Source: Candidatus Latescibacterota bacterium
Lineage (GTDB): Bacteria > Latescibacterota > UBA2968
Length of the DNA: 64,000 nucleotides
Direction: 5' to 3'
Assembly: GCA_965222605.1 (NCBI GenBank)
Contig: OZ244960.1
Coordinates: 3,104,001 to 3,168,000, forward strand
Made by a program: the position numbers and the translations under genes. Shown here in pieces: positions 1 through 64,000 of this stretch; positions within the stretch are counted from its first letter, which is position 1, and each line of letters begins with the position of its first letter. The notes under the pieces were generated by a model. It saw nothing but the letters and a program-made list of their open reading frames with translations, made no database searches and was not told where the DNA came from.

Positions 1-681
1 GACATATGTAAAAAAGGGACGATAAGCACCCGTGGGCTGCCATATAGACCACCTGTTGGCCAGATTGCCTTTTGGGGTAGCGGTCAGGCAATCGAAATAA
101 AAGGTCGAGTTGGGCAGAAAGTCGCGCACAATACCCGTCACAAAATATGTGCCCGTACCGCTCAGTTCCTGGTGATCCACTTGCAGTACTTTCCCTATCG
201 GATTCTGGTTTTGAAAGAACTTGTGTGCCATTGATTCCGTTAGCACCATCGAACCCGGCTGGGTCAATGCCGTGGCTGGATCACCGGTTACAAACGGGAT
301 TGTAAATACATTGAAAATTTCTCGGTCTGCCACACACACGTCTTGCTGCAAAAAGTGGTTGTCAGTTTTGACCCATGCGGTAAGCAGTCGTGTGCGGATG
401 GCTTCCTGCACTTCGGGGAAATCGCGCTTTAATGCCGGTGCCAATGCGCCAGATGCACGCGGACTGACCGATGTTGTATTCTCCATTGAAACTGAGCGGA
501 AGATGCGATAAATGCGGGTTGCATTGACATGGTGTTGGTCGTAGCTAAACTCGTACTGAATGTAGAGGGCGATCAAAATTACAGACGCCATCCCAATTGC
601 CAGGCCCAGAATATTAATTGCTGTCAATCCCCTGTTTTTTAGCAGGGTGCGAATGGTGGCTGTGAGATAACTGCGAAACAT
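1..681 (-). CDS. MacB/FtsX-type ABC permease, 5' part (runs off window); near-identical to the 5' end of 3160-5640
   Basis: ATG at 681; nucleotide sequence almost identical to 4960-5640 (MFRSYLTATIRTLLKNRGLTAINILGLAIG...). Missing from ORF track because it is truncated by the window edge. Confidence 0.9.
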   Translation of the reverse strand, partial: MFRSYLTATIRTLLKNRGLTAINILGLAIGMASVILIALYIQYEFSYDQHHVNATRIYRIFRSVSMENTTSVSPRASGALAPALKRDFPEVQEAIRTRLLTAWVKTDNHFLQQDVCVADREIFNVFTIPFVTGDPATALTQPGSMVLTESMAHKFFQNQNPIGKVLQVDHQELSGTGTYFVTGIVRDFLPNSTFYFDCLTATPKGNLANRWSIWQPTGAYRPFFTYV

Positions 682-709
682 ACCGATCTCCTGATGCCGT
701 TTTCAACGA

Positions 710-770
710 GGGTTAGTATCCCGGCAGCGCCGAAAATACCGATGCCCAATTCAATGCGATACGCGAAAGG
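710..770 (-). pseudogene. Remnant of a permease C-terminus
   Basis: Reads FAYRIELGIGIFGAAGILTL, matching the conserved FAYRIELGIG motif at the end of the array permeases; no upstream gene body. Confidence 0.6.
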
Positions 771-854
771 GTGAATGTATAAAAATAGTAAGCAATAGAT
801 CCGCCCACCGACAAGTATGATTCCATTGGCCGAGACAAAAGTCAAGAAGGTCAT

Positions 855-3104
855 TTATTCTACAATACGGAAATAGACGTATTTCCTATCCGTCTGCTCA
901 GTCCGCTTGTCTTTCGCCAGCACCGTCAATTGATAAATCCCTGGAGGCACCTGATTTACATCAATCTGCAAATATGTAAAATCATTTTCTTCGTAACCTT
1001 CATAATCGGCTGTTACTGTGCGGATCACATCACTGTCCTGTGAGCGTTCGATCTTCAAATCTTGAGCCTCTATATGATGCACTTGGCCCCTGATACTTAT
1101 ATCAATCTCTGTTTTTCCCAGAGCATCGAGTACTTTTTGAGACATAAATAACTCTGGAGATACTGTATCTACTTCTGGCTTGCTAATGGTATAGGAGATT
1201 TGATAGTGTGTTCTTTCAAAATTATCGCGTTGCAAATCATAGAGTTCGAGATAAATGAAGATCGATTCTGATTGTGAAAATGTGCGTACAGGATTGGGGG
1301 TGATGATCAGATCATCGTGGTGTTCTGGAAACGCATTTCTCGCTTGAATATCACTCGCCACCAACAGATCACTCAGTTGAAAGGTCTCCTGGTCATACAA
1401 AAATTGTTCTTCATTGCGTGCTATACCAATTGCCCCCGATGTTTGATCCAATAGTTCGACAGAAAAATGATAGGTACCTTTGGGGACATACAACAGGCGC
1501 GAGACCAACAGGTGATTGTTTCGATGTCTTGCGGCTGCGTTTTCGGCAGGTATAGGCGGTGGCAATGCAAAGTTCGCGGATTTGCGATAGTCATATACTT
1601 CATCCCAATGCTCATCAAATAAGAACACACCATCCCAGAAGCTCACCTTGCCAGTTTCAGGGTTCTCTTTTAAGCGGTCTTTTGGAATCATATAGCTGAG
1701 TTCGACCCGCACGCTGTCTCGTTCTTGAAAGGTGGCGATCAGATAGGGTAAGGTGTATTTCCGATTTAGATATGGATCAACATAACGTTGTTCAGTTTTT
1801 AGAAAAACACGGTCTGAACGCTCCTCAAATCTGGCGGGATATACGTTTCGTCCTGGCGATCTTCTGAATACATTAGCTACAGCATTGGTATCATCAAATG
1901 CACTTGCCGCTCTGGATGGGCTTAAGCGTTTACCAGCGATCGCGAATCCACCGCCAAAACTCCACAGATCAGCACTATTCCCTGTAAAAACAATTTTAAA
2001 CTGTTCGTAAAACCAGGTTTCACGCATCCTCATTGAACCCGATTTTCGATAGCGAAATTTTCCAAATTTGATATAGGTTTTGCCCATATCAGTTTGCCAC
2101 CCTTCCACATCATCTGAAAATCGCCTGAACCGCAAATTTGAGTATGCCATGCGTCCAAAGTGTTCCATTTTTCTTTCGTTAAATTCTGACAAATAGAGCG
2201 GGTCCTGGCTTTTCCAAAAATTGTTGCGGCTTCGCAGTTCGTCAGACTGGCTAATGTTATCTTGCGACAATTGCACCACAGGAATATCCGGGTCTTCTTG
2301 TGGCTTGAGCAGATCAATGGATTCCATCAACTCGCGTTCACCCAGGCTCATTTGTTCCAGTGCCTGCCCATAGAATTGATGTGCATTATTAAATTCGCCC
2401 ACCTCATATTCAGCGAGACCGCAGAACAACAGCACATTCTTGTCTGTTGGATAGTGCATTTTCAGGTCTTTCATCAAGGCTTGAAAGTCAGAAAAACGCT
2501 GGCTTTCAAAATAGAGCATACCCAGCAAATAATAAGGTGTCTGATTCGCTGGATTCAATTGGATGCTTTTGAGCAATACTTGCTCGGCTTCCCTATTAGC
2601 CTTTGCAGCAAAGCCGCTAAAATCTCTATCTCTGGCTTTGGCTTCGTCCTTCATTGACAGATATTCGTACACCAAAGCCATACCAATACCATCAAGAGCT
2701 TCTGTATTTTTTGGGTGATGATTCACGACTTTCTTACACTGATTTAACGCTTCCTGCCAAAATCCCTGCGACCACATAATTTTTGCTCGTGTCAGTTGAT
2801 AGGCTGGATTCTTGTGATCTTGTTCGATTGCTTTCTGAATCATCTGTCTCGCTCGTTGTCGTCCGTTTACGCTATAATCCAACAGATGTAGTTTAGCCAG
2901 TTCGTTGTATGCAGGTGCATAAATTCTCTCTTCAGAAACAATCTCCTCGAAAGCCTTGATACTTTCCTTTCGACTCACCTGACCAACTTGCTCTACTGCG
3001 GCCTTAAACAATGCGTCTATTGTGGTTTCGCCTCTGGACGAGCCAGCACCAAAGATGCAAATCAACAGTATAAAATATTTATAAATCACTGATCTCGCTT
3101 TCAT
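855..3104 (-). CDS. TPR + GWxTD domain-containing exported protein
   Basis: GGAGGG RBS before ATG 3104; N-terminal hydrophobic signal; TPR-like helical repeats; motif FWKSQDP...EHFGRMAYSN...GWQTDMGKTYIKFG typical of the GWxTD domain. Confidence 0.85.
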   Translation of the reverse strand: MKARSVIYKYFILLICIFGAGSSRGETTIDALFKAAVEQVGQVSRKESIKAFEEIVSEERIYAPAYNELAKLHLLDYSVNGRQRARQMIQKAIEQDHKNPAYQLTRAKIMWSQGFWQEALNQCKKVVNHHPKNTEALDGIGMALVYEYLSMKDEAKARDRDFSGFAAKANREAEQVLLKSIQLNPANQTPYYLLGMLYFESQRFSDFQALMKDLKMHYPTDKNVLLFCGLAEYEVGEFNNAHQFYGQALEQMSLGERELMESIDLLKPQEDPDIPVVQLSQDNISQSDELRSRNNFWKSQDPLYLSEFNERKMEHFGRMAYSNLRFRRFSDDVEGWQTDMGKTYIKFGKFRYRKSGSMRMRETWFYEQFKIVFTGNSADLWSFGGGFAIAGKRLSPSRAASAFDDTNAVANVFRRSPGRNVYPARFEERSDRVFLKTEQRYVDPYLNRKYTLPYLIATFQERDSVRVELSYMIPKDRLKENPETGKVSFWDGVFLFDEHWDEVYDYRKSANFALPPPIPAENAAARHRNNHLLVSRLLYVPKGTYHFSVELLDQTSGAIGIARNEEQFLYDQETFQLSDLLVASDIQARNAFPEHHDDLIITPNPVRTFSQSESIFIYLELYDLQRDNFERTHYQISYTISKPEVDTVSPELFMSQKVLDALGKTEIDISIRGQVHHIEAQDLKIERSQDSDVIRTVTADYEGYEENDFTYLQIDVNQVPPGIYQLTVLAKDKRTEQTDRKYVYFRIVE

Positions 3105-3159
3105 GTTTCCCTCCGTATCTATCGTGCAACCTGTAAGAGAAAGAATGAGACCCCTGTTT

Positions 3160-5640
3160 TTACTCCGTCCGCAAAGCATCTACTGGATTTGTCCGGGCGG
3201 CTTTGAGTGCCTGATAGGTCATGGTTGTGAGTGCGAGCAAGAGAGCGAGAACACCGCCTATGAGAAAATACATAACGTGCAGATCGATGCGATAGGCGAA
3301 GTCCTGCAACCATCTGCCCGCAAACAGATAGGCTATGGGACAGGCGATCACACAGGCGATTATTACAAGTTTGACAAATTCTTTGGCTAATAGATTGAAA
3401 ATACTGAATATCGATGCGCCCAGGACTTTTCGAATGCCAATTTCTTTTGTTTTCTGTTCTGCGCGAAACGAAATCAGGCCGAGCAGTCCCAGGCAGGCTA
3501 CGAAAATTGTCAACCCGGAAAACACTGCAAGCGCATTTCCCGTGCGAATTTCATTTTGATAACGCACGCGTGTCAGATCATCATTCAAAAACCAAAAATT
3601 AAAAGGAATTTGAGGCAAAAACTGGTGCCATGTTTTCTCTATAAATGCGAGGGTTGCCGGTATGTTCTGTGTGCCCAATTTGAGATAGAGAAATTTGGCA
3701 CCTCCCGTAAAAACTCTGAATACAACGGGCTGAATGGCATTGTGCAATGTCTGAACGTGAAAATCTTTTACCACGCCTATCACATATCCCTCTGGCTCTT
3801 TTTTTTCCTTAAAACGCTTGCCAATCGGTTCGTCCCATCCGAGATGCTGTGCGGCTGTTTCATTTAAGATAAATGGTCGGCCTTTTTCTCGATATGCTTG
3901 CACCAATTCTCGATATTCTTGCAACTCCGCACGACTTTCTATTTTTTCTGGTAGTTTTAGTGGTTCTGGTGCCAGACGGCCTGCTACGAGTTCGATGTTG
4001 AAGAAGTCCAGAAAATCGCGGTCAATATCAAACAAGCCCATCTGCCAATCGGCGTCATCGGCTCGAAACGTATCGGTCGTATGAGATCCGCCTTGGTGAA
4101 AACGGGTGGCTGTTGCTTTTAAAATATTTGGGTGTGCCATGAACGCCTGTTTTACCGTGGGAATGCGCCGTCTCAGATCTTCTGATCCACCGTGATGTAG
4201 TTGCCGAGAATAGATGAAAATCGGTATGCCGACTATGAGTTCTTTGTCAAATCCGAGGTCTTTATTTCGGATATAAGCCAGTTGTTCTTGTACTACAACA
4301 GTACCTGTGATGAAAGCAATCGAAATTGCAAATTGGAAGATCACCAGGGCTTTTCGCAGCCCAACGTGTTTCGCTCCGGGTATCCAATCTCCTTTCATTA
4401 CCTGCGTGGGCAAAAAGGATGAGAGTACAAATGCGGGATAGCTTCCCGCGAGTACACCCACGCCCAGTCCAAACCCAATCAACCCGACCAGCCACCACAG
4501 ATTTTCACTTCTGTGCAATATCAGATCTCGCTGAATAAAGCCATTAAACCACGGCAAGACCAGTTCAACTACGGCGAGTGCCACTATCATTGCAGTTAGT
4601 GCCATCAGTACTGATTCGCCCAAAAATTGTCCGATCAATTGCCGGCGAGATGCGCCCACCACTTTTCGCAATCCCACCTCACGCGCTCTGGTGGATGAGC
4701 GCGCCGTTGAGAGATTCATAAAATTGACACAGGCGAGTACGAGAATAAAACCCGCGACAAGTCCAAATGCGTACACCTGCGTGATATCGCCATAGTCTCT
4801 AAACTGAAGCCCTAAATCCGGATGGGTATAAAGATGCACGCGCGTGAGGGGTTGCAATATGTACCGGGTCGTTTGGCGCACTTCATCTCCCATGTATCGC
4901 GTTATCAAATCGGGCAGTTTTTGCGCTAATGCGCGATGGTCGTAGCCTTCGGGCAATAGGAGATATGTCAAAAAGGGACGATAAGCACCCGTGGGTTGCC
5001 ATATAGACCACATGTCCACCAACGCCCCCACTGGCGTGGCGGTCAGGCAATCGAAATAAAAGGTCGAATTGGGCGGTAAGTCGCGCACAATACCCGTCAC
5101 AAAATATGTGCCCGTACCGCTCAGTTCCTGGTGATCCACTTGCAGTACTTTTCCTATCGGATTCTGGTTTTGAAAGAACTTGCGCGCCATTGATTCCGTT
5201 AGCACCATCGAACCCGGCTGGGTCAATGCCGTGGCTGGATCACCGGTTACAAACGGGATTGTAAATACATTGAAAATTTCTCGGTCTGCCACACACACGT
5301 CTTGCTGCAAAAAGTGGTTGTCAGTTTTGACCCATGCGGTGAGTAGTTGTGTGCGGATGGCTTCCTGCACTTCGGGGAAATCGCGCTTTAATGCCGGTGC
5401 CAGTGCGCCAGATGCACGCGGACTGACCGATGTTGTATTCTCCATTGAAACTGTGCGGAAGACGCGATAAATGCGGGTTGCATTGACATGATGTCGGTCG
5501 TAGCTAAATTCATACTGAATGTAGAGGGCGATCAAAATTACAGACGCCATCCCGATTGCCAGACCCAGAATATTAATCGCTGTCAATCCCCTGTTTTTTA
5601 GCAAGGTGCGAATGGTAGCTGTGATATAGCTGCGAAACAT
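3160..5640 (-). CDS. MacB/FtsX-type ABC permease (duplicated MacB-PCD/FtsX, no ATPase)
   Basis: 826 aa; motifs INILGLAIG, NFMNLSTARS..RAREVGLRKVVGA, KEIGIRKVLGAS, ARTNPVDALRTE. Confidence 0.95.
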   Translation of the reverse strand: MFRSYITATIRTLLKNRGLTAINILGLAIGMASVILIALYIQYEFSYDRHHVNATRIYRVFRTVSMENTTSVSPRASGALAPALKRDFPEVQEAIRTQLLTAWVKTDNHFLQQDVCVADREIFNVFTIPFVTGDPATALTQPGSMVLTESMARKFFQNQNPIGKVLQVDHQELSGTGTYFVTGIVRDLPPNSTFYFDCLTATPVGALVDMWSIWQPTGAYRPFLTYLLLPEGYDHRALAQKLPDLITRYMGDEVRQTTRYILQPLTRVHLYTHPDLGLQFRDYGDITQVYAFGLVAGFILVLACVNFMNLSTARSSTRAREVGLRKVVGASRRQLIGQFLGESVLMALTAMIVALAVVELVLPWFNGFIQRDLILHRSENLWWLVGLIGFGLGVGVLAGSYPAFVLSSFLPTQVMKGDWIPGAKHVGLRKALVIFQFAISIAFITGTVVVQEQLAYIRNKDLGFDKELIVGIPIFIYSRQLHHGGSEDLRRRIPTVKQAFMAHPNILKATATRFHQGGSHTTDTFRADDADWQMGLFDIDRDFLDFFNIELVAGRLAPEPLKLPEKIESRAELQEYRELVQAYREKGRPFILNETAAQHLGWDEPIGKRFKEKKEPEGYVIGVVKDFHVQTLHNAIQPVVFRVFTGGAKFLYLKLGTQNIPATLAFIEKTWHQFLPQIPFNFWFLNDDLTRVRYQNEIRTGNALAVFSGLTIFVACLGLLGLISFRAEQKTKEIGIRKVLGASIFSIFNLLAKEFVKLVIIACVIACPIAYLFAGRWLQDFAYRIDLHVMYFLIGGVLALLLALTTMTYQALKAARTNPVDALRTE

Positions 5641-5661
5641 ATCGACCTCCTGTCGTTATTC

Positions 5662-8106
5662 CTATTCATCTCGCAAAGAATCCGCCGGGTTTGCGCGTGC
5701 TGCTTTGAGGGTCTGGGTGGTGACGGTTGTGAGTACGATGAGGAACAGGATAAGGCTACCGAGTAAGAATGCGCCAATACCCAATTCGGTGCGGTAGGCG
5801 AAGGTTTGTAACCATTGATTTGTCGCGTAATAGGCGATTGGAAATGCGATGAGGCTTGATAGGGCGATGTAGAGGACAAATTCTCGTGAGAGCAGGGATA
5901 AGATTTGGGTCTGGGATGCACCCAGGACTTTGCGAATGCCGATTTCTTTGGTGCGTCTTGCAGTGGCGAGTGCAGCCAGTCCGAATGCGCCGAGTGCGGC
6001 GATGAAGATGGCGAATCCGGTGGCGTATTGGATCATGAGGTTCCAGCGTTCTTCTTTATGGTATTGTCTGTCTATGTTTTCATCGAGAAACGAAAATCTG
6101 AATGTTAGTGCTGGTGCGATTTCTTTCCATTTTTCTTTCATAAATGCGATGGTGCCCGGCACATTTTCAGGGTGAATGCGAACCAACAAGTGAGAATGGT
6201 CCGTTGTAAAGAGGGGCATGATAACAGGTCCAATTTTGTGATGCAAAGAGCGAAAATGAAAGTCGCGCACGACGCCAATGATCGTCTTGGACCGGGAAAT
6301 AATACGCTTTTCGCGCGGATTATTTCTTTGCGAGACTTTTCGGACCTCTTTGATCGTTTTGCCAATTGGGTTTTCTATACCCAATTTCTCGACCAAAGCC
6401 TCGTTGACGATAATTGATTTTCTTTGATCGGTTGGAAATTCCTCAGAATATTCCCGACCCGCAACGAGTTTCATGCCGAGTGTCTTGAACACATCGTAAC
6501 CAATGGACATCATTTCAACTGGCTGATCTTGAATGTCTTCATAATTTACAAAAATATTAGGGGGACGCGGAAACGCGAACTCACTGCTGTATAAATCGTT
6601 ACCATTAAACCAGGTTGTGCTGATCACTGAGGGATGAGATTGCAGCGCATCCCGAAAAACAGTGGGTAGGTTTCTGTATTCTCCTCGCCTCAAGACCATT
6701 TCAAAGGTCGAAATGGAGACGAGGTATTCGGTCTGGTATCCCAGGGGTTGGGTTCGCAAAAAAGCGAGTTGTTTGCCTATCATCAAGGTGGCGATGATGA
6801 AGAATATGGATAGGGCAAACTGAAAAATGACGAGTACTTTGCCAAAACGATTGCCCGTTTTAATTTGCAGTCTGCTCGTTATGATTTGGGTCGGCTGCAA
6901 TCGGGACAGGACAAAAGCGGGATACCCTCCTGCTGTGATGCCGACGAGACTGACCAGAAGAATGAGAAAGGCGAGTGTTGTGAGATTGAGACCGTCGCTC
7001 AAGGATAGAGATGTTATGCGTAAGGTTTGTCCGATTAAGTTGTTGAATGTAGGTAGCGCGAGTTCTGCGATGGCAATGCCTGCGATGCACGCGATGATGA
7101 TGAGTAAGAGCGATTCGCCGATAAATTGTTTTGCAATCTGCATGCGCCCTGCGCCAACGACTTTTCGCAGGCCGACTTCTCGCGCTCGCGTTGCCTGTCT
7201 GCCGAGGGTTAAAGTGATAAAGTTGACACAGGCAATAAATAGCACGAGTAGTGCTATGCCCGATAGGATGTACGTATAAATGGGGTTGCTGGCATTCGAG
7301 GTCTGAAGAATTGGATCAAAGTGCATTTGCGTGAGTGGCTGAAGTTTGAGTTGGTTCTCGCTCTTTTCGCTCCACCAGATTTTGGTCCATTTGGGAAATT
7401 GTTGTTCAAGGCTATTGGGATTAACATTTGGCGGGAGCAGCATATACGTATCCGCCTTGAAGTGTTTATTGTCTGCTACCCCGCTTTGTTCAAAGGGCAG
7501 TAGCATGTCAAATTTAAGTGTAGAGTTTTTGGGCACGTTTTTCAGAATGCCCGTGACGGTGTAATTTTTAATTTCGTTTTTACGCAGCATGGGATTGAAA
7601 CGCTGAATGGGTAGCACCTCGCCAATCGCATTGGCATCTTTGAAATACTTTTGAGCAATTCTTTCTGTTATAAGTGCGGAGTAATTGTCTTGAAGATCAG
7701 ACTTACCACGAATGACTGGAAATGAAAAGATTTCGAGGAAGTTGGGATCGACATAACTCCACAAGGCTCGAAACGCGTGATCGTCTGTGCCAATTTTTCC
7801 AAATCCCACCGCTAAACGAGCCGTCTGCATCTCGGGGAATGCCTCCGTCAGTGCCGCGCTGTCAAGGACTCGGGGTTCTTCTGCAATCCCGGATGGCGTC
7901 TGTACATAAACCCGATAGATGCGGTCGGCGTTTTCGTGAAAGGTGTCGTAGGTCCATTCGTGGTGGACAAAGAGGAATGTGATAATGCAGAATGCGAGAC
8001 CGATGGCAATGCCGATGATGTTGATGGCTGAGTAGATGCGGTGTCTGGCGAGGTTGCGGATCGCTGTTTTCAGGTAGCTACTGAATAAAGACATTTCACC
8101 GAACAT
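5662..8106 (-). CDS. MacB/FtsX-type ABC permease, subfamily A
   Basis: Start moved to ATG 8106 (AGGAG RBS; MFGEMSLFSSYLKTAIRNL matches paralogs); same permease motifs. Confidence 0.95.
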   Translation of the reverse strand: MFGEMSLFSSYLKTAIRNLARHRIYSAINIIGIAIGLAFCIITFLFVHHEWTYDTFHENADRIYRVYVQTPSGIAEEPRVLDSAALTEAFPEMQTARLAVGFGKIGTDDHAFRALWSYVDPNFLEIFSFPVIRGKSDLQDNYSALITERIAQKYFKDANAIGEVLPIQRFNPMLRKNEIKNYTVTGILKNVPKNSTLKFDMLLPFEQSGVADNKHFKADTYMLLPPNVNPNSLEQQFPKWTKIWWSEKSENQLKLQPLTQMHFDPILQTSNASNPIYTYILSGIALLVLFIACVNFITLTLGRQATRAREVGLRKVVGAGRMQIAKQFIGESLLLIIIACIAGIAIAELALPTFNNLIGQTLRITSLSLSDGLNLTTLAFLILLVSLVGITAGGYPAFVLSRLQPTQIITSRLQIKTGNRFGKVLVIFQFALSIFFIIATLMIGKQLAFLRTQPLGYQTEYLVSISTFEMVLRRGEYRNLPTVFRDALQSHPSVISTTWFNGNDLYSSEFAFPRPPNIFVNYEDIQDQPVEMMSIGYDVFKTLGMKLVAGREYSEEFPTDQRKSIIVNEALVEKLGIENPIGKTIKEVRKVSQRNNPREKRIISRSKTIIGVVRDFHFRSLHHKIGPVIMPLFTTDHSHLLVRIHPENVPGTIAFMKEKWKEIAPALTFRFSFLDENIDRQYHKEERWNLMIQYATGFAIFIAALGAFGLAALATARRTKEIGIRKVLGASQTQILSLLSREFVLYIALSSLIAFPIAYYATNQWLQTFAYRTELGIGAFLLGSLILFLIVLTTVTTQTLKAARANPADSLRDE

Positions 8107-8177
8107 TGGTTTCTCCTGTGTAGGGATCGGAATTGATCGTTTATCATTCAGGTAGAGTGAACCTATGAAAATAATAA

Positions 8178-8295
8178 GCAATTCCTGTGCCAAATTATTC
8201 TTTTCTATATTTTACAAGTAGTTATGAAAATTTGTGTCATGAAGGCAGTTCAATAAGTGTCCGATTTTGATACAGTGGTGTCCGAAAATGAACAC
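8178..8295 (-). promoter_or_regulatory. sigma54 promoter + IHF-like site + tandem enhancer dyads (copy 1)
   Basis: Minus strand TGGCACAGGAATTGC (8192-8178) = TGGCAC-N5-TTGC; TTACAAGTAGTTA at 8212-8224; GTGTCCGATTTTGATACA and GTGTCCGAAAATGAACAC at 8257-8295. Confidence 0.85.
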
Positions 8296-8299
8296 TTTA

Positions 8300-8337
8300 A
8301 ATAAAACAGGCACATTGTTTTTAATTCAATGTGCCTG
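8300..8337 (-). terminator. Intrinsic terminator after TA module
   Basis: 11-bp stem CAGGCACATTG/CAATGTGCCTG followed on the minus strand by TTTTATTT; second copy at 37085-37113. Confidence 0.75.
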
Positions 8338-8462
8338 CTGTATTAGCCGTAGAACCATTATTTATCACAATGGGATTACTGCAATTTAGTGGATATGATT
8401 GATGCGCGCAAGTAATTCAGGCAGTTCCTCAATTTCAGTAATAGATAACCCACGCCAGACAA

Positions 8463-8870
8463 TTATACGGTGAGGGGCAAATTGTCTGGCGTGAAAATCT
8501 GAAGGCCAGTTACTCTTGTATAGTGTCGGGTGTTGCGGGTGAGCAGTGGAAGGTCTTGGGAGAGGCAAATACCTGCAATCATTGTATCGGGCAAGCCAAT
8601 CATTTGGCCTGATTGCTGAAGCTGACGACCAAGTGTCGATGCATGGTGTGCAGCGTTGGCGTCGAATGGTAGAATAGAAAAATGCGAGAGTGCTTGAGAA
8701 AATCGTTGATTTTGTTGCTCTGATCGGATCGCCCCAATCTGCAATTCAAAGAGCGAGATGGCTGTTATATGGCAGTGATATTGGCTTGCAACCTAGAGCA
8801 AGACTTCTGACAGGTGTCTTAAGAAGTCGATGATGATGTCGGTATCAACAATCAGGTGGGAAGTTGCCAT
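8463..8870 (-). pseudogene. vapC: VapC/PIN toxin with in-frame amber stop at codon 26
   Basis: ATG 8870 MATSHLIVDTDIIIDFLRHLSEVLL*VASQ...; TAG at 8795-8793; continues in frame to PIN C-terminus (DTMIAGICL...LLTRNTRHY). Confidence 0.85.
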
Positions 8871-9115
8871 TTTGACCACAGTTGATTTCTTTTAGTCTCC
8901 CAATCGTCCAGATCCGAGGGTTTGAAAGCTTCTCGGAGGTGTTCGAGAGATTCAGTGAGAAGCCTAGTTTTTTCGAACGATTGTACTTCAGGTTCAAAAT
9001 CGGCTTTGGGTCTAATTTCAATACGATCTCCTGGGTGGAGTCCCAATTCTTGCTCTGCGGTTTGTTTAGAGATGACAAGATCATCACCCAGGTATTCCAG
9101 TTCTACTGTTGGCAT
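8852..9115 (-). CDS. AbrB/MazE-like antitoxin (VapB)
   Basis: 87 aa; LVISKQTAEQELGLHPGDRIEI AbrB-type motif; overlaps the PIN gene start; GGAG RBS. Confidence 0.75.
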   Translation of the reverse strand: MPTVELEYLGDDLVISKQTAEQELGLHPGDRIEIRPKADFEPEVQSFEKTRLLTESLEHLREAFKPSDLDDWETKRNQLWSKWQLPT

Positions 9116-9160
9116 TGCTTTTTCTCCACTAAGAAAGTATGCAGTCATTTGTCCAGTCGG

Positions 9161-9258
9161 GATTACTGGATCCGCATTTACAAATATCCGAAATTTAAGC
9201 GAAAAAACAAGGGTTTATAATGCGTATTTTTAATCTGAAAGCGATAAGTTGTCCACTA
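9161..9258 (-). promoter_or_regulatory. Shared TA leader/promoter repeat (copy 1)
   Basis: Near-identical to 14347-14467 and 37854-37912; minus-strand TTGTTT-N16-GATATT resembles a sigma70 promoter. Confidence 0.65.
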
Positions 9259-9303
9259 AGATAAGTCCAAACTACCTCTTTGGTGGTGGCTGGATCGCAC
9301 AGA

Positions 9304-10017
9304 TTAAAGACTCAGGCGTTCTCGAAATTTTTGTGCCTGACGTCGGGAAATTTCAATTTCATAGCCCCCTTTCAACAACACTTTTAGGCTGCCTTGAAAC
9401 CAGGGCTCAATTTTTTCGATATACTGTAAATTGATAATTTGTTGGCGATTGACACGAAAAAATATGCGTTTGTCCAAACGCTCTTCAAGGTGGTTGAGAG
9501 TACGCGGAATAAGAGGTTTGAATTTTTGAAAATAGACCCGCGTGTAATTACCAGAAACTTCGAATAATTGAATGTCTGAGAGTTTGATAAACCAGCACTG
9601 ATCACCGTCTTTTACAAAAACGCGACTCGAATCGGTCAATGCCAGTGCAACAGCTTCATCGGAAGAAGGCGTTTGGGCTTGTAGTTTTTCAATCGCGCTT
9701 GCAAGGCGTTCAGGCTGAACAGGTTTTAGCAAGTAATCGAGCGCATTTACTTCAAAAGCCCGAATGGCATATTCGTCATAGGCGGTTGTAAAAATCACCT
9801 GTGGTACCTGGTCAAGGGTTTCAAGCAGTTCAAAACCGTCTTGCCCGGGCATCTGAATATCGAGGAATATTACATTGACCGATAACCTTTTGAGTTGCTG
9901 CCGTGCTACATCTGCATTTGCGGCTTCACCTACTACTGTGATGGCCTCAAAGGCTTTGAGCAAATGTTTTAACTCCTGACGGGCAAGTCGTGAATCATCG
10001 ACGATCAATGCATTCAT
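9304..10017 (-). CDS. LytTR-family response regulator
   Basis: REC domain (IVDD, FLDIQMP, FTTAYDEYA, YLLKP) + LytTR domain (FFRVNRQQIIN, EISRR). Confidence 0.95.
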   Translation of the reverse strand: MNALIVDDSRLARQELKHLLKAFEAITVVGEAANADVARQQLKRLSVNVIFLDIQMPGQDGFELLETLDQVPQVIFTTAYDEYAIRAFEVNALDYLLKPVQPERLASAIEKLQAQTPSSDEAVALALTDSSRVFVKDGDQCWFIKLSDIQLFEVSGNYTRVYFQKFKPLIPRTLNHLEERLDKRIFFRVNRQQIINLQYIEKIEPWFQGSLKVLLKGGYEIEISRRQAQKFRERLSL

Positions 10018-11087
10018 ATCCGTTGTCCAGTGAGCGGAACCTGAAACTTCGCACAGACCTGATTTTGAGAAATATTTTCAACTGTCAATTGCGTGGTGTT
10101 ACCAAATAAAAGGCGCAGACGTTCTCTGGTATTTTGCAGGCCAATGCCGTCATTTGTTGTGTTGTTTTTCATTTGACCGGTATTTACAATGCAGACCACC
10201 ATAACAGGTTGCTGGATGCCTGTTTGTGCGTCATTGCACGCGGATATGGTTGTCCGAATTGAGATTTCGCCACCATCTGGATGCTGTGCAATGCCGTGCC
10301 GAATAGCATTTTCGACCAGGGTCTGTATGGTCATCGGCGGGATCTCGACTTGTCGTGTTTCCGGTGCAATGTCAAACCGATAACGCAACCTGTCTTCCAA
10401 CTGGGTGGCTTCGAGCAGGAGATAGTTTTTCACAATTGCCAATTCCTCTTTCAACAGCACACTTCTGGTGTTGCTAACCCGTAGCGCGTATCGAAATAGC
10501 TCAGACAATTTTGAGATCATGTCGCGTGCTCGTGCGGGGTTTTCGATGACCAGAGCACGGATATTGTTGAGGCTGTTAAAAAGAAAATGGGGATTTATCT
10601 GGGCTTTTAGTGCCATCAATTCGGCTTCTTTAACCGCTGTTTGCAATTCCCATTTTTCGCGTTCTCCGCGTTTGGTTATGTCAAACATGGAGAACACGAC
10701 ATATAACAGCGACCATATCCAGAGGATAAAGTTCGTGTTGAGTATTTGCAGGCCATACAATTTCCAACTGAAATAATTCTCAACTATATAAAAATAACCA
10801 AGGAACTGAATACTCTGGCTGATAATCGCAATGACAAGATCGGCTATCAACACTCTGATAAACAGTTTCCATAAAGGCAGTGTGACCCAATGCCGCTTTT
10901 TGAATATGGTTCTGAGCAGGTGTGTCCACAACAAAAGTTGCACAGATCCAAAGATAGTGATCCCAAATGCTTGTGCCGTAACAGTCTGAAAAGCAAATAT
11001 GAAAACCGTGTTGAGCAGGCCGTATATTCCCCATCCCAAAATCTGACAGGTCCAATACGCTTTGCTGTGGTTTTTGATCTCAGACAT
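10014..11087 (-). CDS. LytS/YehU-family membrane histidine kinase
   Basis: TM N-terminus; LKAQINPHFLFNSLN, QTLVENAIRHG, GIGLQNTRERL. Confidence 0.95.
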   Translation of the reverse strand: MSEIKNHSKAYWTCQILGWGIYGLLNTVFIFAFQTVTAQAFGITIFGSVQLLLWTHLLRTIFKKRHWVTLPLWKLFIRVLIADLVIAIISQSIQFLGYFYIVENYFSWKLYGLQILNTNFILWIWSLLYVVFSMFDITKRGEREKWELQTAVKEAELMALKAQINPHFLFNSLNNIRALVIENPARARDMISKLSELFRYALRVSNTRSVLLKEELAIVKNYLLLEATQLEDRLRYRFDIAPETRQVEIPPMTIQTLVENAIRHGIAQHPDGGEISIRTTISACNDAQTGIQQPVMVVCIVNTGQMKNNTTNDGIGLQNTRERLRLLFGNTTQLTVENISQNQVCAKFQVPLTGQRI

Positions 11088-11094
11088 ATTGTAC

Positions 11095-12012
11095 TCACCT
11101 GAGAGTCTGGGGCGCAGTTGTTTTGTTAGAGAGGAACGAATCAATGGTTTTAAAGTAGCCCTCTGGATCGTCCCACATAATAAAATGTTTGCCAGTGTCC
11201 GTCATCCATATTTCGCAATTCTCAACATGAGCGTACTGTTTCTGATACATAGCCAGTGAACTTTCTCGCGTTGCGCCATGAGATTGACCCGAAACCCAGG
11301 CTCCCAATACCAGAACAGGGGTTTGTATTTTTTTGATCTCGGTTCGCAAGTCTGTCAAAAACATTTCGTACATTGCTTGTGCAACTGTGTTTGGGTCCGA
11401 AGATAGACTCCACACGACAGCCGTATCTATTTTTGCGGGATCTGTGATCATCATTTTGAGCATAGATGGTGTTGCTTTTTCTCTTTGTTCAGGTGTTTGA
11501 GAGCGTATCCAGGCGCGTGTTTGTTCTGCTGGTGCACGCATAAATTCAACTGTTGCGACCGGATTTTGTAATGCGGGCAAAAAGGGCACTGCATCGACAA
11601 TAATAAGTGATCCTACGCTTTCGGGTACGCTTGCAGCAACCCACAAAGATAGAAAACCACCCAAACTATGTCCTGCAAGGATTGGTTTTTTTAGATCGTT
11701 TTCCTGGATATATGCAATAAGCGCGTCTCTCATGGTTTGCAAATAATGTTCTGTTTGCACGGGGGGTTGTCCGGCAAATCCCGCGAGTGTAAAGACATGG
11801 CATTCAAAGCTATTCTGGTATCGGCTGACTGTTTCGCGCCAAACGTCTCCGGAAGAACTTAGACCAGGAATCAAAATCATCGGATGCCCGGACCCCGTTA
11901 TTTGTACTTTGAAAGGTTGTGCATTATCTGTCTGTGCAGATGCGGGAACTGGTGTTAAAAGCGCGAGGTAGAGTACACTAATTTGCAATATGATGTATTT
12001 CCATTTTGACAT
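11095..12012 (-). CDS. Secreted alpha/beta hydrolase
   Basis: Signal peptide ending ASA; GHSLGG nucleophile motif; GKHFIMWD catalytic His region. Confidence 0.9.
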   Translation of the reverse strand: MSKWKYIILQISVLYLALLTPVPASAQTDNAQPFKVQITGSGHPMILIPGLSSSGDVWRETVSRYQNSFECHVFTLAGFAGQPPVQTEHYLQTMRDALIAYIQENDLKKPILAGHSLGGFLSLWVAASVPESVGSLIIVDAVPFLPALQNPVATVEFMRAPAEQTRAWIRSQTPEQREKATPSMLKMMITDPAKIDTAVVWSLSSDPNTVAQAMYEMFLTDLRTEIKKIQTPVLVLGAWVSGQSHGATRESSLAMYQKQYAHVENCEIWMTDTGKHFIMWDDPEGYFKTIDSFLSNKTTAPQTLR

Positions 12013-12096
12013 GATATCCTCCTTTTGACGGTGAATACTTCTCTTTTGTGATCAATCAAAAGGTAGGCATCTATCGCGTTCTAAGAAGCAAAAGAT

Positions 12097-12135
12097 GATA
12101 AGCGGTTTAACAGGCGGATAAACGGTCAACAGGCG
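12097..12135 (-). promoter_or_regulatory. Probable LytTR binding direct repeat
   Basis: Minus-strand ACCGTTTATC and ACCGCTTATC, 20 bp apart, upstream of the hydrolase-LytS-LytTR operon; resembles AlgR-type ACCGTTCGTC. Confidence 0.6.
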
Positions 12136-12191
12136 TGATGGCGTATGCTGTTGAGATTCTTTCAGTTTCACATATCAATGGAGATCAAGGC

Positions 12192-12734
12192 ATGACGACT
12201 TTCTATCTTATTCGGCATGGAGAACCCATTTGGGATTTAGCTGCTGGTGGGAATCTCAAAGGCGCAGAGAAGGGTTGGGCAGCCCATATTATTCCGTTGA
12301 CCGATAAGGGGATCAGCCAGATTGAGAATGCTTCAAAATCCCTATCAACTGAAGGTCCTCAGATCGTTATTTCATCCCCAATGTCACGGGCGCTCCAATC
12401 GGCTGCTATACTCAGCCGAATACTCGATCTTCCGCTTCGAGTCGAGTTTGATCTGCACGAATGGATTTGCGGATGGCGCGATTCGATGGAGCTTGTCGGA
12501 GAAACAGAGGCAGAAATGCGTGAGTTGGGAGGTGAGTGGCCTATAGGAGAGACGAGAGATTGGGAGCCGATGTCCAGTGTGCGTGGTCGTGTTAGTCGCG
12601 TATTGGAACGATACCAGACCTTTCAGCGTGTTGTTGTCGTGTGTCATGAAATGGTCATCTTTTCGCTCACTGGAAAGAAGATGGGATATGCTGAATTTGT
12701 AAAGATAGATATGAGAACAGTGAATGGTTCATAG
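12192..12734 (+). CDS. Histidine phosphatase family protein
   Basis: YLIRHGE, ISSPMSRALQSA, DLHEW, VVVCH motifs. Confidence 0.9.
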   Translation: MTTFYLIRHGEPIWDLAAGGNLKGAEKGWAAHIIPLTDKGISQIENASKSLSTEGPQIVISSPMSRALQSAAILSRILDLPLRVEFDLHEWICGWRDSMELVGETEAEMRELGGEWPIGETRDWEPMSSVRGRVSRVLERYQTFQRVVVVCHEMVIFSLTGKKMGYAEFVKIDMRTVNGS

Positions 12735-12807
12735 CGAACGGGTATCTCGAGTGAGTAATTTGTTTCGGAGTTTTCTTGGGACTGGATGGCGTCTTTTAGG
12801 ATTCCTT

Positions 12808-13200
12808 TCACCCGGCTTCAACCTCTATCAGCAAATCCGCTGGAATACCCAGATGCGCTCGCAATGCGCCAATTTGTCGAATAGAGAGTGACCGAGTTCC
12901 TTCAAAAAATTCCGCTGTCTGACGGCGACTGCCCAGCCACTTTGCCAGATCCGCCCGGCAAAGTCCCTTCTGATCCAGCATAAAATCAACCACTTCCTGG
13001 GGTGTCGATTGCTCATAGGTCGGGAAATGCGTGTTTTCATAAGCCTGCACCAGTACAGACAAAAACTCCAGCCGCTCATACGCTTCTGATCCGGGCTGAG
13101 GGTCTGTGTCGAGAAGGGTATCGATTTCAGCGACAGCGATATCGTATTCTTCGTCGTTTCTCAATACATGAGGTTTGGTGAAATCGAGTATGTCAGCCAT
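12808..13200 (-). CDS. HigA-like HTH antitoxin (orphan)
   Basis: LEFLSVLVQAYE...FMLDQKGL...GTRSLS..QI..L...LGIPADLLI typical of HigA; no adjacent HigB. Confidence 0.8.
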   Translation of the reverse strand: MADILDFTKPHVLRNDEEYDIAVAEIDTLLDTDPQPGSEAYERLEFLSVLVQAYENTHFPTYEQSTPQEVVDFMLDQKGLCRADLAKWLGSRRQTAEFFEGTRSLSIRQIGALRAHLGIPADLLIEVEAG

Positions 13201-13224
13201 TGGGTACTCCTTTGACTGATCAGG

Positions 13225-13638
13225 TTATGTCGACTGTGCCTGGATAAGTTCCAGGTCGGGAATGTCGGAGAAATCGTGGTCGTCCGAGGCAAGCGGACAC
13301 TCCAGGAGTAGTGCGGTCGCAGCAACCCAGGCATCTCCCGTGTTTAGCCTGCGCCCCACACGCTCCCGTTCACTACGCAGATGTGCAGAGATACGAACCA
13401 GGTCAGAATTCGGCCACATAACCTCATACCGGTCAAGACTCTGCCTTAGAGCATTCTTGCGCCTGTCACCCCAGTTCCCTTTGTAGGCACCAAACCATAA
13501 CTCTTCCAGTGTCTGGAATGAAACGACTGCACGCCGTCCCACGATGCGCTCCCGGTAGTAGGTAGCCGATTCTACTCGGCGTATGAGTATTGAGACAACG
13601 CTGGTATCGAGGACTATAAGCGAAGGATTTGAAAGCAT
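13225..13638 (-). CDS. vapC: PIN/VapC ribonuclease toxin
   Basis: IVLDTSVVS, EEL, DAWVAATA, LASDDHDF acidic PIN motifs. Confidence 0.9.
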   Translation of the reverse strand: MLSNPSLIVLDTSVVSILIRRVESATYYRERIVGRRAVVSFQTLEELWFGAYKGNWGDRRKNALRQSLDRYEVMWPNSDLVRISAHLRSERERVGRRLNTGDAWVAATALLLECPLASDDHDFSDIPDLELIQAQST

Positions 13639-14303
13639 TAGACATCCCGTCCTTCACATATCGCGCGGTGGAAAGCCTCCCACTCTTCTTCCGTCAGGTC
13701 AATGGTAACGACTTTATCAGGGTCAAAAATCTTCGGATTGGGGTCGTTGCGAAATGCCTCGAGGTCAAACGGCTCTGACCATGATCGCGTGCCGGTTATC
13801 TGCTCTACGTAAATAATATCCCATTCGTCATTGTCGTTGAAGCGACCGCGGCCTCTGATCTCGACATACTGGGTCGCCAGCCGGCGCATGTCGTCATTCA
13901 GTGTGGGATCGAAACGCAACGGCACGATCCTTTGCGGGATGTAGTGCAACTCCGCCGTGCCGCAAGCCCAGTTCACTTCCATCAGTCGCCCTTCCACCAA
14001 TGCAGACTCGTCCAGGCCCATCGGCTTTGTTTCGCGCTGTCGCTTGTCAAGCCCCTGTCTTTGTACTGAGGGACGGCCTGCAAACAGTGCCTCAACACTG
14101 AGGTTTTCATTCAGGTCGGGCCACTGGATGCCGCCACTGGTACGTCGCCAGTTGCGTCTTTCTTTGGCGGTGGCGTGTGCGAGCCTGGGATACCATTTCA
14201 GGGGCACAGAGATGGTTCGCCCATCAGAGAGCACTGCCGTCAGCGTATCCTCGCTTACTTCCACACGCTCAGCCTGTGGCATATCAATTGTCGAGATATT
14301 CAT
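13638..14303 (-). CDS. DUF2442-like N-terminus fused to probable PIN-antitoxin C-terminal region
   Basis: LSDGRTISVPLKWYPRLAHAT...GIQWPDLNENLSVEAL is DUF2442-like; the remainder is unrelated and acidic, overlapping the PIN start; GGAG RBS. Confidence 0.7.
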   Translation of the reverse strand: MNISTIDMPQAERVEVSEDTLTAVLSDGRTISVPLKWYPRLAHATAKERRNWRRTSGGIQWPDLNENLSVEALFAGRPSVQRQGLDKRQRETKPMGLDESALVEGRLMEVNWACGTAELHYIPQRIVPLRFDPTLNDDMRRLATQYVEIRGRGRFNDNDEWDIIYVEQITGTRSWSEPFDLEAFRNDPNPKIFDPDKVVTIDLTEEEWEAFHRAICEGRDV

Positions 14304-14310
14304 CTCAGGC

Positions 14311-14467
14311 CTCCATCGTGTACAACTTCTCAGAAGTCCATTCGAGATCACTGGATCCGCATTTACAAATATCCGCAATTTAAGCGGAAAAACAAGGGTT
14401 TATAATGCGTATTTTTAATCTGAAAAGGAATTATATTTAAATCTGAAAGAGATAAGTAGTCCACTAA
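14311..14467 (-). promoter_or_regulatory. Shared TA leader/promoter repeat (copy 2, includes RBS)
   Basis: Matches 37820-37912 through the ATGGAG RBS and matches 9161-9258. Confidence 0.65.
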
Positions 14468-14533
14468 AATGGGTTAAGTCATCCTATAAGAAAGGTGGAG
14501 GTCCATTGGGCTGAGAAATCTCTCCCAAAAGAC

Positions 14534-14562
14534 TTGCATTATGACGCCCTGTAGCGTATCAT
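14534..14562 (+). promoter_or_regulatory. sigma70-like promoter
   Basis: TTGCAT-N17-TATCAT. Confidence 0.65.
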
Positions 14563-14626
14563 TGGTGTAAACAAGCAATAGAGACCTATTGTCAAAACCA
14601 ACTATTTTGCGTCAACTGAATTGATG

Positions 14627-14690
14627 GCGCGGGGGAGCTGCTATAGGAAAGATACATCTCCTATGGTAGATTGTCCGCGCTTTTTTTGTT
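14627..14690 (+). terminator. Long hairpin + U-tract upstream of EndoU gene
   Basis: GCGCGG..CTGCTATAGGA / TCCTATGGTAG..CCGCGC followed by TTTTTTT. Confidence 0.65.
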
Positions 14691-14775
14691 TTGGAGGCTC
14701 TTATGCCAGCGATGTCCTACCTACAGAGGCAGGTAGCACCGCCCGGACGTCGGCACTAACCCAGAGGAGAAAACC

Positions 14776-15858
14776 ATGTTTCGCTCAATATTTCTCGGAC
14801 TGTTGTTACCTCTCATTATTACTTTGCCGGTGCGATCTCAAGAACGTCAGTCAGCATCGTCTCGACTTGTTGACTTGACGAAGGATAATGTCTTTCAACG
14901 CATTTGGGATAGTGACGAGAACCAACTCTCTGTGAGTCGGCGCACAAAGACAGGGGAATGGGTAGATCCAGAGGCTGACATCCTGTTGGACGAGCAGGTG
15001 AGGGCATCGGGAGAACGGGCTATCGATTTGGCTACGCGCCCTTTGTTCCATAAGGTGAATGAAGGCAAGTTGTTCGATCCCAACCGAACTTATGTCAGTT
15101 TCATGAAGCTGTTGGATAACTATGCTATCCGCACTATAGATCCCGAGTTTACCACTGAAGAAGAAGAGGCCGAGCAACAGTATTTTTTATCGCAGATTCT
15201 CCAAACTCGACCCATGCAGATCGCCCGAAACTACATTAACCAGACTCTTGGAGAAAATTTGTCGGAGGCACAGTTTCGTCAGGTGCTCCATCGCTTGTGG
15301 TTTGAACTGTACACCAATCGCGGGACAATAGACTTCTGTTCTGGGTTTGAGCATGTCTTTGTTGGAGAGGGGAAATACAAACTGCGACAGGACAATAAAC
15401 GCGAGATTTTCGGTGACGTCTCGGGATACCATTCCTGGGTTAAGTTCTACCTCGACGAGAAGAATAAACGTGTCAACTTCTATGGCTATAATTACGATTC
15501 ACAAGGACCCATGAATCCCAATATGGTCACTTTACAGATGGTGAACACGGTGAGGGATACCCTGGGCAAGCCTATTGCGAAATTGTTTAAGAGGAAGAGT
15601 GGGTTTTTTGTCGGGTCGAGTCCCGAATGTGAAATGGCTATGGCTACGGTCGTCTTTTTCGAGAGTGTGCATGGCAAGATTAGTGACAAACGCCGGGTGA
15701 CGATCAATGGGGCGACTTACAATCTCGTGTTGTATCGCAGTACCAATTCCGATGGTAGCCGCGGAGATTTTATTCGATCATTCTATCCTATTTTCTTGGG
15801 ACTGGATGATGTCGAAAAATCAGATATAGATTTGCCTATTGACGAGGTCATGAAATAG
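14776..15858 (+). CDS. Secreted EndoU (XendoU/PP11-like) uridylate-specific endoribonuclease
   Basis: Signal peptide; LLDNY, LWFELY, SGFEHVFVGE, SGYHSWVKFYLDEK, K..GFFVGSSPECEMA motifs of the XendoU family; AGGAG RBS. Confidence 0.85.
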   Translation: MFRSIFLGLLLPLIITLPVRSQERQSASSRLVDLTKDNVFQRIWDSDENQLSVSRRTKTGEWVDPEADILLDEQVRASGERAIDLATRPLFHKVNEGKLFDPNRTYVSFMKLLDNYAIRTIDPEFTTEEEEAEQQYFLSQILQTRPMQIARNYINQTLGENLSEAQFRQVLHRLWFELYTNRGTIDFCSGFEHVFVGEGKYKLRQDNKREIFGDVSGYHSWVKFYLDEKNKRVNFYGYNYDSQGPMNPNMVTLQMVNTVRDTLGKPIAKLFKRKSGFFVGSSPECEMAMATVVFFESVHGKISDKRRVTINGATYNLVLYRSTNSDGSRGDFIRSFYPIFLGLDDVEKSDIDLPIDEVMK

Positions 15859-15865
15859 AAATGGC

Positions 15866-16034
15866 TCACTCATATCGCAGGGCATCTGCCGGTTTTGCGC
15901 GTGAGCAGAGGAAGGTCTTGGGAGAGGCAAATACCTGCAATCATTGTGATGATGTCTGTATCAACAATCAGGTGGGAAGTTGCCATTTTGACCACAGTTA
16001 ATTTCTTTGAGTCTCCCAATCGTCCAGATCCGAG
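15866..16034 (-). pseudogene. Fused remnant: antitoxin 3' end + deleted vapC + last codons of a permease
   Basis: 16034-15901 matches 37272-37427, including the same internal vapC deletion; 15902-15866 reads RAKPADALRYE*. Confidence 0.8.
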
Positions 16035-16115
16035 TGGTAAATATAGACTTTTTTTAGAACAGCAAGTTGCGTTTGGTCTTAGACCGTCGGTTTCCCAAGT
16101 GGGCGACCTGATAGC

Positions 16116-18518
16116 TCACTCATATCGCAGGGCATCCACGGGATTGGTGCGGGCGACTTTATAGGCTTGATAACTCACCGTGGTCAATGCGATAAATAAC
16201 GCGAGAAAACCACTCAGAACAAATGCCCATATATCCAGATCAATGCGATAGGCAAAATCCTGTAGCCACCTGTTCATTGCGTAATAGGCGATTGGCCAGG
16301 CGATAAGATTTGCAATGCCGACAAGTAATGCAAACTCTTTTGACAACATGAGCACGAGATTAGAAACCGATGCGCCCAATACTTTGCGGATGCCGATTTC
16401 TTTGATGCGCTGTTGTGCGGTGAAAGAGGCGAGTCCGAACAGTCCGAGGCTGGCGACAAAGATGGCGAGGATAGAGAAGAGGCTAAACAGAGTGCCGATC
16501 TGTTCTTCTGTGCGATACAGTTTGTCGTAGTCGTCGTCGAGAAAGAAATAGTCGAATGGCTTATTCGGCGCAATTTCCTTCCATTGTGTCTTCAAAAAAC
16601 CGAGTGTACCTGCGACATCATCGGAACGAATTCGGATAGCAAAATACTCAAACCACTTCTCAACCGTGGTGATAATTAGCGGTTCTATTTGATGATGCAG
16701 GGACTGATAATGAAAGTCTTTCACCACACCTACGACCTCTCCTCTATACTCTACCTTCACCTCACCACCCTGTGGCCATATATTTTCCACTTCCTTACCC
16801 GCACACGAAGTCCATCCAAAGTGTCGCATGGCGGCTTCATTCAGGATGAGTTCTCCCTCTCCGTCATTCATCATATCTTTTGAAAAGTCTCTACCTTCTA
16901 CAAGTTCAAGACCATAAGTCGAGATAAATTCGCGATCAACCACAATCTTGTTCATCGCGGAACGACCATGAGATGTGTCATCACCATGAGCGCGAAAAAA
17001 GCTACCGGCAACACGTCGGCCAGGCACACTTGAAGACTTCGAGGTGTTCAATACATTTGCATACCCCGACAATTGCGATTTATAACGCTCTGTCACACGC
17101 ATACCGGGATAGGGCATCACAATGACGTGTTCTTTATCGAAGCCAAGGTTCTTGTTTTTGATGTAATCCGATTGATGGTAAACGACAACTGTTCCAATAA
17201 TAAGAATGATTGAAATGACAAACTGAAATACGACGAGCGTTTTGCGGGAACTGGAGGTCTTCAATCCTCGCTTCAAGGTGCTTTTTAGCACCTCTACTGG
17301 CTGAAAAGCGGAGAGGAAAAAGGCGGGATAAATCCCAGAGAGCAGCCCTGCAAATAACACCACACCGAGCAAGGTCAACACGACATGCCAATTTCCCGTG
17401 TAATCCAATACCAATTCGCGCTGGATAAAGGCGTTGAATGAAGGGAGTGCGACTTCGACAAAAGCGATGGCAAAAGATAGGGCCAATAACGCCAGCAATA
17501 TGGATTCACCCATAAATTGACGGATTAGTTGCAGGCGGTTGGCGCCAACGACTTTTCTCATGCCGACCTCTTTTGTTCGAGTTGCTGAGCGAGCCGTGGA
17601 GAGGTTCATAAAATTGACACAGGCGAGTATGAGCACAAAAAGGGCAATGATGAGGAAAAGATAAACATAACGAATATCGCTGTTTTCACTCATTTCCGCT
17701 TCTAAACGGGAATGCAAATGAATATCGGTCAGGGGTTGTAGGAAGTAATCGATTTTAAAGCCTGTAGCTTTGCTTTGTCCACCTGTATGTGCCTCAATAA
17801 AGTCGGGCAATTTCGCTTCTAATTCACGAGCAGAATCACTTTGCTGAAGTAGCAAATAGGTATAAAAAACATTCGTTGTCCAATCTGGTTGATGATGGGA
17901 TATAGGAGACGCGAGAAAGTCGAATCGGAAATGAGAGTTGTGAACCGTGTCCTTCAAAACACCTGTCACCTTAAATGCTTTTTTTCTTTCCAATTCATAG
18001 AACGACAGGATTTGACCTATCGGGTTTTGTCCGCCAAAATACTTCTGAGCTACTGCTTCTGTAATCACAACAGAATGGGGCTCCAAAAATACTGTCTCTG
18101 GATCCCCCTTGCTGAGTGGAAAATTGAAGACTTGAAAAAAATTAGGATCGGTGAACCAAAGATTATCTTCAAAGAAGACCTGACCGTGTTGGTCCTCAAC
18201 AAGCGTTCTTGGATCGGTTCCCTCGAAAAACCGCACAGCCTCTATCACTTCGGGATAGTCTTTGACAAGTGCAGGTCCCATCGGAAATGGCGTGACCGGG
18301 GCTTGACGCAGGACCTCGCCGATTTTCACCTTTGCGGCAACCCGATAAATTCGATGCCCGTGTTCGTGGTGCTGGTCGTAGCTCATTTCGTATTGAACAT
18401 AGAGCAAAATGAGGATGCAACAGGCCATGCCAATTGCAAGGCCGAGGATGTTGATCGCAGAGAAGGTTTTGTTTCTGGCGATGTTGCGGACCGCAACTGT
18501 CAGATAATTTTTGATCAT
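16116..18518 (-). CDS. MacB/FtsX-type ABC permease, subfamily C
   Basis: 800 aa; paralog of 31719-34094; permease motifs. Confidence 0.95.
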   Translation of the reverse strand: MIKNYLTVAVRNIARNKTFSAINILGLAIGMACCILILLYVQYEMSYDQHHEHGHRIYRVAAKVKIGEVLRQAPVTPFPMGPALVKDYPEVIEAVRFFEGTDPRTLVEDQHGQVFFEDNLWFTDPNFFQVFNFPLSKGDPETVFLEPHSVVITEAVAQKYFGGQNPIGQILSFYELERKKAFKVTGVLKDTVHNSHFRFDFLASPISHHQPDWTTNVFYTYLLLQQSDSARELEAKLPDFIEAHTGGQSKATGFKIDYFLQPLTDIHLHSRLEAEMSENSDIRYVYLFLIIALFVLILACVNFMNLSTARSATRTKEVGMRKVVGANRLQLIRQFMGESILLALLALSFAIAFVEVALPSFNAFIQRELVLDYTGNWHVVLTLLGVVLFAGLLSGIYPAFFLSAFQPVEVLKSTLKRGLKTSSSRKTLVVFQFVISIILIIGTVVVYHQSDYIKNKNLGFDKEHVIVMPYPGMRVTERYKSQLSGYANVLNTSKSSSVPGRRVAGSFFRAHGDDTSHGRSAMNKIVVDREFISTYGLELVEGRDFSKDMMNDGEGELILNEAAMRHFGWTSCAGKEVENIWPQGGEVKVEYRGEVVGVVKDFHYQSLHHQIEPLIITTVEKWFEYFAIRIRSDDVAGTLGFLKTQWKEIAPNKPFDYFFLDDDYDKLYRTEEQIGTLFSLFSILAIFVASLGLFGLASFTAQQRIKEIGIRKVLGASVSNLVLMLSKEFALLVGIANLIAWPIAYYAMNRWLQDFAYRIDLDIWAFVLSGFLALFIALTTVSYQAYKVARTNPVDALRYE

Positions 18519-18589
18519 GATTTTATCACCTGTTCCATCCTGTTATCTCGTAGCAAGCCATCAGTCCAACCAGCCCCCAGCCCCCATTT

Positions 18590-21089
18590 TCACTCATATC
18601 GCAGTGCATCAATTGGATTGGACCGCGCTGCGCGAATGGCTTGCATGCTCACGGTTCCAAATGCGATGATCAGAGCCATTATCGCACTTGCAACAAAGGG
18701 CAATGCATTCAGGTCTGTCTGATAGGCAAATCCAGAGAGCCAGTTGTGCATCAGATAGTAGGCGATTGGCCAGGCGATGCCGTTGGCGAGAAGAACGAGG
18801 AATATAAATTCGCGCGAGAGTAGCATGACCAGATGCGAGGTGGATGCGCCCAGTACCTTCCGCACGCCAATTTCTTTGGTGCGAGACTGCACCATAAATG
18901 CCGCCAGTCCGAATAGTCCCAAGCACGCCACAAAAATTGCGAGCAACGAAAATATCCCGAGCATTTTGCCGGTGAGTTGCTCGTTGAAATAGATCCAATC
19001 TATGATTTCGTCCAAAAAGTGATATTCAAAGGGTACGTCTGGCACAAAGCGTTTCCATTGCGTTTCGAGAAAGGACAGGGTTTGCGCGGTGTTTTCTGGT
19101 CGGATGCGTAAAGCCAGCGCATAAAACATCTTCCAGCGGGCCAAAAACCCCATGGGGGCGATTTCTTCTCTTAGTGTCAAATTGTGGTAGTCTTTTACAA
19201 CGCCTATTACGGTCAGGGATAGGTTGTCATATGCTGGTAACACAATCTGTTTGCCAATCGGGTCGTCCTCCCAGCCGAGCAGGCGCACGGCTGTTTCGTT
19301 CAAAATAATTGCCTGAGAGGTATCGCTGGCAATAGCGGCTGAAAAGGCGCGACCGCGAAGTACGGGGATTTCAAATGTTTCAAAAAACGAGTCGTCAACT
19401 TCGTTTATGCGAAATGTTCGTTCTTTTGTGCGGTCTCCATCGGGCCAGTCGCAGTCGTCCGCTGTATCCTATAATGCGGTATCGCAGTGCTGATGCGCTG
19501 AGGATATTGGGGTGTTCGAGAAAGACCTGTTTGACCATCTGGTGGCGTGCTGAAAGACGTTTTTGTGGGTTTGGCTCTCCGGCAAAGTCCTGGACGAAAA
19601 TCGGCAAACTCACAATGTGATCGCGCGCAAAACCCATATCTTTGGTGTCTATAAATCGCAGTTGCTGATAGACCACCAGGGTGCAGATCACCAGCAAAAT
19701 GGACATGCCAAACTGAAAAACTACGAGTCCTTTCTTCAGTCCAGTGGAACCCGGGGAGGAAGACGCACTGCTTTTTAATGCTGTTACCGGGCGAAAAGAG
19801 GAGAGGAAAAACGCTGGATACCATCCCGCCAGTAATCCGACCAACAATGTGAGTGCCAATACCGCTGGCGCACCTGCCATCACGATAGCCGCGTTGAGGT
19901 GTAAATCGCCGCGCACAAATTGATTGAATAAGGGCAGGCATATCTCGACCAGTGCGAGGGCAATCAGCAGGGCGGAACAGGTTAAAAGCAGGGATTCGCT
20001 CAAAAATTGGACCATCAGTTGTGGGCGATGCGCGCCAACCACTTTTCGCACGCCCACTTCGCGCTTGCGGGTGACAGCGCGTGCAGTTGCCAGGTTTGTA
20101 AAGTTCACGCAGGCAATGACCACGAGGATCAGCCCAATGGCTGCCAGCATGTAAATGTGTTGCATGGGGCTGTCGGCAGTTGGGTTAAAATCGGATTCGC
20201 CATGCAAGTACACGCGGTGTAGGGGCTGTAAATAGTAGGTATTTTTTCCTGCAACTTCATCTCCCATATACTGCTTGATCAACGACTGAAGGGGATAATG
20301 AGGCCAATGAGACTTATGTTGAGCCGCAACTTCATCTCCCATATACTGCTTGATCAGCGACTGCATTTTCGCTTGTAGGGTTTCTGCGTTTTGCCCTGCT
20401 TTTAATAGCACAAAGGTGTTTACTGGACGCCACGATAGCAAAGGCCGCCACATCGTCCATACTTGTTGTGTTTCTTCTACAGGGGGTATGGTGGTTGAGA
20501 GTATTTGAAAATAAAGCTCTGGTGAGAGATGTGGCTTCTTTACAATGCCGGTGACTGTGTACTTGCCAGGGAAACTGTTGTCGTCGATTGAAAATGTTTG
20601 TCCCATTGGGTCAGTATCGCCAAATAAGTGTTGCGCCATGTCGTCGGTGATGACCGCAGAGTAGGGCGTGCGAAATGCGGTCTCTAAGTCGCCCTTTATG
20701 AGGGGAAAATCAAATACGTCTAAAAAGTTGTCATCTGCCAGCGCAAAGGAGTATCGACCCTTGCGCTCGCCGTATTGTGCAGACACCCCCCCCCACCAGA
20801 TACGCACAGTTGTTTCTACTTCGGGAAATGTTTCTTCCAACACAGGACCGAGTGCGCCTGATGTGCCGTTGCCATAAGTTGTTTGTGTGCTGCTGCGTTG
20901 TTCTCGAATCACTTTGTAAATGCGGTCGCCCAGGGTGTGAAAACGATCTGCTGCAAACTCCTGTTGGATATACAACAGGATCAAAATGCCACACGCCAGC
21001 CCGATGGCAAGTCCCAATACATTGATGGCAGTGTACAATTTGTGCCGCATCAAATTGCGGATCGCAACGGTCAGATAATTTTTGATCAT
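18590..21089 (-). pseudogene. MacB/FtsX-type ABC permease, subfamily B, frameshifted
   Basis: ATG 21089; compared with 41148-41160 (GGGCCAGGCCAGTC) one 5-bp GGCCA unit is missing at ~19443-19447, giving ORFs 19395-21158 and 18590-19303. Confidence 0.9.
20251..20363. repeat. 38-bp direct repeat flanking a 37-bp unique insert (in-frame, +25 aa)
   Basis: GCAACTTCATCTCCCATATACTGCTTGATCA[A/G]CGACTG at 20251-20288 and 20326-20363; paralogs have one copy. Confidence 0.9.
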
Positions 21090-21108
21090 GAGAAGCCTTC
21101 TTAAAAAT

Positions 21109-22929
21109 TTATTGATACCATTGTGCCTGGGCGGAAAATAGCCTGGCATATTCGCCATTGAGATTCAGTAATTCTTCATGAGAACCGGATTCGATGATTT
21201 GGCCATCCCTCATCACAATGACGCGGTCGGCCAATCGGGCAGCTCCCAGGCGGTGAGAAATCATGAGTGCTGTGCGATTCTCTGTCAGATCTACGAATCG
21301 CTCAAACAGGGCCAATTCTGCTTTGGGATCTAATGCCGATGTCGGTTCATCGAGCACGACCAGATCCGCATCTTTGAGATAGGCTCGTCCCAGTGCTACT
21401 TTTTGCCACTGTCCGCCAGATAGATCGCGGTCTCCAAATTTTCTTCCGAGATATCCATCCCATCCATCGCTCAGGTCTGCGTGAATATCGAGGATGTCCG
21501 CCTGGTGTGCAGCAGCGTGGAGTCTGGTGTCGTCAGACAGGGCGTCCAACTGTCCAAATCCGATATTTTCTCTGAGTTTCAGATCAAATTTTGCATAGTC
21601 TTGAAAAACCGCTGCAACGCGACTTTGCACTTCTTCGGGTGATCGTTTATCTATATCTCCATCCACCATGTAAATCTCACCCGCGTCGGGAACGTACAGT
21701 CCGATGAGTAATTTTACCAGTGTTGTTTTGCCGGCTCCATTTTCTCCCACAATCGCGATTTTCTCTCCGGCTTGAATTTGTAAATTCACATTTTTAACTA
21801 CGGGATCAGTCCCTGATGGATAGGTGAAAGTAACATCCTGGGCAGTGATGGCGAGTCCCTGTTTTGTGTTGGATGTCTGTTCAATGTGGGGCGCACTGAT
21901 TTTCTCGGTTGGCTCTTTCTCCTGCTCTTTCGCGAGCGCGAAAAACTCGAACGCATCGCCCAGAAATTCCGAGTGTTCGAGTATATCGCCCACGCTCTGG
22001 ACGGTGCCCTGTAAAAAATTTTGGAAACGCGTCGCATAACTGATCACCACGGCCAAATCGCCAATTGTGGCTTGTCCCATAACAACGGAATAGATAATTA
22101 GAGATAGCGCACCGGCATAGCTCAGCCATTCCCAGAAGCCTCCAAATGCATGATAGCCCGAGTCGCGTTTATGGACATTCAAAACGTCTTTTTCGCGCGT
22201 TCGCCATGAATGCGCCCAGCGATTGTGCAAAAATCTCGACAAATCGAAGAGGCGCACTTCAGCCGCAGCTTGTCTATCTGTGAGCAATTCCTGGTAATAA
22301 TGCCGCAGCCTGTCGGTCAAGGTGTGCTTTCGTTGCACATCGTACACCATGTGGGCGCGTTTTGATTGTAGCAGAAGAGAGGGGATGATTCCAAGTGCCA
22401 TGATTGGAATGACCCACGGATGCACGACAAACAAAGTGCCGGCAATTGAAGCGGCAATGGAAAACTGCCAAAGGGGAAGGAGCAGGCTGTTGAGCAATTC
22501 CGTGAGGCGGTCGCCTAAATTGTTATTCGCACGTCGGATACAGTCGTAAAACGCACCATCTTCAAATCGGATGAGCGGCGCATTGGCGGCTTGTTCGTAA
22601 ATGCGCGATTGTATGTGATAAGTCGCGTGGTCGCGGAGATAGGCCATGATGATCGGACGAATCATATTCATGGTCATCTCAACCAAAGTGGCTGCGATGT
22701 AGAGGAGCATATAGGTCGGGATATCCCAGGCACCGGGCGTGGGGGATTCGACGAGGGCATTAATCAGTCCCCGCGTAGCCAGGGCATAGGCAATGTAAGA
22801 AAATCCCGGTATCACTGTGGTGGCAATTAAAACGACAAAAGCAATGGGATGTGCGCGCCAGAGTTCGATAACCATAGCGACAATAGGACGCCACAGGCTT
22901 TTTCGTTCGGATGATTTCTCCAGGCTCAT
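21109..22929 (-). CDS. Fused ABC exporter (TMD + ATPase)
   Basis: GENGAGKTT, LSGGQWQ, VVLDEPTSALD, SHRL; ATG overlaps the upstream stop (ATGA). Confidence 0.95.
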   Translation of the reverse strand: MSLEKSSERKSLWRPIVAMVIELWRAHPIAFVVLIATTVIPGFSYIAYALATRGLINALVESPTPGAWDIPTYMLLYIAATLVEMTMNMIRPIIMAYLRDHATYHIQSRIYEQAANAPLIRFEDGAFYDCIRRANNNLGDRLTELLNSLLLPLWQFSIAASIAGTLFVVHPWVIPIMALGIIPSLLLQSKRAHMVYDVQRKHTLTDRLRHYYQELLTDRQAAAEVRLFDLSRFLHNRWAHSWRTREKDVLNVHKRDSGYHAFGGFWEWLSYAGALSLIIYSVVMGQATIGDLAVVISYATRFQNFLQGTVQSVGDILEHSEFLGDAFEFFALAKEQEKEPTEKISAPHIEQTSNTKQGLAITAQDVTFTYPSGTDPVVKNVNLQIQAGEKIAIVGENGAGKTTLVKLLIGLYVPDAGEIYMVDGDIDKRSPEEVQSRVAAVFQDYAKFDLKLRENIGFGQLDALSDDTRLHAAAHQADILDIHADLSDGWDGYLGRKFGDRDLSGGQWQKVALGRAYLKDADLVVLDEPTSALDPKAELALFERFVDLTENRTALMISHRLGAARLADRVIVMRDGQIIESGSHEELLNLNGEYARLFSAQAQWYQ

Positions 22930-24785
22930 CGGTACCACCTCGCTTGAGATTCAAACATCTCTGCGTACTCTCCACCTTCGCGCAACAACTGATCGTGTGT
23001 GCCTTCTTCTATAACGGTTCCTCCGCGAAAGACGAGGATGCGGTCTGCCAAACGCGCCATGCCGAGTCGGTGGGCGATCATTAATGCGGTGCGCCCGGCA
23101 GCGAGTTCCCGAAAGCGTTCAAAAATTGCGAGTTCAGCCATTGGGTCCAGGGCAGCAGTGGGTTCGTCGAGGACGATTACTTCAGAATTTCGGAAAAAGG
23201 CTCTTGCGAGTGCCACGCGTTGCCACTGTCCTCCCGAAAGATCGACGCCACCCATTTCGGGGCCGATGAGTGTGTCGTATCCCTGGGGCAAAGAATCGGT
23301 TATATCCGCACCCACTTGAACAGCGGCGCGATTTACAGCGAGTTTCTGTTCTTCGGTTTGAACCTGGGATAGGGCGATGTTTTCGGCGAGAGAAAGATGG
23401 TAGCGGACATAAGATTGCATGACGGCTGAGTATGCGCGATAGAGCACATGTGGTTCTATGTCTTGATAATCAATGCCATCGGCTAAAATCACGCCTGAAT
23501 CGGGGCGATAGAGTCCCAATAACAGGCGGACAAAGGTGGTTTTACCCGATCCATTTTCGCCGACAATGGCGACTTTTTCTCCGGCGTTGATCTCGAGATT
23601 TAGATTTCGGAGCGCAGGGGCTTCGCTTCCGGGGTAGGTATAAGTCACATTTTTTACGACGATGCCTTGGCGCAAGGGTTTTGGAAATGGTCTGGTATTT
23701 TTTGTCGGGTCAGGAGATGGGGCACTGTATTCGGGCAGGTCGAGAAAATGGCGCAGGTCTGACGCATAACCCGAAGATTCTCCTAACTGGCGAAGGGCCA
23801 GTACGATCAAATACATGGGATCGAGGATGCCCGAAACCGCTTGAAAGAAAATCGTATAGAGACCGGGAGATGCATTTACAGACGGACTGACGGCAATATA
23901 GTATAAGGCACTGATACTTGCCAGAACGGCGATGCCGTACGTGCCAAACTGTTTGAGATCTACCCGGATAGCCTCGCGGCGCAATTCATTTCTGGAGTCC
24001 CAATAGAGTTTTGTCCACCTGTCAATCAAATATTGTTTCAAATCATAAAGACGCGCCTCTTTAGCTGTATTGCGGTCAATTAGTATGGCGCCGTAATAAT
24101 CTGCCAAACGCCGCTTAAATGTTTGGCGACTCAAGACAGACCAGACATCCTGACCTCCCTTCATGGCTATCCAGATAGATACCCCTGTAAGTCCCACTAC
24201 GCCCATCAGGATAAAAGGATGGATGACCCAGAGAACAGCACCATATCCGATCAGGCTGGAGAGGTTGCGGACGACGCTCATGACCTGGTCTAAAATATCA
24301 GGTCCTTTTTGTTCGGTTTGAGACATGGCGCGCGTGAGTTCATCGTAATAGCCCGTGTGCTCGAATTGTTCTAATGAGAGGCGAGGGGCTTTGACGATGA
24401 CGAGGCGGGTCAGTTCCCTTCCTGCGGCTTGTTGGAATTTGCCGCTCAACCATGGGTCTATCCACCCCACCAATCGCTGAATAAAAAGTCCCGCGAGAAG
24501 GAAAGTTAGATAGGTGAATACCGAGTTCGGGGATCCGCTGGATCGAACCATATCGACCACAGCATCAACCAAATACTTGGTAATCCACAGGTTGATGGGC
24601 AGTACGAGGCTGCGAATGAGGGACGTAAACGCCCATAAGAGAGCCGGAGATGGTGCCACTTTCAGAACGAGGCGCAATAACCAGATCAGATTCAGGAATT
24701 GTTTTAAGGATCCGAGGCGATCTGCCCTGAAAACTGGAGTGGGCTTGGGCTGGGCGGAAGAGCGGGGAGTATTGGGGGTATTCAT
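22926..24785 (-). CDS. Fused ABC exporter (TMD + ATPase)
   Basis: GENGSGKTT, LSGGQWQ, VLDEPTAALD, AHRL; probable heterodimer partner of 21109-22929. Confidence 0.95.
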   Translation of the reverse strand: MNTPNTPRSSAQPKPTPVFRADRLGSLKQFLNLIWLLRLVLKVAPSPALLWAFTSLIRSLVLPINLWITKYLVDAVVDMVRSSGSPNSVFTYLTFLLAGLFIQRLVGWIDPWLSGKFQQAAGRELTRLVIVKAPRLSLEQFEHTGYYDELTRAMSQTEQKGPDILDQVMSVVRNLSSLIGYGAVLWVIHPFILMGVVGLTGVSIWIAMKGGQDVWSVLSRQTFKRRLADYYGAILIDRNTAKEARLYDLKQYLIDRWTKLYWDSRNELRREAIRVDLKQFGTYGIAVLASISALYYIAVSPSVNASPGLYTIFFQAVSGILDPMYLIVLALRQLGESSGYASDLRHFLDLPEYSAPSPDPTKNTRPFPKPLRQGIVVKNVTYTYPGSEAPALRNLNLEINAGEKVAIVGENGSGKTTFVRLLLGLYRPDSGVILADGIDYQDIEPHVLYRAYSAVMQSYVRYHLSLAENIALSQVQTEEQKLAVNRAAVQVGADITDSLPQGYDTLIGPEMGGVDLSGGQWQRVALARAFFRNSEVIVLDEPTAALDPMAELAIFERFRELAAGRTALMIAHRLGMARLADRILVFRGGTVIEEGTHDQLLREGGEYAEMFESQARWYR

Positions 24786-26538
24786 AGAAATGGCTCACTC
24801 ATATCGCAACGCATCAATCGGATTGGATCGCGCTGCGCGAATGGCTTGCATGCTCACGGTTCCAAAGGCGATGATCAGAGCCATTATTGCGCTCGCAACA
24901 AATGGCACTACATTCAGGTCTGTCTGATAGGCAAACCCGGAGAGCCAGTCGTGCATCAGATAGTAGGCGATTGGCCAGGCAATGCCGTTGGCGAGCAGAA
25001 TGAGCAACATAAATTCGCGCGAGAGTAGCATCATTAGATGCGGTGTGGATGCGCCCAGTATTTTCCGCACGCCAATTTCTTTGGTGCGAGCCTGAACCAT
25101 AAACGCCGCCAGTCCAAACAGTCCCAAACACGCTACAAAAATTGCCAGTAGTGAAAATACCCCGAGCATTTTGCCGGTGCGCCGTTCGTCGAAATAGTGC
25201 AAGTATATGATTTCATCCAGGAAGTAATATTCAAAGGGTTCATCCGGCACAAAGCGTTTCCACTGTGTTTCGAGAAAGGACAGGGTCTGCGCGGTGTTTT
25301 CCGGGCGGATGCGTAAGGCCAGCGAATAAAATACCTCCCAACGGGCCAAAAACCCCATGGGGGCTATTTCTTCTCGGAGCGTCAAGCTGTGGTAGTCTTT
25401 TACAACGCCAATTACGGTCAGGGTTTGATTTTGAAATTCTGGAGATTCGATCTGTTTGCCAATCGGATCTTCCTCCCAGCCGAGCAGGTGCACGGCTGTT
25501 TCGTTCAAAATAATTGCCTGAGAGGTATCGCTGGCAACATCGGCTGAAAAGGTGCGACCGCGAAGTAAGGGAATGTCAAATGTCTCAAAAAAAGAATCAT
25601 CAACTTCGTTTATGCGAATTGTCCGTTCTTTTGTTCGGTCTCCATTGGGCCAGATTAGTCGCGGTAGTCCGCCGTATCCCGTAATGCGGTATCGCAGTGC
25701 CGACGCGCTGAGGATATTGGGGTGTTCGAGAAAGACCTGTTTGACCATAAGGTAGCGTGCCGAAAGGCGCATTTGTGGGTTGGATTCCTTCTTAAAATCG
25801 CGGAGAAAAATCGGCAAACTCACAATGTGATCGCGCGTGAAACCCATATCTTTGGTGTCTATAAATCGCAGTTGTTGATAAACCACCAGGGTGCAGATCA
25901 CCAGCAAGATGGACATGCCAAACTGAAAAACCACGAGTCCTTTCCGCAGTCCTGTGGAACCCGGTGAGGAAAACGCACTGCTTTTTAACGCTGTGACCGG
26001 GCGAAAGGAGGAAAGGAAAAATGCTGGATACCATCCCGCCAGCAATCCGACTATCAATGTTAGTGTCAGCACTGCTGGGGCACCTGCTATCACGATAGCT
26101 GCGTTGAGATGTAAATCGCTGTACACAAATTGGTTGAATAGGGGCAGGCATATCTCGACCAGTGCCAGGGCAATCAGCAGGGCAGCGCAGGTTAAAAGCA
26201 GGGATTCGCTCAAAAACTGAACCATCAGTTGCAGGCGATGCGCGCCAACCACTTTTCGCACGCCTACTTCACGCTTGCGGGTGACAGCGCGTGCAGTTGC
26301 CAGATTTGTAAAATTCACGCAGGCAATGACCACCACGATCAGTCCGATAACCGCCAGCATGTAAATTTTTTGAATAGGGCTGTTGGCAGCCGGGTTAAAA
26401 TCGGATTCACCATACAAGTACACGCGGTGCAGGGGCTGCAAATGGTAGGTGTTTTTTGCCGCAACTTCATCCCCCATATACTGTTTGATCAACGACTGCA
26501 TTTTCGCTTGTAGGATTTCTGCGTTTTGTTCTTCTTTT

Positions 26539-28102
26539 GTAACTATTTAGGTATGTGAGTAATCAAGGGTATAGTTGTGTTCTTTCAAGACCAGTGCAAG
26601 TTCTTTCAAGACAGGGATGCGCTGTTTTCTCAAGGTTGAGAGGAAGGCTTGGAGGCGTGCATATCTCTTGGCCCCTGCCAAGGTGCGAAAGCATGTGGCG
26701 ACTTTCTGTTTGACTTTTGCCGGGCGCAAGTCTCGTTCGGCTTGATTATTGGTGAACGGGACAGCATGGTGAAAGGCAAAGGCCAATACCGCGTCTTGAT
26801 GTGTGATGAGCCGTTGGAGTAAGTTATAGGCACGACTACCTTTTGCCCGTCCCTTCTTGCCAGTCTTCTTGACAGGTGGCGGTTCCTTCTTTTGGGCATA
26901 AAGGAGCAGACGTTGATAGATTTGGCGGGCTTTGGGCTGCTTCGCTTCGGGCAGATTGGTTGTGCCTTGCACACTCATGCGATAAAGGGCTAAGAGGAAG
27001 CGGTGCATGTGCTTGGCCCATCGGCTCCCATTCTCATAGGCATCGGTGAGTTCGCGCAGGAGATGTGCACCGCAAAGACTATGGCGACAAGGCCAAGAGG
27101 TGAAATAGCTCGCATAGCTATCGTGGACGGCCCAACCGGGGAAGGTGTTAAGCACCGAATCGGCTCCTTGCAACGCCTCACGTCCCCGTTTTTGATGCAC
27201 GAACAAATGTGTCTCGTGTCCTGTGCTTGAGACATGCAGCCAGTGCAGGCGGCCTGCTACCCTCAGTCCGGTCTCATCAAAATGCGCCACCGGACTTGCC
27301 ATCAGCCGTTTCTTAATCACCGATTCGGTCTTTTCTAAGCCCCGATAGGCCAAGTCCAAGGCATCCTGTTGCGTGCTTTCATTGATGCCATGCCCAAACA
27401 GGTCTTCAAACAGATGCTTGATTTTCTTGAACGGAAGCCGATAGTCCACATTGAGCAGACAGGATAAGGCACGAACACGCGACCCATATTGCACCGGCGC
27501 AGAGATAGGAGGTGGAAAGCGAGAAGTGTGATAGGCGCCACAGCGCGAACAAGAACACCCAAAGGTCTGATATTCGGTCACCACCATACGAGGCTCTGGC
27601 AGATCAAAGCATTGGCGACGCGCAAGCAGACTTTGGGCAGCGGTGGACAAATCCTGACCGCAAGAACACTTTTCAACCCGCAGGGGAACCACCACATCCG
27701 GGGTCTCAACCTGCGACAACGTTTGACCCTTATGACCGCGCAGACCACCGCGCCGACGCTTCTGACTCGACTTGGGAAAGGCTGGCTTTTTGCGATATCC
27801 CTCGCTGGATGGGGGACGATGGCTATTCTGGCTATCTTGACCTACTTGCCGCTTGAGGCGGGCATTTTCTTCGCGTAATTGCACGTTCTCTTCGCGTAAT
27901 TGCTCAGTCTCAAGACTTAAGCACTCATGCCCTGCTTCCAAGTGCTCAATGCGACTTAATAACTCATCTATGAGGTGATGAAGGCCAACAATATCTTCTG
28001 GACGACGCAATTCCACATCCTTTCATTAAACAAAACATAAATCACTCACTCAGACATAGGATAGACTTTTATAACCCTAAACGCAACAACCTAAATAGTT
28101 AC
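26539..28102. mobile_element. Complete IS66-family element (single-ORF, ISBst12-like), 1564 bp
   Basis: 14-bp perfect IR GTAACTATTTAGGT / ACCTAAATAGTTAC; 8-bp TSD CTTCTTTT at 26531-26538 and 28103-28110. Confidence 0.95.
26547..28016 (-). CDS. tnpC: IS66 family transposase
   Basis: NSHRPPSS, zinc-finger Cys, HFDETG, VHDSY, LCGAHLLREL, FTNNQAERDLR motifs. Confidence 0.95.
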   Translation of the reverse strand: MELRRPEDIVGLHHLIDELLSRIEHLEAGHECLSLETEQLREENVQLREENARLKRQVGQDSQNSHRPPSSEGYRKKPAFPKSSQKRRRGGLRGHKGQTLSQVETPDVVVPLRVEKCSCGQDLSTAAQSLLARRQCFDLPEPRMVVTEYQTFGCSCSRCGAYHTSRFPPPISAPVQYGSRVRALSCLLNVDYRLPFKKIKHLFEDLFGHGINESTQQDALDLAYRGLEKTESVIKKRLMASPVAHFDETGLRVAGRLHWLHVSSTGHETHLFVHQKRGREALQGADSVLNTFPGWAVHDSYASYFTSWPCRHSLCGAHLLRELTDAYENGSRWAKHMHRFLLALYRMSVQGTTNLPEAKQPKARQIYQRLLLYAQKKEPPPVKKTGKKGRAKGSRAYNLLQRLITHQDAVLAFAFHHAVPFTNNQAERDLRPAKVKQKVATCFRTLAGAKRYARLQAFLSTLRKQRIPVLKELALVLKEHNYTLDYSHT

Positions 28103-28884
28103 CTTCTTTTAATAGCACATAGGTTTTTATCGGACGCCACAATTGCAAAGGCATCCACATCGTCCACGCCTCTTGCGTTTCTCCTACGGGGGGTATTGTG
28201 GTTAAGAGTATTTGAAAATAAAGGTCTGATGGGAGGTAAAGGTCTGATGAGAGGTGTGACTTCTTTACAATGCCGGTTACTGTGTACTCGCCCGGAAAAC
28301 TGCGAATGTCGATTGAAAATGTTTTGCCCATTGGATCAGTATCGCCAAATAAGTGTTGCGCCATGTCGTCGGTAATGACCGCAGAGTAGGGCGTGCGAAA
28401 CGCGGTCTTTGGATCGCCTTTTATCAGGGGAAAGTCGAATACGTCCAAAAAGTTGTCATCTACCAGCGCCGAAATATATTGACCCTGGTGCTCGCCATAT
28501 TTTGCAGATACGCCCCACTGCTGCCAGATACGCACAGTTGTTTCTACTTCGGGAAATGTTTCTTCTAACGCAGGTCCAAGGGCACCTGATGTACCACTGC
28601 CATAAGTTGTTTGTGTGCTGCCGCGTTCTTCTCGAATCACTTTGTAAATGCGGTCGCCCAGTGTGTGATCGCGATCTACTGAAAATTCCTGTTGGATATA
28701 CAACAGGATCAAAATGCCACACGCCAATCCAATGGCAAGTCCCAATACATTGATGGATGTGTACAATTTGTGCCGCATCAAATTGCGGACCGCAACGGTT
28801 AGATAATTTTTGATCATAAGAAGCCTCCTGATGGCGAAGCGCAAGCAGTCAGCGGTCGGCAGCTCCCGGTCCCCAGCTCCAGTC

Positions 28885-31299
28885 TCACTCATCTCGCAGG
28901 GCATCCGCCGGGTTTGCGCGTGCTGCTTTGAGGGTCTGAGTGGTGACGGTTGTGAGTACGACAAAGAACATGACCACGCTACCGAGTAAGAATGCGTTCA
29001 CCCCCAATTCAGTGCGGTAGGCGAAGGTTTGTAACCATTGATTGGTTGCGTAATAGGCGATTGGAAATGCGATGAAGCTGGCAAGGGCGATGTAGAGGAT
29101 AAATTCCCGCGAGAGCAGGGACAAGATTTGAGATTGTGATGCGCCCAATACTTTGCGAATGCCAATTTCTTTGGTGCGTCGCGCAGCAGCCAATGCTGCC
29201 AGTCCAAATGCGCCGAGTCCCGCGATGAAGATAGCGAATCCCGTGGCGTATTGGATCATTTGATTCCAGCGTTCTTCTTTTTTGTATTGTCCATCTAAGT
29301 CTTCATCGATGAATGAAAAGAAGAATGTCCGTTTGGGTGCGAGTTTTTCCCACTGTTCTTTGATAAAAGCGATGGTGCCCGGTACATTTTCGGAGTGAAT
29401 GCGAACCCACAAGCGTCCGGTGCTTGTACTGAGTGGCAGAACAGAAGGGTCAACTTCGTGATGCAAAGAGCGAAAATGGAAATTTTGAACAACGCCGATG
29501 ATGGTTCTGGCTCGTAAGCCCAGTTTGATTGTTTTGCCGACTGGATCTTCTATGCCGAGTTTTTTAACCAGTGCCTCGTTGACAATGATCGCTTCTTTGG
29601 CATCGGTTGGAAATTCTCTGTCGTATTCTCGACCTGCGACGAGTTTCATACCGAGTGTTTTGAACAAATCGTAATCAATGCTAATGCTTTCAACGTATTG
29701 CCTTGGGCTTCCTTTATAAGTTACATAGTGCCCGCTACGCCCCCTGTCATTGAGACGGTGGTTAAGCCAGGTTGTGCTGATCACTGCAGGGTGAGACATC
29801 ACCGCATCCCGAAAAACGGTTGGTAGGGTTTTGCTTTCTTCTTTTAAGCGATAGGTCGAAAAGGTGACGATATTTTCGGTTTGATATCCCAGAGGTTTGG
29901 TACGCAAAAATGTGAGTTGTTTGCCCATCATCAGAGTGGTGATGATTAAAAATATCGAAAGGACAAACTGAAAAATGACCAATACGCTGCCAAAACGATT
30001 GCCCGTTTTAATTTGCAGTCTGCTCGTTATAATTTGGGTTGGCTGCAATCGGGATAGGATAAAAGCTGGATAACCCCCTGCTGTGATGCCAACAAAGCTG
30101 ACCAGCAGAATGAGAAAGGCGAGTGTTGAGAGATTGAGACCGTCGGTCAGGGACAGGGATTTTCCGATCAGGTTGTTGAATGTTGGCAAGGCGAGTTCTG
30201 CGATGGCAATGCCGGCGATGAGTGCGATGAAGATGAGTAAGAGCGATTCTCCGATAAATTGGTTTGCGATTTGCATGCGCCCTGCGCCGACGACTTTTCG
30301 CAAGCCGACTTCTCGCGCTCGCGTTGCCTGCCTGCCGAGGGTCAGGGTGGTGAAGTTGACACAGGCGATAAATAGCACGAGTAGTGCAATGCCCAATAAG
30401 ATGTATGAATAAACTGGATTACTGCTATTATATACCCCCCTGATTTGGGAGAAATGCATTTGGGTGATAGGGAGGAGTTTGAGCTGTGTCTCTTCTCTGT
30501 TGAGCATTATCTTTCTGTCTTCGCCCCACCAGATTTTGGTCCACCTGGAAAATTGTTGTTCAACACTATTTGGGGATACATTTTGAGGGAGCATCATATA
30601 CGTAGCCACGTAGTTTGAATTCCATGGGTTGACTCGGCCCCCGAATAATCCAGATAGCCATGATCGTCCTTCAAATGGCAGTAGTATGTCAAATTGAAGA
30701 GTGGAGTTTTTGGGAACGTTTTGCACAATACCTGTAATAGTATAGTTTTGAATTTCCTCCCCGCGCTGAATTGGAAGCAGTTCCCCGACCGGGTTGGCCT
30801 TGTTGAAATACTTTTGAGCGATTTTTTCTGTTATAACAGTAGAATACTTGTCTTGGAGCGCTTGAGTAGGGTCGCCGTGAATGACTGAGAAAGAAAAAAT
30901 GTCGAGGAAATTGGGATCAACATAACCCAATTTTGCCCAAAAAGCGCGGTTTTCCGTACCAATTTTTCCTCCACCATTTACGAAACGAATCGTCTGCATA
31001 TTTGGAAATGCTTCTGTTAGTGCAGGTCCGAGGGGTTCTGGTGTAAGACTGCTAATCCTACTGCTAATCCACAAGTTTTGCCGATCTACGTAAACCCGAT
31101 AGATGCGGTCGGCGTTTTCGTGAAAGGTATCGTAGGTCCATTCATGATATACAAAGAGGAAGGTGATAATGCAGAAGGCGAGGCCGATGGCAATGCCGAT
31201 GATGTTGATGGCGGAGTAGATGCGATGCCTGGCGAGGTTGCGGATCGCTGTTTTCAGATAGCTACTGAATAAAGATATTTCAACACTGGCTCTGAACAT
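28885..31299 (-). CDS. MacB/FtsX-type ABC permease, subfamily A
   Basis: Start at ATG 31299 (AGAGG RBS; MFRASVEISLFSSYLKTAIRNL). Confidence 0.93.
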   Translation of the reverse strand: MFRASVEISLFSSYLKTAIRNLARHRIYSAINIIGIAIGLAFCIITFLFVYHEWTYDTFHENADRIYRVYVDRQNLWISSRISSLTPEPLGPALTEAFPNMQTIRFVNGGGKIGTENRAFWAKLGYVDPNFLDIFSFSVIHGDPTQALQDKYSTVITEKIAQKYFNKANPVGELLPIQRGEEIQNYTITGIVQNVPKNSTLQFDILLPFEGRSWLSGLFGGRVNPWNSNYVATYMMLPQNVSPNSVEQQFSRWTKIWWGEDRKIMLNREETQLKLLPITQMHFSQIRGVYNSSNPVYSYILLGIALLVLFIACVNFTTLTLGRQATRAREVGLRKVVGAGRMQIANQFIGESLLLIFIALIAGIAIAELALPTFNNLIGKSLSLTDGLNLSTLAFLILLVSFVGITAGGYPAFILSRLQPTQIITSRLQIKTGNRFGSVLVIFQFVLSIFLIITTLMMGKQLTFLRTKPLGYQTENIVTFSTYRLKEESKTLPTVFRDAVMSHPAVISTTWLNHRLNDRGRSGHYVTYKGSPRQYVESISIDYDLFKTLGMKLVAGREYDREFPTDAKEAIIVNEALVKKLGIEDPVGKTIKLGLRARTIIGVVQNFHFRSLHHEVDPSVLPLSTSTGRLWVRIHSENVPGTIAFIKEQWEKLAPKRTFFFSFIDEDLDGQYKKEERWNQMIQYATGFAIFIAGLGAFGLAALAAARRTKEIGIRKVLGASQSQILSLLSREFILYIALASFIAFPIAYYATNQWLQTFAYRTELGVNAFLLGSVVMFFVVLTTVTTQTLKAARANPADALRDE

Positions 31300-31405
31300 T
31301 TTATACCTCTTAGAAATACAGAATTGCAAAACTACTGGAAATTCATGATATTTAAAATCACGATAATCAAGAAGAAATTCGCATTGCGTGTTGGAGACTT
31401 TTTTT

Positions 31406-31714
31406 ATGAAAACCGAGCGTTGGACAATTCCAGGGATTATCAAAGACGGTGTGGTTGTGCCCCAGAGCAATACCCCTTTGCCCAATGGTATCTATGTAGA
31501 TATTCTCATTCGTCCGGTGGATATGACGCCTGAACTCAAGTCTGAATTAGACCAGTGGGACAAGGCGAGCGATGAAGCATGGGCACTGATAGATCAAGAG
31601 GCAATCTCGCGCAAACAACCAGTTCCAAAATTCGGCAGCGCAAAGGGGCTTGTTAAAATGTCAGATGATTTTGACGAACCTCTTGAAGATTTTGAACGCA
31701 GGTGGGCGATCTGA
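31406..31714 (+). CDS. Orphan, probably chimeric antitoxin-like protein (C-terminus DUF2281-like)
   Basis: GGAG RBS; C-terminal PKFGSAKGLVKMSDDFDEPLEDF is DUF2281-like; N-terminus IPGIIKDGVVVP..LPNG resembles another small antitoxin type. Confidence 0.6.
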   Translation: MKTERWTIPGIIKDGVVVPQSNTPLPNGIYVDILIRPVDMTPELKSELDQWDKASDEAWALIDQEAISRKQPVPKFGSAKGLVKMSDDFDEPLEDFERRWAI

Positions 31715-31718
31715 TAAC

Positions 31719-34094
31719 TCACTCATATCGCAGGGCATCAATGGGATTGGTGCGGGCAACTTTATAGGCTTGATAACTCACTGTGGACAACGCGATAAAC
31801 AATGCCAGAAAACCACTCAGAATAAACGCCCATATATTCAGGTCAATGCGATAAGCGAAGTCCTGTAACCACCTGTTCATCGCGTAGTAGGCGATTGGCC
31901 AGGCAATGAGATTGGCAAGTCCGACGAGCAGGGCGAACTCTTTCGATAACATGAGCACGAGGTTAGAAACCGATGCGCCCAATACTTTGCGGATGCCGAT
32001 TTCTTTTATGCGCTGTTGTGCGGTGAAAGAGGCGAGTCCGAACAGGCCGAGACTGGCGACAAAGATGGCGAGGATCGAGAAGAGGCCAAAGAGTGTGCCT
32101 ATCTGTTCTTCTGTGCGATACAGTTTGTCGTAATCGTCGTCGAGAAAGGAATAATCGAATGGCGTATTCGGTACGACCTCGTGCCATTGGGTTTTTAGAA
32201 ACTTCAGTGTGCCAGCAATATCGTCCGAGCGTATCCGGAGGGAAAGGTAGTCTGTCCACCCCCCTCCCATCATGATCACAAGCGGTTCAATTTCATGGTG
32301 GAGAGACTTATAATGAAAGTCCTTCACAACTCCCACGACATCTCCCTGAACCTCCACTTTCAATCCACCACCTTCTGGATAGACATTTTCAAACTTTTGA
32401 TTGGCGCAGGAAGTCCATCCAAAGTGTCGCATAGCGGCTTCATTGAGGATAAATGCGCCATTCCGATCACTTCCAACATCCTCCGAAAAAGCTCTCCCTT
32501 CTAAAACTTCAATACCGAATGTCTGGATAAACTCTTGATCTACATGCATCACGTTCAGGAGTGATGCATCTTTGTGTGCAACGTCCAGGGAAGGACGGAA
32601 AAGATGGGCGGCAATCTCTCGCCCTGGTACGGTAGAAGACGCCGACACATTTAATACAGCTGCATGCGCTGATACTGTGGGTTTATATCGCTTCGCCAAT
32701 TGTCTATCAATCGGTATGACGATTACCTGTTCTTTATTGAAGCCGAGTTTCTTGTTTTTGATGTAATCCGATTGATGGTAAACGACAACTGTTCCAATAA
32801 TGAGAATGATCGAAATGACAAACTGAAATACGACGAGGGTTTTTCGGGAACTGGATGTCTTCAACCCCCGCTTCAGCGTGCTTTTTAACACCTCTACTGG
32901 CTGAAAAGCTGAGAGAAAAAAGGCAGGGTAAATTCCAGAGAGCATGCCCGCAAACAACGCAACCCCGAGCAGAGCAAACAACACATCCCAACTTCCCGTG
33001 TAATCCAATACCAATTCGCGTTGGATAAAGGCATTGAACGCAGGGAGTGAGACTTCAACGAGAACAACGGCAAACAATAGGGCCAACAAGGCCAGCAATA
33101 TCGATTCGCCTATAAACTGACGGATTAACTGCGCGCGGTTGGCACCAACCACTTTTCGCATGCCCACCTCTTTTGATCGACTCGCTGAGCGAGCCGTTGA
33201 GAGGTTCATAAAATTGATACAGGCGAGCACAAGCACGAAAAAGGCAATGATCAGGAAAAGATAGACATAACGAATATCGCCATTGGGACTTATTTCAAAT
33301 TCCAGGTGGGAATGCAAATAAATATCGGTTAATGGCTGTAGAAAAGGCCTGATCTGGCCCCCTGCTGCCTTGAGTTGTTTCCCTATGTATCTCTCGATAA
33401 AATCAGGTAATTTTGTTTCTAACTCGTCGGCAGCGTGGTTGTCTTGCAAGAGCAGATAGGTATAATAATCGTGGTCAATCCAATCCTTACGCTTGATGGG
33501 CGATGCCAGAAAATTAAACTGTAAATGGGTATTTTGATCAGTATCTTTCAAAACACCGGTAATTTTACACTCTGCCTCGCCCACCGAAAGCATCTGTCCC
33601 ATCGGATCCTGGTCACCGAAATATTTCCGAGCCATCTTTTCTGTCAGGACAATGGAATAGGGTTCCTGGAGTGCCGTTTGAGGGTCTCCTTTGCTCAGTG
33701 GAAAATCGAAGACCCGAAAGACATTTGCATCGGTGAACAAGACGCCTCTTTCATAGAAATGATTCTGCTGGTTTGCTACAAGTGTCCTTTCATCATTTCT
33801 GAAAAACCGAACAGCATCTACGACGGTGGGATAATCTTGAACGAGAGCTGGTCCCATTGGGAATGATGTAATTGCAATTCGACGTGTTTGCCCTGCTATA
33901 TGTGTCTCTTCGGCGAGCCGATAGATTCGGTGCGCGTGTTCATGGTGCTGGTCGTAGCTCAGTTCATCTTGCACATAGAGTAGAATGAGGATACAACAGG
34001 CCATGCCAATTGCAAGACCGAGGATGTTGATCGCAGAGAATGTTTTGTTTCTGGCGATGTTGCGGACTGCAACGGTCAGATAATTTTTGATCAT
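31719..34094 (-). CDS. MacB/FtsX-type ABC permease, subfamily C
   Basis: MIKNYLTVAVRNIARNKTFSAINILG identical to the 16116-18518 start. Confidence 0.95.
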   Translation of the reverse strand: MIKNYLTVAVRNIARNKTFSAINILGLAIGMACCILILLYVQDELSYDQHHEHAHRIYRLAEETHIAGQTRRIAITSFPMGPALVQDYPTVVDAVRFFRNDERTLVANQQNHFYERGVLFTDANVFRVFDFPLSKGDPQTALQEPYSIVLTEKMARKYFGDQDPMGQMLSVGEAECKITGVLKDTDQNTHLQFNFLASPIKRKDWIDHDYYTYLLLQDNHAADELETKLPDFIERYIGKQLKAAGGQIRPFLQPLTDIYLHSHLEFEISPNGDIRYVYLFLIIAFFVLVLACINFMNLSTARSASRSKEVGMRKVVGANRAQLIRQFIGESILLALLALLFAVVLVEVSLPAFNAFIQRELVLDYTGSWDVLFALLGVALFAGMLSGIYPAFFLSAFQPVEVLKSTLKRGLKTSSSRKTLVVFQFVISIILIIGTVVVYHQSDYIKNKKLGFNKEQVIVIPIDRQLAKRYKPTVSAHAAVLNVSASSTVPGREIAAHLFRPSLDVAHKDASLLNVMHVDQEFIQTFGIEVLEGRAFSEDVGSDRNGAFILNEAAMRHFGWTSCANQKFENVYPEGGGLKVEVQGDVVGVVKDFHYKSLHHEIEPLVIMMGGGWTDYLSLRIRSDDIAGTLKFLKTQWHEVVPNTPFDYSFLDDDYDKLYRTEEQIGTLFGLFSILAIFVASLGLFGLASFTAQQRIKEIGIRKVLGASVSNLVLMLSKEFALLVGLANLIAWPIAYYAMNRWLQDFAYRIDLNIWAFILSGFLALFIALSTVSYQAYKVARTNPIDALRYE

Positions 34095-34108
34095 GATCTT
34101 ATCCCTTT

Positions 34109-36520
34109 TCACTCATCTCGCAACTCTTTCACAGGGTTTGTTCGCACAATGCGTATGGTGTGATATGAAATTGCCGCAAGTGCAAGGGCGATACAACCAA
34201 TCGCTGGTCCCGCGAAGTGCATTGGTTCTAGTGGCATTTGAAAAGGGAAGCGTTGCAAATACTCACGCATTGCAAAAAAGGACAGGGAGCATCCAATGAT
34301 ACACCCAATGGTCGCAAGACGAACCATGGGTAAGGATAGCAAGACAAAGAGAGAGCGTGCGGAAGCTCCCAGAACTTTGCGAACGCCAACTTCTTTTGTG
34401 CGGCGGGATAGCATGTGCATGGCAAGTCCAATCAATCCGACACAGGCGACAACAATCGCCATGGTCGAGGCCGTGTAGCCGATGGATTGATTCATTTTTC
34501 GGTAATCCCGAATAGAATTTACAAGGTCATCCTGCAAAAGACCGAACTGGGGTATAACATCTGGCGCGATTTCGAGCCAGAGTTGCTTTAATAGTGCTTC
34601 GGTTTCCGTTGCCATATCCGGTTGGAGGCGCACCAGAATAGCCCGAATCGCGGTTTCGGGGTCTTTGTGAATGACCAGCGGACCCATGGGGGGCAAAAGA
34701 TTTTGAAAATAAAAATCAGGGATGACACCTACAACCTGGGGGTGCTCAACCTGCCCCACTTGAAATGGAAATGTTTGACCAGGCGGATGCGCCCATTCAA
34801 ATTGCTTTGCGAAGTGTTCGTTGACCAAAACCTCGTTGATCGGTCCGTTTGGATCCAGATTTTTTCCTGAGACCAGATCTATGCCGAGTGTTTTTAGAAA
34901 ATCGCCGCGTACTTTGTAATGCCAGATTATCGTTTCTGAATTGGTCAGCTTTTTTCTGCCTGCTGACCACAATACCGGGATATTATTTACGGCGGCCAAT
35001 CCGACAACACCCGGAAGTTGTTCTGCTTTTTGGCGAAATCGCTCGTAATAAACTTCTGCCTCAGGCCCCGGTACTTTGGGCTGTATGACCATTAAATGGC
35101 GCATATCGAATCCTCTATCCATAGAAGCGACGTAATCAGTTATCTGTACCATAATCGTGGAGGATGCCACCAAAAATACAGCCACAGCAAATTGAACGAC
35201 CAATAGAAATTGGCTCAGGCGTGCTCTTTGTCCGGGAAATGTCTCACTTTTGAGCGCGTTCACAGGCTGAAGCCGCGACAACAGCCAAGACGGGTAGAAG
35301 CCTGCCAGAATTGCCAATAGTACGGGCAACATGAGAATGAACAGGAACCCGGTCATATTTCCCTGAAACTGGGGATTATAGTGAGGAAAGGGAAAGAGGG
35401 ACGCAAAATGGGGGAGCAATAGTTCGTTTGCACTCAATGCCAGTCCCATTGCGATAAAACAAAGGATCAACGACTCGAGAATGGTCTGCCCGATAATATG
35501 GCGGCGTGTTGCACCGAGGGTCTTGCGAATGCCGACTTCAGTGCCACGCGCCATGAGTCGGCCAATGGTCACGATGCCAAAGTTGACGGCTCCCACAATG
35601 AGCACGAGACCCCCCACCAGAGAAAGCAAGACCAGAAAATGTTGGGGCATTTTCCTTACTTGAAGTCCCAACATCTCGAATTTGGGCAATGCAGACAGGG
35701 GTTGAAGATGGACTTGAATGGGAGACGCTTCCTTTGACCATTGTCCCTCGGCGCGATAGTGGTCAATCTGTTTGGCAAAATAAGCGTCTGAAAAGTAGGG
35801 CAATCGGTTCTTTATGTGATCGGGTGTGGCGTTTTCTTTGAGGTGCAAAAAGAGCATGGCCTCAGATTCACCCATCGGATCAGACGCTGCACGTTGAATC
35901 AGGTTTTGATATGGAATTAGCAAATCGAATTGCAAACTCGAATGATGCGAAAGCGTTTCGACTATACCGCTTATGGTAAAATGTTCGCGCACATTGTTTC
36001 TCACCAGCGTCAATGAGGTTCCAACCATGTCGGCGATTGCTCTGTCACGCGATAGTTTTTCAGCGAGTGTTCGAGAGATGAGTATGTTTTGTGGATGTGA
36101 CAGGGTCTCGGGATTTCCGTAAAGCACGGGGAATGAAAAGAGCGACAAAAACGAGGGATCGACATACGCAGCCTGATCTCTTCGGAAATGTTCGTCTCCG
36201 TAGAGATATGTAAGATGGCTTAACCGGTATCGACAAACTGTTGCCAATTCGCTCAATTCATCCGCGAGCAATGGTCCAGCATTGGAGCGAAAAGATGCGT
36301 GTTGCCGCTCCCACTCGTTCTGAGCTATTTCATTGGTGCGGAAGACCCAGAAGATTTGGTCTGCGTTGTCGTGGAACTCATCTCGCGTGCGATAGCGGTC
36401 TTCGATAATGACAAATACCATCAACGCACATGTAATGCCCACTGCCAGGCTCAACACACTCATTATACTGGCAATCCGGTCGCGTTTGAGTCGTCGCCAT
36501 GCGATTTTGAGACTTTTCAT
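34109..36520 (-). CDS. Divergent MacB/FtsX-type ABC permease
   Basis: 803 aa; EVGIRKTLGA, KEVGVRKVLGAS, NPVKELRDE; GGAGG RBS. Confidence 0.92.
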   Translation of the reverse strand: MKSLKIAWRRLKRDRIASIMSVLSLAVGITCALMVFVIIEDRYRTRDEFHDNADQIFWVFRTNEIAQNEWERQHASFRSNAGPLLADELSELATVCRYRLSHLTYLYGDEHFRRDQAAYVDPSFLSLFSFPVLYGNPETLSHPQNILISRTLAEKLSRDRAIADMVGTSLTLVRNNVREHFTISGIVETLSHHSSLQFDLLIPYQNLIQRAASDPMGESEAMLFLHLKENATPDHIKNRLPYFSDAYFAKQIDHYRAEGQWSKEASPIQVHLQPLSALPKFEMLGLQVRKMPQHFLVLLSLVGGLVLIVGAVNFGIVTIGRLMARGTEVGIRKTLGATRRHIIGQTILESLILCFIAMGLALSANELLLPHFASLFPFPHYNPQFQGNMTGFLFILMLPVLLAILAGFYPSWLLSRLQPVNALKSETFPGQRARLSQFLLVVQFAVAVFLVASSTIMVQITDYVASMDRGFDMRHLMVIQPKVPGPEAEVYYERFRQKAEQLPGVVGLAAVNNIPVLWSAGRKKLTNSETIIWHYKVRGDFLKTLGIDLVSGKNLDPNGPINEVLVNEHFAKQFEWAHPPGQTFPFQVGQVEHPQVVGVIPDFYFQNLLPPMGPLVIHKDPETAIRAILVRLQPDMATETEALLKQLWLEIAPDVIPQFGLLQDDLVNSIRDYRKMNQSIGYTASTMAIVVACVGLIGLAMHMLSRRTKEVGVRKVLGASARSLFVLLSLPMVRLATIGCIIGCSLSFFAMREYLQRFPFQMPLEPMHFAGPAIGCIALALAAISYHTIRIVRTNPVKELRDE

Positions 36521-36642
36521 TTTGTACCTCCATTAGCCAGTCTTGAGTGGTCAGCAGTACTCATGTTGTGCTGCGCGTGCCGCCGGTCCTAATCCCCACA
36601 GGCGAGATGTCCACTTAACACACCAGCCCCCAGTCCCTGTTT

Positions 36643-36924
36643 TTACTCATATCGCAAGGCGTCAATTGGATTGGAACGCGCTGCGCGAATGGCCTGCATG
36701 CTCACGGTTCCAAAGGCGATGATCAGAGCCATTATTGCGCTCGCAACAAATGGCACTACATTCAGGTCTGTCTGATAGGCAAACCCGGAGAGCCAGTTGT
36801 GCATCAGATAGTAGGCGATTGGCCAGGCGATGCCGTTGGCGAGAAGAACGAGCAATAGAAATTCGCGCGAGAGTAGCATGACCAGATGCGATGTAGATGC
36901 GCCCAGTACCTTCCGTACGCCAAT
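36643..36924 (-). pseudogene. 3' fragment of subfamily B permease fused to promoter cassette
   Basis: Begins abruptly at IGVRKVLGAS, directly after the sigma54 leader sequence AGGTAGAGTGAAC also seen at 8150. Confidence 0.88.
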
Positions 36925-36952
36925 AGGTAGAGTGAACGTATGGAAATAGTAA

Positions 36953-37070
36953 GCAATTCCTGTGCCAAAAACTTCTTTTCTATGTTTTACAGGTAGTTAT
37001 GAAAATTTGTGTCATGAGCACAGTTCAATAAGTGTCCGATTTTGATACAGTGGTGTCCGAAAATGAACAC
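36953..37070 (-). promoter_or_regulatory. sigma54 promoter + IHF-like site + enhancer dyads (copy 2)
   Basis: TGGCACAGGAATTGC at 36967-36953; dyad block 37027-37070 identical to 8252-8295. Confidence 0.85.
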
Positions 37071-37077
37071 TTAATAC

Positions 37078-37113
37078 AAAAAACAGGCACATTGTTTTGA
37101 TTTCAATGTGCCT
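37078..37113 (-). terminator. Intrinsic terminator (copy 2)
   Basis: AGGCACATTG/CAATGTGCCT stem followed by a T-run on the minus strand. Confidence 0.7.
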
Positions 37114-37220
37114 AATAATAGCTAATTTTTTTGATCCAATAAGTTCGCGTTCAAGTATCCAATTGGTCCCAATCTGGTGGGGTAAGGAACATGACTACAC
37201 TGCTGGTATTTTTAGTATGC

Positions 37221-37379
37221 TCAGGTGAGAGGCAAATTGTCTGGCGTGAAAATCTGAAGGCCAGTTACTCTTGTATAGTGTCGGGTGTTGCGGGTGAGCA
37301 GTGGAAGGTCTTGGGAGAGGCAAATACCTGCAATCATTGTGATGATGTCGGTGTCAACAATCAGGTGGGAAGTTGCCAT
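37221..37379 (-). pseudogene. vapC: vapC with in-frame 246-bp internal deletion
   Basis: MATSHLIVDTDII joined to TMIAGICL; the segment equivalent to 8586-8831 is missing. Confidence 0.85.
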
Positions 37380-37624
37380 TTTGACCACAGTTGATTTCTT
37401 TGAGTCTCCCAATCGTCCAGATCCGAGGGTTTGAAAGCTTCTCGAAGTTTTTCGAGAGATTCAGTGAGAAGGCTGGATTTTTCGAACGATTGTATTTCAG
37501 GTTCAAAATCGGCTTTGGGTCTGATTTCAATACGATCTCCTGGGTAGAGTCCCAATTCTTGCTCTGCAGTTTGTTTAGAGATGACAAGATCACTACCCAG
37601 GTATTCCAGTTCTACTTTTGGCAT
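37361..37624 (-). CDS. AbrB/MazE-like antitoxin (paralog of 8852-9115)
   Basis: 87 aa, nearly identical to 8852-9115. Confidence 0.75.
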   Translation of the reverse strand: MPKVELEYLGSDLVISKQTAEQELGLYPGDRIEIRPKADFEPEIQSFEKSSLLTESLEKLREAFKPSDLDDWETQRNQLWSKWQLPT

Positions 37625-37637
37625 TGCTTTTTCTCCA

Positions 37638-37808
37638 CTAAGAATTGGAGGAGCGTTTGGAGAGATAGAGCAGTTCTACGCCCACCACTTCGTTTGATGC
37701 ATTGTAATCGAGCACTACGCCCGGCGAAACCTCTTCTGACTCGACAATAGTAGAGTCGTCAAGGCGCAGATAGAGCGCGTCGGCTTCCTTATCGACATGT
37801 AGTTTCAT
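37638..37808 (-). CDS. DUF2283-like small protein (56 aa, below ORF-track cutoff)
   Basis: Hand translation MKLHVDKEADALYLRLDDSTIVESEEVSPGVVLDYNASNEVVGVELLYLSKRSSNS*; GGAG RBS. Confidence 0.75.
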   Translation of the reverse strand: MKLHVDKEADALYLRLDDSTIVESEEVSPGVVLDYNASNEVVGVELLYLSKRSSNS

Positions 37809-37819
37809 AATTCGTTATC

Positions 37820-37912
37820 TCCATAGTGTACTACTTCTCAGATGTCCATTCGAGATCACCGGGTCCGCATTTACAAATATCTGCAATTTAAGCGAAAAAA
37901 CAAGGGTTTATA
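37820..37912 (-). promoter_or_regulatory. Shared TA leader/promoter repeat (copy 3)
   Basis: Matches 14311-14403 and 9161-9218; abuts the stop of permease 37917. Confidence 0.65.
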
Positions 37913-37916
37913 TGGC

Positions 37917-40268
37917 TCATTCATCTCGCAGGGCATCCGCCGGGTTTGCGCGTGCGGCTTTGAGGATCTGGGACGTGACAGTTGTGAGTACGACGAGGAA
38001 CATGGCTATGCTGCCGAGCAAGAAGGCACCCATGCCCAATTCAGTGCGATAGGCGAAGGTTTGTAACCATTGATTGGTCGCGTAATAGGCGATAGGGAAT
38101 GCGATGAGGCTTGATAGGGCGATGTAGAGGACAAATTCTCGTGAGAGCAGGGATAAGATTTGGGTCTGGGATGCGCCCAGGACTTTGCGAATGCCGATTT
38201 CTTTGGTGCGTCTGGTTGTGGCGAGTGCAGCCAGTCCGAATGCGCCGAGTGCGGCGATGAAGATGGCGAATCCGGTGGCGTATTGGATCATGAGATTCCA
38301 GCGTTCTTCTTTTTTGTATTGTTTGTCTAAGTCTTCATCGATGAATGAAAAGTTGAATGCGTGGTTGGGTGTGACTTTTTCCCACTGTTCTTTGATAAAT
38401 GCGATGGTGCCCGGTACATTTTCGGGGCGAATGCGAACCAACAAGCGTCCGGTGTATGTGCTGAGTGGCAGGACAGCGGGCGCAACTTTGTGATGCAGGG
38501 AGCGAAAATGGAAATTTTGAACAACGCCGATGATGGTTCTGTTTTTTGAGCCACTGTATCTGATTGTTTTGCCAACGGGATCTTCTATGCCGAATTTTTG
38601 GACGAGTGCCTCGTTGACAATGACCGCTTCTTTGGCGTCGGTTGGAAATTCTCTGTCGTATTCTCGACCTGCAACGAGTTTTATGTCGAGTGTTTTGAAC
38701 AGGTCGTAGTCAATACTAATACCTTCAACGGGTTGCTCTGGCTCTCCTTGATATGTTACATAGGTTGACAAACTCATGTCGTTGTTTAGAGGATGGTTAA
38801 GCCATGTTGTGCTGATCACGGCATGATGAGACAGCAGGGCATCCCGAAAAACCGTTTCTGTGGTTTTGTTTTCTTTTTTTAAGTCTCTGGTCGAAATGGC
38901 GACAACGTGTTCGGTTTGATATCCCAGGGATTGGGTTCGCAAGAATGTGAGTTGGTTGTTCATCATCAGGGTGGTGATGATGAAGAATATGGATAGGGCA
39001 AACTGAAAAACGATTAATACGTTGCCAAAACGATTGCCTGTTTTCATTTGCAATTTGCTCGCGATGATTTGGGTCGGCTGCAGGCGGGATAGCACAAAGG
39101 CGGGATAACCTCCTGCTGTGAAGCCAACGAGGCTGACAAGGAGAATGAGAAAAGCGAGAGTTGTGGGATTGAGACCGTCGGCCAGGGCAAGGGATTTTCC
39201 AGATAGGTTATTGAATGTTGGCAAGGCGAGTTCTGCGATGGCAATGCCAGCGATGAGTGCGATGAAGATGAGTAAGAGTGATTCTCCGATAAATTGGTTT
39301 GCGATTTGCATGCGCCCTGCGCCGACGACTTTTCGCAAGCCGACTTCTCGTGCCCGCGTTGCCTGCCTGCCGAGGGTCAGGGTGGTGAAGTTGACACAGG
39401 CGATAAATAGGACGAGGATTGCAATGCCCGATAAGATGTATGAGTAAACTGGATTACTGCGACGGCTTACATACATGGTTTGATCAAAGTGTATTTTGGT
39501 GAGTGGTTGAAGTTTGATCTGGTTCTCGCGCTTTTCGTCCCACCAGTTTTTGGTCCATTTGGGAAATTGCTGTTCGAGACTGTTTGGGGATATATTCGGG
39601 GGGAGCATCATGAAAGTAAATATGCTGTAGAAATCCCATCTGTCTTCGATCTTACTTTGTTCAAAGGGTAGTAGTACGTCAAACTGAATTGTGGAGTTTT
39701 TGGGCACGTTTTGCACAACGCTTGTGATGGTGTAATCTTGAATTTCATTTTTGTATTCAATGGGAAGCACTGCTCCGACGGGGTTGGCATTGTTGAAATA
39801 TTTCTGAGCGGTTTTTTCTGTTATGAGTGCGGAATATTTGTCCTGGAGTGCATTCGCAGGGTCGCCTTGAATGATTGAAAAAGAGAAAATGTCGAGAAAA
39901 TTGGGATCGGTAAAACCCAATTTTGTCCGAAAAGCGCGATTTTCTGTTCCAATTTTCCCCGTGCGAGATGTGAAACGAACCGTTTGCATGTCGGGGAATG
40001 CTTCTGTTATTGCGGGTCCGAGAGGGCCAGGTGTTACACCGTGAACGCGCTCGTTTCGCCCCTTTATGTAAACTCGATAGATGCGGTCGGCGTTTTCGTG
40101 AAAGGCGTCGTAGGTCCATTCGTTGTAGGTAAAGAGGAAGGTGAGGATACAAAAGGCGAGGCCAATGGCAATGCCGGTGATGTTGATGACCGAGTAGATG
40201 CGGTGCCTGGCGAGGTTGCGGATTGCCGTTTTCAGGTAGTTACTGAATAATGACATTTCAACGAACAT
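37917..40268 (-). CDS. MacB/FtsX-type ABC permease, subfamily A
   Basis: 783 aa; permease motifs; AGGAG RBS. Confidence 0.95.
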   Translation of the reverse strand: MFVEMSLFSNYLKTAIRNLARHRIYSVINITGIAIGLAFCILTFLFTYNEWTYDAFHENADRIYRVYIKGRNERVHGVTPGPLGPAITEAFPDMQTVRFTSRTGKIGTENRAFRTKLGFTDPNFLDIFSFSIIQGDPANALQDKYSALITEKTAQKYFNNANPVGAVLPIEYKNEIQDYTITSVVQNVPKNSTIQFDVLLPFEQSKIEDRWDFYSIFTFMMLPPNISPNSLEQQFPKWTKNWWDEKRENQIKLQPLTKIHFDQTMYVSRRSNPVYSYILSGIAILVLFIACVNFTTLTLGRQATRAREVGLRKVVGAGRMQIANQFIGESLLLIFIALIAGIAIAELALPTFNNLSGKSLALADGLNPTTLAFLILLVSLVGFTAGGYPAFVLSRLQPTQIIASKLQMKTGNRFGNVLIVFQFALSIFFIITTLMMNNQLTFLRTQSLGYQTEHVVAISTRDLKKENKTTETVFRDALLSHHAVISTTWLNHPLNNDMSLSTYVTYQGEPEQPVEGISIDYDLFKTLDIKLVAGREYDREFPTDAKEAVIVNEALVQKFGIEDPVGKTIRYSGSKNRTIIGVVQNFHFRSLHHKVAPAVLPLSTYTGRLLVRIRPENVPGTIAFIKEQWEKVTPNHAFNFSFIDEDLDKQYKKEERWNLMIQYATGFAIFIAALGAFGLAALATTRRTKEIGIRKVLGASQTQILSLLSREFVLYIALSSLIAFPIAYYATNQWLQTFAYRTELGMGAFLLGSIAMFLVVLTTVTSQILKAARANPADALRDE

Positions 40269-40294
40269 TGGTTTCTCCTCTGTATAGGAATTGA

Positions 40295-42724
40295 TTACTC
40301 ATATCGCAGTGCATCAATCGGGTTAGAACGCGCTGCGCGAATGGCTTGCGTGCTCACGGTTCCAAATGCGATGATCAGAGCCATTATCGCGCTTGCAACA
40401 AATGGCAATACATTCAGGTCTGTCTGATAGGCAAACCCGGAGAGCCAGTTGTGCATTAGATAGTAGGCAATTGGCCAGGCGATGCCGTTGGCGAGAAGAA
40501 CGAGGAATATAAATTCGCGCGAGAGTAGCATCACCAGATGTGGTGTGGATGCGCCCAGGACCTTCCGCACGCCAATTTCTTTGGTGCGAGATTGAACCAT
40601 AAACGCGGCCAGTCCAAACAGTCCCAAACACGCTACAAAAATTGCGAGCAACGAAAATATCCCGAGCATTTTGCCGGTGAGTTGTTCGTTGAAATAGACC
40701 CAATCAATGATCTCGTCCATGAAGTGATATTCAAAGGGCGCGTCCGGTACAAAGCGTTTCCACTGTGTTTCGAGAAAGGACAGGGTTTGCGCAGTGTTTT
40801 CTGGTCGGATGCGCAGGACCAGCGAATAAAACATCTTCCAGCGGGCCAAAAATCCCATGGGGGCTATTTCTTCTCGTAGTGTCAAATTGTGGTAATCTTT
40901 TACGACCCCAATTACTATCAGGGATAGGTTGTCATATGCTGGTAACACAATCTGTTTGCCAATCGGATCGTCCTCCCAGCCGAGCAGGCGCACGGCTGTT
41001 TCGTTCAAAATAATCGCCTGAGAGGTATCGCTGGCAACATCGGCTGAAAAGGCGCGACCGCGAAGCACGGGAATATCAAATGTTTCAAAGAATGAATCAT
41101 CGACCTCGTTTATGCGAAATGTCCGTTCTTTTGTGGGGTCCCCATCGGGCCAGGCCAGTCGCAGTCGTCCGCTGTATCCCGTAATGTTGTATCGCAGTGC
41201 CGACGCGCTGAGGATATTGGGATGTTCGAGAAAGACCTGTTTGACCATAAGGTGGCGTGCCGAAAGACGTTTTTGTGGGTTGGATTCTTTCGAAAAATCG
41301 CGGACAAAGATCGGCAAACTCACAATGTGATCGCGTGCAAAACCCATCTCTTTGGTTTCTATAAATCTCAGTTGTTGATAAACTATTAGGGTGCAGATTA
41401 CCAGCAAAATGGACATGCCAAACTGAAAAACCACGAGTCCTTTCTTCAGCCCATTGGAACCCGATGAGGAAGATGCACTGCTTTTTAATGCTGTTACCGG
41501 GCTAAAAGAGGAGAGGAAAAATGCCGGATACCATCCCGCCAGCAATCCGACTGCTAATGTTAGTGCCAATACCGCTGGCGCACCTGCCATAACCATAGCC
41601 GCGTTGAGGTGCAGATCGCCGCGCACAAATTGGTTGAATAAGGGCAGGCATAACTCGACCAGTGCGAGGGCAATCAGCAGGGCGGAACAGGTTAAAAGCA
41701 GGGATTCAGTTAAAAATTGAACCACCAATTGTGGACGATGCGCGCCAACCACTTTTCGCACACCTACTTCGCGCTTGCGGGTGACAGCGCGTGCAGTTGC
41801 CAGATTTGTAAAGTTCACGCATGCAATGACCACTACGATTAGTCCGATAGCCGTTAGCATGTAAATTTTTTGAATGGGGCTGTCGGCAGTTGGGTTAAAA
41901 TCGGATTCGCCATACAGGTACATGCGGTGCAGGGGCTGCAAATAGTAGGTGTTTTTTTTCGCAACTTCATCCCCCATATACTGTTTGATCAACGGCTGCA
42001 TTTTCGTTTGTAGGATTTCTGCGTTTTGTCCTGCTTTTAATAGCACAAAGGTTTTTACCGGACGCCACGATTGCGTGGGTCGCCATAGTGTCCACACCTC
42101 TTGCGTTTCTTCTACGGGCGTCAGAGTGGTTGAGAGTATTTCAAAATAAAGGCCTGATGAGAGATGTGGTGCTTTTACGATGCCGGTGACTGTGTACTCG
42201 CCAGGGAAACTGACGTTGTCGATTGAGAATGTTTGGCCCATTGGGTCAATATCGCCAAATAAGTGTTGCGCCATGTCGTCGGTAATGACTACAGAGTAGG
42301 GCGTGCGAAACGCAGTCTCTAAGTCTCCTTTTATAAGGGGAAAATCAAATACGTCTAAAAAGTTGTCATCTACCAGTCCGAACTGATATTGACCCTCGCG
42401 CTCGCCGTATTGTGCAGATACAGTCCATCGCCAGATACGCACGGTTGTTTCTACTTCGGGAAATGTTTCTTCCAACACGGGACCGAGTGCGCCTGATGTA
42501 CCTTCTGTGTATGATGTTTGCGTACTGCCGCGTTGTTCCCGAATCACTTTGTAAATGCGGTCGCCCAGGGTGTGGGAGCGATTTACTGCAAATTCCTGTT
42601 GGATATACAAGAGGATCAAAATGCCACACGCTAACCCAATGGCAAGTCCCAATACATTGATGGAGGTGTACAATTTGTGCCGCATCAGATTGCGGATCGC
42701 AACGGTCAGATAATTTTTGATCAT
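40295..42724 (-). CDS. MacB/FtsX-type ABC permease, subfamily B (only intact copy)
   Basis: 809 aa; MIKNYLTVAIRNLMRHKLYTSINVLG. Confidence 0.95.
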   Translation of the reverse strand: MIKNYLTVAIRNLMRHKLYTSINVLGLAIGLACGILILLYIQQEFAVNRSHTLGDRIYKVIREQRGSTQTSYTEGTSGALGPVLEETFPEVETTVRIWRWTVSAQYGEREGQYQFGLVDDNFLDVFDFPLIKGDLETAFRTPYSVVITDDMAQHLFGDIDPMGQTFSIDNVSFPGEYTVTGIVKAPHLSSGLYFEILSTTLTPVEETQEVWTLWRPTQSWRPVKTFVLLKAGQNAEILQTKMQPLIKQYMGDEVAKKNTYYLQPLHRMYLYGESDFNPTADSPIQKIYMLTAIGLIVVVIACVNFTNLATARAVTRKREVGVRKVVGAHRPQLVVQFLTESLLLTCSALLIALALVELCLPLFNQFVRGDLHLNAAMVMAGAPAVLALTLAVGLLAGWYPAFFLSSFSPVTALKSSASSSSGSNGLKKGLVVFQFGMSILLVICTLIVYQQLRFIETKEMGFARDHIVSLPIFVRDFSKESNPQKRLSARHLMVKQVFLEHPNILSASALRYNITGYSGRLRLAWPDGDPTKERTFRINEVDDSFFETFDIPVLRGRAFSADVASDTSQAIILNETAVRLLGWEDDPIGKQIVLPAYDNLSLIVIGVVKDYHNLTLREEIAPMGFLARWKMFYSLVLRIRPENTAQTLSFLETQWKRFVPDAPFEYHFMDEIIDWVYFNEQLTGKMLGIFSLLAIFVACLGLFGLAAFMVQSRTKEIGVRKVLGASTPHLVMLLSREFIFLVLLANGIAWPIAYYLMHNWLSGFAYQTDLNVLPFVASAIMALIIAFGTVSTQAIRAARSNPIDALRYE

Positions 42725-42771
42725 GGTCTTATCTCCTGTTCCGTCCTGTTATTCCGCAGCAGGCGCGACGA

Positions 42772-45099
42772 TTACTCATCTCTCAAAGCGTCCGCCGGGT
42801 TTGCGCGTGCGGCTTTGAGGGTCTGGGTGGTGACGGTTGTGAGTACGACGAGGAACATGGCCAGACTGCCGAGTAAGAAGGCGCCAATACCCAATTCGGT
42901 GCGGTAGGCGAAGGTTTGTAACCATTGATTGGTCGCGTAATAAGCGATAGGGAATGCGATGAGGCTTGATAGGGCGATGTAGAGGATAAATTCCCGCGAG
43001 AGCAGGGATAAGATTTGAGATTGCGATGCGCCCAGGACTTTGCGAATGCCAATTTCTTTGGTGCGTCTGGTAGTGGCGAGTGCCGCCAGTCCAAATGCGC
43101 CGAGTGCAGCGATGAAGATGGCGAATCCTGTGGCGTATTGGATCATGAGATTCCAGCGTTCTTCTTTTTTGTATTGTCTGTCTATGTTTTCATTGAGAAA
43201 CGAAAATCTGAATGCATGGTCGGGGGCGACTTCAGCCCATTTTTCTTTTATAAATGCGATGGTGCCCGGCACGTTTTCGGGGCGAATGCGGACTAATAAG
43301 CGTACGGTAATTGCACGGAGGGATAGAACGGCGGGTTCAACTTCGTGATGCAAAGAGCGAAAATGGAAATTTTGAACAACGCCAATGATGGTCTTGTCTC
43401 GTCCATGTTTGATTGTTTTGCCAACGGGATCTTCTATGCCGAGTTTTTTGACGAGTGCTTCGTTGACAATGATTGATTTTTTAGCATCTGTTGGAAATTC
43501 TCTGTCGTATTCTCGACCTGCAACGAGTTTGATGTCGAGTGTTCTGAACAAATCGTAATCAATGTAGATGTTCTCAACGTATTGCCTTGGATTTCCTTCA
43601 TAAGTCACATCAGCCCGGGAACTCATGGTGTTTGTAAAATAATGATTAAGCCAGGTTGTGCTGATCACTGAGGGATGTGACAGCAGGGCATCCCGAAAAA
43701 CGTTTGGAAAGGTTTTGCTTTCTCTTTCCAGTGCATGGGTCTGAATGGCGACAACATGTTCGGTTTGATACCCCAGTGGTTGGGCTCGCAGGAATGTGAG
43801 TTGTTTGCTCATCATCAAGGTGACAATGATGAAAAATATGGATAGGGCAAACTGAAAAATGACCAGTACTTTGCCAAAACGATTGCCCGTTTTAATTTGC
43901 AACCGGCTTGTTATGATTTGGGTTGGCTGCAGGCGGGATAGGATAAAGGCGGGATACCCCCCTGCTGTGATGCCAACGAAGCTGACCAGGAGAATGAGGA
44001 AGGCGAGTGTTGTGGTGTTGAGGCCGTCGCTCATGGATAGGGATTTATCAGCCAGATTGTTGAATGTTGGCAACGTGAGTTCTGCTATGGCAATGCCAAT
44101 GATGAGCGCGATGAAGATGAGCAAGAGGGATTCGCCGATAAATTGGTTTGCAATCTGCATGCGTCCCGCGCCGACGACTTTTCGCAAGCCGACTTCCCGC
44201 GCCCGCGTTGCCTGTCGTCCGAGGGTCAGGGTGATGAAGTTGACACAGGCGATAAACAGGACGAGGATTGCAATGCCCGATAAGATGTATGAATAAACTG
44301 GATTGCTGCTATTATATACCCCCAGGCTTTGAGCGAAATGCATTTGGGTGATAGGTAGGAGTTTGAGTTCTTTCTCGCTTTTTTCGCCCCACCAGATTTT
44401 GGTCAATCTGGGAAATTGTTGTTCGACACTATTTGGGGATACATTCGGGGGGAGCATCATATACGTAGTCAGGTAGTGCGTATTCCATTGGTTTTTGGCC
44501 TGGACCCAGGATGCCCGTTCAAATGGCAGCAGTACGTCAAATTGAATTGTGGAGTTTTTGGGCACGTTTTTTATAATGCCCGTGATGGTGTAGTTTTGAA
44601 TTTCCTCTCCGCGTTGAATAGGAAGCAGTTCTCCAACCGGATTGGCGTTGTTGAAATACTTTTGAGCAATTTTTTCTGTTATGAGTGCTGAATATTTGTC
44701 CTGGAGTGCTTGAGCGGGATCGCCGTGAATGACTGAGAAAGAAAAAATGTCGAGGAAGTTGGGATCGACAACCCCCAAATGCGCTTGAAAAGCGAGATCT
44801 TCTGTACCAATTTTTCCCCCGGTACTCCTGAAACGAACGGTCTGCATGTCTGGGAATGCTTCTGTTAATGCGGGTCCGAGGGGATCTGGTGTTATACCAG
44901 AAACCCGATAGATGCGGTCGGCGTTTTCGTGAAAGGTGTCATAAGTCCATTCGTTGTGGACAAAGAGGGAGGTGAGGATGCAAAAGGCGAGGCCGATGGC
45001 AATGCCAATGATGTTGATGGCAGAGTAGATGCGGTGCCTGGCGAGGTTGCGGATCGCTGTTTTCAGGTAGCTACTGAGTAAAGATATTTCAGAGAACAT
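42772..45099 (-). CDS. MacB/FtsX-type ABC permease, subfamily A
   Basis: 775 aa; permease motifs. Confidence 0.95.
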   Translation of the reverse strand: MFSEISLLSSYLKTAIRNLARHRIYSAINIIGIAIGLAFCILTSLFVHNEWTYDTFHENADRIYRVSGITPDPLGPALTEAFPDMQTVRFRSTGGKIGTEDLAFQAHLGVVDPNFLDIFSFSVIHGDPAQALQDKYSALITEKIAQKYFNNANPVGELLPIQRGEEIQNYTITGIIKNVPKNSTIQFDVLLPFERASWVQAKNQWNTHYLTTYMMLPPNVSPNSVEQQFPRLTKIWWGEKSEKELKLLPITQMHFAQSLGVYNSSNPVYSYILSGIAILVLFIACVNFITLTLGRQATRAREVGLRKVVGAGRMQIANQFIGESLLLIFIALIIGIAIAELTLPTFNNLADKSLSMSDGLNTTTLAFLILLVSFVGITAGGYPAFILSRLQPTQIITSRLQIKTGNRFGKVLVIFQFALSIFFIIVTLMMSKQLTFLRAQPLGYQTEHVVAIQTHALERESKTFPNVFRDALLSHPSVISTTWLNHYFTNTMSSRADVTYEGNPRQYVENIYIDYDLFRTLDIKLVAGREYDREFPTDAKKSIIVNEALVKKLGIEDPVGKTIKHGRDKTIIGVVQNFHFRSLHHEVEPAVLSLRAITVRLLVRIRPENVPGTIAFIKEKWAEVAPDHAFRFSFLNENIDRQYKKEERWNLMIQYATGFAIFIAALGAFGLAALATTRRTKEIGIRKVLGASQSQILSLLSREFILYIALSSLIAFPIAYYATNQWLQTFAYRTELGIGAFLLGSLAMFLVVLTTVTTQTLKAARANPADALRDE

Positions 45100-45151
45100 T
45101 GGTCTCTCCTGTTTATGGTGTGAAATAAACTTTGTATTTCAGCAGGTGCAG

Positions 45152-45733
45152 TCAGCCCGCCCAACCCCCGACCTGTTGTTTTTCCAACGCGCGTTTTAAC
45201 TGATGGCGTCCTCGGTAGAGCCAGATTTTCACTGTGCCGAGGGGGACTTGCATTTCCCACACGATTTCGCGGTAGGACAGTTCTTTTATGTAGCGAAGCC
45301 ACATTGCGCGTTGTTGTACTTTGGGCAATGTGCGTAAGCCCTGTGTTAAGAGTTGATGGCGTTCCTTTTGTATGACGCTATCTTCTGGCGTTGTCAGAGT
45401 AATTGGTTCGGGCATTTGTTGTGCTGCGGTTTGCAGACCATTTTTTCGGGATAGTCGAGACCGAAGGTGTGATCGCCCGACGTTGAAGGCAATGCGCGTT
45501 AGCCAGGTTGTGAATGCCGAGTCGCCGCGAAAATGGCGCAGGCCCTGAAAGACTTTCATGAATACCACCTGGATCAAGTCATCGGCTTCCTCGCGGTCCT
45601 GCACATATCGCCCGACAATGGCGCGTACGCGATTCTGGTGCAGATAGTAGAGTTTGCCAAACGCGCTTTCGTCGCCGGCTTTTATCATGAGGATCAATTG
45701 TACATCGTTTTCTATGTCTGATCGTTTATTCAT
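45152..45733 (-). CDS. ECF sigma-70 factor
   Basis: Region 2 (AFGKLY...DLIQVVF...FRGDSAFTTWLTRIA) and region 4 (LSYREI...VPLGTVKIWLYRGR); overlaps the upstream permease stop. Confidence 0.92.
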   Translation of the reverse strand: MNKRSDIENDVQLILMIKAGDESAFGKLYYLHQNRVRAIVGRYVQDREEADDLIQVVFMKVFQGLRHFRGDSAFTTWLTRIAFNVGRSHLRSRLSRKNGLQTAAQQMPEPITLTTPEDSVIQKERHQLLTQGLRTLPKVQQRAMWLRYIKELSYREIVWEMQVPLGTVKIWLYRGRHQLKRALEKQQVGGWAG

Positions 45734-48095
45734 ACCGCAGTGCCTCCACGGGGTTCATTTTTGCCGCTTTCACAGCTTGCAGGCTCACTGTTCCGATTAC
45801 GACCAATAGTGTCAGTACACCGCCCAGCACGAACGCTCCAATCCCCAGCTCAATCCGATACGCGAAGTCCGATAGCCATTTGCTCATTGCCCAGTAGGCG
45901 ACTGGCCAGGCGAGTACATTTGCAATGGCTACCAGCAGAACGAATTCGCGCGATAGCAAACTCACGACGTTTGTGATGCTGGCGCCCAATATTTTGCGAA
46001 TGCCAATCTCTTTGGTGCGCCGGGTTACGGCGAGTGCTGTCAATCCAAATGCTCCCAGACACGCTATAAAAATGGCAAATAGGGTTCCGTATCCGATCAT
46101 GCGATGCCATCGCTCTTCGGTTCGGTATTGGCGATCGATGCCTTCGTCGAGGAATGAATAACGGAATTCAGGGGATTGTGTTATGGCTTCCCATTGTTCT
46201 TTCATAAATGACAGTGTGCCGGGGATATCTTCGGCATGCACCCGGATCAGCAGTCGGCTAAAGTATTGATTTGCTGGGTCGCATTTCAGGAGTGCGGGGC
46301 CAATTTTGTGATGGAGAGAGCGAAAATGAAAATCTTTCACGACGCCAATCACTGTCATATCAGTAAAAAATTTCAGTGTTTTGCCGAGCGGTGGTCCCGG
46401 TCCCAATTGCCTGGCCAGGGTTTCATTGATAATTACAGATGCAGCAGGGTCTGTTACAAATTCTCGTGAATAATTTCGCCCTTCGATCAATTTGATGTCG
46501 AGGGTTGGTACAAAGTCATAATCGACAAAGAAGACCTCCACGCCGCTTAAGCTCGTTCCATCATGTACCACATTCCCGCGCGACTGGTATCCATTGCGCA
46601 TCATGTGATATATTGGGGTTACACCGAGAATTGCGTGATGGGATAACAGGGCGTCCCGATAGGTTTCAATGCCTTTTGGTCCCAGGTCTCGCAGCTTGCT
46701 GAGGCGACTGACGGCAATCAAATGTTCGCTGTCAAATCCCAGGGGTTTGGTCCGCAAATAGTCGAGTTGAGAGGTCATGATGAGGGCACAGATGACCAGA
46801 ACCGCAGACATCGCGATCTGGAAGACTACGAGAAACTGGCTGAATAATCCCGCACTGACAATTTTCAATCTGCCTTTGAGTACGTGAATTGGCATGAAGC
46901 CGGAGAGGACAAAGGCTGGATAGGTGCCTGCAAGCAGGCCGATGATCAAAGTTAGACCCATTAGCGAGGCAAATGCCGGACCATCCAGATGTGCAACCAA
47001 AGATAGTTTTTGCGCCATGAGGTTGTTGAACAATGGCAGTAAAAGTTCTGATAGGGCGAGTCCGATCACAAAGGCTATGAGGCTCAAGAGAACGGATTCT
47101 GTGAGAAATTGTACAATGACCTGGGGCTTGTGTGCGCCAACGACTTTGCGTATGCCGATTTCCCGCGCCCGAGAAGCCGATCGTCCCAGAGCGAGGGTCA
47201 TAAAGTTCACGCAGGCGACAAATAGTACGAGAGCTGTAATGCACAACAGGATGTAGCTGTATGCCGGGTCCGTGGCGGATTCGGGTGCGCGGATATTTGG
47301 ATTGAAATGGACATCTGCAAGCGGCTGCAACTTCATCTCATGGTTTTCACCCATGATGGGCCACTTCCAGTTTAAAAGAAAACGCGGAAATGACTTTTCC
47401 AGGTCTTCGGCGCGAACCTGATTGTGAAGCAAGACGTAAGTACTGGTGTCACTTATGTAATTCCACGAGTTGAGCGCGTCTTCGACATTCTCATAGGACT
47501 GAATGCAGTCGAATTGAATGCTGGATGTTTCGGGGATGTCTTTTACGATGCCTGTAATCAGAGCCTGATGGATTTTTGAGTTTCTTGTGAAAGAGATCGA
47601 TTTCCCCATTGGGTCGGTGTTGCCGAAGAATTTTTGAGCGGCTGTTTCTGATATAATAATGGCGTCTTTGCGATTTAGTGCTGTTGCGGGGTCGCCTTTT
47701 ATCAGGGGAAATGAGAATACATCCCAGAAATCCGGATCGACATAAATAATGCGTTCTTGAAATGAATGGTCGCCATATTGGAGTGTGAGAGAAGTGGTGT
47801 TAATTCTCACGACGTGCTGCATTTGTGTGGGGAATGCTTCTGCCAACTTTGGACCGAGAGGACCCGGCATGGCAGCTGAGGCATCGCTGCCTTCGCCTAC
47901 TTCTCCTTTATTGTAAATGCGATAAATCCGATTTGCTTTTTCGTGGAATGCGTCAAAGGACCATTCGTGTCGTATGTACAAGAATGTCAAGATGCAAAAC
48001 GCAATGCCGATTGCCAGGCCAGTAATGTTAATCGCCGAATACACTTTGTAGCGGACGAGATTGCGGTACGCCACGGTCAGATAGTTGCGGAACAT
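45726..48095 (-). CDS. MacB/FtsX-type ABC permease
   Basis: 789 aa; permease motifs; AAGGAG RBS. Confidence 0.95.
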   Translation of the reverse strand: MFRNYLTVAYRNLVRYKVYSAINITGLAIGIAFCILTFLYIRHEWSFDAFHEKANRIYRIYNKGEVGEGSDASAAMPGPLGPKLAEAFPTQMQHVVRINTTSLTLQYGDHSFQERIIYVDPDFWDVFSFPLIKGDPATALNRKDAIIISETAAQKFFGNTDPMGKSISFTRNSKIHQALITGIVKDIPETSSIQFDCIQSYENVEDALNSWNYISDTSTYVLLHNQVRAEDLEKSFPRFLLNWKWPIMGENHEMKLQPLADVHFNPNIRAPESATDPAYSYILLCITALVLFVACVNFMTLALGRSASRAREIGIRKVVGAHKPQVIVQFLTESVLLSLIAFVIGLALSELLLPLFNNLMAQKLSLVAHLDGPAFASLMGLTLIIGLLAGTYPAFVLSGFMPIHVLKGRLKIVSAGLFSQFLVVFQIAMSAVLVICALIMTSQLDYLRTKPLGFDSEHLIAVSRLSKLRDLGPKGIETYRDALLSHHAILGVTPIYHMMRNGYQSRGNVVHDGTSLSGVEVFFVDYDFVPTLDIKLIEGRNYSREFVTDPAASVIINETLARQLGPGPPLGKTLKFFTDMTVIGVVKDFHFRSLHHKIGPALLKCDPANQYFSRLLIRVHAEDIPGTLSFMKEQWEAITQSPEFRYSFLDEGIDRQYRTEERWHRMIGYGTLFAIFIACLGAFGLTALAVTRRTKEIGIRKILGASITNVVSLLSREFVLLVAIANVLAWPVAYWAMSKWLSDFAYRIELGIGAFVLGGVLTLLVVIGTVSLQAVKAAKMNPVEALRYE

Positions 48096-48139
48096 TTTGT
48101 TCTCCTTAGCTGTCCCAGGTGGTCAAGACGCAGCTTGTC

Positions 48140-49576
48140 TTACAGGAGCGGAGAGATTAGAGTGAGAGCGACTCGAAAAGAGTGATTCGTCATCATAACC
48201 TTTCCTTGAGGATCGATCAGGACATAGTGCGGATAGCCTCCAATGTTATACATCTTTGACACTTTGTTATTGTTGTCTATAGTGTCCAGGATCTGCGGCC
48301 ATTCAATGTGAGACTTCTCCACATAATTCTTGACTTTGTCTCTTCTGGTATCGGCACTGATGCCGATAATCTCGAAGTTATCCCGGTCGAATTTTTCAGA
48401 TAGTGCTTTCAATCTGGGCGTATCTTTGATACATGGCCCGCACGAGGTGTACCAGAAGTCCAACAAAACGTATTTACCCTTGAAATTTGAAAGCTGAAGA
48501 TTCTTTCCGTCTATATCGGTAACTGCAAAATCCGGTGCTATAGAACCTCGCTTGATCTCAATCTTTGTTGGGACGGAGACATCTGATTTTCTGAGGATAA
48601 TTTCATCACCAGAGGCAGAGATGCTTTTAATTTCAAATGTGGTACCACCGATATTAAAGGGTTTGTCAACGTCGTAATATTCCGCTGATTCGAGTTCACT
48701 CCCGAATATGCCATCGCGATCGAGGTCCCATAGTATTCTGTTAAAAATTTTGGTAGAGTAGGTCGCGAAGCGTCCTTTGTTGTAGATCGCCAGGTCGTAT
48801 AATTGACCATCTATTTCTACTCGTCCTTTTCTGTATTCAGTTACGCTTCCCCTGAATTTTGGGAAGGTTGGATCTTTCCGCTTTTTCACATATTGCGTAT
48901 ATCTATGAACCTCCACGTCCACCCTTTGGGTTTTGGCGATTCTACCATCGTTATATTCAAATTCAACGGTGGCATTTGCCTTTTGCCCATGTGGAAGTTT
49001 CCAAGGTAGAATGTAGCTCAGCAGACGATATACTGTACCGAAGTTCTCTGGATATATCGCATGTTCATCGGAGAAGTCTTCATTGTTGTTGGTATCAAAA
49101 ATGAAAATAGTATTTCCATTCCGATCCCGGCCATTCACAAAGGATACTTTGCTATCTACAGGTACTCCTAAGTCATACGGTTCCCAGAGTTCTCGATCGG
49201 TCTCTTCTTGATAAAGGAGAATGCACAACTGTAGAGCACTCAACTCAAATACCCCATAGAATTCGATGGTCATTTCCGGCGGAAATCCTCGCAGGCTCTT
49301 CTCGATCGGTTTTCGACTTATCCAATCGTGATCATGAAAGTCAATCGATGATGACTCGAATCTCGATAATGCTTGTGCGCTTACAGGTACACGCTCCAGG
49401 GGGATCACAACTTCATCCATGTTAGCTGAGTCAAATCGCGCAACGGATGGGTTATCTGAGGAATCCTGGGCATTCTTGGAAAGGCCGAAGAGTGTGGAAT
49501 GGACAGAGAGTGAGAAGAGTATAAGCAGACCAGTGAGGATGCTGTTCTTTCGGAAAGTCGAGCGGATGGAGATCAT
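48140..49576 (-). CDS. Exported TlpA-family thiol-disulfide oxidoreductase with unknown N-terminal domain
   Basis: Signal/TM N-terminus; C-terminal APDF...KGKYVLLDFWYTSCGPC...YPHYVLIDPQGK; AGGAGG RBS. Confidence 0.88.
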   Translation of the reverse strand: MISIRSTFRKNSILTGLLILFSLSVHSTLFGLSKNAQDSSDNPSVARFDSANMDEVVIPLERVPVSAQALSRFESSSIDFHDHDWISRKPIEKSLRGFPPEMTIEFYGVFELSALQLCILLYQEETDRELWEPYDLGVPVDSKVSFVNGRDRNGNTIFIFDTNNNEDFSDEHAIYPENFGTVYRLLSYILPWKLPHGQKANATVEFEYNDGRIAKTQRVDVEVHRYTQYVKKRKDPTFPKFRGSVTEYRKGRVEIDGQLYDLAIYNKGRFATYSTKIFNRILWDLDRDGIFGSELESAEYYDVDKPFNIGGTTFEIKSISASGDEIILRKSDVSVPTKIEIKRGSIAPDFAVTDIDGKNLQLSNFKGKYVLLDFWYTSCGPCIKDTPRLKALSEKFDRDNFEIIGISADTRRDKVKNYVEKSHIEWPQILDTIDNNNKVSKMYNIGGYPHYVLIDPQGKVMMTNHSFRVALTLISPLL

Positions 49577-49697
49577 GGTTTCCTCCTGAGGATTTAAAGA
49601 GCGGTTACGGTTGTAAGATCTGCGTGGATATTCTCAACCGCTCACAATTTCAGGCGACACTTCCTTTAGGTGCGTATTCTTTGTGCCGATTTTATAT

Positions 49698-49815
49698 GCA
49701 ATAATCGTGCCAAAAGATACAAATGTTGAAATAACAATAGGTTACGAAAAACTGCTTAAAATTAACGGACGAATAAGTGTCCGAATTTGATACAGTAGTG
49801 TCCGAAAATGAACAC
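49698..49815 (-). promoter_or_regulatory. sigma54 promoter + IHF-like site + enhancer dyads (copy 3)
   Basis: TGGCACGATTATTGC at 49712-49698; TAACAATAGGTTA at 49732-49744; dyad block 49772-49815 with 2 mismatches to copy 1. Confidence 0.85.
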
Positions 49816-50029
49816 TTGTAAGGGATGGGAGAGGTAAGATGGGAGAGGTGATTACAATCATACACCATTAGAAAAAGTCATGAGCCAAAACAATCACGCA
49901 CAGCGTGTGAGTCCGTCTCGCAGCGGAATCTTTATGCCATTCTAACTGTGCAGGCCATAGCATGGTGTGTGACCACAGAAACGATTTGCGCTGTGCCAGC
50001 CCCTCGGCGTTTGAGAGCGGCATTTTTTG

Positions 50030-50061
50030 CCTACTTTTTTTTGCTGGTGAAAAAAAGTAGG
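50030..50061. repeat. Intergenic inverted repeat (possible MITE-like element or terminator)
   Basis: CCTACTTTTTTT / AAAAAAAGTAGG stem followed by TCGCCG. Confidence 0.5.
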
Positions 50062-50169
50062 TCGCCGCACGCCGCAGGCATGGCGTAGCCACACGCATGA
50101 AAAGGAAAATAATAGAAAAAACTCTATACGTCGTTATACCACAACAAATGAATTATGCACACCCTTCAA

Positions 50170-51333
50170 TCATGTTCTCTTACCCGGTATTCGAAAAACG
50201 AGCACAACGCCGAGCAACATCAAAATCGCGCTGATTTGAAAAGCCCAGCGCAGACCATAAGCATCTGCCATGATGCCGAGGAGCAACATTGCCACACCTC
50301 GAAGCGCGAATCCCGCGCCCATATAAAGCCCATTGGCAAATGCCCGGTTTTCTGGGCAGCTTTCCTGTACCATTGCCATGACTACTGGGCCTGTGGAGAG
50401 GGCGACAAAGCCCAGGAGCACTAAAATGGGAAATAAGGCCCAGCCCTGGGTTTCGAGAAAGACAAATAGCAGGATGGGGGTGACAATCATGGAAAAGCCG
50501 AGTATCTGTTTGCGTCCCCAGCGGTCGCTTACCCATCCGCCGATTAGCGCACCGCCAATGCCCGCGCCTTCCAGTACGGAAAGAGACGCGCCCGATAGCC
50601 ACAAGCTGGCGCCTTCTTCGGTCAAGAAGGTGGGCAGGAATGCGGTTAGAGAGGCCATCATAAACGCCCGAACAAAAACAATACCCGATAGCGGTATCAT
50701 AACCGGTGCCATGCGTTTGAGGGCAGCCTGCCAGGTCAGTGCTTTATAAGCTGATATGACGCGACCCGCAACGCTTTTCATCCGCAACAAGAGCACCAGC
50801 GAAGCCACAACACCAGCGGGTATCAGATAGGTTGTTCCGCCAATCCCCCACAGGCCAATGACGCTTACGATCAAAATAGGTCCTATGGTGCGACCGAGTT
50901 CACCGCACAACATCCAGATGCCCATTCCGCGACCGAGGTTGGAACCCGAGAGCGTTCCGGCCATTGCCGGTCCAACTGCGTGAAAAGCTGCGGAGCTAAA
51001 TCCCGTGATTAACAATAGCGCGGTCAGGGATAGATAACCGTGCGCGATGCCGAGCAGGCTCATGGCAATGCCCGTTATAACAGGTCCCAGGATTACGAGA
51101 AATCGCAAATTCAGGCGGTCTGCCTGATGCCCGATAATGGGTTGAAATACCGACGGTGCCTGTCTGACGACCATTAACAAACTGGCCTCGGTTTTGGATA
51201 AGGACAGGGTTTGTATAAAAATAGGCAGCAAGGGTGGCAAAAATCCGCTGTATGTATCGTGTACAGCATGGCCACCGGAGAGGGTAATCACGTCACGGGT
51301 CTGAAAACGGCTGTTATCACTATTTGAGGACAT
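50170..51333 (-). CDS. MFS transporter (Fsr-like)
   Basis: 387 aa, ~12 TM; H..HD.Y.GFLPPLLP, GHQADR, GWVSDRWGRK motifs. Confidence 0.9.
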   Translation of the reverse strand: MSSNSDNSRFQTRDVITLSGGHAVHDTYSGFLPPLLPIFIQTLSLSKTEASLLMVVRQAPSVFQPIIGHQADRLNLRFLVILGPVITGIAMSLLGIAHGYLSLTALLLITGFSSAAFHAVGPAMAGTLSGSNLGRGMGIWMLCGELGRTIGPILIVSVIGLWGIGGTTYLIPAGVVASLVLLLRMKSVAGRVISAYKALTWQAALKRMAPVMIPLSGIVFVRAFMMASLTAFLPTFLTEEGASLWLSGASLSVLEGAGIGGALIGGWVSDRWGRKQILGFSMIVTPILLFVFLETQGWALFPILVLLGFVALSTGPVVMAMVQESCPENRAFANGLYMGAGFALRGVAMLLLGIMADAYGLRWAFQISAILMLLGVVLVFRIPGKRT

Positions 51334-51495
51334 GGGCTTCTTTCGAAAAACGGTGATGAATGACGACTTTAAGATAAAGCGCGGAGGCGTTTTGAAGGAG
51401 TGCTAAATGATGGGGTGTGACTAAGTACAGCACTGTTTCTTAGGGTTGCGGGAATGTATTTAGGGACATAATTTAATTGGAGGCTGGGGACCATC

Positions 51496-51521
51496 GGGAC
51501 GGCACAGGGACCGTCCCCTAC
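51496..51521 (-). repeat. GTAG-type REP palindrome
   Basis: GTAGGGGACGGTCCCTGTGCCGTCCC; related copies at 59572 and 60092. Confidence 0.7.
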
Positions 51522-51551
51522 TGATCGTTCATTTTCACGGAGATCAATAAC

Positions 51552-52715
51552 ATGTCTGATTATCCCCCTGTTCGTGCGATTACTCGGGGACCTGAATACC
51601 ACTGGTTTGGTTATTACGACAAGTGGCAAATAGATCCTACAGGCCGATACGCACTCGGTATGGAGGTCGATTTTGAGCACCGGTCGCCTTCGGCGGATGA
51701 TACGGTTGCGCTGGGTATTATTGATATGGAGGATGGCGATACGTGGTCTGAGTTCGGGCGCACGCGGGCCTGGTGCTGGCAACAGGGGTGTATGTTGCAG
51801 TGGATACCCAATTCGGATACGGATGTTATTTTTAATGATCGCGAAGGGGATGCGTTTGTCTCGCGGATATACAATGTGAAAACTGGGGCTATTCGCACGC
51901 TTCCGCACGCGATTTATACGCTTTCGCCCGATGGCAAAACAGCGATTGGTGCTGATTTTCGCCGTATCAATCACATGCGGCCCGGGTATGGCTATGCGGG
52001 GATTCCCGATCCCAATCGCGATGTGTGTGCGCCCGATGATGTGGGTATTTATTCTGTGGATCTGGCAACTGGCGAATCAACGCTTATTGTTACGATTGCC
52101 GAGGTTGCCGCGATCCCGTATCCGCATGGCGATATTTCTGAGGCACGTCACTATTTTAATCATTTGCTGTTTAATACGGATGGGTCGCGGTTCATTTTTT
52201 TGCATCGCTGGCGATTTGGCGAGGGCGGTTTTGATACGCGGATGATGACGGCAAATGCCGATGGATCAAGTTTGCATGTGGTTGATGATTACGGCAAGAT
52301 GTCGCATTTTATCTGGCGCGATCCGCAGACGATTCTCGGGTGGGCGTATCACCCGTCGCACGGGAATAAGTTTTATCTTTATCGAGATCTTTCCGACGCG
52401 GAGCCAGAGGTGATTGGTGCCGAGGTTATGACGGTTAATGGTCACTGTACGTATTTGCCGGGTAATGAGTGGATTCTCAATGATTCTTATCCGTCACACG
52501 GCCATCGCCATCAGATTCCATATCTTTATTATGTTGCGACTGGCAAGCGCGTTGATCTGGGTATTTTCCCGTCGCCAGAACCCTATACGGGTGAGTGGCG
52601 TTGTGATTTGCATCCGCGCTATAGTCCCGATGGGCAGTTTGTGGTGATTGATTCGGCACATAAGGGCGATGGGCGGCAGATGTATCGGATTGAGGTGGGT
52701 GATGTTGTAGAATAA
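51552..52715 (+). CDS. Beta-propeller protein (oligogalacturonate lyase/TolB-like)
   Basis: FGYYD, AWCWQQG, FNHLLFNTDGSRFIFLHRW, RCDLHPRYSPDG motifs. Confidence 0.75.
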   Translation: MSDYPPVRAITRGPEYHWFGYYDKWQIDPTGRYALGMEVDFEHRSPSADDTVALGIIDMEDGDTWSEFGRTRAWCWQQGCMLQWIPNSDTDVIFNDREGDAFVSRIYNVKTGAIRTLPHAIYTLSPDGKTAIGADFRRINHMRPGYGYAGIPDPNRDVCAPDDVGIYSVDLATGESTLIVTIAEVAAIPYPHGDISEARHYFNHLLFNTDGSRFIFLHRWRFGEGGFDTRMMTANADGSSLHVVDDYGKMSHFIWRDPQTILGWAYHPSHGNKFYLYRDLSDAEPEVIGAEVMTVNGHCTYLPGNEWILNDSYPSHGHRHQIPYLYYVATGKRVDLGIFPSPEPYTGEWRCDLHPRYSPDGQFVVIDSAHKGDGRQMYRIEVGDVVE

Positions 52716-52727
52716 AGGAGATATGAT

Positions 52728-53469
52728 ATGGCAATAGCTGAAGCACCTGCTGTATTGACGGAAGAGGAGTTGCTGCATTTTCGCACGAGGGGGTATCTCG
52801 GTCCGTATTCGCTGTGTTCGGAGAGGGAGATGGCGGATCTTCGCCCGGCGATTGAAGAGGTGCTGAAGACAGATCCGCCAGATGCTAAGAATCGCATTCA
52901 CAACCGACATCTGGATAGCCGGGTGATTTACGATTTGTCAACGCATCCCGAGATTCTCAGTCGCATGGTGGCTCTGTACGGCGCAGATTTGATGTTGTGG
53001 CGCACCAATTTTTTTATCAAGTACAAGGGTACGCGGGCGATTCCATGGCATCAGGATTTCAATTATTGGCCGCTCGAGCCGCCGATTATTGTTTCGGCGT
53101 GGATTGCGGTGGATGCTTCGACAAAAGAGAATGGAAATTTGCAGCTTATTCCCGGCTCACATCGCAAAATTATTCCCCATATTAAAGCCACGCCAGATGT
53201 GCAGTTTCAGGAGATGGCCGATGCGGGGTATTACGATCCGGATCAACTGGTCGATCTCGAGATGCAACCCGGTGAGTTTATTCTGTTTAATGAGCGCACG
53301 TTGCATCACTCGAAAGCCAATTTTTCGGATTTGCGTCGTATTGGTCTGGCGGTGCGCGATTCCTCCGATTGTCCATGTTCTCAAATACGATTCCGAAGAC
53401 CACGCGCTTCAGATTATTCACGGCGAAGATACGATGGGGTTTAATCGCGTTACACAACCGCCGGTATAA
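52728..53469 (+). pseudogene. PhyH-family Fe(II)/2OG dioxygenase, frameshifted near 53357
   Basis: WHQD and LHHS motifs; after RRIGLAVR the plausible tail IPPIVHVLKYDSEDH...GFNRVTQPPV* lies in another frame ending at 53469, just before the next RBS. Confidence 0.75.
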
Positions 53470-53483
53470 GGGGAACCAACTGT

Positions 53484-54671
53484 ATGAAGATTACCAATAT
53501 TGAGACGTTTATTGTCGATGCGGGTTGGCGCCCGTGGATATTTGTTCGGGTGGATACAGATGAGGGTATTAGTGGCTGGGGGGAGTGCAGCGATGGTCGC
53601 AGTCCTTATGGGGTTACGGGTACGGTGCGCGATCTGACGCCTTTGCTTATCGGCAAGGATCCGCGCGCTTATGAGATGCGCTTTTGGGATATGTTGCGGG
53701 GGACGCGACAGAGTCCGGGGGGTATTGCGGCGAAGGCGATTGCGGGTGTTGAACTCGCGCTTATTGATATTAAGGCGCGTGCGCTCGGTATTTCTGTTGT
53801 GGAACTTTTTGGGGGTCCAACGCGCGAGCAGGTTCGCGTTTACTGGTCGCACTGCGGGACTTCGCGTGCGCGCAATAGCGATTTGCTCAATACCCCACCG
53901 CTTCGGACGATGGACGATATTGCCGCGCTGGGGCGGGAGGTTGTGGAGAGGGGATATACGGCGCTGAAGACGAATATTGTTATACCGGGGGATCCAGCTG
54001 GCGTGTATTTTGGCGGATTTGGCGGTGAACCGGGGACGACAGATGGCGTGGTTACGCGGCAGATTCTCCGGCATATTGAGACGCTTATTGGTACGTTTCG
54101 AGATGCTGTGGGGCCCGATGTCGATATCAATCTGGATCTCAATTTCAATTTTAAACCCGAGTCGTGTATGCGTATTGCCAGGTTGCTCGAACAATTTGAT
54201 TTGCTGTGGCTGGAGATCGATATGTACGAACCCGATGCGATTCGGCAGATTAAGGATGCGACGAGTACTAAAATTTGTACGGGTGAAAATTTGTTTTATA
54301 TGCGCGAATTTATCCCTTATTTTCAGGCGCGGTCTGCGGATGTGTTTATGATCGATGTGCCGTGGAATGGATTTGCTCAGTCTAAAAAGGTAGGGGATTT
54401 GGCCGAGGCGTATCAACTCAATGTTGCGCCGCACAATTATTATAGCCATCTTTCAACATGTATTAGTGCCAGCCTGTGCGCGGTTTTGCCCAATGTGCGT
54501 ATTATGGAGATTGATGTTGACGATGTGCCCTGGCGCGAAGATATGGTTACCCATGTGCCAGCAATTGAAAATGGGTATCTGACGATTCCCACAGGTGTGG
54601 GCTGGGGTACGGAGATGGTCGAGGATGTGCTCAAAGCGCATCCCTGGGAAAAAGGAAATGCGAATTGGTGA
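53484..54671 (+). CDS. Mandelate racemase/muconate lactonizing enzyme family (acid-sugar dehydratase-like)
   Basis: MKITNIETF..RPWIFVRVDTDEGISGWGE, GYTALK, TGE, APHN motifs. Confidence 0.9.
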   Translation: MKITNIETFIVDAGWRPWIFVRVDTDEGISGWGECSDGRSPYGVTGTVRDLTPLLIGKDPRAYEMRFWDMLRGTRQSPGGIAAKAIAGVELALIDIKARALGISVVELFGGPTREQVRVYWSHCGTSRARNSDLLNTPPLRTMDDIAALGREVVERGYTALKTNIVIPGDPAGVYFGGFGGEPGTTDGVVTRQILRHIETLIGTFRDAVGPDVDINLDLNFNFKPESCMRIARLLEQFDLLWLEIDMYEPDAIRQIKDATSTKICTGENLFYMREFIPYFQARSADVFMIDVPWNGFAQSKKVGDLAEAYQLNVAPHNYYSHLSTCISASLCAVLPNVRIMEIDVDDVPWREDMVTHVPAIENGYLTIPTGVGWGTEMVEDVLKAHPWEKGNANW

Positions 54672-54681
54672 GGAGGACAAT

Positions 54682-55419
54682 ATGAATAATCAACAACACT
54701 TTTTTGAACTCGATGTCTATGGCTTTACGGTTGTTGAAAATGTTTTGACGACTGAGGAAGCAGGCGAGATGCGCGAAGCACTTATGCGCTGTGAGAAAGA
54801 AGTTGGCACGGAGGCCAAAAATCGGGGAACCGCTCGGCATGTCGCCAATTTGCCTGTGCTGGATCGCGTTTTTCACAAGACTATTGACCATCCGCGGATA
54901 CTTCCATTGCTCGAGCATTATCTGGAGAAGTCGCTTATTTTGGGCAGTCTCAATGCCCGCATCGTGCGTCCGGGCGATCCAGATCAGGGGTTGCACAGTG
55001 ATATTCCATTGGAGATGCTCAATTTCAGTTCGCCAGTTATGATGAATACGATTTGGATGCTCGATGATTTTTCGCCGATAAATGGGGGCACGCGCGTGGT
55101 GCCGGGGTCGCATAAGAGTGGATTGGCTATCCCGCCAGAGGATGTGTCTGTCAAGCATATTGCACAACCCGAGGGATCTGCGGGTAGTGTTATTGTTATT
55201 AACGGTCAAATATGGCATGCGGGCGGCGCGAATACGGGGACGACGAATCGCCACGCGTTGTTCGGCCACTATCGCAAACGCATGTGTATGTTTCAAGTGG
55301 ATCCCCACGATGGTTTTCCACCTGAATGGTTTGACGGGCTTACAGATAGACAAAGGCAATTGATGCGGATGAGTAAGGGGCTTAAAACAGCCCACGCGGC
55401 GGATGCACATTTCAGGTAA
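54682..55419 (+). CDS. PhyH-family dioxygenase
   Basis: LHSD, WMLDDFSPINGGTRVVPGSH, IWHAGGAN; AGGAGG RBS. Confidence 0.9.
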   Translation: MNNQQHFFELDVYGFTVVENVLTTEEAGEMREALMRCEKEVGTEAKNRGTARHVANLPVLDRVFHKTIDHPRILPLLEHYLEKSLILGSLNARIVRPGDPDQGLHSDIPLEMLNFSSPVMMNTIWMLDDFSPINGGTRVVPGSHKSGLAIPPEDVSVKHIAQPEGSAGSVIVINGQIWHAGGANTGTTNRHALFGHYRKRMCMFQVDPHDGFPPEWFDGLTDRQRQLMRMSKGLKTAHAADAHFR

Positions 55420-55439
55420 TTGGAAAATAGGAGATCAAA

Positions 55440-55871
55440 ATGCTCGTTGGTATATCCCCGCTGTTCAGTCCCGAGTTGCTCGCTACGATTTATCGCATGG
55501 GACACGGAGATGAGATTGTTCTGGCAGATGCACATTTTCCCGGGCATTCGGTGAATGCCAATACGCTGCGGGCTGATGGTTTGGGGGTTGCGGATTTGCT
55601 CGAAGCAATTTTGCCGTTGTTTGTGCTGGATACGTATGTGGATAGTCCGGTTTTTATGATGGATGCTGTGCCGGGCGATACGCTCGATCCCGCGGTTGAG
55701 GCGTCTTACCGGGCTGTTATTGATGAGATATGGCCAGGTACGCCTCCGATCGCGCGTGTTGAACGCTTTGCTTTTTACGAACAGGCGAGACACGCTTTTG
55801 CGGTTGTTATGACTGGGGAGACGGCAAAATATGGCAATGTTATTTTAAAAAAAGGTGTGACGCCGGTGTAG
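55440..55871 (+). CDS. fucU: L-fucose mutarotase (RbsD/FucU family)
   Basis: [38 protein letters not shown]. Confidence 0.9.
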
Positions 55872-55879
55872 GAGCAGTT

Positions 55880-57040
55880 ATGCCAACGCAAACCGATCAG
55901 CTCAAACAACGCAATCGCGAACTTTCTATTCTCAATGCGATCGCCCATGCACTCAACCAGTCTGTGGATCTCGATCAAGCCCTGGAGACAGCGCTTGAAA
56001 AAGTAGCTGCACTGCTCGATTTGAGTACCAGCTGGATATGGCTCATGCACGAAGAAACGGGCGAACCCTATCTGGCTGCTGCACAAAACTTACCCCCTGT
56101 ATTGCGCGATAATCCAGATAGAATGGGTGGCTGGTGCTATTGTCTGGACACCTATCAGAAAGGCGATTTGAAGGGGGCTGCTAATGTGAATGTCGTGACA
56201 TGCAGCCGATTGAAAGGACTTGTAGAGGGAACAGACGGGTTGCAGTACCACGCGAGTATTCCACTGTATGCCCAGAAAAAAAAGGTGGGGGTGTTGAATG
56301 TGGGCAGTGTTGAATGGCGCGAGCTTTCGGATGAAGATTTGCGCTTGCTCAATACCGTGGGCGATTTGATGAGTATTGCTATTGAGCGGGCGCGTTTGTA
56401 CGAAAAAAGCGTTGAGATTGGTGCTGCGGATGAGCGTCTCCGCGTTGCGCGAGAAATACACGACACTCTGGGTCAGAATCTGGCGGCGATCTTAATGCGG
56501 TTGGAAATCCTGGATGCGTTGCTCGAAGATAATACAGATCGCAAAAAGCTGTCTGAAACCGTGCGCGATGCCATGGCTTTGGCGCGCGATAATCTGGAAG
56601 ATGCGCGGCGCACTGTGCTGGATTTGCGCGCTGCACCGCTTGAAAATCGCACATTGGCCGAAGCATTGCAAGATCTGGGGCGCGAAATAGGAGACGAGAC
56701 AAATCTGGATATACGCGTAAAGAGTATTGGCGGATATCCCTTGTCTGTGCGGGTCGAAGCGGGGTTGTATCGCATGGCTCAGGAGGCGTTGAACAATGTT
56801 GTGCAACACGCAAGAGCCAGAAGAGTTCTGGTTGAACTGACCTCAACGCCCGAATACGTAGAACTCGTGGTTGAAGACGACGGGCGCGGGTTTGATCCTG
56901 CAAACGTGTCAGAAGGCCGATATGGCCTGGTTGGGCTGAATGAGCGGGCGCATTTGCTCGGGGGATCTTTTGCAATTGAAAGTGCGCCCGAGCACGGTAC
57001 GCGTTTGGATATCCGCATTCCTTTGGAGCGCAAAATATGA
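55880..57040 (+). CDS. Cytoplasmic GAF + HisKA_3 sensor kinase (YhcY/AirS-like)
   Basis: GAF with WCYC-x19-CSRL; ERLRVAREIHD, QEALNNVVQHA, DDGRGF; no TM. Confidence 0.9.
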   Translation: MPTQTDQLKQRNRELSILNAIAHALNQSVDLDQALETALEKVAALLDLSTSWIWLMHEETGEPYLAAAQNLPPVLRDNPDRMGGWCYCLDTYQKGDLKGAANVNVVTCSRLKGLVEGTDGLQYHASIPLYAQKKKVGVLNVGSVEWRELSDEDLRLLNTVGDLMSIAIERARLYEKSVEIGAADERLRVAREIHDTLGQNLAAILMRLEILDALLEDNTDRKKLSETVRDAMALARDNLEDARRTVLDLRAAPLENRTLAEALQDLGREIGDETNLDIRVKSIGGYPLSVRVEAGLYRMAQEALNNVVQHARARRVLVELTSTPEYVELVVEDDGRGFDPANVSEGRYGLVGLNERAHLLGGSFAIESAPEHGTRLDIRIPLERKI

Positions 57041-57657
57041 GTACGCCAATTCGCATTGTGGTTGTAGATGATCATCCAGTTGTGCGCGATGGCCTTATTG
57101 CAATGTTGAATACGCAGTCCGATTTTGAGGTGGTGGGAGAAGCAGGCGATGGGGAAGAAGCATTGCAGAAGGTTGCAAAACGCAATCCCGATGTGCTATT
57201 GCTCGATCTGGAGATGCCGGGTGTAGATGGGATTGAAACGCTTCGGCGATTGCAAAACGAAAAGGAGCAGGTGCGGGTCATTGTATTTACGGTTTTTGAT
57301 ACGGATGAGCGCATTGTATCGGCTATGCAGGCCGGGGCAAAGGGTTATTTGCTCAAAGGCGCGCCCAGAGACGAGGTGTTTCGCGCCGTGCGCGTGGTCA
57401 ATGAAGGCGGGTCATTGCTCGAGCCCCTTGTTGCTTCCAAGTTTCTGGATAGTGTAAACAACCCGGATGCGTTGACCGCGCGGCAAAAGGAAGTGCTCAA
57501 ACTGCTGGCAACGGGTCTGTTGAACAAGGAAATTGCCGATCAACTCGGTATTGCAGAACGCACGGTGAAATTTCACGTGAGTGAAATACTGGCGAAACTC
57601 GGCGCGGGCAATCGCACAGAGGCAGTGGCTGTTGCGACGCGGAAAGGGTTGATATAA
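57037..57657 (+). CDS. NarL/LuxR-family response regulator
   Basis: VVDDH, LLDLEMP, LTARQKEVL...NKEIA...TVKFHV. Confidence 0.95.
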   Translation: MSTPIRIVVVDDHPVVRDGLIAMLNTQSDFEVVGEAGDGEEALQKVAKRNPDVLLLDLEMPGVDGIETLRRLQNEKEQVRVIVFTVFDTDERIVSAMQAGAKGYLLKGAPRDEVFRAVRVVNEGGSLLEPLVASKFLDSVNNPDALTARQKEVLKLLATGLLNKEIADQLGIAERTVKFHVSEILAKLGAGNRTEAVAVATRKGLI

Positions 57658-57685
57658 CGATAAGCATAACGCTACATGCAACGCG

Positions 57686-57725
57686 ACCTGTCCGAAAGGA
57701 CAGGTTGTTTTTGTCCCTGGGGACG
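57686..57725 (+). promoter_or_regulatory. Hairpin/terminator and tandem GTCC-N4-GGAC dyads
   Basis: ACCTGTCC-GAAA-GGACAGGT + TGTTTTT; second dyad GTCCCTGGGGAC 23 bp downstream. Confidence 0.55.
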
Positions 57726-57798
57726 ATGTTTTGGGGTTTCGGATGGCGTATTTTTGGGGTGAGATTAGATATCATCCCGATAAACAAGGAGGCATACC

Positions 57799-59568
57799 AT
57801 GGCTGTGACGACAATTGATTATGTGCCCTGTGCGCGTGTGGAAGATATTCCCGAGGGTGGGATTATAGCGGTGAATGTGGAGGGCCATGCGATTGCGCTG
57901 GCAAAGTCAGATGGCGAGATTCGGGCGGTGGATAATCGGTGCCCGCATATGGGGTATCCGCTGAGTGAGGGGTCGATTCACAATGGGTTGATTATTTGCC
58001 ACTGGCATCACGCGCGGTTTGATCTGGTGAGTGGGTGTACGTTTGATCCGTTTGCGGATGATGTTCGGAGTTATCCGGTGGATGTGCAGGATGGTGAAAT
58101 TTATGTGAATGTGCATGCCACGCATCCCGATCCGGTGGGACATTGGAAGCGACGGTTGAGCGAGAGTTTGGAGCAGAATATCAATCTGGTGATTGCCAAG
58201 TCGGTGATCGCGCTTCGGGGTCAGCGGGTCGATGGGGATGAGATTGCAGAGATTGGCGCGCGATATGGTGCGTTGAGGCGGCGTCAGGGGTGGGGGCCGG
58301 CGTTGACGATTTTGACGTGTATGGCCAATGCGGTGCCAAAGCTGGCGAATGAGGATCAGGTTCTGGCGCTGTATCAGGGGTTGTTGCATGTGGCGCGCGA
58401 GACGAGTAATGCATCGCCGAGGATTGTTTTTACGCCGCTGGAGACAGAGGAACTGACGCTCGCGCGTATTAAGGAGTGGTTCCGCTATATGATTGAGGTG
58501 CGGAATGCCGATGGTGCGGAACGCGCTTTGTTGACGGCGATTCAGATGGGGGCAACGTCTTCGGAGATGTGCGATATGCTGGTGGCAGCAGCGACAGATC
58601 ACTTTTATCGCGATGGCGGGCATGTGCTGGATTTTATCAATAAAGGTTTTGAGATGCTCGAGCGCATTGGATGGGACAAAGCCGATGAGATTTTGCCTTC
58701 GCTGGTGGGGGTGCTTTCAGGCTCACAGCGCAGTGAGGAGTTGAATCGGTGGCGCAGTCCCGTTGATCTGACGGCGTTGTTACACGGTGCGTTTGATGAG
58801 CTTGAGGATCTGGTTCGAGAGGGCGAGGGAAAGACGTGGGACGATGCGGATGCTTTGACGGAGATTCTGTCAGGTGATGATCCGCATGCGATTGTGGATG
58901 GGCTGAAGGCGGCATTTGCCGGGGGGGCGACGCTGACGCAGTTGACGCAGACGTTGGCTTATGCAGCGGCTTTGCGGATTGCGCGGTTTCACGTTAAGAA
59001 TGAGTTTGGCGATTGGATTGCTGTGTTGCATACGCATTCGGCGGCTAATGCGCTGCATCAATGTGCAAAGCGCGCGCCGTCATTGGAGTTGGCGCGGGGA
59101 ATTTTCCACGGTGCAATGGCGCTGTATTTTGACCGGTGGTTTAATAAGCCAGCAGCCAGATTGCCGCAGGATCAGCGCGCGACCCAACAGTTGCCGGAAG
59201 ATGCAGATGAGTTGCTGGATTCTTTTGTGGAGTTGCTCGATACACAGGCACAGGTGGATGAGGCGGGGCGGATTGCGTATCGGTATTTGTCGCTGGGGCA
59301 TCCGCGCGGTGAGTTGTGCGAGCGGTTGGGCCATGTGTTGCTGCGGGAAGATGCGGAGTTTCATTCGTTTCAGATGCTGGAGTCTGCATTTAGCCAGGCA
59401 GAGGAGCTGGATGAAGAACGCGCACGGATTACGCTGGTGGGCGCAGCGCGCTATCTGGCAGCGCATGCACCAACGGCGCGGGCGTTGAAGCAGACGGCGA
59501 ATTTGGCGCTTCGACTCCACCGGGGAGAGGATCTTTCGGCTGAAGATCCGGATGAGGATGTGGGGTGA
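57799..59568 (+). CDS. Rieske [2Fe-2S] domain fused to large helical domain
   Basis: CPHMG...CHWH Rieske motif; internally duplicated His-containing helical region; AAGGAGG RBS. Confidence 0.88.
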   Translation: MAVTTIDYVPCARVEDIPEGGIIAVNVEGHAIALAKSDGEIRAVDNRCPHMGYPLSEGSIHNGLIICHWHHARFDLVSGCTFDPFADDVRSYPVDVQDGEIYVNVHATHPDPVGHWKRRLSESLEQNINLVIAKSVIALRGQRVDGDEIAEIGARYGALRRRQGWGPALTILTCMANAVPKLANEDQVLALYQGLLHVARETSNASPRIVFTPLETEELTLARIKEWFRYMIEVRNADGAERALLTAIQMGATSSEMCDMLVAAATDHFYRDGGHVLDFINKGFEMLERIGWDKADEILPSLVGVLSGSQRSEELNRWRSPVDLTALLHGAFDELEDLVREGEGKTWDDADALTEILSGDDPHAIVDGLKAAFAGGATLTQLTQTLAYAAALRIARFHVKNEFGDWIAVLHTHSAANALHQCAKRAPSLELARGIFHGAMALYFDRWFNKPAARLPQDQRATQQLPEDADELLDSFVELLDTQAQVDEAGRIAYRYLSLGHPRGELCERLGHVLLREDAEFHSFQMLESAFSQAEELDEERARITLVGAARYLAAHAPTARALKQTANLALRLHRGEDLSAEDPDEDVG

Positions 59569-59571
59569 GAC

Positions 59572-59597
59572 GTAGGGGCGGGTCCCCGTGCCCGCCC
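59572..59597 (+). repeat. GTAG-type REP palindrome
   Basis: GTAGGGGCGGGTCCCCGTGCCCGCCC right after the stop codon. Confidence 0.7.
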
Positions 59598-59635
59598 GTG
59601 GCGGGACGGATGATTCCAGATCACAGACAGGTATT

Positions 59636-59671
59636 ACAAAAGCCTGTACCAGCGATGGTGCAGGCTTTTGT
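59636..59671. terminator. Bidirectional terminator between convergent genes
   Basis: ACAAAAGCCTGTACC / GGTGCAGGCTTTTGT stem. Confidence 0.8.
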
Positions 59672-59673
59672 AT

Positions 59674-60066
59674 TTATATAGTCGGTTCCCATTTTCCCTT
59701 TACGCGATAGGCTTCGCGATCGCCGGGCCACGGCGGCATGGTGATGGCTACGGCGCACAATGGTTCGCTGTTGTGGGCGCGAAATTGGAAGTGTGTGTCT
59801 TGTGGTATGGTGAGGGTTACGCCGGGGGCGAGGGGTGCGATTTCTTCGCGGTTGGCCTGTTTGCGCCACATTTCACCCTGTCCGCTGATGATGTACCAGA
59901 TTTCTTCGACGGTGCGGTGGGCAACGGCGATGGATGTTTTTCCCGGGGCGAGTTCAAAGTGGGCCATGCCACCGCTTTTGAGTTCGAGGAGTATGCGAAC
60001 ATCGGATCCATCGGGCGCGGTGACGTCGGGTTCCCGGGGCAGGCGTTTCGTGCTGAATTCGGTCAT
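59674..60066 (-). CDS. Cupin domain protein
   Basis: APDGSDVR, AHRTVEEIWYIISGQG, IPQDTHFQFR. Confidence 0.9.
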   Translation of the reverse strand: MTEFSTKRLPREPDVTAPDGSDVRILLELKSGGMAHFELAPGKTSIAVAHRTVEEIWYIISGQGEMWRKQANREEIAPLAPGVTLTIPQDTHFQFRAHNSEPLCAVAITMPPWPGDREAYRVKGKWEPTI

Positions 60067-60091
60067 GGTGTTCTCCTAAAAGCGATTCAAT

Positions 60092-60118
60092 GTAGGGGCG
60101 GTGCCCCTGTGCCCGCCC
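60092..60118 (+). repeat. GTAG-type REP palindrome
   Basis: GTAGGGGCGGTGCCCCTGTGCCCGCCC. Confidence 0.7.
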
Positions 60119-60149
60119 GTTGGGTGGCAGGGCGACGGGGATTGCCGAT

Positions 60150-60713
60150 TTACATTTCTTCTTCTATAGTTTTACGAAGCAGTAATTTTCCGCGGTACAG
60201 CCAGGTTTTTACTGTGCCTATGGGTACTTGCATGGCTTTTTCGATTTCGGCATACGAATAATCCTCGATATAACGCAGGCGCATGGCTTCGCGATATTGT
60301 TGTGGCAGTGTTTGTATGCTCTTGCGTACGAGGTGTTGGCATTCTCGTGCGTGCAGGGCGGTTTCCGGGTCTTGTGTGCAGGCTGGGGCGATTTTTTCTA
60401 TGCCTTCTGGGGAGTGAAAATAGGTTGCCCATTTGCGTCGCACGGATTGCGATTCGCAGTGCGAGAGGCATACGTTCATTGCTATGCGGGTCAACCAGGT
60501 TGAAAATGCCGCGTCACCGCGAAAGCGATTGAGTCCCTGGTATGCTTTTATAAATGCGATTTGAACCAGGTCGTCGATGTCGTCCTTGTTTTTTGTGTGG
60601 CTGGCTACAACCGAATAAATTCGGGCTACGTTTGCTTTGTACAGTTTGCCAAATGCGATCCCATCACCCATCCGCGCTTTTAGAATCATTGTCTGTTCTT
60701 CGTTCGGTGCCAT
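60150..60713 (-). CDS. ECF sigma-70 factor (paralog of 45152-45733)
   Basis: Start at ATG 60713 with AGAGGAG RBS; AFGKLY, FRGDAAFSTWLTRIA, VPIGTVKTWLYRG. Confidence 0.92.
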   Translation of the reverse strand: MAPNEEQTMILKARMGDGIAFGKLYKANVARIYSVVASHTKNKDDIDDLVQIAFIKAYQGLNRFRGDAAFSTWLTRIAMNVCLSHCESQSVRRKWATYFHSPEGIEKIAPACTQDPETALHARECQHLVRKSIQTLPQQYREAMRLRYIEDYSYAEIEKAMQVPIGTVKTWLYRGKLLLRKTIEEEM

Positions 60714-60828
60714 GATACTCCTCTTGTGTCGTGAGGTCATGTTGTTTTTGTTGTTCGTCCATTGTGTTTCGCACCGATTGTTGTTTGGGTGGTCCTCGAA
60801 TGGGATTGCGATGGTGGTAGGGGGCAAC

Positions 60829-60863
60829 AAAAAACCCGACATCGAATCTATCTCGATGTCGGG
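60829..60863 (-). terminator. Terminator/attenuator in ECF leader
   Basis: Minus strand CCCGACATCGA-N7-TCGATGTCGGG-TTTTTT. Confidence 0.75.
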
Positions 60864-61047
60864 CATATAGGGTGTAGGCACCAAAAACCCCACTCAGGGG
60901 TTGGCAAAATTTTAGCCTCCAGGGCATAATCGCCGCCTCCTGGAGGGATAATGGCGGTGTAAATAGACCATTTTATTTTACCTAAAGGTATTTAAATTCA
61001 GGTATTTATCTCCTAAAATCAGAGGGCTTTTGTTTTTGGGATTGGAC

Positions 61048-61076
61048 AATATAGCCCATTCTGTGTTTTCGTGCAA
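61048..61076 (-). promoter_or_regulatory. sigma70-like promoter
   Basis: TTGCAC-N17-TATATT on the minus strand. Confidence 0.65.
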
Positions 61077-61210
61077 GAAAAAATCTGTACCATACAAAAA
61101 AATTATTGTTTGGAAAATGAGGTGGGGTTGTTCACATTGTTAGCCTATATATTAGACCGGGTAGGTGAAAATTGTACGTCACGGGGTACGGCAAAAAGGG
61201 TTTTGTGTAA

Positions 61211-62125
61211 TCAAAACTGAACGACAAAATCAATATACGGAACGCCGGGAAAAATTGCTCCATCTCCTATCGTATTGATCAGCCCCAGATCTACGCTTAA
61301 TCGTTTGCCAAAAAATCGTATTCCATAAGAGATCAAGGGTTCGTCTATGCCGGGAAAGATCCAGTTTTCCGTAACAAATGCCGTCCGTCGCGTCAAGCGC
61401 TTCTCTCCTCCAATCATTACCATAGGGCGATCTGCCAAATTTCCGTCCACAAAACCATAACCAAGCCCTGCCGTCAGGCTGGCATCGGGTTGCCCAAATG
61501 TTGTTACACCATACAATATGCCCGCAACTTCAGGGTCATCTTGAAAGACATCATCGTCCCCAGGAATACGCACGAGAAGTGCGCCCATGGCAAAAGAGAA
61601 AGTCTTTTCCTGTACTAATCCGAATTTTGGTGCAACAAAAAATAATTGATCATTCATATCCACGCCGGGAAAGATGGAAAGTCCTCCTCCCAGAGTAAAG
61701 CGATCTGTGATCCCATAAGCAAAGCCTGGAAAAAAGAGATAATAATCAGAAAAATAACCTTTGCCCTGTTTCAGCATACGCGCCGTAGGTGCAAAGAATA
61801 GGCGTGTTATATTGGGATTTGCAAACCAGAGTTCTCCCTTTCGTATTAAGTCAACAGACACTGTTTCAATGTGTTTGATCTTTGAAATGGAAATGTGGAT
61901 AATGCCCAGGTCTGTCTTAAATGCGATCTCTTCAGTACCAATCTCCACAATGCGTCCGATATTTGTCGATCCATCGGTTGTTTCAAGCACCTGAATTTGA
62001 GTGGAATCGGGAATCGCCAACCGGGAGGTTAGGGAGGATGGTGCGTTCTTCGCGTGTTCTTCTGCAAAGATACTATTTAGAGAAATTGCAGTATAGATCA
62101 AGAGTAACCATTGCGCTCGTATCAT
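61211..62125 (-). CDS. Exported protein, probable outer-membrane beta-barrel
   Basis: Signal peptide; alternating Gly/aromatic beta strands; C-terminal Phe (YIDFVVQF). Confidence 0.7.
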   Translation of the reverse strand: MIRAQWLLLIYTAISLNSIFAEEHAKNAPSSLTSRLAIPDSTQIQVLETTDGSTNIGRIVEIGTEEIAFKTDLGIIHISISKIKHIETVSVDLIRKGELWFANPNITRLFFAPTARMLKQGKGYFSDYYLFFPGFAYGITDRFTLGGGLSIFPGVDMNDQLFFVAPKFGLVQEKTFSFAMGALLVRIPGDDDVFQDDPEVAGILYGVTTFGQPDASLTAGLGYGFVDGNLADRPMVMIGGEKRLTRRTAFVTENWIFPGIDEPLISYGIRFFGKRLSVDLGLINTIGDGAIFPGVPYIDFVVQF

Positions 62126-62315
62126 GACGAAACCCTCTGGATAGGAGATTAAAACAAACACATCAAGACCGTAAATTTGTCCTATTGTTCACGATTTGTC
62201 CCGTATAAAGTTTCAAAAAAGTGACAATTTTTCAGACACTGTCTGAAAATAAAAGCCCTGCTGGTTTAAGCAGGGCTTCGACGTAATTAGAGCAGAACCG
62301 GCCGTTTCCCGCTTT

Positions 62316-62663
62316 TCATAACTCAGAGACCGAAAGCACTGTGGTATAATACGCAAGCATGGCGTTGTCGGCGTCCGATTCAGTAATTTCATAAGGGATA
62401 GATTCAAATGATTTGTGCTCTTGTGCATCCAGTTCTTCTGAAAGGTAAAATTCATGAAGAATATCGTTTCTGCCAAAAGAAAAATTTCTGTCACCCTTAT
62501 CGGCTATACGCACATCCGCTAAGAATACGACAGCGGAAAATATGACTTTAACCTTTTTAGAGTGATGGTTCTGTAGTGATCCTCCGACAGTAACAATATT
62601 GTCTATTTTGCTCATAGATATACCACTTTCATCAATCTCTACTGCTGATGTATTCAGCATCAT
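62316..62663 (-). CDS. Hypothetical protein
   Basis: 115-aa ORF with GAGG RBS; no recognised family. Confidence 0.5.
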   Translation of the reverse strand: MMLNTSAVEIDESGISMSKIDNIVTVGGSLQNHHSKKVKVIFSAVVFLADVRIADKGDRNFSFGRNDILHEFYLSEELDAQEHKSFESIPYEITESDADNAMLAYYTTVLSVSEL

Positions 62664-62716
62664 AGTTTAATCCTCGTTTTTCCCATTCAGGATAGCTTAA
62701 TGGCGGTGAGATGCGA

Positions 62717-63007
62717 CTAACGAGGTATCAGCCGAATGTCCAGACGACAGCCAACAGCCTCTGCATATTTTTTGAGAGTGGCAAGAGAAGGAGAATGCTT
62801 TTTGTGGCGTCCCGATGCTTCAAGACGTGCAACTGCGGGTGTTTGGGTGCCCATCTTTTTTGCCACATCCGCCTGGGTTAAACCTGCATTCTTTCTGGCT
62901 CTGAGCATTTCATCAAAAAGCGCAAATTCGTCTGCAAGCGCGTCGTATTCAGCGACAAATTCTGGATCTTTCTTCCATTCATCAATCATTTCACGATGTG
63001 TTTTCAT
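62717..63007 (-). CDS. XRE-HTH antitoxin (HigA-like)
   Basis: ARKNAGLTQADVAKKMGT...VARLE...SPSLATLKKYA; AGGAG RBS; overlaps the toxin. Confidence 0.9.
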   Translation of the reverse strand: MKTHREMIDEWKKDPEFVAEYDALADEFALFDEMLRARKNAGLTQADVAKKMGTQTPAVARLEASGRHKKHSPSLATLKKYAEAVGCRLDIRLIPR

Positions 63008-63326
63008 GTGCAATCTCCTTCTGACGTTTGCGCGCAATCTCCAATTCCTTTCGAGGCGTTTTTTCAGATTTTTTGATATAGGCGTGGAGCACAATCACCC
63101 TTCGAGCAACAACCGTACAAAAAAACGCACGTCCAATTCCTTCTTTACCTTTTGCTCGTATCTCGAATAAACCATTCCCCAACGCTCGTGTAAAAGGCAT
63201 TCCCAAATTTGGACCAAAAATCGAGATACGCTCTGTAATCCGGGCATAGACAGCTCGGATTCCCACAGGCCAGGCATTCACGATACTTTGGACGTTCTCA
63301 TTGTAATAAACAATTTTCCAATTCAT
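62991..63326 (-). CDS. RelE/HigB (Gp49-like) toxin
   Basis: GPNLGMPFTRALGNGLFEIR...LHAYIKKSEKTPRKELEIARKR. Confidence 0.9.
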   Translation of the reverse strand: MNWKIVYYNENVQSIVNAWPVGIRAVYARITERISIFGPNLGMPFTRALGNGLFEIRAKGKEGIGRAFFCTVVARRVIVLHAYIKKSEKTPRKELEIARKRQKEIAHENTS

Positions 63327-63426
63327 ATCAAAAATTAACAAATTTGTTAATAAAAAGCAACTCATAATTCTTCTTTTGATATTATACGGCAATGCCGTAT
63401 ATTTTATTTTTATAAGGAGATCGAAA

Positions 63427-63699
63427 ATGAATAAAAAGAACAGAAATATTGGTCAAGAAATTCTATCTGGCCTGCAGGAAATCAAGCGAGGCGAACACGG
63501 GCGTATTATCACAGTACCTGATATTGCCCAAACGAGAGCGAAAGTGGGTCTTTCTCAAACTCAGTTTGCCCAATTGATGGGTGTGTCTGTTCGAACATTG
63601 CAAGATTGGGAGCAGGGCCGCCGCCGTCCATCAGGTGCAGCCCGGACACTACTGATAATCGCAGACAAAAACCCTCAAGCGATATTGGATGTGATGTAA
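63427..63699 (+). CDS. XRE-HTH protein (orphan antitoxin, YiaG/HigA-like)
   Basis: GLSQTQFAQLMGVSVRTLQDWEQGRRRPSGAA; AAGGAG RBS. Confidence 0.88.
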   Translation: MNKKNRNIGQEILSGLQEIKRGEHGRIITVPDIAQTRAKVGLSQTQFAQLMGVSVRTLQDWEQGRRRPSGAARTLLIIADKNPQAILDVM

Positions 63700-63720
63700 G
63701 AACCCGTTCTCTGGCGACGT

Positions 63721-64000
63721 TCAGGGCGCAGGTCGTCTCACTGTTTCTTCAAAGTAAGCTGCCTCTGGATTGTCAATCCAATCGCAAATCCAACCCAGTT
63801 CCTTTAGTCCGCTTTGAACAATCGGCAATGTCGCTCGCAATTCTTTTACCGGTACCCAGTCACGCCAGTGGCGGTCGGCTGGCGGGTCGAGAAATTCTCT
63901 AATGCCACCTACCGCCCGTTGAATCGACGGATATACCATTGCGCCCAGTTGTGTCTGTTTGGCCGCTTCAACCAGCCATTTGTCATAGGGAAACGGCTGT
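63721..64000 (-). CDS. Hypothetical protein, 3' part (runs off window)
   Basis: Frame stays open to the window edge: QPFPYDKWLVEAAKQTQLGAMVYPS... Confidence 0.6.
   Translation of the reverse strand, partial: QPFPYDKWLVEAAKQTQLGAMVYPSIQRAVGGIREFLDPPADRHWRDWVPVKELRATLPIVQSGLKELGWICDWIDNPEAAYFEETVRRPAP

Follow-up and report, generated by a model that had tools for sequence, protein, structure and literature searches.

The permease array and its neighbouring genes

The window, the whole 64-kb stretch of DNA analysed here, contains 14 loci of internally duplicated MacB_PCD/FtsX (type VII ABC) permeases between positions 1 and 48095, all on the minus strand (Table 1). Pfam found MacB_PCD and FtsX in every locus listed by the first-pass annotation, and a tblastn search with the intact B copy returned all 14 places and no further ones. 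The co-oriented array described there is thus borne out, and as loci its 14 paralogs are real, but only ten are intact genes (ORFs of 775-866 aa); one is cut by the window edge and three have decayed, by a 5-nt deletion, by an inserted IS66-family element that duplicated 8 bp of its target (CTTCTTTT) and by a 2.2-kb deletion. Since three of the 14 loci are decayed, single permease copies appear to be dispensable. These pseudogenes, the IS element, the sigma-54 control elements and a pair of ABC half-transporters had been overlooked. The row of permeases is interrupted at 8.2-16.1 kb by genes of other kinds, including one on the plus strand.

All-against-all BLASTP reproduced the earlier scheme of four subfamilies and two singletons. 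Identity was 69-80% within subfamily A (P3, P7, P11, P13), 85-95% within B (P5, P6, P10, P12), 73% within C (P4, P8) and 93% over 227 aa in D (P1, P2). The singleton P9 showed 25-29% identity to the full-length paralogues and 35% to the short remnant at 36643 (P10), and P14 showed 44-47% to subfamily A. The recurrence of A-B pairs also held: an A permease precedes a B permease at three places (42772 and 40295, 37917 and 36643, 28885 and 24795).

Table 1. Features of the permease array, adjoining genes and predicted control regions (window coordinates)
Feature	Position	Strand	Evidence and remarks
P1 (D)	1..681	-	N-terminal 227 aa only, gene leaves window; MacB_PCD; 93% identical to P2
TPR + GWxTD-domain protein, between P2 and P1	855..3179	-	Pfam TPR_19; NCBIfam GWxTD_dom, 52 bits (cut-off 28)
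P2 (D), intact, 826 aa	3160..5640	-	Profile matches, BLASTP
P3 (A), intact	5662..8106	-	Start ATG at 8106; Pfam, BLASTP
Unit 3 control region (predicted)	8178..8294	-	TGGCAC-N5-TTGC at 8178-8192; tandem enhancer-like site 8258-8294
LytTR response regulator and LytS-type histidine kinase	9304..11144	-	Regulator 9304-10017, kinase 10014-11144; Pfam
P4 (C), intact, 800 aa	16116..18518	-	Pfam, BLASTP
P5 (B), pseudogene	18590..21089	-	5-nt deletion near 19445 causes frameshift; both halves otherwise open
Two ABC_membrane+ABC_tran half-transporters, 609 and 619 aa	21109..24785	-	MsbA/type I secretion-like, not LolD-type (Pfam, NCBIfam)
P6 (B), split	24795..28817	-	24795-26538 and 28103-28817; interrupted by IS66-family element
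IS66-family element, 1564 bp	26539..28102	-	Transposase 26547-28016; perfect 14-nt inverted ends
P7 (A), intact	28885..31299	-	Pfam, BLASTP
P8 (C), intact	31719..34094	-	Pfam, BLASTP
P9 (singleton), intact, 803 aa	34109..36520	-	Pfam, BLASTP; orthologue L004 12471
P10 (B), remnant	36644..36924	-	Last 281 nt only; 2.2-kb deletion fuses remnant to own leader
Unit 2 control region (predicted)	36925..37114	-	Sigma-54 promoter 36953-36967; tandem enhancer-like site 37033-37069; hairpin and U-run 37078-37114
P11 (A), intact	37917..40268	-	Pfam, BLASTP
P12 (B), 809 aa, sole intact B copy	40295..42724	-	Profile matches, structure model
P13 (A), intact	42772..45099	-	Pfam, BLASTP
ECF sigma factor, 193 aa	45152..45733	-	Start overlaps P14 stop by 8 nt; profile matches
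P14 (singleton), intact	45726..48095	-	Pfam, BLASTP
TlpA/ResA-like thiol-disulfide oxidoreductase, 478 aa, first gene of unit 1	48140..49576	-	Pfam, NCBIfam
Unit 1 control region (predicted)	49698..49814	-	Sigma-54 promoter 49698-49712; tandem enhancer-like site 49778-49814

The absence of a stand-alone ATPase, adaptor or TolC gene from the window, stated earlier, was upheld by HMM and Pfam searches. Our own ABC-domain HMM, run over all window ORFs of at least 80 aa, detected no soluble ABC ATPase and matched only the two fused proteins at 21109-22938 and 22926-24785; HMMs made from related-locus genes and Pfam revealed neither an HlyD adaptor nor an OEP duct in the 64 kb.

An accessory role had been proposed for the TlpA and TPR-GWxTD genes, and it found little support. 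TlpA is missing from that place in two relatives (L002, L004), but redoxin genes adjoin permeases in L040, L057 and L075; the TPR-GWxTD gene occurs in no relative examined, and the start of its product is uncertain because the ATG at 3179 falls within the end of P2. The ECF sigma gene, which has no anti-sigma gene behind it in the window, is kept behind the P14-type permease in L002 and L004. The LytTR/LytS-type pair, a possible second regulator, is kept between arrays in L002; in L004 and L003 the hydrolase that precedes its position is visible and the next ORF is cut by the locus ends.

Permease fold and conserved helices

Pfam placed MacB_PCD and FtsX twice in each full-length permease, and the chain is internally duplicated, with the series TM1-PCD-TM2-coupling helix-TM3-TM4 occurring two times. 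P12, modelled with AlphaFold2 (pLDDT 90.5, pTM 0.86), has eight TM helices and two periplasmic domains, with no extra cytoplasmic domain of the signalling type. Its top full-length fold match was E. coli YbbP of YbbAP (E 1e-18, TM 0.50), followed in order by MacB, Spr0694-0695, LolE, YtrF and BceB. In E. coli, ybbA adjoins ybbP. Sequence identity to YbbP is 14-15%, and the NCBIfam YbbP model matched P4 and P8 only, with 24-27 bits against a cut-off of 999. The available part of the structural account describes YbbAP as a single-chain pseudosymmetric type VII permease that holds two soluble ATPase copies through two coupling helices, and gives YbbP an extra TM helix pair (PDB 9ge6; PMC12646458); the P12 model has eight TM helices.

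Like MacAB-TolC, the window permeases are built on a 4-TM unit with a periplasmic core domain and with a major and a minor coupling helix, and in related loci such permeases are likewise accompanied by HlyD-type adaptor and OEP duct genes. MacB, however, works as a homodimer whose chains carry their ATPase at the N-terminus, with a single gene per system, whereas here both halves lie in one chain, the ATPase is a protein of its own, and one adaptor and ATPase go with many permease genes.

The best-conserved parts are the helix after TM2, the helix after TM6 and the C-terminal helix, with 72%, 89% and 68% identity between subfamilies, against 29-30% in the periplasmic domains and 35-47% in the TM segments. 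Within subfamily A both coupling helices are 100% identical and the periplasmic domains 67-68%. According to the accessible portions of the reports on MacB and YbbP, these three helices contact the ATPase (PMC5985334, PMC12646458). In eight orthologue pairs, with orthologues from four other chromosomes, dN/dS was 0.11-0.27; these substitution ratios show purifying selection on the permease genes. The periplasmic domains gave 0.13-0.42, and thus no sign of positive selection.

Candidate partner genes and predicted control regions in related loci

The closest relatives of the window were Latescibacterota MAG chromosomes. In 17 of 75 related loci a soluble DarD/LolD-like ABC ATPase of 222-250 aa was encoded within 10 kb of the permeases, and 58 had none at that distance; an HlyD adaptor was present in 12 and an OEP duct in five. 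Two gene orders were typical, HlyD-ATPase followed by one to six or more permeases (L016, L026, L052, L056, L073) and several permeases followed by ATPase and OEP (L030, L032). The ATPase lay within two genes of 10 of the 52 visible array heads and of four of the 52 visible tails. Among the nine closest loci, eight (L001-L006, L040, L074) had no soluble ATPase, adaptor or duct within 10 kb; only L075, from Latescibacterota, had them. The L075 ATPase is 64-73% identical to HlyD-following ATPases of other phyla, whose permeases are 24-41% identical to P12. A 94% homologue of the L075 ATPase lies on a 5,865,457-bp contig that we infer from its length to be the chromosome of locus L005, and an 87% homologue on a 1,398,466-bp contig, apparently, again by length, the one with an 87% homologue of P12. 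There is an orthologue for each subfamily, but copy number and order vary among close relatives.

The best NCBIfam names for these ATPases and adaptors were DarD and DarC, of the darobactin exporter DarBCD (NF038008, NF038010, NF038007), whose duplicated permease (777 positions) goes with a periplasmic adaptor and a soluble ATPase. DarBCD models were also second-best for most full-length permeases. All scores stayed below the cut-offs: permeases reached no more than 169 (cut-off 700), ATPases 251-305 (cut-off 375) and adaptors 167-178 (cut-off 450). Pfam found no radical-SAM or precursor gene in the window. DarBCD has a single permease per system and no array.

A tandem site, TCGGACAC-N13-TCGGACAC, occurs three times in the window against 0.02 expected; each copy is followed after about 65 nt by an exact TGGCAC-N5-TTGC and stands ahead of a permease unit. 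The hairpin with U-run in the unit 2 control region probably ends unit 1; another, at about 8301-8344, lies immediately upstream of the unit 3 control region. A looser pattern, composed after the sites had been seen, had 33 matches in 1.34 Mb (window and loci) and none in shuffled or reversed sequence. The next gene within 400 nt was a permease in 18 cases, HlyD in five and an ATPase in one; six had another gene (three a sigma-54 regulator divergent from HlyD, the others TlpA, orf123 of L075 and an AraC-type gene in L021), and three, the P10 remnant among them, had none. In L075 the site stands 84 nt before an orf123-ECF sigma-HlyD-ATPase operon, with a promoter one base off the TGGCAC-N5-TTGC consensus. 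Response regulators of the sigma-54 activator type are divergent from arrays in six loci, and at Bacteroidota array heads, read by eye, the -12 element deviates from TTGC. These motif matches predict at least three sigma-54-dependent, enhancer-controlled units in the window, composed mainly of the duplicated permeases, although the direct repeats could instead be bound by the adjacent LytTR regulator.

A proposed shared ATPase, its alternatives and related systems

This evidence suggests that many permeases share one separately encoded ATPase and are switched on together with it. Our best explanation, with a probability of about 0.6 that includes the three sigma-54 units, is a set of permease units under common sigma-54 control that serve a pump with a remote, shared ATPase. 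A soluble ATPase of the DarD/LolD/MacB type, with its gene at another place in the genome, would dock on each permease in two copies; with an HlyD-type adaptor and an outer-membrane duct, the permease could form an extrusion pump like MacAB-TolC or DarBCD. An unchanging cytoplasmic docking face would let the same motor fit every paralogue, and the diverged periplasmic domains would enable the set to act on a range of periplasmic or outer-leaflet substrates. On the common upstream site, an NtrC-type activator may turn on the permease units and the adaptor-ATPase operon at the same time. The array itself would change fast, through duplicated segments, deletions, inserted IS elements and probably gene conversion.

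When a complex of P13 and the L075 ATPase, a protein from another species, was predicted, the ipSAE was 0.33 against 0.00 for the best of three controls, with a partner pLDDT of 81 and agreement between runs in at least 90% of contacts. Of 157 solved complexes, 116 reached the mark used, as did two of 215 mismatches, and scores up to 0.60 comprised only 18 of the solved complexes and both mismatches. This hints weakly that P13 may dock an ATPase of the L075 type; as similar complexes have already been solved, the pass may reflect likeness only.

The permeases might instead be true orphans that act without an ABC ATPase, as envelope sensors, as scaffolds for periplasmic enzymes or with another energy source, which comes near the 'receptor' wording used earlier. 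The lack of an ATPase in the window, in eight of the nine closest loci and within 10 kb in most related loci agrees with this, as does the adjacency of regulators (the ECF sigma gene overlapping P14, the LytTR/kinase pair). However, the ATPase-contacting parts are the most conserved ones, permeases of the same kind stand directly behind an ATPase in 10 array heads, and the permease model has no added signalling domain. We consider orphan permeases unlikely, and nothing points to a receptor role.

Somewhat less probable still is that each permease or subfamily has its own remote ATPase, about one to one, with nothing shared. Related loci do encode two soluble ATPase classes ('head' copies with 64-73% identity to the L075 ATPase, 'tail' copies with 46-55%), and L018, L049 and L070 have two ATPases for one to three permeases. 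Fully visible headed arrays, however, have one ATPase per two or three permeases (L052, L064), L030 has one for five, and five to six permeases follow one ATPase up to the end of the fetched DNA in L016, L056 and L073; the docking helices, moreover, are invariant within subfamily A and differ little between subfamilies.

That the copies are decaying duplicates of little present function, or an assembly artefact, is very improbable. Broken loci, the IS element, toxin-antitoxin-like genes and repeated intergenic segments would fit, but ten ORFs remain open under the low dN/dS given above, the IS target duplication is clean, and the complete chromosome behind L004 has the same flanking genes (MFS gene, XendoU, hydrolase, kinase). 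Outside subfamily B the paralogues differ by at least 20%, so collapse or chimerism is unlikely.

We give even less credence to the idea that the two half-transporters lend ATPase domains to neighbouring permeases: they have a B-type permease close by on either side, at distances of 10 and 20 nt, and stand behind a B-type permease in L003 too, but the pair is absent from L001, L002 and L004, and the domains are fused to their own six-helix ABC_membrane domains, with best matches to MsbA and type I secretion exporters, type IV ABC exporters that are complete transporters on their own.

The array resembles ADOP (NCBIfam TIGR03434), first noted in Acidobacteria. ADOP proteins likewise combine two MacB_PCD-FtsX units in a single chain of some 800 aa; genomes contain numerous paralogues, and their genes have no ATPase gene alongside. 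ADOP was the top NCBIfam model for every full-length window copy, at 255-340 bits, far below the curated cut-off of 622. In Bacteroidota, a phylum other than the Latescibacterota studied here, the available parts of two accounts describe a 42-kb 'ADOP' cluster in Psychroflexus torquis, on its genomic island 43 (PMC3914696), and Dyadobacter genomes with 28-33 copies (PMC11573002). As in the window, a long cluster there has about ten paralogues interspersed with other transporters carrying ATP-binding regions, with transposases and pseudogenes, and with an addiction module. The proteins are abundant there, their function is left open, and neither control elements nor partner assignments nor an analysis of ATPase docking appear in those parts (PMC3914696, PMC11573002). 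The window units differ from ADOP in their host, which belongs to Latescibacterota and not to Acidobacteria, and in having no PadR gene in front and predicted sigma-54 control regions instead. In the related loci PadR precedes permeases only for the 858-898-aa forms (L009, L011, L021, L061, L069).

Composition of the array and class of its permeases

The ORF listing and the Pfam/NCBIfam searches revealed 14 minus-strand loci within 1–48095 (P1–P14, numbered by coordinate) that encode MacB_PCD-FtsX-MacB_PCD-FtsX permeases or fragments of them. The full-length ORFs as listed were 775–866 aa long, each with two PF02687 and two PF12704 domains above the Pfam cut-off. A tblastn search with the intact P12 recovered all 14 places and none extra. 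All-against-all BLASTP separated the copies into subfamilies A (P3, P7, P11, P13; 69–80% identity), B (P5, P6, P10, P12; 85–95%), C (P4, P8; 73%), and D (P1, P2; 93% over the 227 aa visible of P1). P9 and P14 were singletons, with 25–29% identity to the full-length paralogues and 44–47% identity to subfamily A, respectively. The array of 14 paralogues and the subfamilies proposed in the first-pass annotation were therefore reproduced exactly, and the corrections concern broken copies: of the four B copies, P5, P6, and P10 are dead (see the table).

In transcription order, the genes are a TlpA-like gene, P14, an ECF sigma factor, P13 (A), P12 (B), P11 (A), P10 (B), P9, P8 (C), P7 (A), P6 (B), two ABC half-transporters, P5 (B), and P4 (C). 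About 8 kb of unrelated genes separate P4 from P3 (A), P2 (D), a TPR-GWxTD gene, and P1 (D), which exits the window.

That annotation also stated that the window has no LolD/MacB-type ATPase, adaptor, or TolC gene, and the ABC-domain, HlyD, and OEP HMMs confirmed it. Among all ORFs of at least 80 aa, the only ABC-domain matches were the two half-transporters (ABC_membrane plus ABC_tran, of the MsbA/type I secretion kind), and HMMs built from the HlyD and OEP genes of related loci had no match in the window. No Rfam family at the gathering threshold and no tRNA gene were found there.

Coordinates of features in the window and in related loci (L001, L002, L004, L075)
Feature	Locus	Position	Strand	Remark
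P4 (C)	window	16116-18518	-	
P5 (B)	window		-	pseudogene: 5-nt deletion relative to P12 and P6
P6 (B)	window		-	split by an IS66-family element
IS66-family element in P6	window	26539-28102		1564 bp; perfect 14-nt inverted ends, 8-bp target duplication
P8 (C)	window	31719-34094	-	
P10 (B) remnant	window	36644-36924	-	final 281 nt only; a 2.2-kb deletion (vs the orthologous L004 region) fuses it to its own leader
P12 (B)	window	40295-42724	-	sole intact B copy
P13 (A)	window	42772-45099	-	
P14	window	45726-48095	-	
ABC half-transporters	window	21109-22938, 22926-24785		
ECF sigma genes	window	45152-45733		
ECF sigma genes	L002	6966-7547		
ECF sigma genes	L004	6323-6904		
ECF sigma genes	L075	13109-13729		
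LytTR regulator	window	9304-10017		
Exact TGGCAC-N5-TTGC	window	49698, 36953, 8178		
~300-nt segment	window	8831-9135, 37340-37644, 15891-16034		95% identity
~300-nt segment	L004	9358-9663		94% identity
P8-P7 gap segment	window	31300-31718		428-nt gap, 95% identical to the L001 segment
Small ORF in P8-P7 gap	window	31367-31714	+	
Gap-like segment	L001	17721-18010		adjoins a MazF/PemK toxin gene inside the array
Toxin-antitoxin-like modules	window	13225-14378, 62717-63699		
XendoU-family homologue	window	14776-15858	+	213 bits
Right flank	window	51552-59568		

The AlphaFold2 model of P12, built from a 120-sequence alignment (pLDDT 90.5, pTM 0.86), had two periplasmic domains and eight TM helices; TM2 and TM6 are each followed by a short helix, and a further helix forms the C terminus. 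Its top full-length structural match was E. coli YbbP in YbbAP (E 1e-18, TM 0.50), followed by MacB, Spr0694-0695, a P. gingivalis periplasmic domain (3is6), LolE, YtrF, BceB, and HrtB. The fold-match probability was 1.00 for MacB, LolE, and YbbP, and a profile search of PDB sequences agreed with these matches. By domains and fold, the window permeases are members of the type VII ABC (MacB/FtsX-fold) superfamily, carrying, twice, a four-helix FtsX unit with a MacB-like periplasmic core between TM1 and TM2.

Within this superfamily, the top NCBIfam model for every full-length copy was ADOP (TIGR03434), at 255–340 bits, below its cut-off of 622.3. DarB (NF038008), the permease of the darobactin exporter, came next, with at most 169 bits against a cut-off of 700, and YbbP (NF041854) matched only P4 and P8, with 24–27 bits against 999. 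Since all three cut-offs were missed, the arrays appear to be best described as orphan duplicated type VII permease arrays that belong to neither ADOP, DarB, nor YbbP. The ADOP family is of acidobacterial lineage and is linked to a PadR-type regulator. The window permeases share with it the internally duplicated unit and the lack of an adjacent ABC ATPase gene, but their closest kin are in Latescibacterota MAGs and Pfam found no PadR gene in the window. DarB belongs to a darobactin gene cluster, and the window has no radical-SAM gene. YbbP has ten TM helices and an adjacent ybbA, whereas the P12 model has eight and no ATPase is adjacent. As for a MacAB-TolC-type pump, HlyD lies beside homologous permeases in 12 of 75 related loci and OEP in five, but neither occurs in the window. 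None of the best 120 near-length P12 homologues had an ABC_tran domain; the search for longer, fused relatives (1417–4045 aa) found none, which is weak evidence of absence.

In Acidobacteria, Bacteroidota, and related phyla, few paralogous families are as large as the orphan duplicated type VII permeases. In Psychroflexus torquis, "ADOP" paralogues are reported to form arrays in which transposases, pseudogenes, an addiction module, and other ATP-binding transporters also occur, in a passage that leaves their function open (PMC3914696); a passage on high ADOP copy numbers in Dyadobacter does likewise (PMC11573002). The Latescibacteria genome paper nowhere mentions MacB, FtsX, or efflux (PMC4454575). 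The literature found assigns neither a function nor an energy source to these orphan permeases, and it contains nothing on arrays of several permeases headed by an ATPase, on sigma-54 control of such arrays, or on the occurrence of such genes in Latescibacteria.

Relatives and turnover of the permease repertoire

Scanning species-representative genomes with the alignment of the window paralogues gave 75 related loci (L001–L075). The closest were on Candidatus Latescibacterota MAG chromosomes, with permeases 73–93% identical to P12 and flanking genes identical in kind. The other loci, 29–44% identical to P12, comprised further Latescibacterota copies (L040, L074, L075) and loci from Ignavibacteriota, Aminicenantes, KSB1, and above all Bacteroidota. 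The labels Latescibacterota and Gemmatimonadota differ by submitter for near-identical proteins and loci, and one locus is titled Gemmatimonadota.

The frame of L004 matches that of the window (MFS gene, P14 orthologue, ECF sigma, permeases, then XendoU, hydrolase, and kinase), and within it L004 has five permeases versus 11 loci in the window. The window's pair of ABC half-transporters also lies behind a B copy in L003. In a tree of 222 full-length sequences, 8 of the 10 intact window copies had an orthologue in another Latescibacterota chromosome at a path length of 0.08–0.18; among these chromosomes, no neighbor was closer than 0.28 for P7 or 1.35 for P2, and the nearest permeases of other phyla were at 1.4–2.9. 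Given these orthologues and the differing arrays of the relatives, the subfamilies are old and stable, but copy number and order in the arrays are not.

Orthologue pairs had dN/dS values of 0.11–0.27, and therefore the permease genes are in use. The non-synonymous rate in the periplasmic domains was two to three times that of the rest, with dN/dS still well below 1. Between P4 and P8, dS was 2.18 in the periplasmic domains and 0.47 in the membrane and cytoplasmic parts; subfamily A showed a similar trend (0.49–0.76 vs. 0.34–0.43). This contrast suggests that the scaffold has undergone gene conversion or that periplasmic domains have been exchanged.

The first-pass annotation took the TlpA, ECF sigma, and TPR-GWxTD genes as accessory parts of the array. 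The start of the sigma gene overlaps the P14 stop by 8 nt, and its place beside the P14 type is kept in L002 and L004. TlpA is missing from the place before P14 in L001, L002, and L004, where the leader directly precedes the P14 orthologue; redoxin genes do stand directly before permeases in L040, L057, and L075. For the TPR-GWxTD gene an accessory role is unsupported; none of the loci examined has one. P14 was considered as the anti-sigma factor of the overlapping ECF sigma and rejected, since the model and the alignment show no cytoplasmic domain beyond a short N-terminal helix. ECF sigma genes with no visible anti-sigma gene were seen in the window, L002, L004, and L075; as they are embedded in putative sigma-54-driven units, a sigma cascade is implied.

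Putative docking face, candidate engine, and shared upstream site

The account of MacB describes contacts of the TM2-TM3 helix and the C-terminal helix with the ATPase (PMC5985334), and that of YbbP describes two coupling helices, each binding one YbbA (PMC12646458). The corresponding candidate contact parts were the most conserved regions of the window paralogues. Between subfamilies, identity was 72% in the first coupling helix, 89% in the second, and 68% in the C-terminal tail, as against 35–47% in the TM segments and 29–30% in the periplasmic domains. Within subfamily A the coupling helices were identical and the periplasmic domains 67–68% identical. The 120-sequence alignment gave the same pattern, and the alignments together with the P12 model placed a nearly invariant putative coupling helix between TM2 and TM3 of both permease halves.

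To find partners, the ORFs of all 75 loci were scanned with our own HMMs, and their neighbors with Pfam. A soluble ABC ATPase of 222–250 aa was present in 17 of the loci. The order HlyD, ATPase, and one to six or more duplicated permeases recurred in eight (L016, L023, L026, L027, L049, L052, L056, L073); the alternative, permeases, ATPase, and OEP, occurred in L018, L030, and L032. In six loci (L023, L026, L027, L049, L059, L073), a sigma-54 activator response regulator was divergent from the array. An ATPase lay within two genes of the array at 10 of 52 visible heads and 4 of 52 visible tails; therefore most arrays are orphan, like those of the window. The best NCBIfam models were DarD for the ATPases and DarC for the adaptors, both below cut-off.

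In the Latescibacterota locus L075, an operon that includes no permease gene, orf123-ECF sigma-HlyD-ATPase, is found 0.2 kb behind a duplicated permease, and a redoxin gene stands before that permease. The L075 ATPase is 64–73% identical to the ATPases that follow HlyD in other phyla, whose permeases are 24–41% identical to P12. The soluble ATPases fell into two classes: "head" copies behind HlyD, with this 64–73% identity, and "tail" copies behind permeases (before OEP in L018, L030, and L032), 46–55% identical to the L075 ATPase. The ATPase that heads the L064 array (53%) groups with the tail class; L018, L049, and L070 carry two ATPases, and the classes also concern L028, L030, L032, and L064. 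Toastrack proteins (DUF4097 or Toast_rack_N; L027, L033, L038, L072, L075) and DUF2807 proteins (L039, L049, L066) recur in other phyla, placed between or beside permeases, and may be further accessory parts.

A complex of window P13 with the L075 ATPase, which is from another species, was predicted with a weak ipSAE of 0.33 (runs 0.35, 0.33, and 0.31; best of three controls 0.00), a partner pLDDT of 81, and at least 90% contact agreement between runs. Among solved complexes, 116 of 157 attain the mark used, compared with 2 of 215 mismatches; among those past it, an ipSAE of 0.60 or less was seen in only 18 of the 157 solved complexes and in both mismatches. As like complexes are already solved, the score may reflect mere likeness to them.

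The 962-nt region that separates P11 from the P10 remnant is found again ahead of P3 and of TlpA, as well as ahead of permease genes in Latescibacterota loci. Alignment of 11 leaders showed an invariant block of ~43 nt with TCGGACAC twice, 21 nt apart (the tandem site), a conserved A/T-rich stretch, and an invariant GGCAC-N5-TTGC, which is the sigma-54 −24/−12 consensus. The exact TGGCAC-N5-TTGC occurs three times in the window, ~65 nt downstream of the tandem site in all three copies, and is kept in seven leaders of L001–L004 and L074. With one mismatch allowed, the promoter pattern had seven window matches against 5.7 expected, and therefore is not enriched by itself; the tandem site was observed three times against 0.02 expected. 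The paired elements head the units TlpA-P14-sigma-P13-P12-P11, P10 remnant-P9 with the following genes, and P3-P2-TPR-P1. Two of the tandem sites have a stable hairpin with a U-run immediately upstream (z −4.8 and −7.0); a sigma-70 and terminator consensus scan of 30–50 kb did no better than shuffles and missed these hairpins because of their 9-nt loops. No sigma-54 activator gene was found in the window, and its LytTR regulator is a possible alternative binder of the direct repeats.

A looser tandem pattern, written after the sites had been seen, gave 33 hits in 1.34 Mb of window and loci and none in shuffled or reversed sequence. Within 400 nt, the next gene was a permease in 18 cases, HlyD in five, an ATPase in one, and another gene in six: a sigma-54 regulator divergent from HlyD (three), TlpA, orf123 of L075, and an AraC-type gene of L021. 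One of the three hits with no gene in that distance belongs to the P10 remnant. The L075 hit lies 84 nt before its engine operon, with a one-mismatch promoter match in between. The strict sigma-54 consensus was present in the 300 nt before 3 of 12 HlyD genes; by eye, the Bacteroidota heads keep TGGCAC and vary in the −12 element. Given this distribution, orphan arrays, headed arrays, and the permease-less engine have one kind of upstream site in common, which is our strongest argument that they may work together.

A proposed common engine for many permeases, and the array surroundings

A shared motor combined with variable periplasmic domains is a plausible reading of these sequences, with specific support of an indirect kind, and one we lean toward. 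The receptor role that had also been proposed is unsupported, as nothing in the analysis points there. The full proposal, "one engine, many heads", goes further, and we give it about one chance in three (35%). One highly conserved adaptor-ATPase(-duct) engine would serve dozens of single-chain paralogues in trans, both in Latescibacterota and in other bacteria of the FCB group, and their induction would in every case start from one conserved sigma-54 enhancer. In its evolution, the set of permeases would resemble an innate defense repertoire: segmental duplication, loss, and IS hits would change the copy number, and gene conversion would hold the scaffold for membrane and docking uniform, with periplasmic domains that diverged long ago persisting, as the P4/P8 dS contrast suggests.

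If true, this proposal would account for the orphan ADOP-type permeases, long a puzzle, would reveal a new means by which an efflux machine widens its substrate range, and would bear on the resistance of soil and sediment bacteria to peptides and other envelope-active compounds. Orphan permease arrays are known to specialists; the link to an engine and a regulon makes the old question directly testable. It offers three handles. The putative docking face does not vary between paralogues; the soluble ATPase and adaptor are very conserved, heading arrays of several permeases in some genomes and standing alone elsewhere; and the common putative enhancer and promoter motif predicts that there is a single regulon.

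Several other elements accompany the arrays. A non-coding segment of ~300 nt lies behind A-type permease genes in the window and recurs in L004. It is more conserved than the synonymous sites of neighboring genes (dS 0.25–0.34), has no Rfam match, and its overlying small ORFs are not coding-like. The P8-P7 gap, similar to the L001 segment beside a toxin gene, contains a small plus-strand ORF only and no toxin gene. Toxin-antitoxin-like modules flank and interrupt the window arrays (PIN with DUF2442, Gp49/HigB-like with HTH_3, and an MqsA-like HTH), and the relatives' arrays contain MazF, HTH_37/Gp49, and PIN_3 genes. The XendoU family, to which one endoribonuclease homologue in the window belongs, is unusual in bacteria; L004 has the gene in the same place. 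Two PhyH dioxygenases are encoded on the right flank, together with a mandelate racemase/enolase-type enzyme, a GAF histidine kinase paired with a LuxR-type regulator, and a Rieske protein of 589 aa; the L002 array, too, has a PhyH gene at its flank.

Follow-up and report, generated by a model that had tools for sequence, protein, structure and literature searches.

Conserved cassettes of a predicted sigma-54 promoter and a putative enhancer before transporter arrays of a Candidatus Latescibacterota bacterium

The window, a stretch of 64,000 nucleotides from a Candidatus Latescibacterota genome (G000), carries three copies of a cassette composed of a sigma-54 -24/-12 box, an A/T-rich element and a 44-bp block at fixed distances. 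We consider it probable that these cassettes are sigma-54 promoters with an enhancer for one NtrC-family regulator, most likely the product of C1:2913169-2914539. The reading as an enhancer-binding-protein promoter, put forward in a preliminary description of the window, is supported.

Cassette architecture and genes in the window

The box TGGCAC-N5-TTGC occurs exactly three times in the window, on the minus strand only (8192-8178, 36967-36953 and 49712-49698), precisely where the preliminary description had placed it. All three sites show the perfect sigma-54 consensus, with the GG and GC doublets ten bases apart. Shuffled sequences give an expectation of 0.21 matches, and three were reached in none of 100 shuffles. 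A T-x-x-CA-A-N4-TTA element begins 20 bp from TGGCAC in each cassette (8212, 36987, 49732), and the 44-bp block likewise keeps a constant distance, its start being 60 bp from the T of TGGCAC each time, so that the identical spacing described earlier is confirmed. The three block copies have 0 mismatches to the degenerate pattern (shuffle expectation 0.00). The cassettes are composed of the following features, all on the minus strand:

8298..8339, -: terminator-like hairpin with U-run, Rho-independent type, directly upstream of cassette 1 (folding)
8252..8295, -: cassette 1, putative upstream activating sequence (pattern match, 44-bp block)
8212..8224, -: cassette 1, A/T-rich element TAA-N4-TTG-TA (gene strand), possible IHF/HU bend site
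8178..8192, -: cassette 1, sigma-54 -24/-12 box TGGCAC-N5-TTGC; predicted start near 8166
37078..37114, -: terminator-like hairpin with U-run upstream of cassette 2 (-15.8 kcal/mol, z -3.58)
37027..37070, -: cassette 2, putative upstream activating sequence (pattern match, 44-bp block)
36987..36999, -: cassette 2, A/T-rich bend-site-like element
36953..36967, -: cassette 2, sigma-54 box; predicted start near 36941
49772..49815, -: cassette 3, putative upstream activating sequence, matching copy 1 at 42 of 44 positions
49732..49744, -: cassette 3, A/T-rich bend-site-like element
49698..49712, -: cassette 3, sigma-54 box whose N5 is not that of copy 1; predicted start near 49686

Copies 1 and 2 agree in 51 of 59 spacer bases and share long upstream homology; as recent duplicates, they count as a single witness. 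They were duplicated along with toxin-antitoxin remnants. Copy 3 was said to have kept the elements in a diverged spacer, and this holds: compared with copy 1, the block is identical at 42 of 44 positions and the box at 11 of 15, with differences confined to N5, while the spacer reaches 28/59 and the 100-nt flanks 27/100 and 29/100. Since the elements are kept and spacer and flanks are poorly alike, copy 3 has truly diverged outside the elements.

On the gene strand, the block of cassette 1 consists of the units TGTTCA-N4-CGGACA and TGTATCA-N4-CGGACA; CGGACAC recurs with a period of 21 bp. The description as TGT-N10-ACA dyads fits the first unit, but the second is TGT-N11-ACA, and the units are only partly palindromic. 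Unit 1 reads TGTTCA/CGGACA in 23 of 37 representatives (see below) and is fully palindromic at C1:5037385 as well as in a relative, G029; the symmetry of unit 2 is limited to TGT/ACA. In family f4, both units are an identical asymmetric 17-mer, i.e., plain tandem direct repeats. The units resemble tandem direct repeats of 21-bp period as much as true dyads. Such repeats would be an uncommon target of dimeric Fis-type HTH domains; LytTR sites typically have this form.

The A/T-rich element had been called IHF-like. The IHF consensus is WATCAA-N4-TTR; the elements of the window match its core C-A-A-N4-T-T-A, not the full consensus. The claim stands with regard to a conserved A/T-rich element, as TAA-N4-TTG is conserved across the 37 representatives, but no gene of the genome reaches the IHF alpha or beta cut-offs (best 75.3 and 82.3 bits against 120.25 and 119.95), including its four HU/IHF-family genes.

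The hairpin before cassette 1 (-20.6 kcal/mol, z -6.15; none of 200 shuffles equally stable) also precedes other copies of the same cassette subtype and would insulate the cassette from upstream transcription. Due to their loop of 9 nt, the terminator hairpins are missed by a simple terminator scan and detected by strand folding.

Downstream of each cassette lies an array of genes, which would be co-transcribed as a whole from the cassette (the LytTR pair at the end of the list is given in addition):

1..8106, -: array 1, downstream of cassette 1
5662-8106 and 3160-5640, -: permeases of array 1
855-3179, -: TPR protein of array 1
from 681, -: further permease of array 1, continuing past the window edge
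16116..36925, -: array 2, downstream of cassette 2
about 36650-36925, -: permease C-terminal remnant, first member of array 2
34109-36520, 31719-34112 and 28885-31485, -: permeases of array 2
24795-26501 and 28077-28964, -: permease of array 2 interrupted by IS66 (transposase 26547-28016)
21109-24785, -: two ABC exporter genes of array 2
18590-21158, -: split permease of array 2
16116-18518, -: permease of array 2
37917..49576, -: array 3, downstream of cassette 3
48140-49576, -: thioredoxin/ResA-like protein, first gene after cassette 3
45726-48095, -: permease of array 3
45152-45733, -: ECF sigma factor of array 3
42772-45099, 40295-42724 and 37917-40268, -: remaining permeases of array 3
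9304..11144, -: LytTR response regulator (9304-10017) and PF06580 histidine kinase (10014-11144), a rival candidate for binding the block

The permeases are proteins of ~800 aa with two MacB_PCD+FtsX halves each, e.g., 3160-5640, 16116-18518, and 45726-48095. Two of the ~13 permeases in the window score 289.2 and 308.6 bits with the ADOP profile TIGR03434, below its cut-off of 622.3. A profile search with PF00158 revealed no sigma-54 activator gene in the window, in good agreement with the earlier statement that the activator is encoded elsewhere.

Distribution in the genome and among relatives

The genome contains 13 cassettes in total, including one just outside the window, 1.9 kb to its left, so that the supposed local triplication represents three members of a dispersed set. 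All 13 face transporter genes, and the genes that they head encode ~800-aa duplicated MacB/FtsX permeases, MacB-type ATPases, an adaptor or an ABC exporter. Altogether the putative regulon comprises about 28 duplicated orphan MacB/FtsX permeases (ADOP/DarB-like), three MacB-type ATPases and one adaptor, along with ABC exporters and thiol-disulfide oxidoreductases. A regulon of all permeases, as first proposed, is too wide: of the 44 MacB-type permease genes examined, 16 are not preceded by any cassette on the same strand within 30 kb. The gene rpoN, whose absence would have refuted the preliminary description, is present in the genome (PF04552, 200 bits, a 515-aa open frame, C1:30295-30768), and about 18 strong PF00158 genes represent its enhancer-binding proteins. 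The one RNA run with matches (share of words 0.05) consists of short contigs from relatives, 90-95% alike to this genome, and speaks neither for nor against the predicted start sites.

To assess conservation, we refer to 37 representatives with spacers less than 70% alike, which stem from three families of one class with records labelled Ca. Latescibacterota. Among these diverged copies, only the block, TAA-N4-TTG-N2-AAA and TTTGGCAC-N5-TTGC are conserved. Of 141 unique copies, 123 combine a block-to-box gap of 57-61 nt with at least 9/10 box matches; in 3 the gap is longer by one helical turn (68-69 nt), and in 11 it measures 145-159 nt. The counted instances are related paralogs and orthologs and hence non-independent, and the picking pattern fixes part of the block. 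Ending 57-61 nt before the box, with variants of +~10 or +~98 nt, the block lies where an NtrC/NifA-type enhancer would be expected, i.e., about 80-150 bp upstream of the start and phased with the promoter. The GC-rich family f2 and family f4 show the same layout and spacing with wholly different spacers and GC content.

In a phylum sample of 168 genomes, the motif is present in 55 from three families, while the reversed-pattern control gave 6 hits; the motif thus extends beyond recent duplicates, which had been left to be checked. Hits labelled Gemmatimonadota or Poribacteria have the same cassette types as the relatives, and we read them as labelling differences rather than as a spread across phyla. 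The single Clostridia hit lacks the box and fits the 1-2 hits expected by chance.

A candidate regulator and alternative readings

The proposal to look for sigma-54 activators near other copies proved fruitful, as divergent adjacency in relatives nominates one. In sister genera, a divergent response regulator gene (REC, sigma-54 AAA+, HTH_8), accompanied by a histidine kinase, is found at a distance of 140-490 bp from the block. By coordinates, this adjacency holds in 14 of 15 genomes of genus g6, in G029 of g8, in 3/3 genomes of g9, and in G145 and G117 of f4; in the Pfam scan, a divergent REC-Sigma54_activat-HTH_8 gene and kinase adjoin the block in four of eight f2 loci. An NtrC-type regulator therewith adjoins the block in three families, with orthologs 62-77% identical. 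The ortholog in our genome shows 77% identity along the entire protein, against 39.5% for the next paralog, and the kinase ortholog (73% identical) is located beside it:

C1:2913169-2914539: candidate regulator, roughly 190 kb from the window
C1:2911836-about 2913176: candidate kinase, beside the candidate regulator

Because the regulator gene adjoins no cassette in this genome and its genus, its link to the cassettes here is drawn from the relatives. Within the order, ortholog and motif occur together in genera g1 (20/20), g9 (3/3) and g6 (15/15), and both are absent from g2, g3, g4, g5, g7, and g10. Two genomes, G046 and G042, are discordant, with one motif hit each and no ortholog found; both assemblies are fragmented, and the box of G042 is weak (7/10 matches). 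The HTH recognition region is nearly invariant among orthologs and different in paralogs. The regulator has the receiver aspartate and keeps the F-T of the sigma-54 contact loop, which is canonically GAFTGA and reads GAFTDA in five of five aligned orthologs and one of three paralogs. The candidate kinase has a two-helix membrane hairpin only; a periplasmic domain is absent.

These features suggest the following course. RNA polymerase with sigma-54 would wait on TGGCAC-N5-TTGC as a closed complex, and two 16-17-bp units (TGTYCR or TGTATCR, N4, CGGACA), ~60 bp upstream and on one helix face due to their 21-bp period, would recruit the phosphorylated NtrC-family regulator. The A/T-rich element may bend the DNA, intrinsically or via an HU/IHF-family protein, such that the ATPase ring could touch sigma-54 and the promoter open. 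A single signal would then switch on 13 dispersed transcription units, whose products together are predicted to be parts of tripartite efflux pumps.

Other readings of the block have to be weighed against this one. It might be the site of a different regulator, with the LytTR response regulator at 9304-10017 as leading candidate or else another of the ~18 enhancer-binding proteins. In that case, the block and the divergent regulator gene of the relatives would have nothing but an intergenic region in common. The direct repeat CGGACAC with its 21-bp period has the layout of LytTR sites such as those of AgrA and ComE, and the LytTR pair is located 1 kb upstream of cassette 1. However, sigma-54 promoters require an AAA+ activator, which LytTR proteins are not, and the block lies 60 bp upstream of the -24 box rather than against a -35 element. 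LytTR genes are found at the orthologous locus in five of 175 cassette loci, absent from the other 170 and, in the Pfam scan, from all eight f2 loci, whereas the NtrC-type gene adjoins the block in three families as 62-77% identical orthologs. Given this rarity near cassettes, the LytTR pair was judged unlikely as binder, and we regard a different regulator in general as quite improbable.

Alternatively, the box could be a real sigma-54 promoter and the block a repressor operator, an insulator or a recombination/duplication hotspot. The block directly follows the terminator hairpin in many copies; in relatives it abuts the sigma-70-like promoter of the regulator gene, where it could act; and the joint duplication of cassettes 1 and 2 with toxin-antitoxin remnants would suit a hotspot. 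Yet the fixed gap of 57-61 nt and its one-turn-longer variants fit face-of-helix looping, and the 37-sequence alignment offers no alternative conserved element able to serve as the obligatory enhancer, which makes this reading highly unlikely. That the likeness is a residue of recent segmental duplication without selection, with consensus matches by chance, would agree with the spacers and upstream homology shared by copies 1 and 2. We rejected this explanation, whose probability is close to negligible, on the basis of the shuffles, the 37-copy footprint, the elements retained in the diverged copy 3, the unchanged elements and spacing in f2 and f4, and the reversed-pattern control (6 hits in 168 genomes versus matches in 55). 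An enhancer for an NtrC-family regulator is accordingly the reading that we follow in the comparison below.

Comparison with known systems

NtrB/NtrC with glnAp2 and NifA with nifH-type promoters are the textbook sigma-54 enhancers. Like these systems, ours combines a -24/-12 promoter with putative activator sites in tandem, about 85-130 bp before the predicted start, a bend-site-like element in between, and a kinase-paired regulator of REC-AAA+-HTH_8 architecture. In contrast, the site is TGTATCR-N4-CGGACA with N10/N11 between TGT and ACA, its units are asymmetric and tandem, and transporter arrays take the place of nitrogen genes as targets. The regulator stays below every named equivalog cut-off (NtrC 319 bits vs 558.6, NifA 299 vs 528.85). 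PEP-CTERM PrsK/PrsR, AtoS/AtoC and ZraS/ZraR share the architecture and are the best NCBIfam hits (PEP_resp_reg 369 bits, AtoC 360, ZraR 321; cut-offs 502.6, 714, 760; for the kinase, AtoS 147 bits, cut-off 646), but kinases of the PrsK/AtoS/ZraS type have a periplasmic or other sensor domain, while the kinase here is a bare two-helix hairpin. In this respect it is akin to BceRS-BceAB, the peptide-sensing modules of Firmicutes with an OmpR-type regulator, where a two-helix kinase with almost no outer loop controls FtsX-type ABC transporters, a control that is predicted here. The differences are an NtrC-type regulator with sigma-54, and permeases of the 2x4-helix duplicated MacB type instead of the BceB type.

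The permeases are similar to ADOP (TIGR03434) and DarBCD in that they are of ~800 aa with two MacB_PCD+FtsX halves and mostly lack an adjacent ATPase; a separate DarD-like ATPase and DarC-like adaptor exist here as well. All of them stay below the cut-offs (ADOP 289-308 vs 622.3, DarB 84-108 vs 700, DarD 239 vs 375, DarC 190 vs 450). We know of no function, partner ATPase or signal for such duplicated orphan MacB/FtsX (ADOP-like) families, and to our knowledge ADOP-type permeases have never been found beside ATPase genes. One conserved putative enhancer and promoter ties ~28 orphan permeases to three ATPases, an adaptor, exporters, and oxidoreductases, and indicates one two-component system as their candidate switch. 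For an uncultured lineage, this amounts to a concrete, testable regulon: the 44-bp block can serve as a probe, a candidate regulator has been named, and its kinase offers a starting point in the search for the signal. By analogy, the sensor-less kinase might even read the activity of the permeases under its control, the 13 cassettes forming one inducible combinatorial efflux system. This is rather unlikely; if true, three cassette-driven ATPases and one adaptor would serve >25 orphan permease paralogs that can replace one another, a lineage living in hosts or in the sea would command a broad, evolvable repertoire against toxic compounds such as peptides, and ADOP-type permeases without neighbouring ATPase genes would be explained by linkage through a regulon, not an operon.

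Literature searches joining Latescibacteria with sigma-54 found no reports; those on FtsX permeases with sigma-54 and an enhancer-binding protein gave, by title and abstract, only unrelated work, and those on an RpoN/MacB regulon and on Latescibacterota in sponges nothing relevant. The mechanism is textbook, while the regulon is new and uncharacterised. The closest precedent, in the portions of PMC12316311 consulted, links sigma-54 promoters computationally to FtsX-like/COG0577 permeases and COG1136 ATPases in Gammaproteobacteria, Opitutia, and Bacteroidia. The same target gene class is thus predicted behind sigma-54 promoters, while these portions name neither an enhancer, a cognate activator nor Latescibacterota; to this recent, in its consulted parts purely statistical link, the cassettes described here add detail at the level of the enhancer.

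Cassettes in the window and the genes behind them

The sigma-54 box pattern TGGCAC-N5-TTGC (-24/-12) occurs exactly three times in the window, each time on the minus strand; 0.21 occurrences are expected from shuffles, and three were reached in 0 of 100. Together with a 44-bp block, the proposed enhancer (three copies versus 0.00 expected from shuffles), and an A/T-rich middle element, each box forms a cassette that heads one same-strand array.

Cassette elements and arrays in the window
8178-8192, minus strand: sigma-54 box, cassette 1 (pattern match)
8252-8295, minus strand: 44-bp block, cassette 1 (pattern match, n=3 for the blocks)
36953-36967, minus strand: sigma-54 box, cassette 2 (pattern match)
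37027-37070, minus strand: 44-bp block, cassette 2 (pattern match)
49698-49712, minus strand: sigma-54 box, cassette 3 (pattern match)
49772-49815, minus strand: 44-bp block, cassette 3 (pattern match)
8106 down to 1, minus strand: array 1, two ~800-aa permeases, a TPR protein, a further permease running off the window
36925 downward, minus strand: start of array 2, a 93-codon permease C-terminal remnant, three permeases, an IS66-interrupted permease
Down to 16116, minus strand: rest of array 2, two ABC exporter genes, a split permease, one more permease
49576 down to 37917, minus strand: array 3, a thioredoxin/ResA-like protein, a permease, an ECF sigma factor, three permeases

On the gene strand, the block reads GTGTTCATTTTCGGACAC-NNN-TGTATCAAAWTCGGACAC-TTATT. 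In each window cassette the box begins after 59 more bases, and the middle element TAAC-N4-TTGTW lies inside this gap, starting 20 bp from the box. The coordinates and spacings of the preliminary description proved exact, and its statement that copy 3 kept the elements while its spacer diverged is borne out: compared with cassette 1, the block is identical at 42 of 44 positions and the box at all ten specified positions, the spacer at 28 of 59 only, and the flanks at 27/100 and 29/100. Cassettes 1 and 2 share 51 of 59 spacer positions and are, judged by sequence, recent duplicates; copy 3 is the informative one among the window copies.

A terminator-like hairpin precedes cassettes 1 and 2 (z -6.15 and -3.58, folding versus shuffles); cassette 3 lacks one. 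In many cassettes it sits directly upstream of the block, where it would insulate the cassette from the preceding array. Cassettes 1 and 2 are also both preceded by duplicated, degraded copies of a toxin-antitoxin pair, made up of a gene for a PIN-domain toxin and, upstream of it, a small partner (8470-8900, carrying an in-frame stop, and 37230-37830, where the copy at 37230-37400 is internally deleted; both minus strand). Within one cassette subtype, several congeners share the first ~40 nt that follow the box (…ATACGTTCACNCTACCTGAAT…), e.g., at 8120-8177 and 36925-36952 of the window; this stretch could represent a leader element or shared ancestry only.

The two ~800-aa permeases of array 1 comprise two MacB_PCD+FtsX halves apiece. 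Just past the cassette 2 promoter, an in-frame 93-codon permease C-terminus with stop (36650-36925, minus) precedes the next intact permease, which starts from 36520; the layout has the look of a cassette fused to a permease 3' end by deletion or recombination. Transposases interrupt two permease genes: an IS66-family gene (26547-28016, minus; halves 28077-28964 and 24795-26501), and, outside the window, a DDE_Tnp_1_4 gene behind the cassette at C1:1045547 (locus L022:4240-5604). An ECF-type sigma factor gene lies within array 3 (45152-45733, minus), and such genes also occur just upstream of the L022 and L023 cassettes, a recurrent association. Thioredoxin/ResA-like thiol-disulfide oxidoreductases recur in cassette-driven units of the window's genome and of G029, a relative from genus g8 (window 48140-49576, L029:11089-11781, L062:7727-9082), which hints at substrates or pumps involving disulfide chemistry. 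A 360-aa protein (14776-15858, plus) strongly matches the XendoU endoribonuclease family (PF09412, E 4.9e-63), known mainly from eukaryotes and nidoviruses.

Distribution in the genome and the phylum

The window corresponds to C1:3104001-3168000 of genome G000 (6.34 Mb, single contig C1). A genome-wide motif scan, as the preliminary description had proposed, raised the three window copies to 13. Twelve block copies were found at up to 6 substitutions, one cassette lying just 1.9 kb left of the window; a more diverged 13th at C1:5037385 has a perfect palindrome, TGTCCG-N4-CGGACA, as its first unit, and its box, placed as usual, is perfect too. Of the 12 others, ten carry TGGCA[CT]-N5-TTGC at 102-103 nt from the block start, and one has CGGCAC at the usual box place. 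At C1:1045547, a sigma-54-like box (TAGCAC-N5-TTGC) lies about 98-100 nt farther than usual from the block, and an A/T-rich insert separates the two; the arrangement is conserved genus-wide (orthologs at L049, L054, L056, L057, L087, L090, L097, and L172).

All 13 cassettes face transporter genes: duplicated permeases, a lone MacB-type ATPase, an ABC exporter with a permease behind it, and one operon of adaptor, ATPase, permease, ATPase, permease. We infer co-transcription along whole arrays. Among 44 N-terminal MacB_PCD matches, 28 lie at or no more than 30 kb downstream of a same-strand cassette and 16 do not; thus, the cassettes govern much, not all, of the family, and the proposed control of the whole permease regulon is too wide.

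At one mismatch or fewer, the core pattern occurs in 33 of 41 genomes overall, including each of the 20 congeners (1-12 copies apiece) and, in sister family f2, genera g6 (11 of 13 genomes) and g8 (its single genome). At two or fewer, 55 of the 168 sampled genomes of the phylum have it, distributed over families f1 (23/30), f2 (18/22), f3 (1/3), and f4 (12/76), with none in 36 genomes of ten other families; a reversed-pattern control gave 6 matches. Among the matches listed, almost all named records carrying the motif are labelled Candidatus Latescibacterota.

The f2 genomes are GC-rich and their spacers unrecognisable; block, CTAAGTACCTGTAAAA element, and TGGCACGCCCGTTGC remain at unchanged spacing. 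In f4, the block is one 17-mer (TGTATCACCAGCGGACA) twice, 21 bp apart, and the box lies 60-61 nt downstream in 8 of 11 instances looked at. Pooled instances (n=167, 141 unique; box counted at at least 9/10 matches) are related rather than independent copies, chosen by a pattern that prescribes part of the block; among the unique ones, the block-box gap is 57-61 nt in 123, 68-69 nt in 3, and 145-159 nt in 11. When 37 representatives whose spacers are less than 70% alike are aligned, conservation is confined to the block, TAA-N4-TTG-N2-AAA, and TTTGGCAC-N5-TTGC. Block positions outside the search pattern (GTGTTCATT, ATC, trailing CTT) are conserved too. That the similarity is a mere residue of duplication is contradicted by the elements and spacing kept in f2 and f4, by the 37 diverged representatives, and by the matches in real versus reversed pattern; the motif is kept beyond recent duplicates.

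The nominated regulator and its kinase

No sigma-54 activator domain was detected in the window (45 long ORFs scanned of 103 listed; six-frame genome search), in agreement with the earlier prediction of an enhancer-binding protein encoded elsewhere. The genome has 18 strong PF00158 genes, one interrupted by TAG (C1:3440753-3441157, 229-aa open frame) and hence probably a pseudogene.

The search for activators near other copies, likewise proposed earlier, yielded a candidate. In four of eight f2 loci scanned with Pfam, the block occupies an intergenic region from which two units diverge, with the permease promoter on one side and, on the other, a gene for a REC-Sigma54_activat-AAA_lid-HTH_8 regulator of about 458 aa followed by a histidine kinase gene. 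By coordinates, this divergent adjacency (about 140-490 bp) recurs in 14 of 15 genomes of g6, in G029, in 3 of 3 genomes of g9, a genus of the window's own family, and in f4 genomes G145 and G117, where the protein is 62-65% identical. The distance is about 1 kb in G130; no adjacency was seen by coordinates in G089 (f3), nor in G000 and its congeners with listed match coordinates. The G000 ortholog (C1:2913169-2914539) is 77% identical, the next best paralog 39.5%; a kinase ortholog (73%) follows, translationally coupled, and upstream lies a lactonase gene and no permease gene. Within the order, ortholog and motif are concordant by genus: g1 (the window's genus), g9, and g6 have both, and g2, g3, g4, g5, g7, and g10 neither. 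No ortholog was found in G046 and G042, each with one motif match.

The regulator keeps the receiver aspartate, and its loop reads GAFTDA instead of canonical GAFTGA. Orthologs share a nearly invariant HTH recognition region, and paralogs differ there. None of the NCBIfam equivalog cut-offs is reached: the top match, PEP-CTERM PrsR, scores 369 bits (cut-off 502.6) and AtoC 360 bits (cut-off 714). The kinase starts with two hydrophobic helices separated by 3-4 residues, followed by PAS-like, DHp, and ATPase parts; it has no periplasmic domain, and the architecture is the same in 5 of 5 aligned orthologs. Having no sensor domain, the kinase might conceivably, though improbably, respond to the transporters themselves. 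In G025, a sigma-70-like promoter (TTGACA-17-CATTAT, 10/12; L060:9925-9953, minus) is aimed at the regulator gene; about 27 bp separate the end of its -35 hexamer from the block, and 40 nt around it are conserved in g6, so that the block may thus also autoregulate the regulator.

Mechanism and known systems

The cassettes are best explained as a classical NtrC-type sigma-54 switch. The observations behind it comprise the elements, how they are spaced and conserved, the linked regulator, the gene contents, and rpoN, which is encoded in G000 and whose absence the preliminary description had counted against its reading. The regulator would bind the block and, by DNA looping, activate the promoter in response to a signal. 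The middle element is conserved as described, but its IHF label is unjustified, since none of the four HU/IHF-family genes of G000 reaches the IHF alpha or IHF beta cut-offs; it may be bound by a DNABII protein or reflect intrinsic curvature.

The LytTR pair adjoining cassette 1 would fit the 21-bp direct-repeat look of the block, but it is unlikely to be its binder: it cannot activate sigma-54, just 5 of the 175 cassette loci have it nearby, all representing the orthologous locus in congeners, and it is absent from the eight f2 loci scanned. Less probably, the block may be a repressor or insulator site; its helically phased spacing favours an enhancer. We conclude that the finding is real and that its interpretation as an enhancer-dependent sigma-54 switch is supported.

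Permeases, ATPase, and adaptor probably work like parts of a tripartite MacB-type exporter; the permeases resemble ADOP (TIGR03434) and DarB, the lone ATPase DarD, and the adaptor DarC, all below the family cut-offs. A 2025 computational survey found sigma-54 promoters enriched at COG0577 FtsX-like permeases in Gammaproteobacteria, Opitutia, and Bacteroidia, and calls this connection the first of its kind (PMC12316311); the parts of the survey consulted name no enhancer or activator, and the paper does not mention this phylum. The literature search found no publication joining Latescibacteria with sigma-54, and as far as our searches reach, no description exists of the regulon, of its site, or of its regulator. 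For sigma-54, the mechanism is an ordinary one. What began as three copies in one window becomes a regulon that spans the class, with a two-component system nominated as its regulator.
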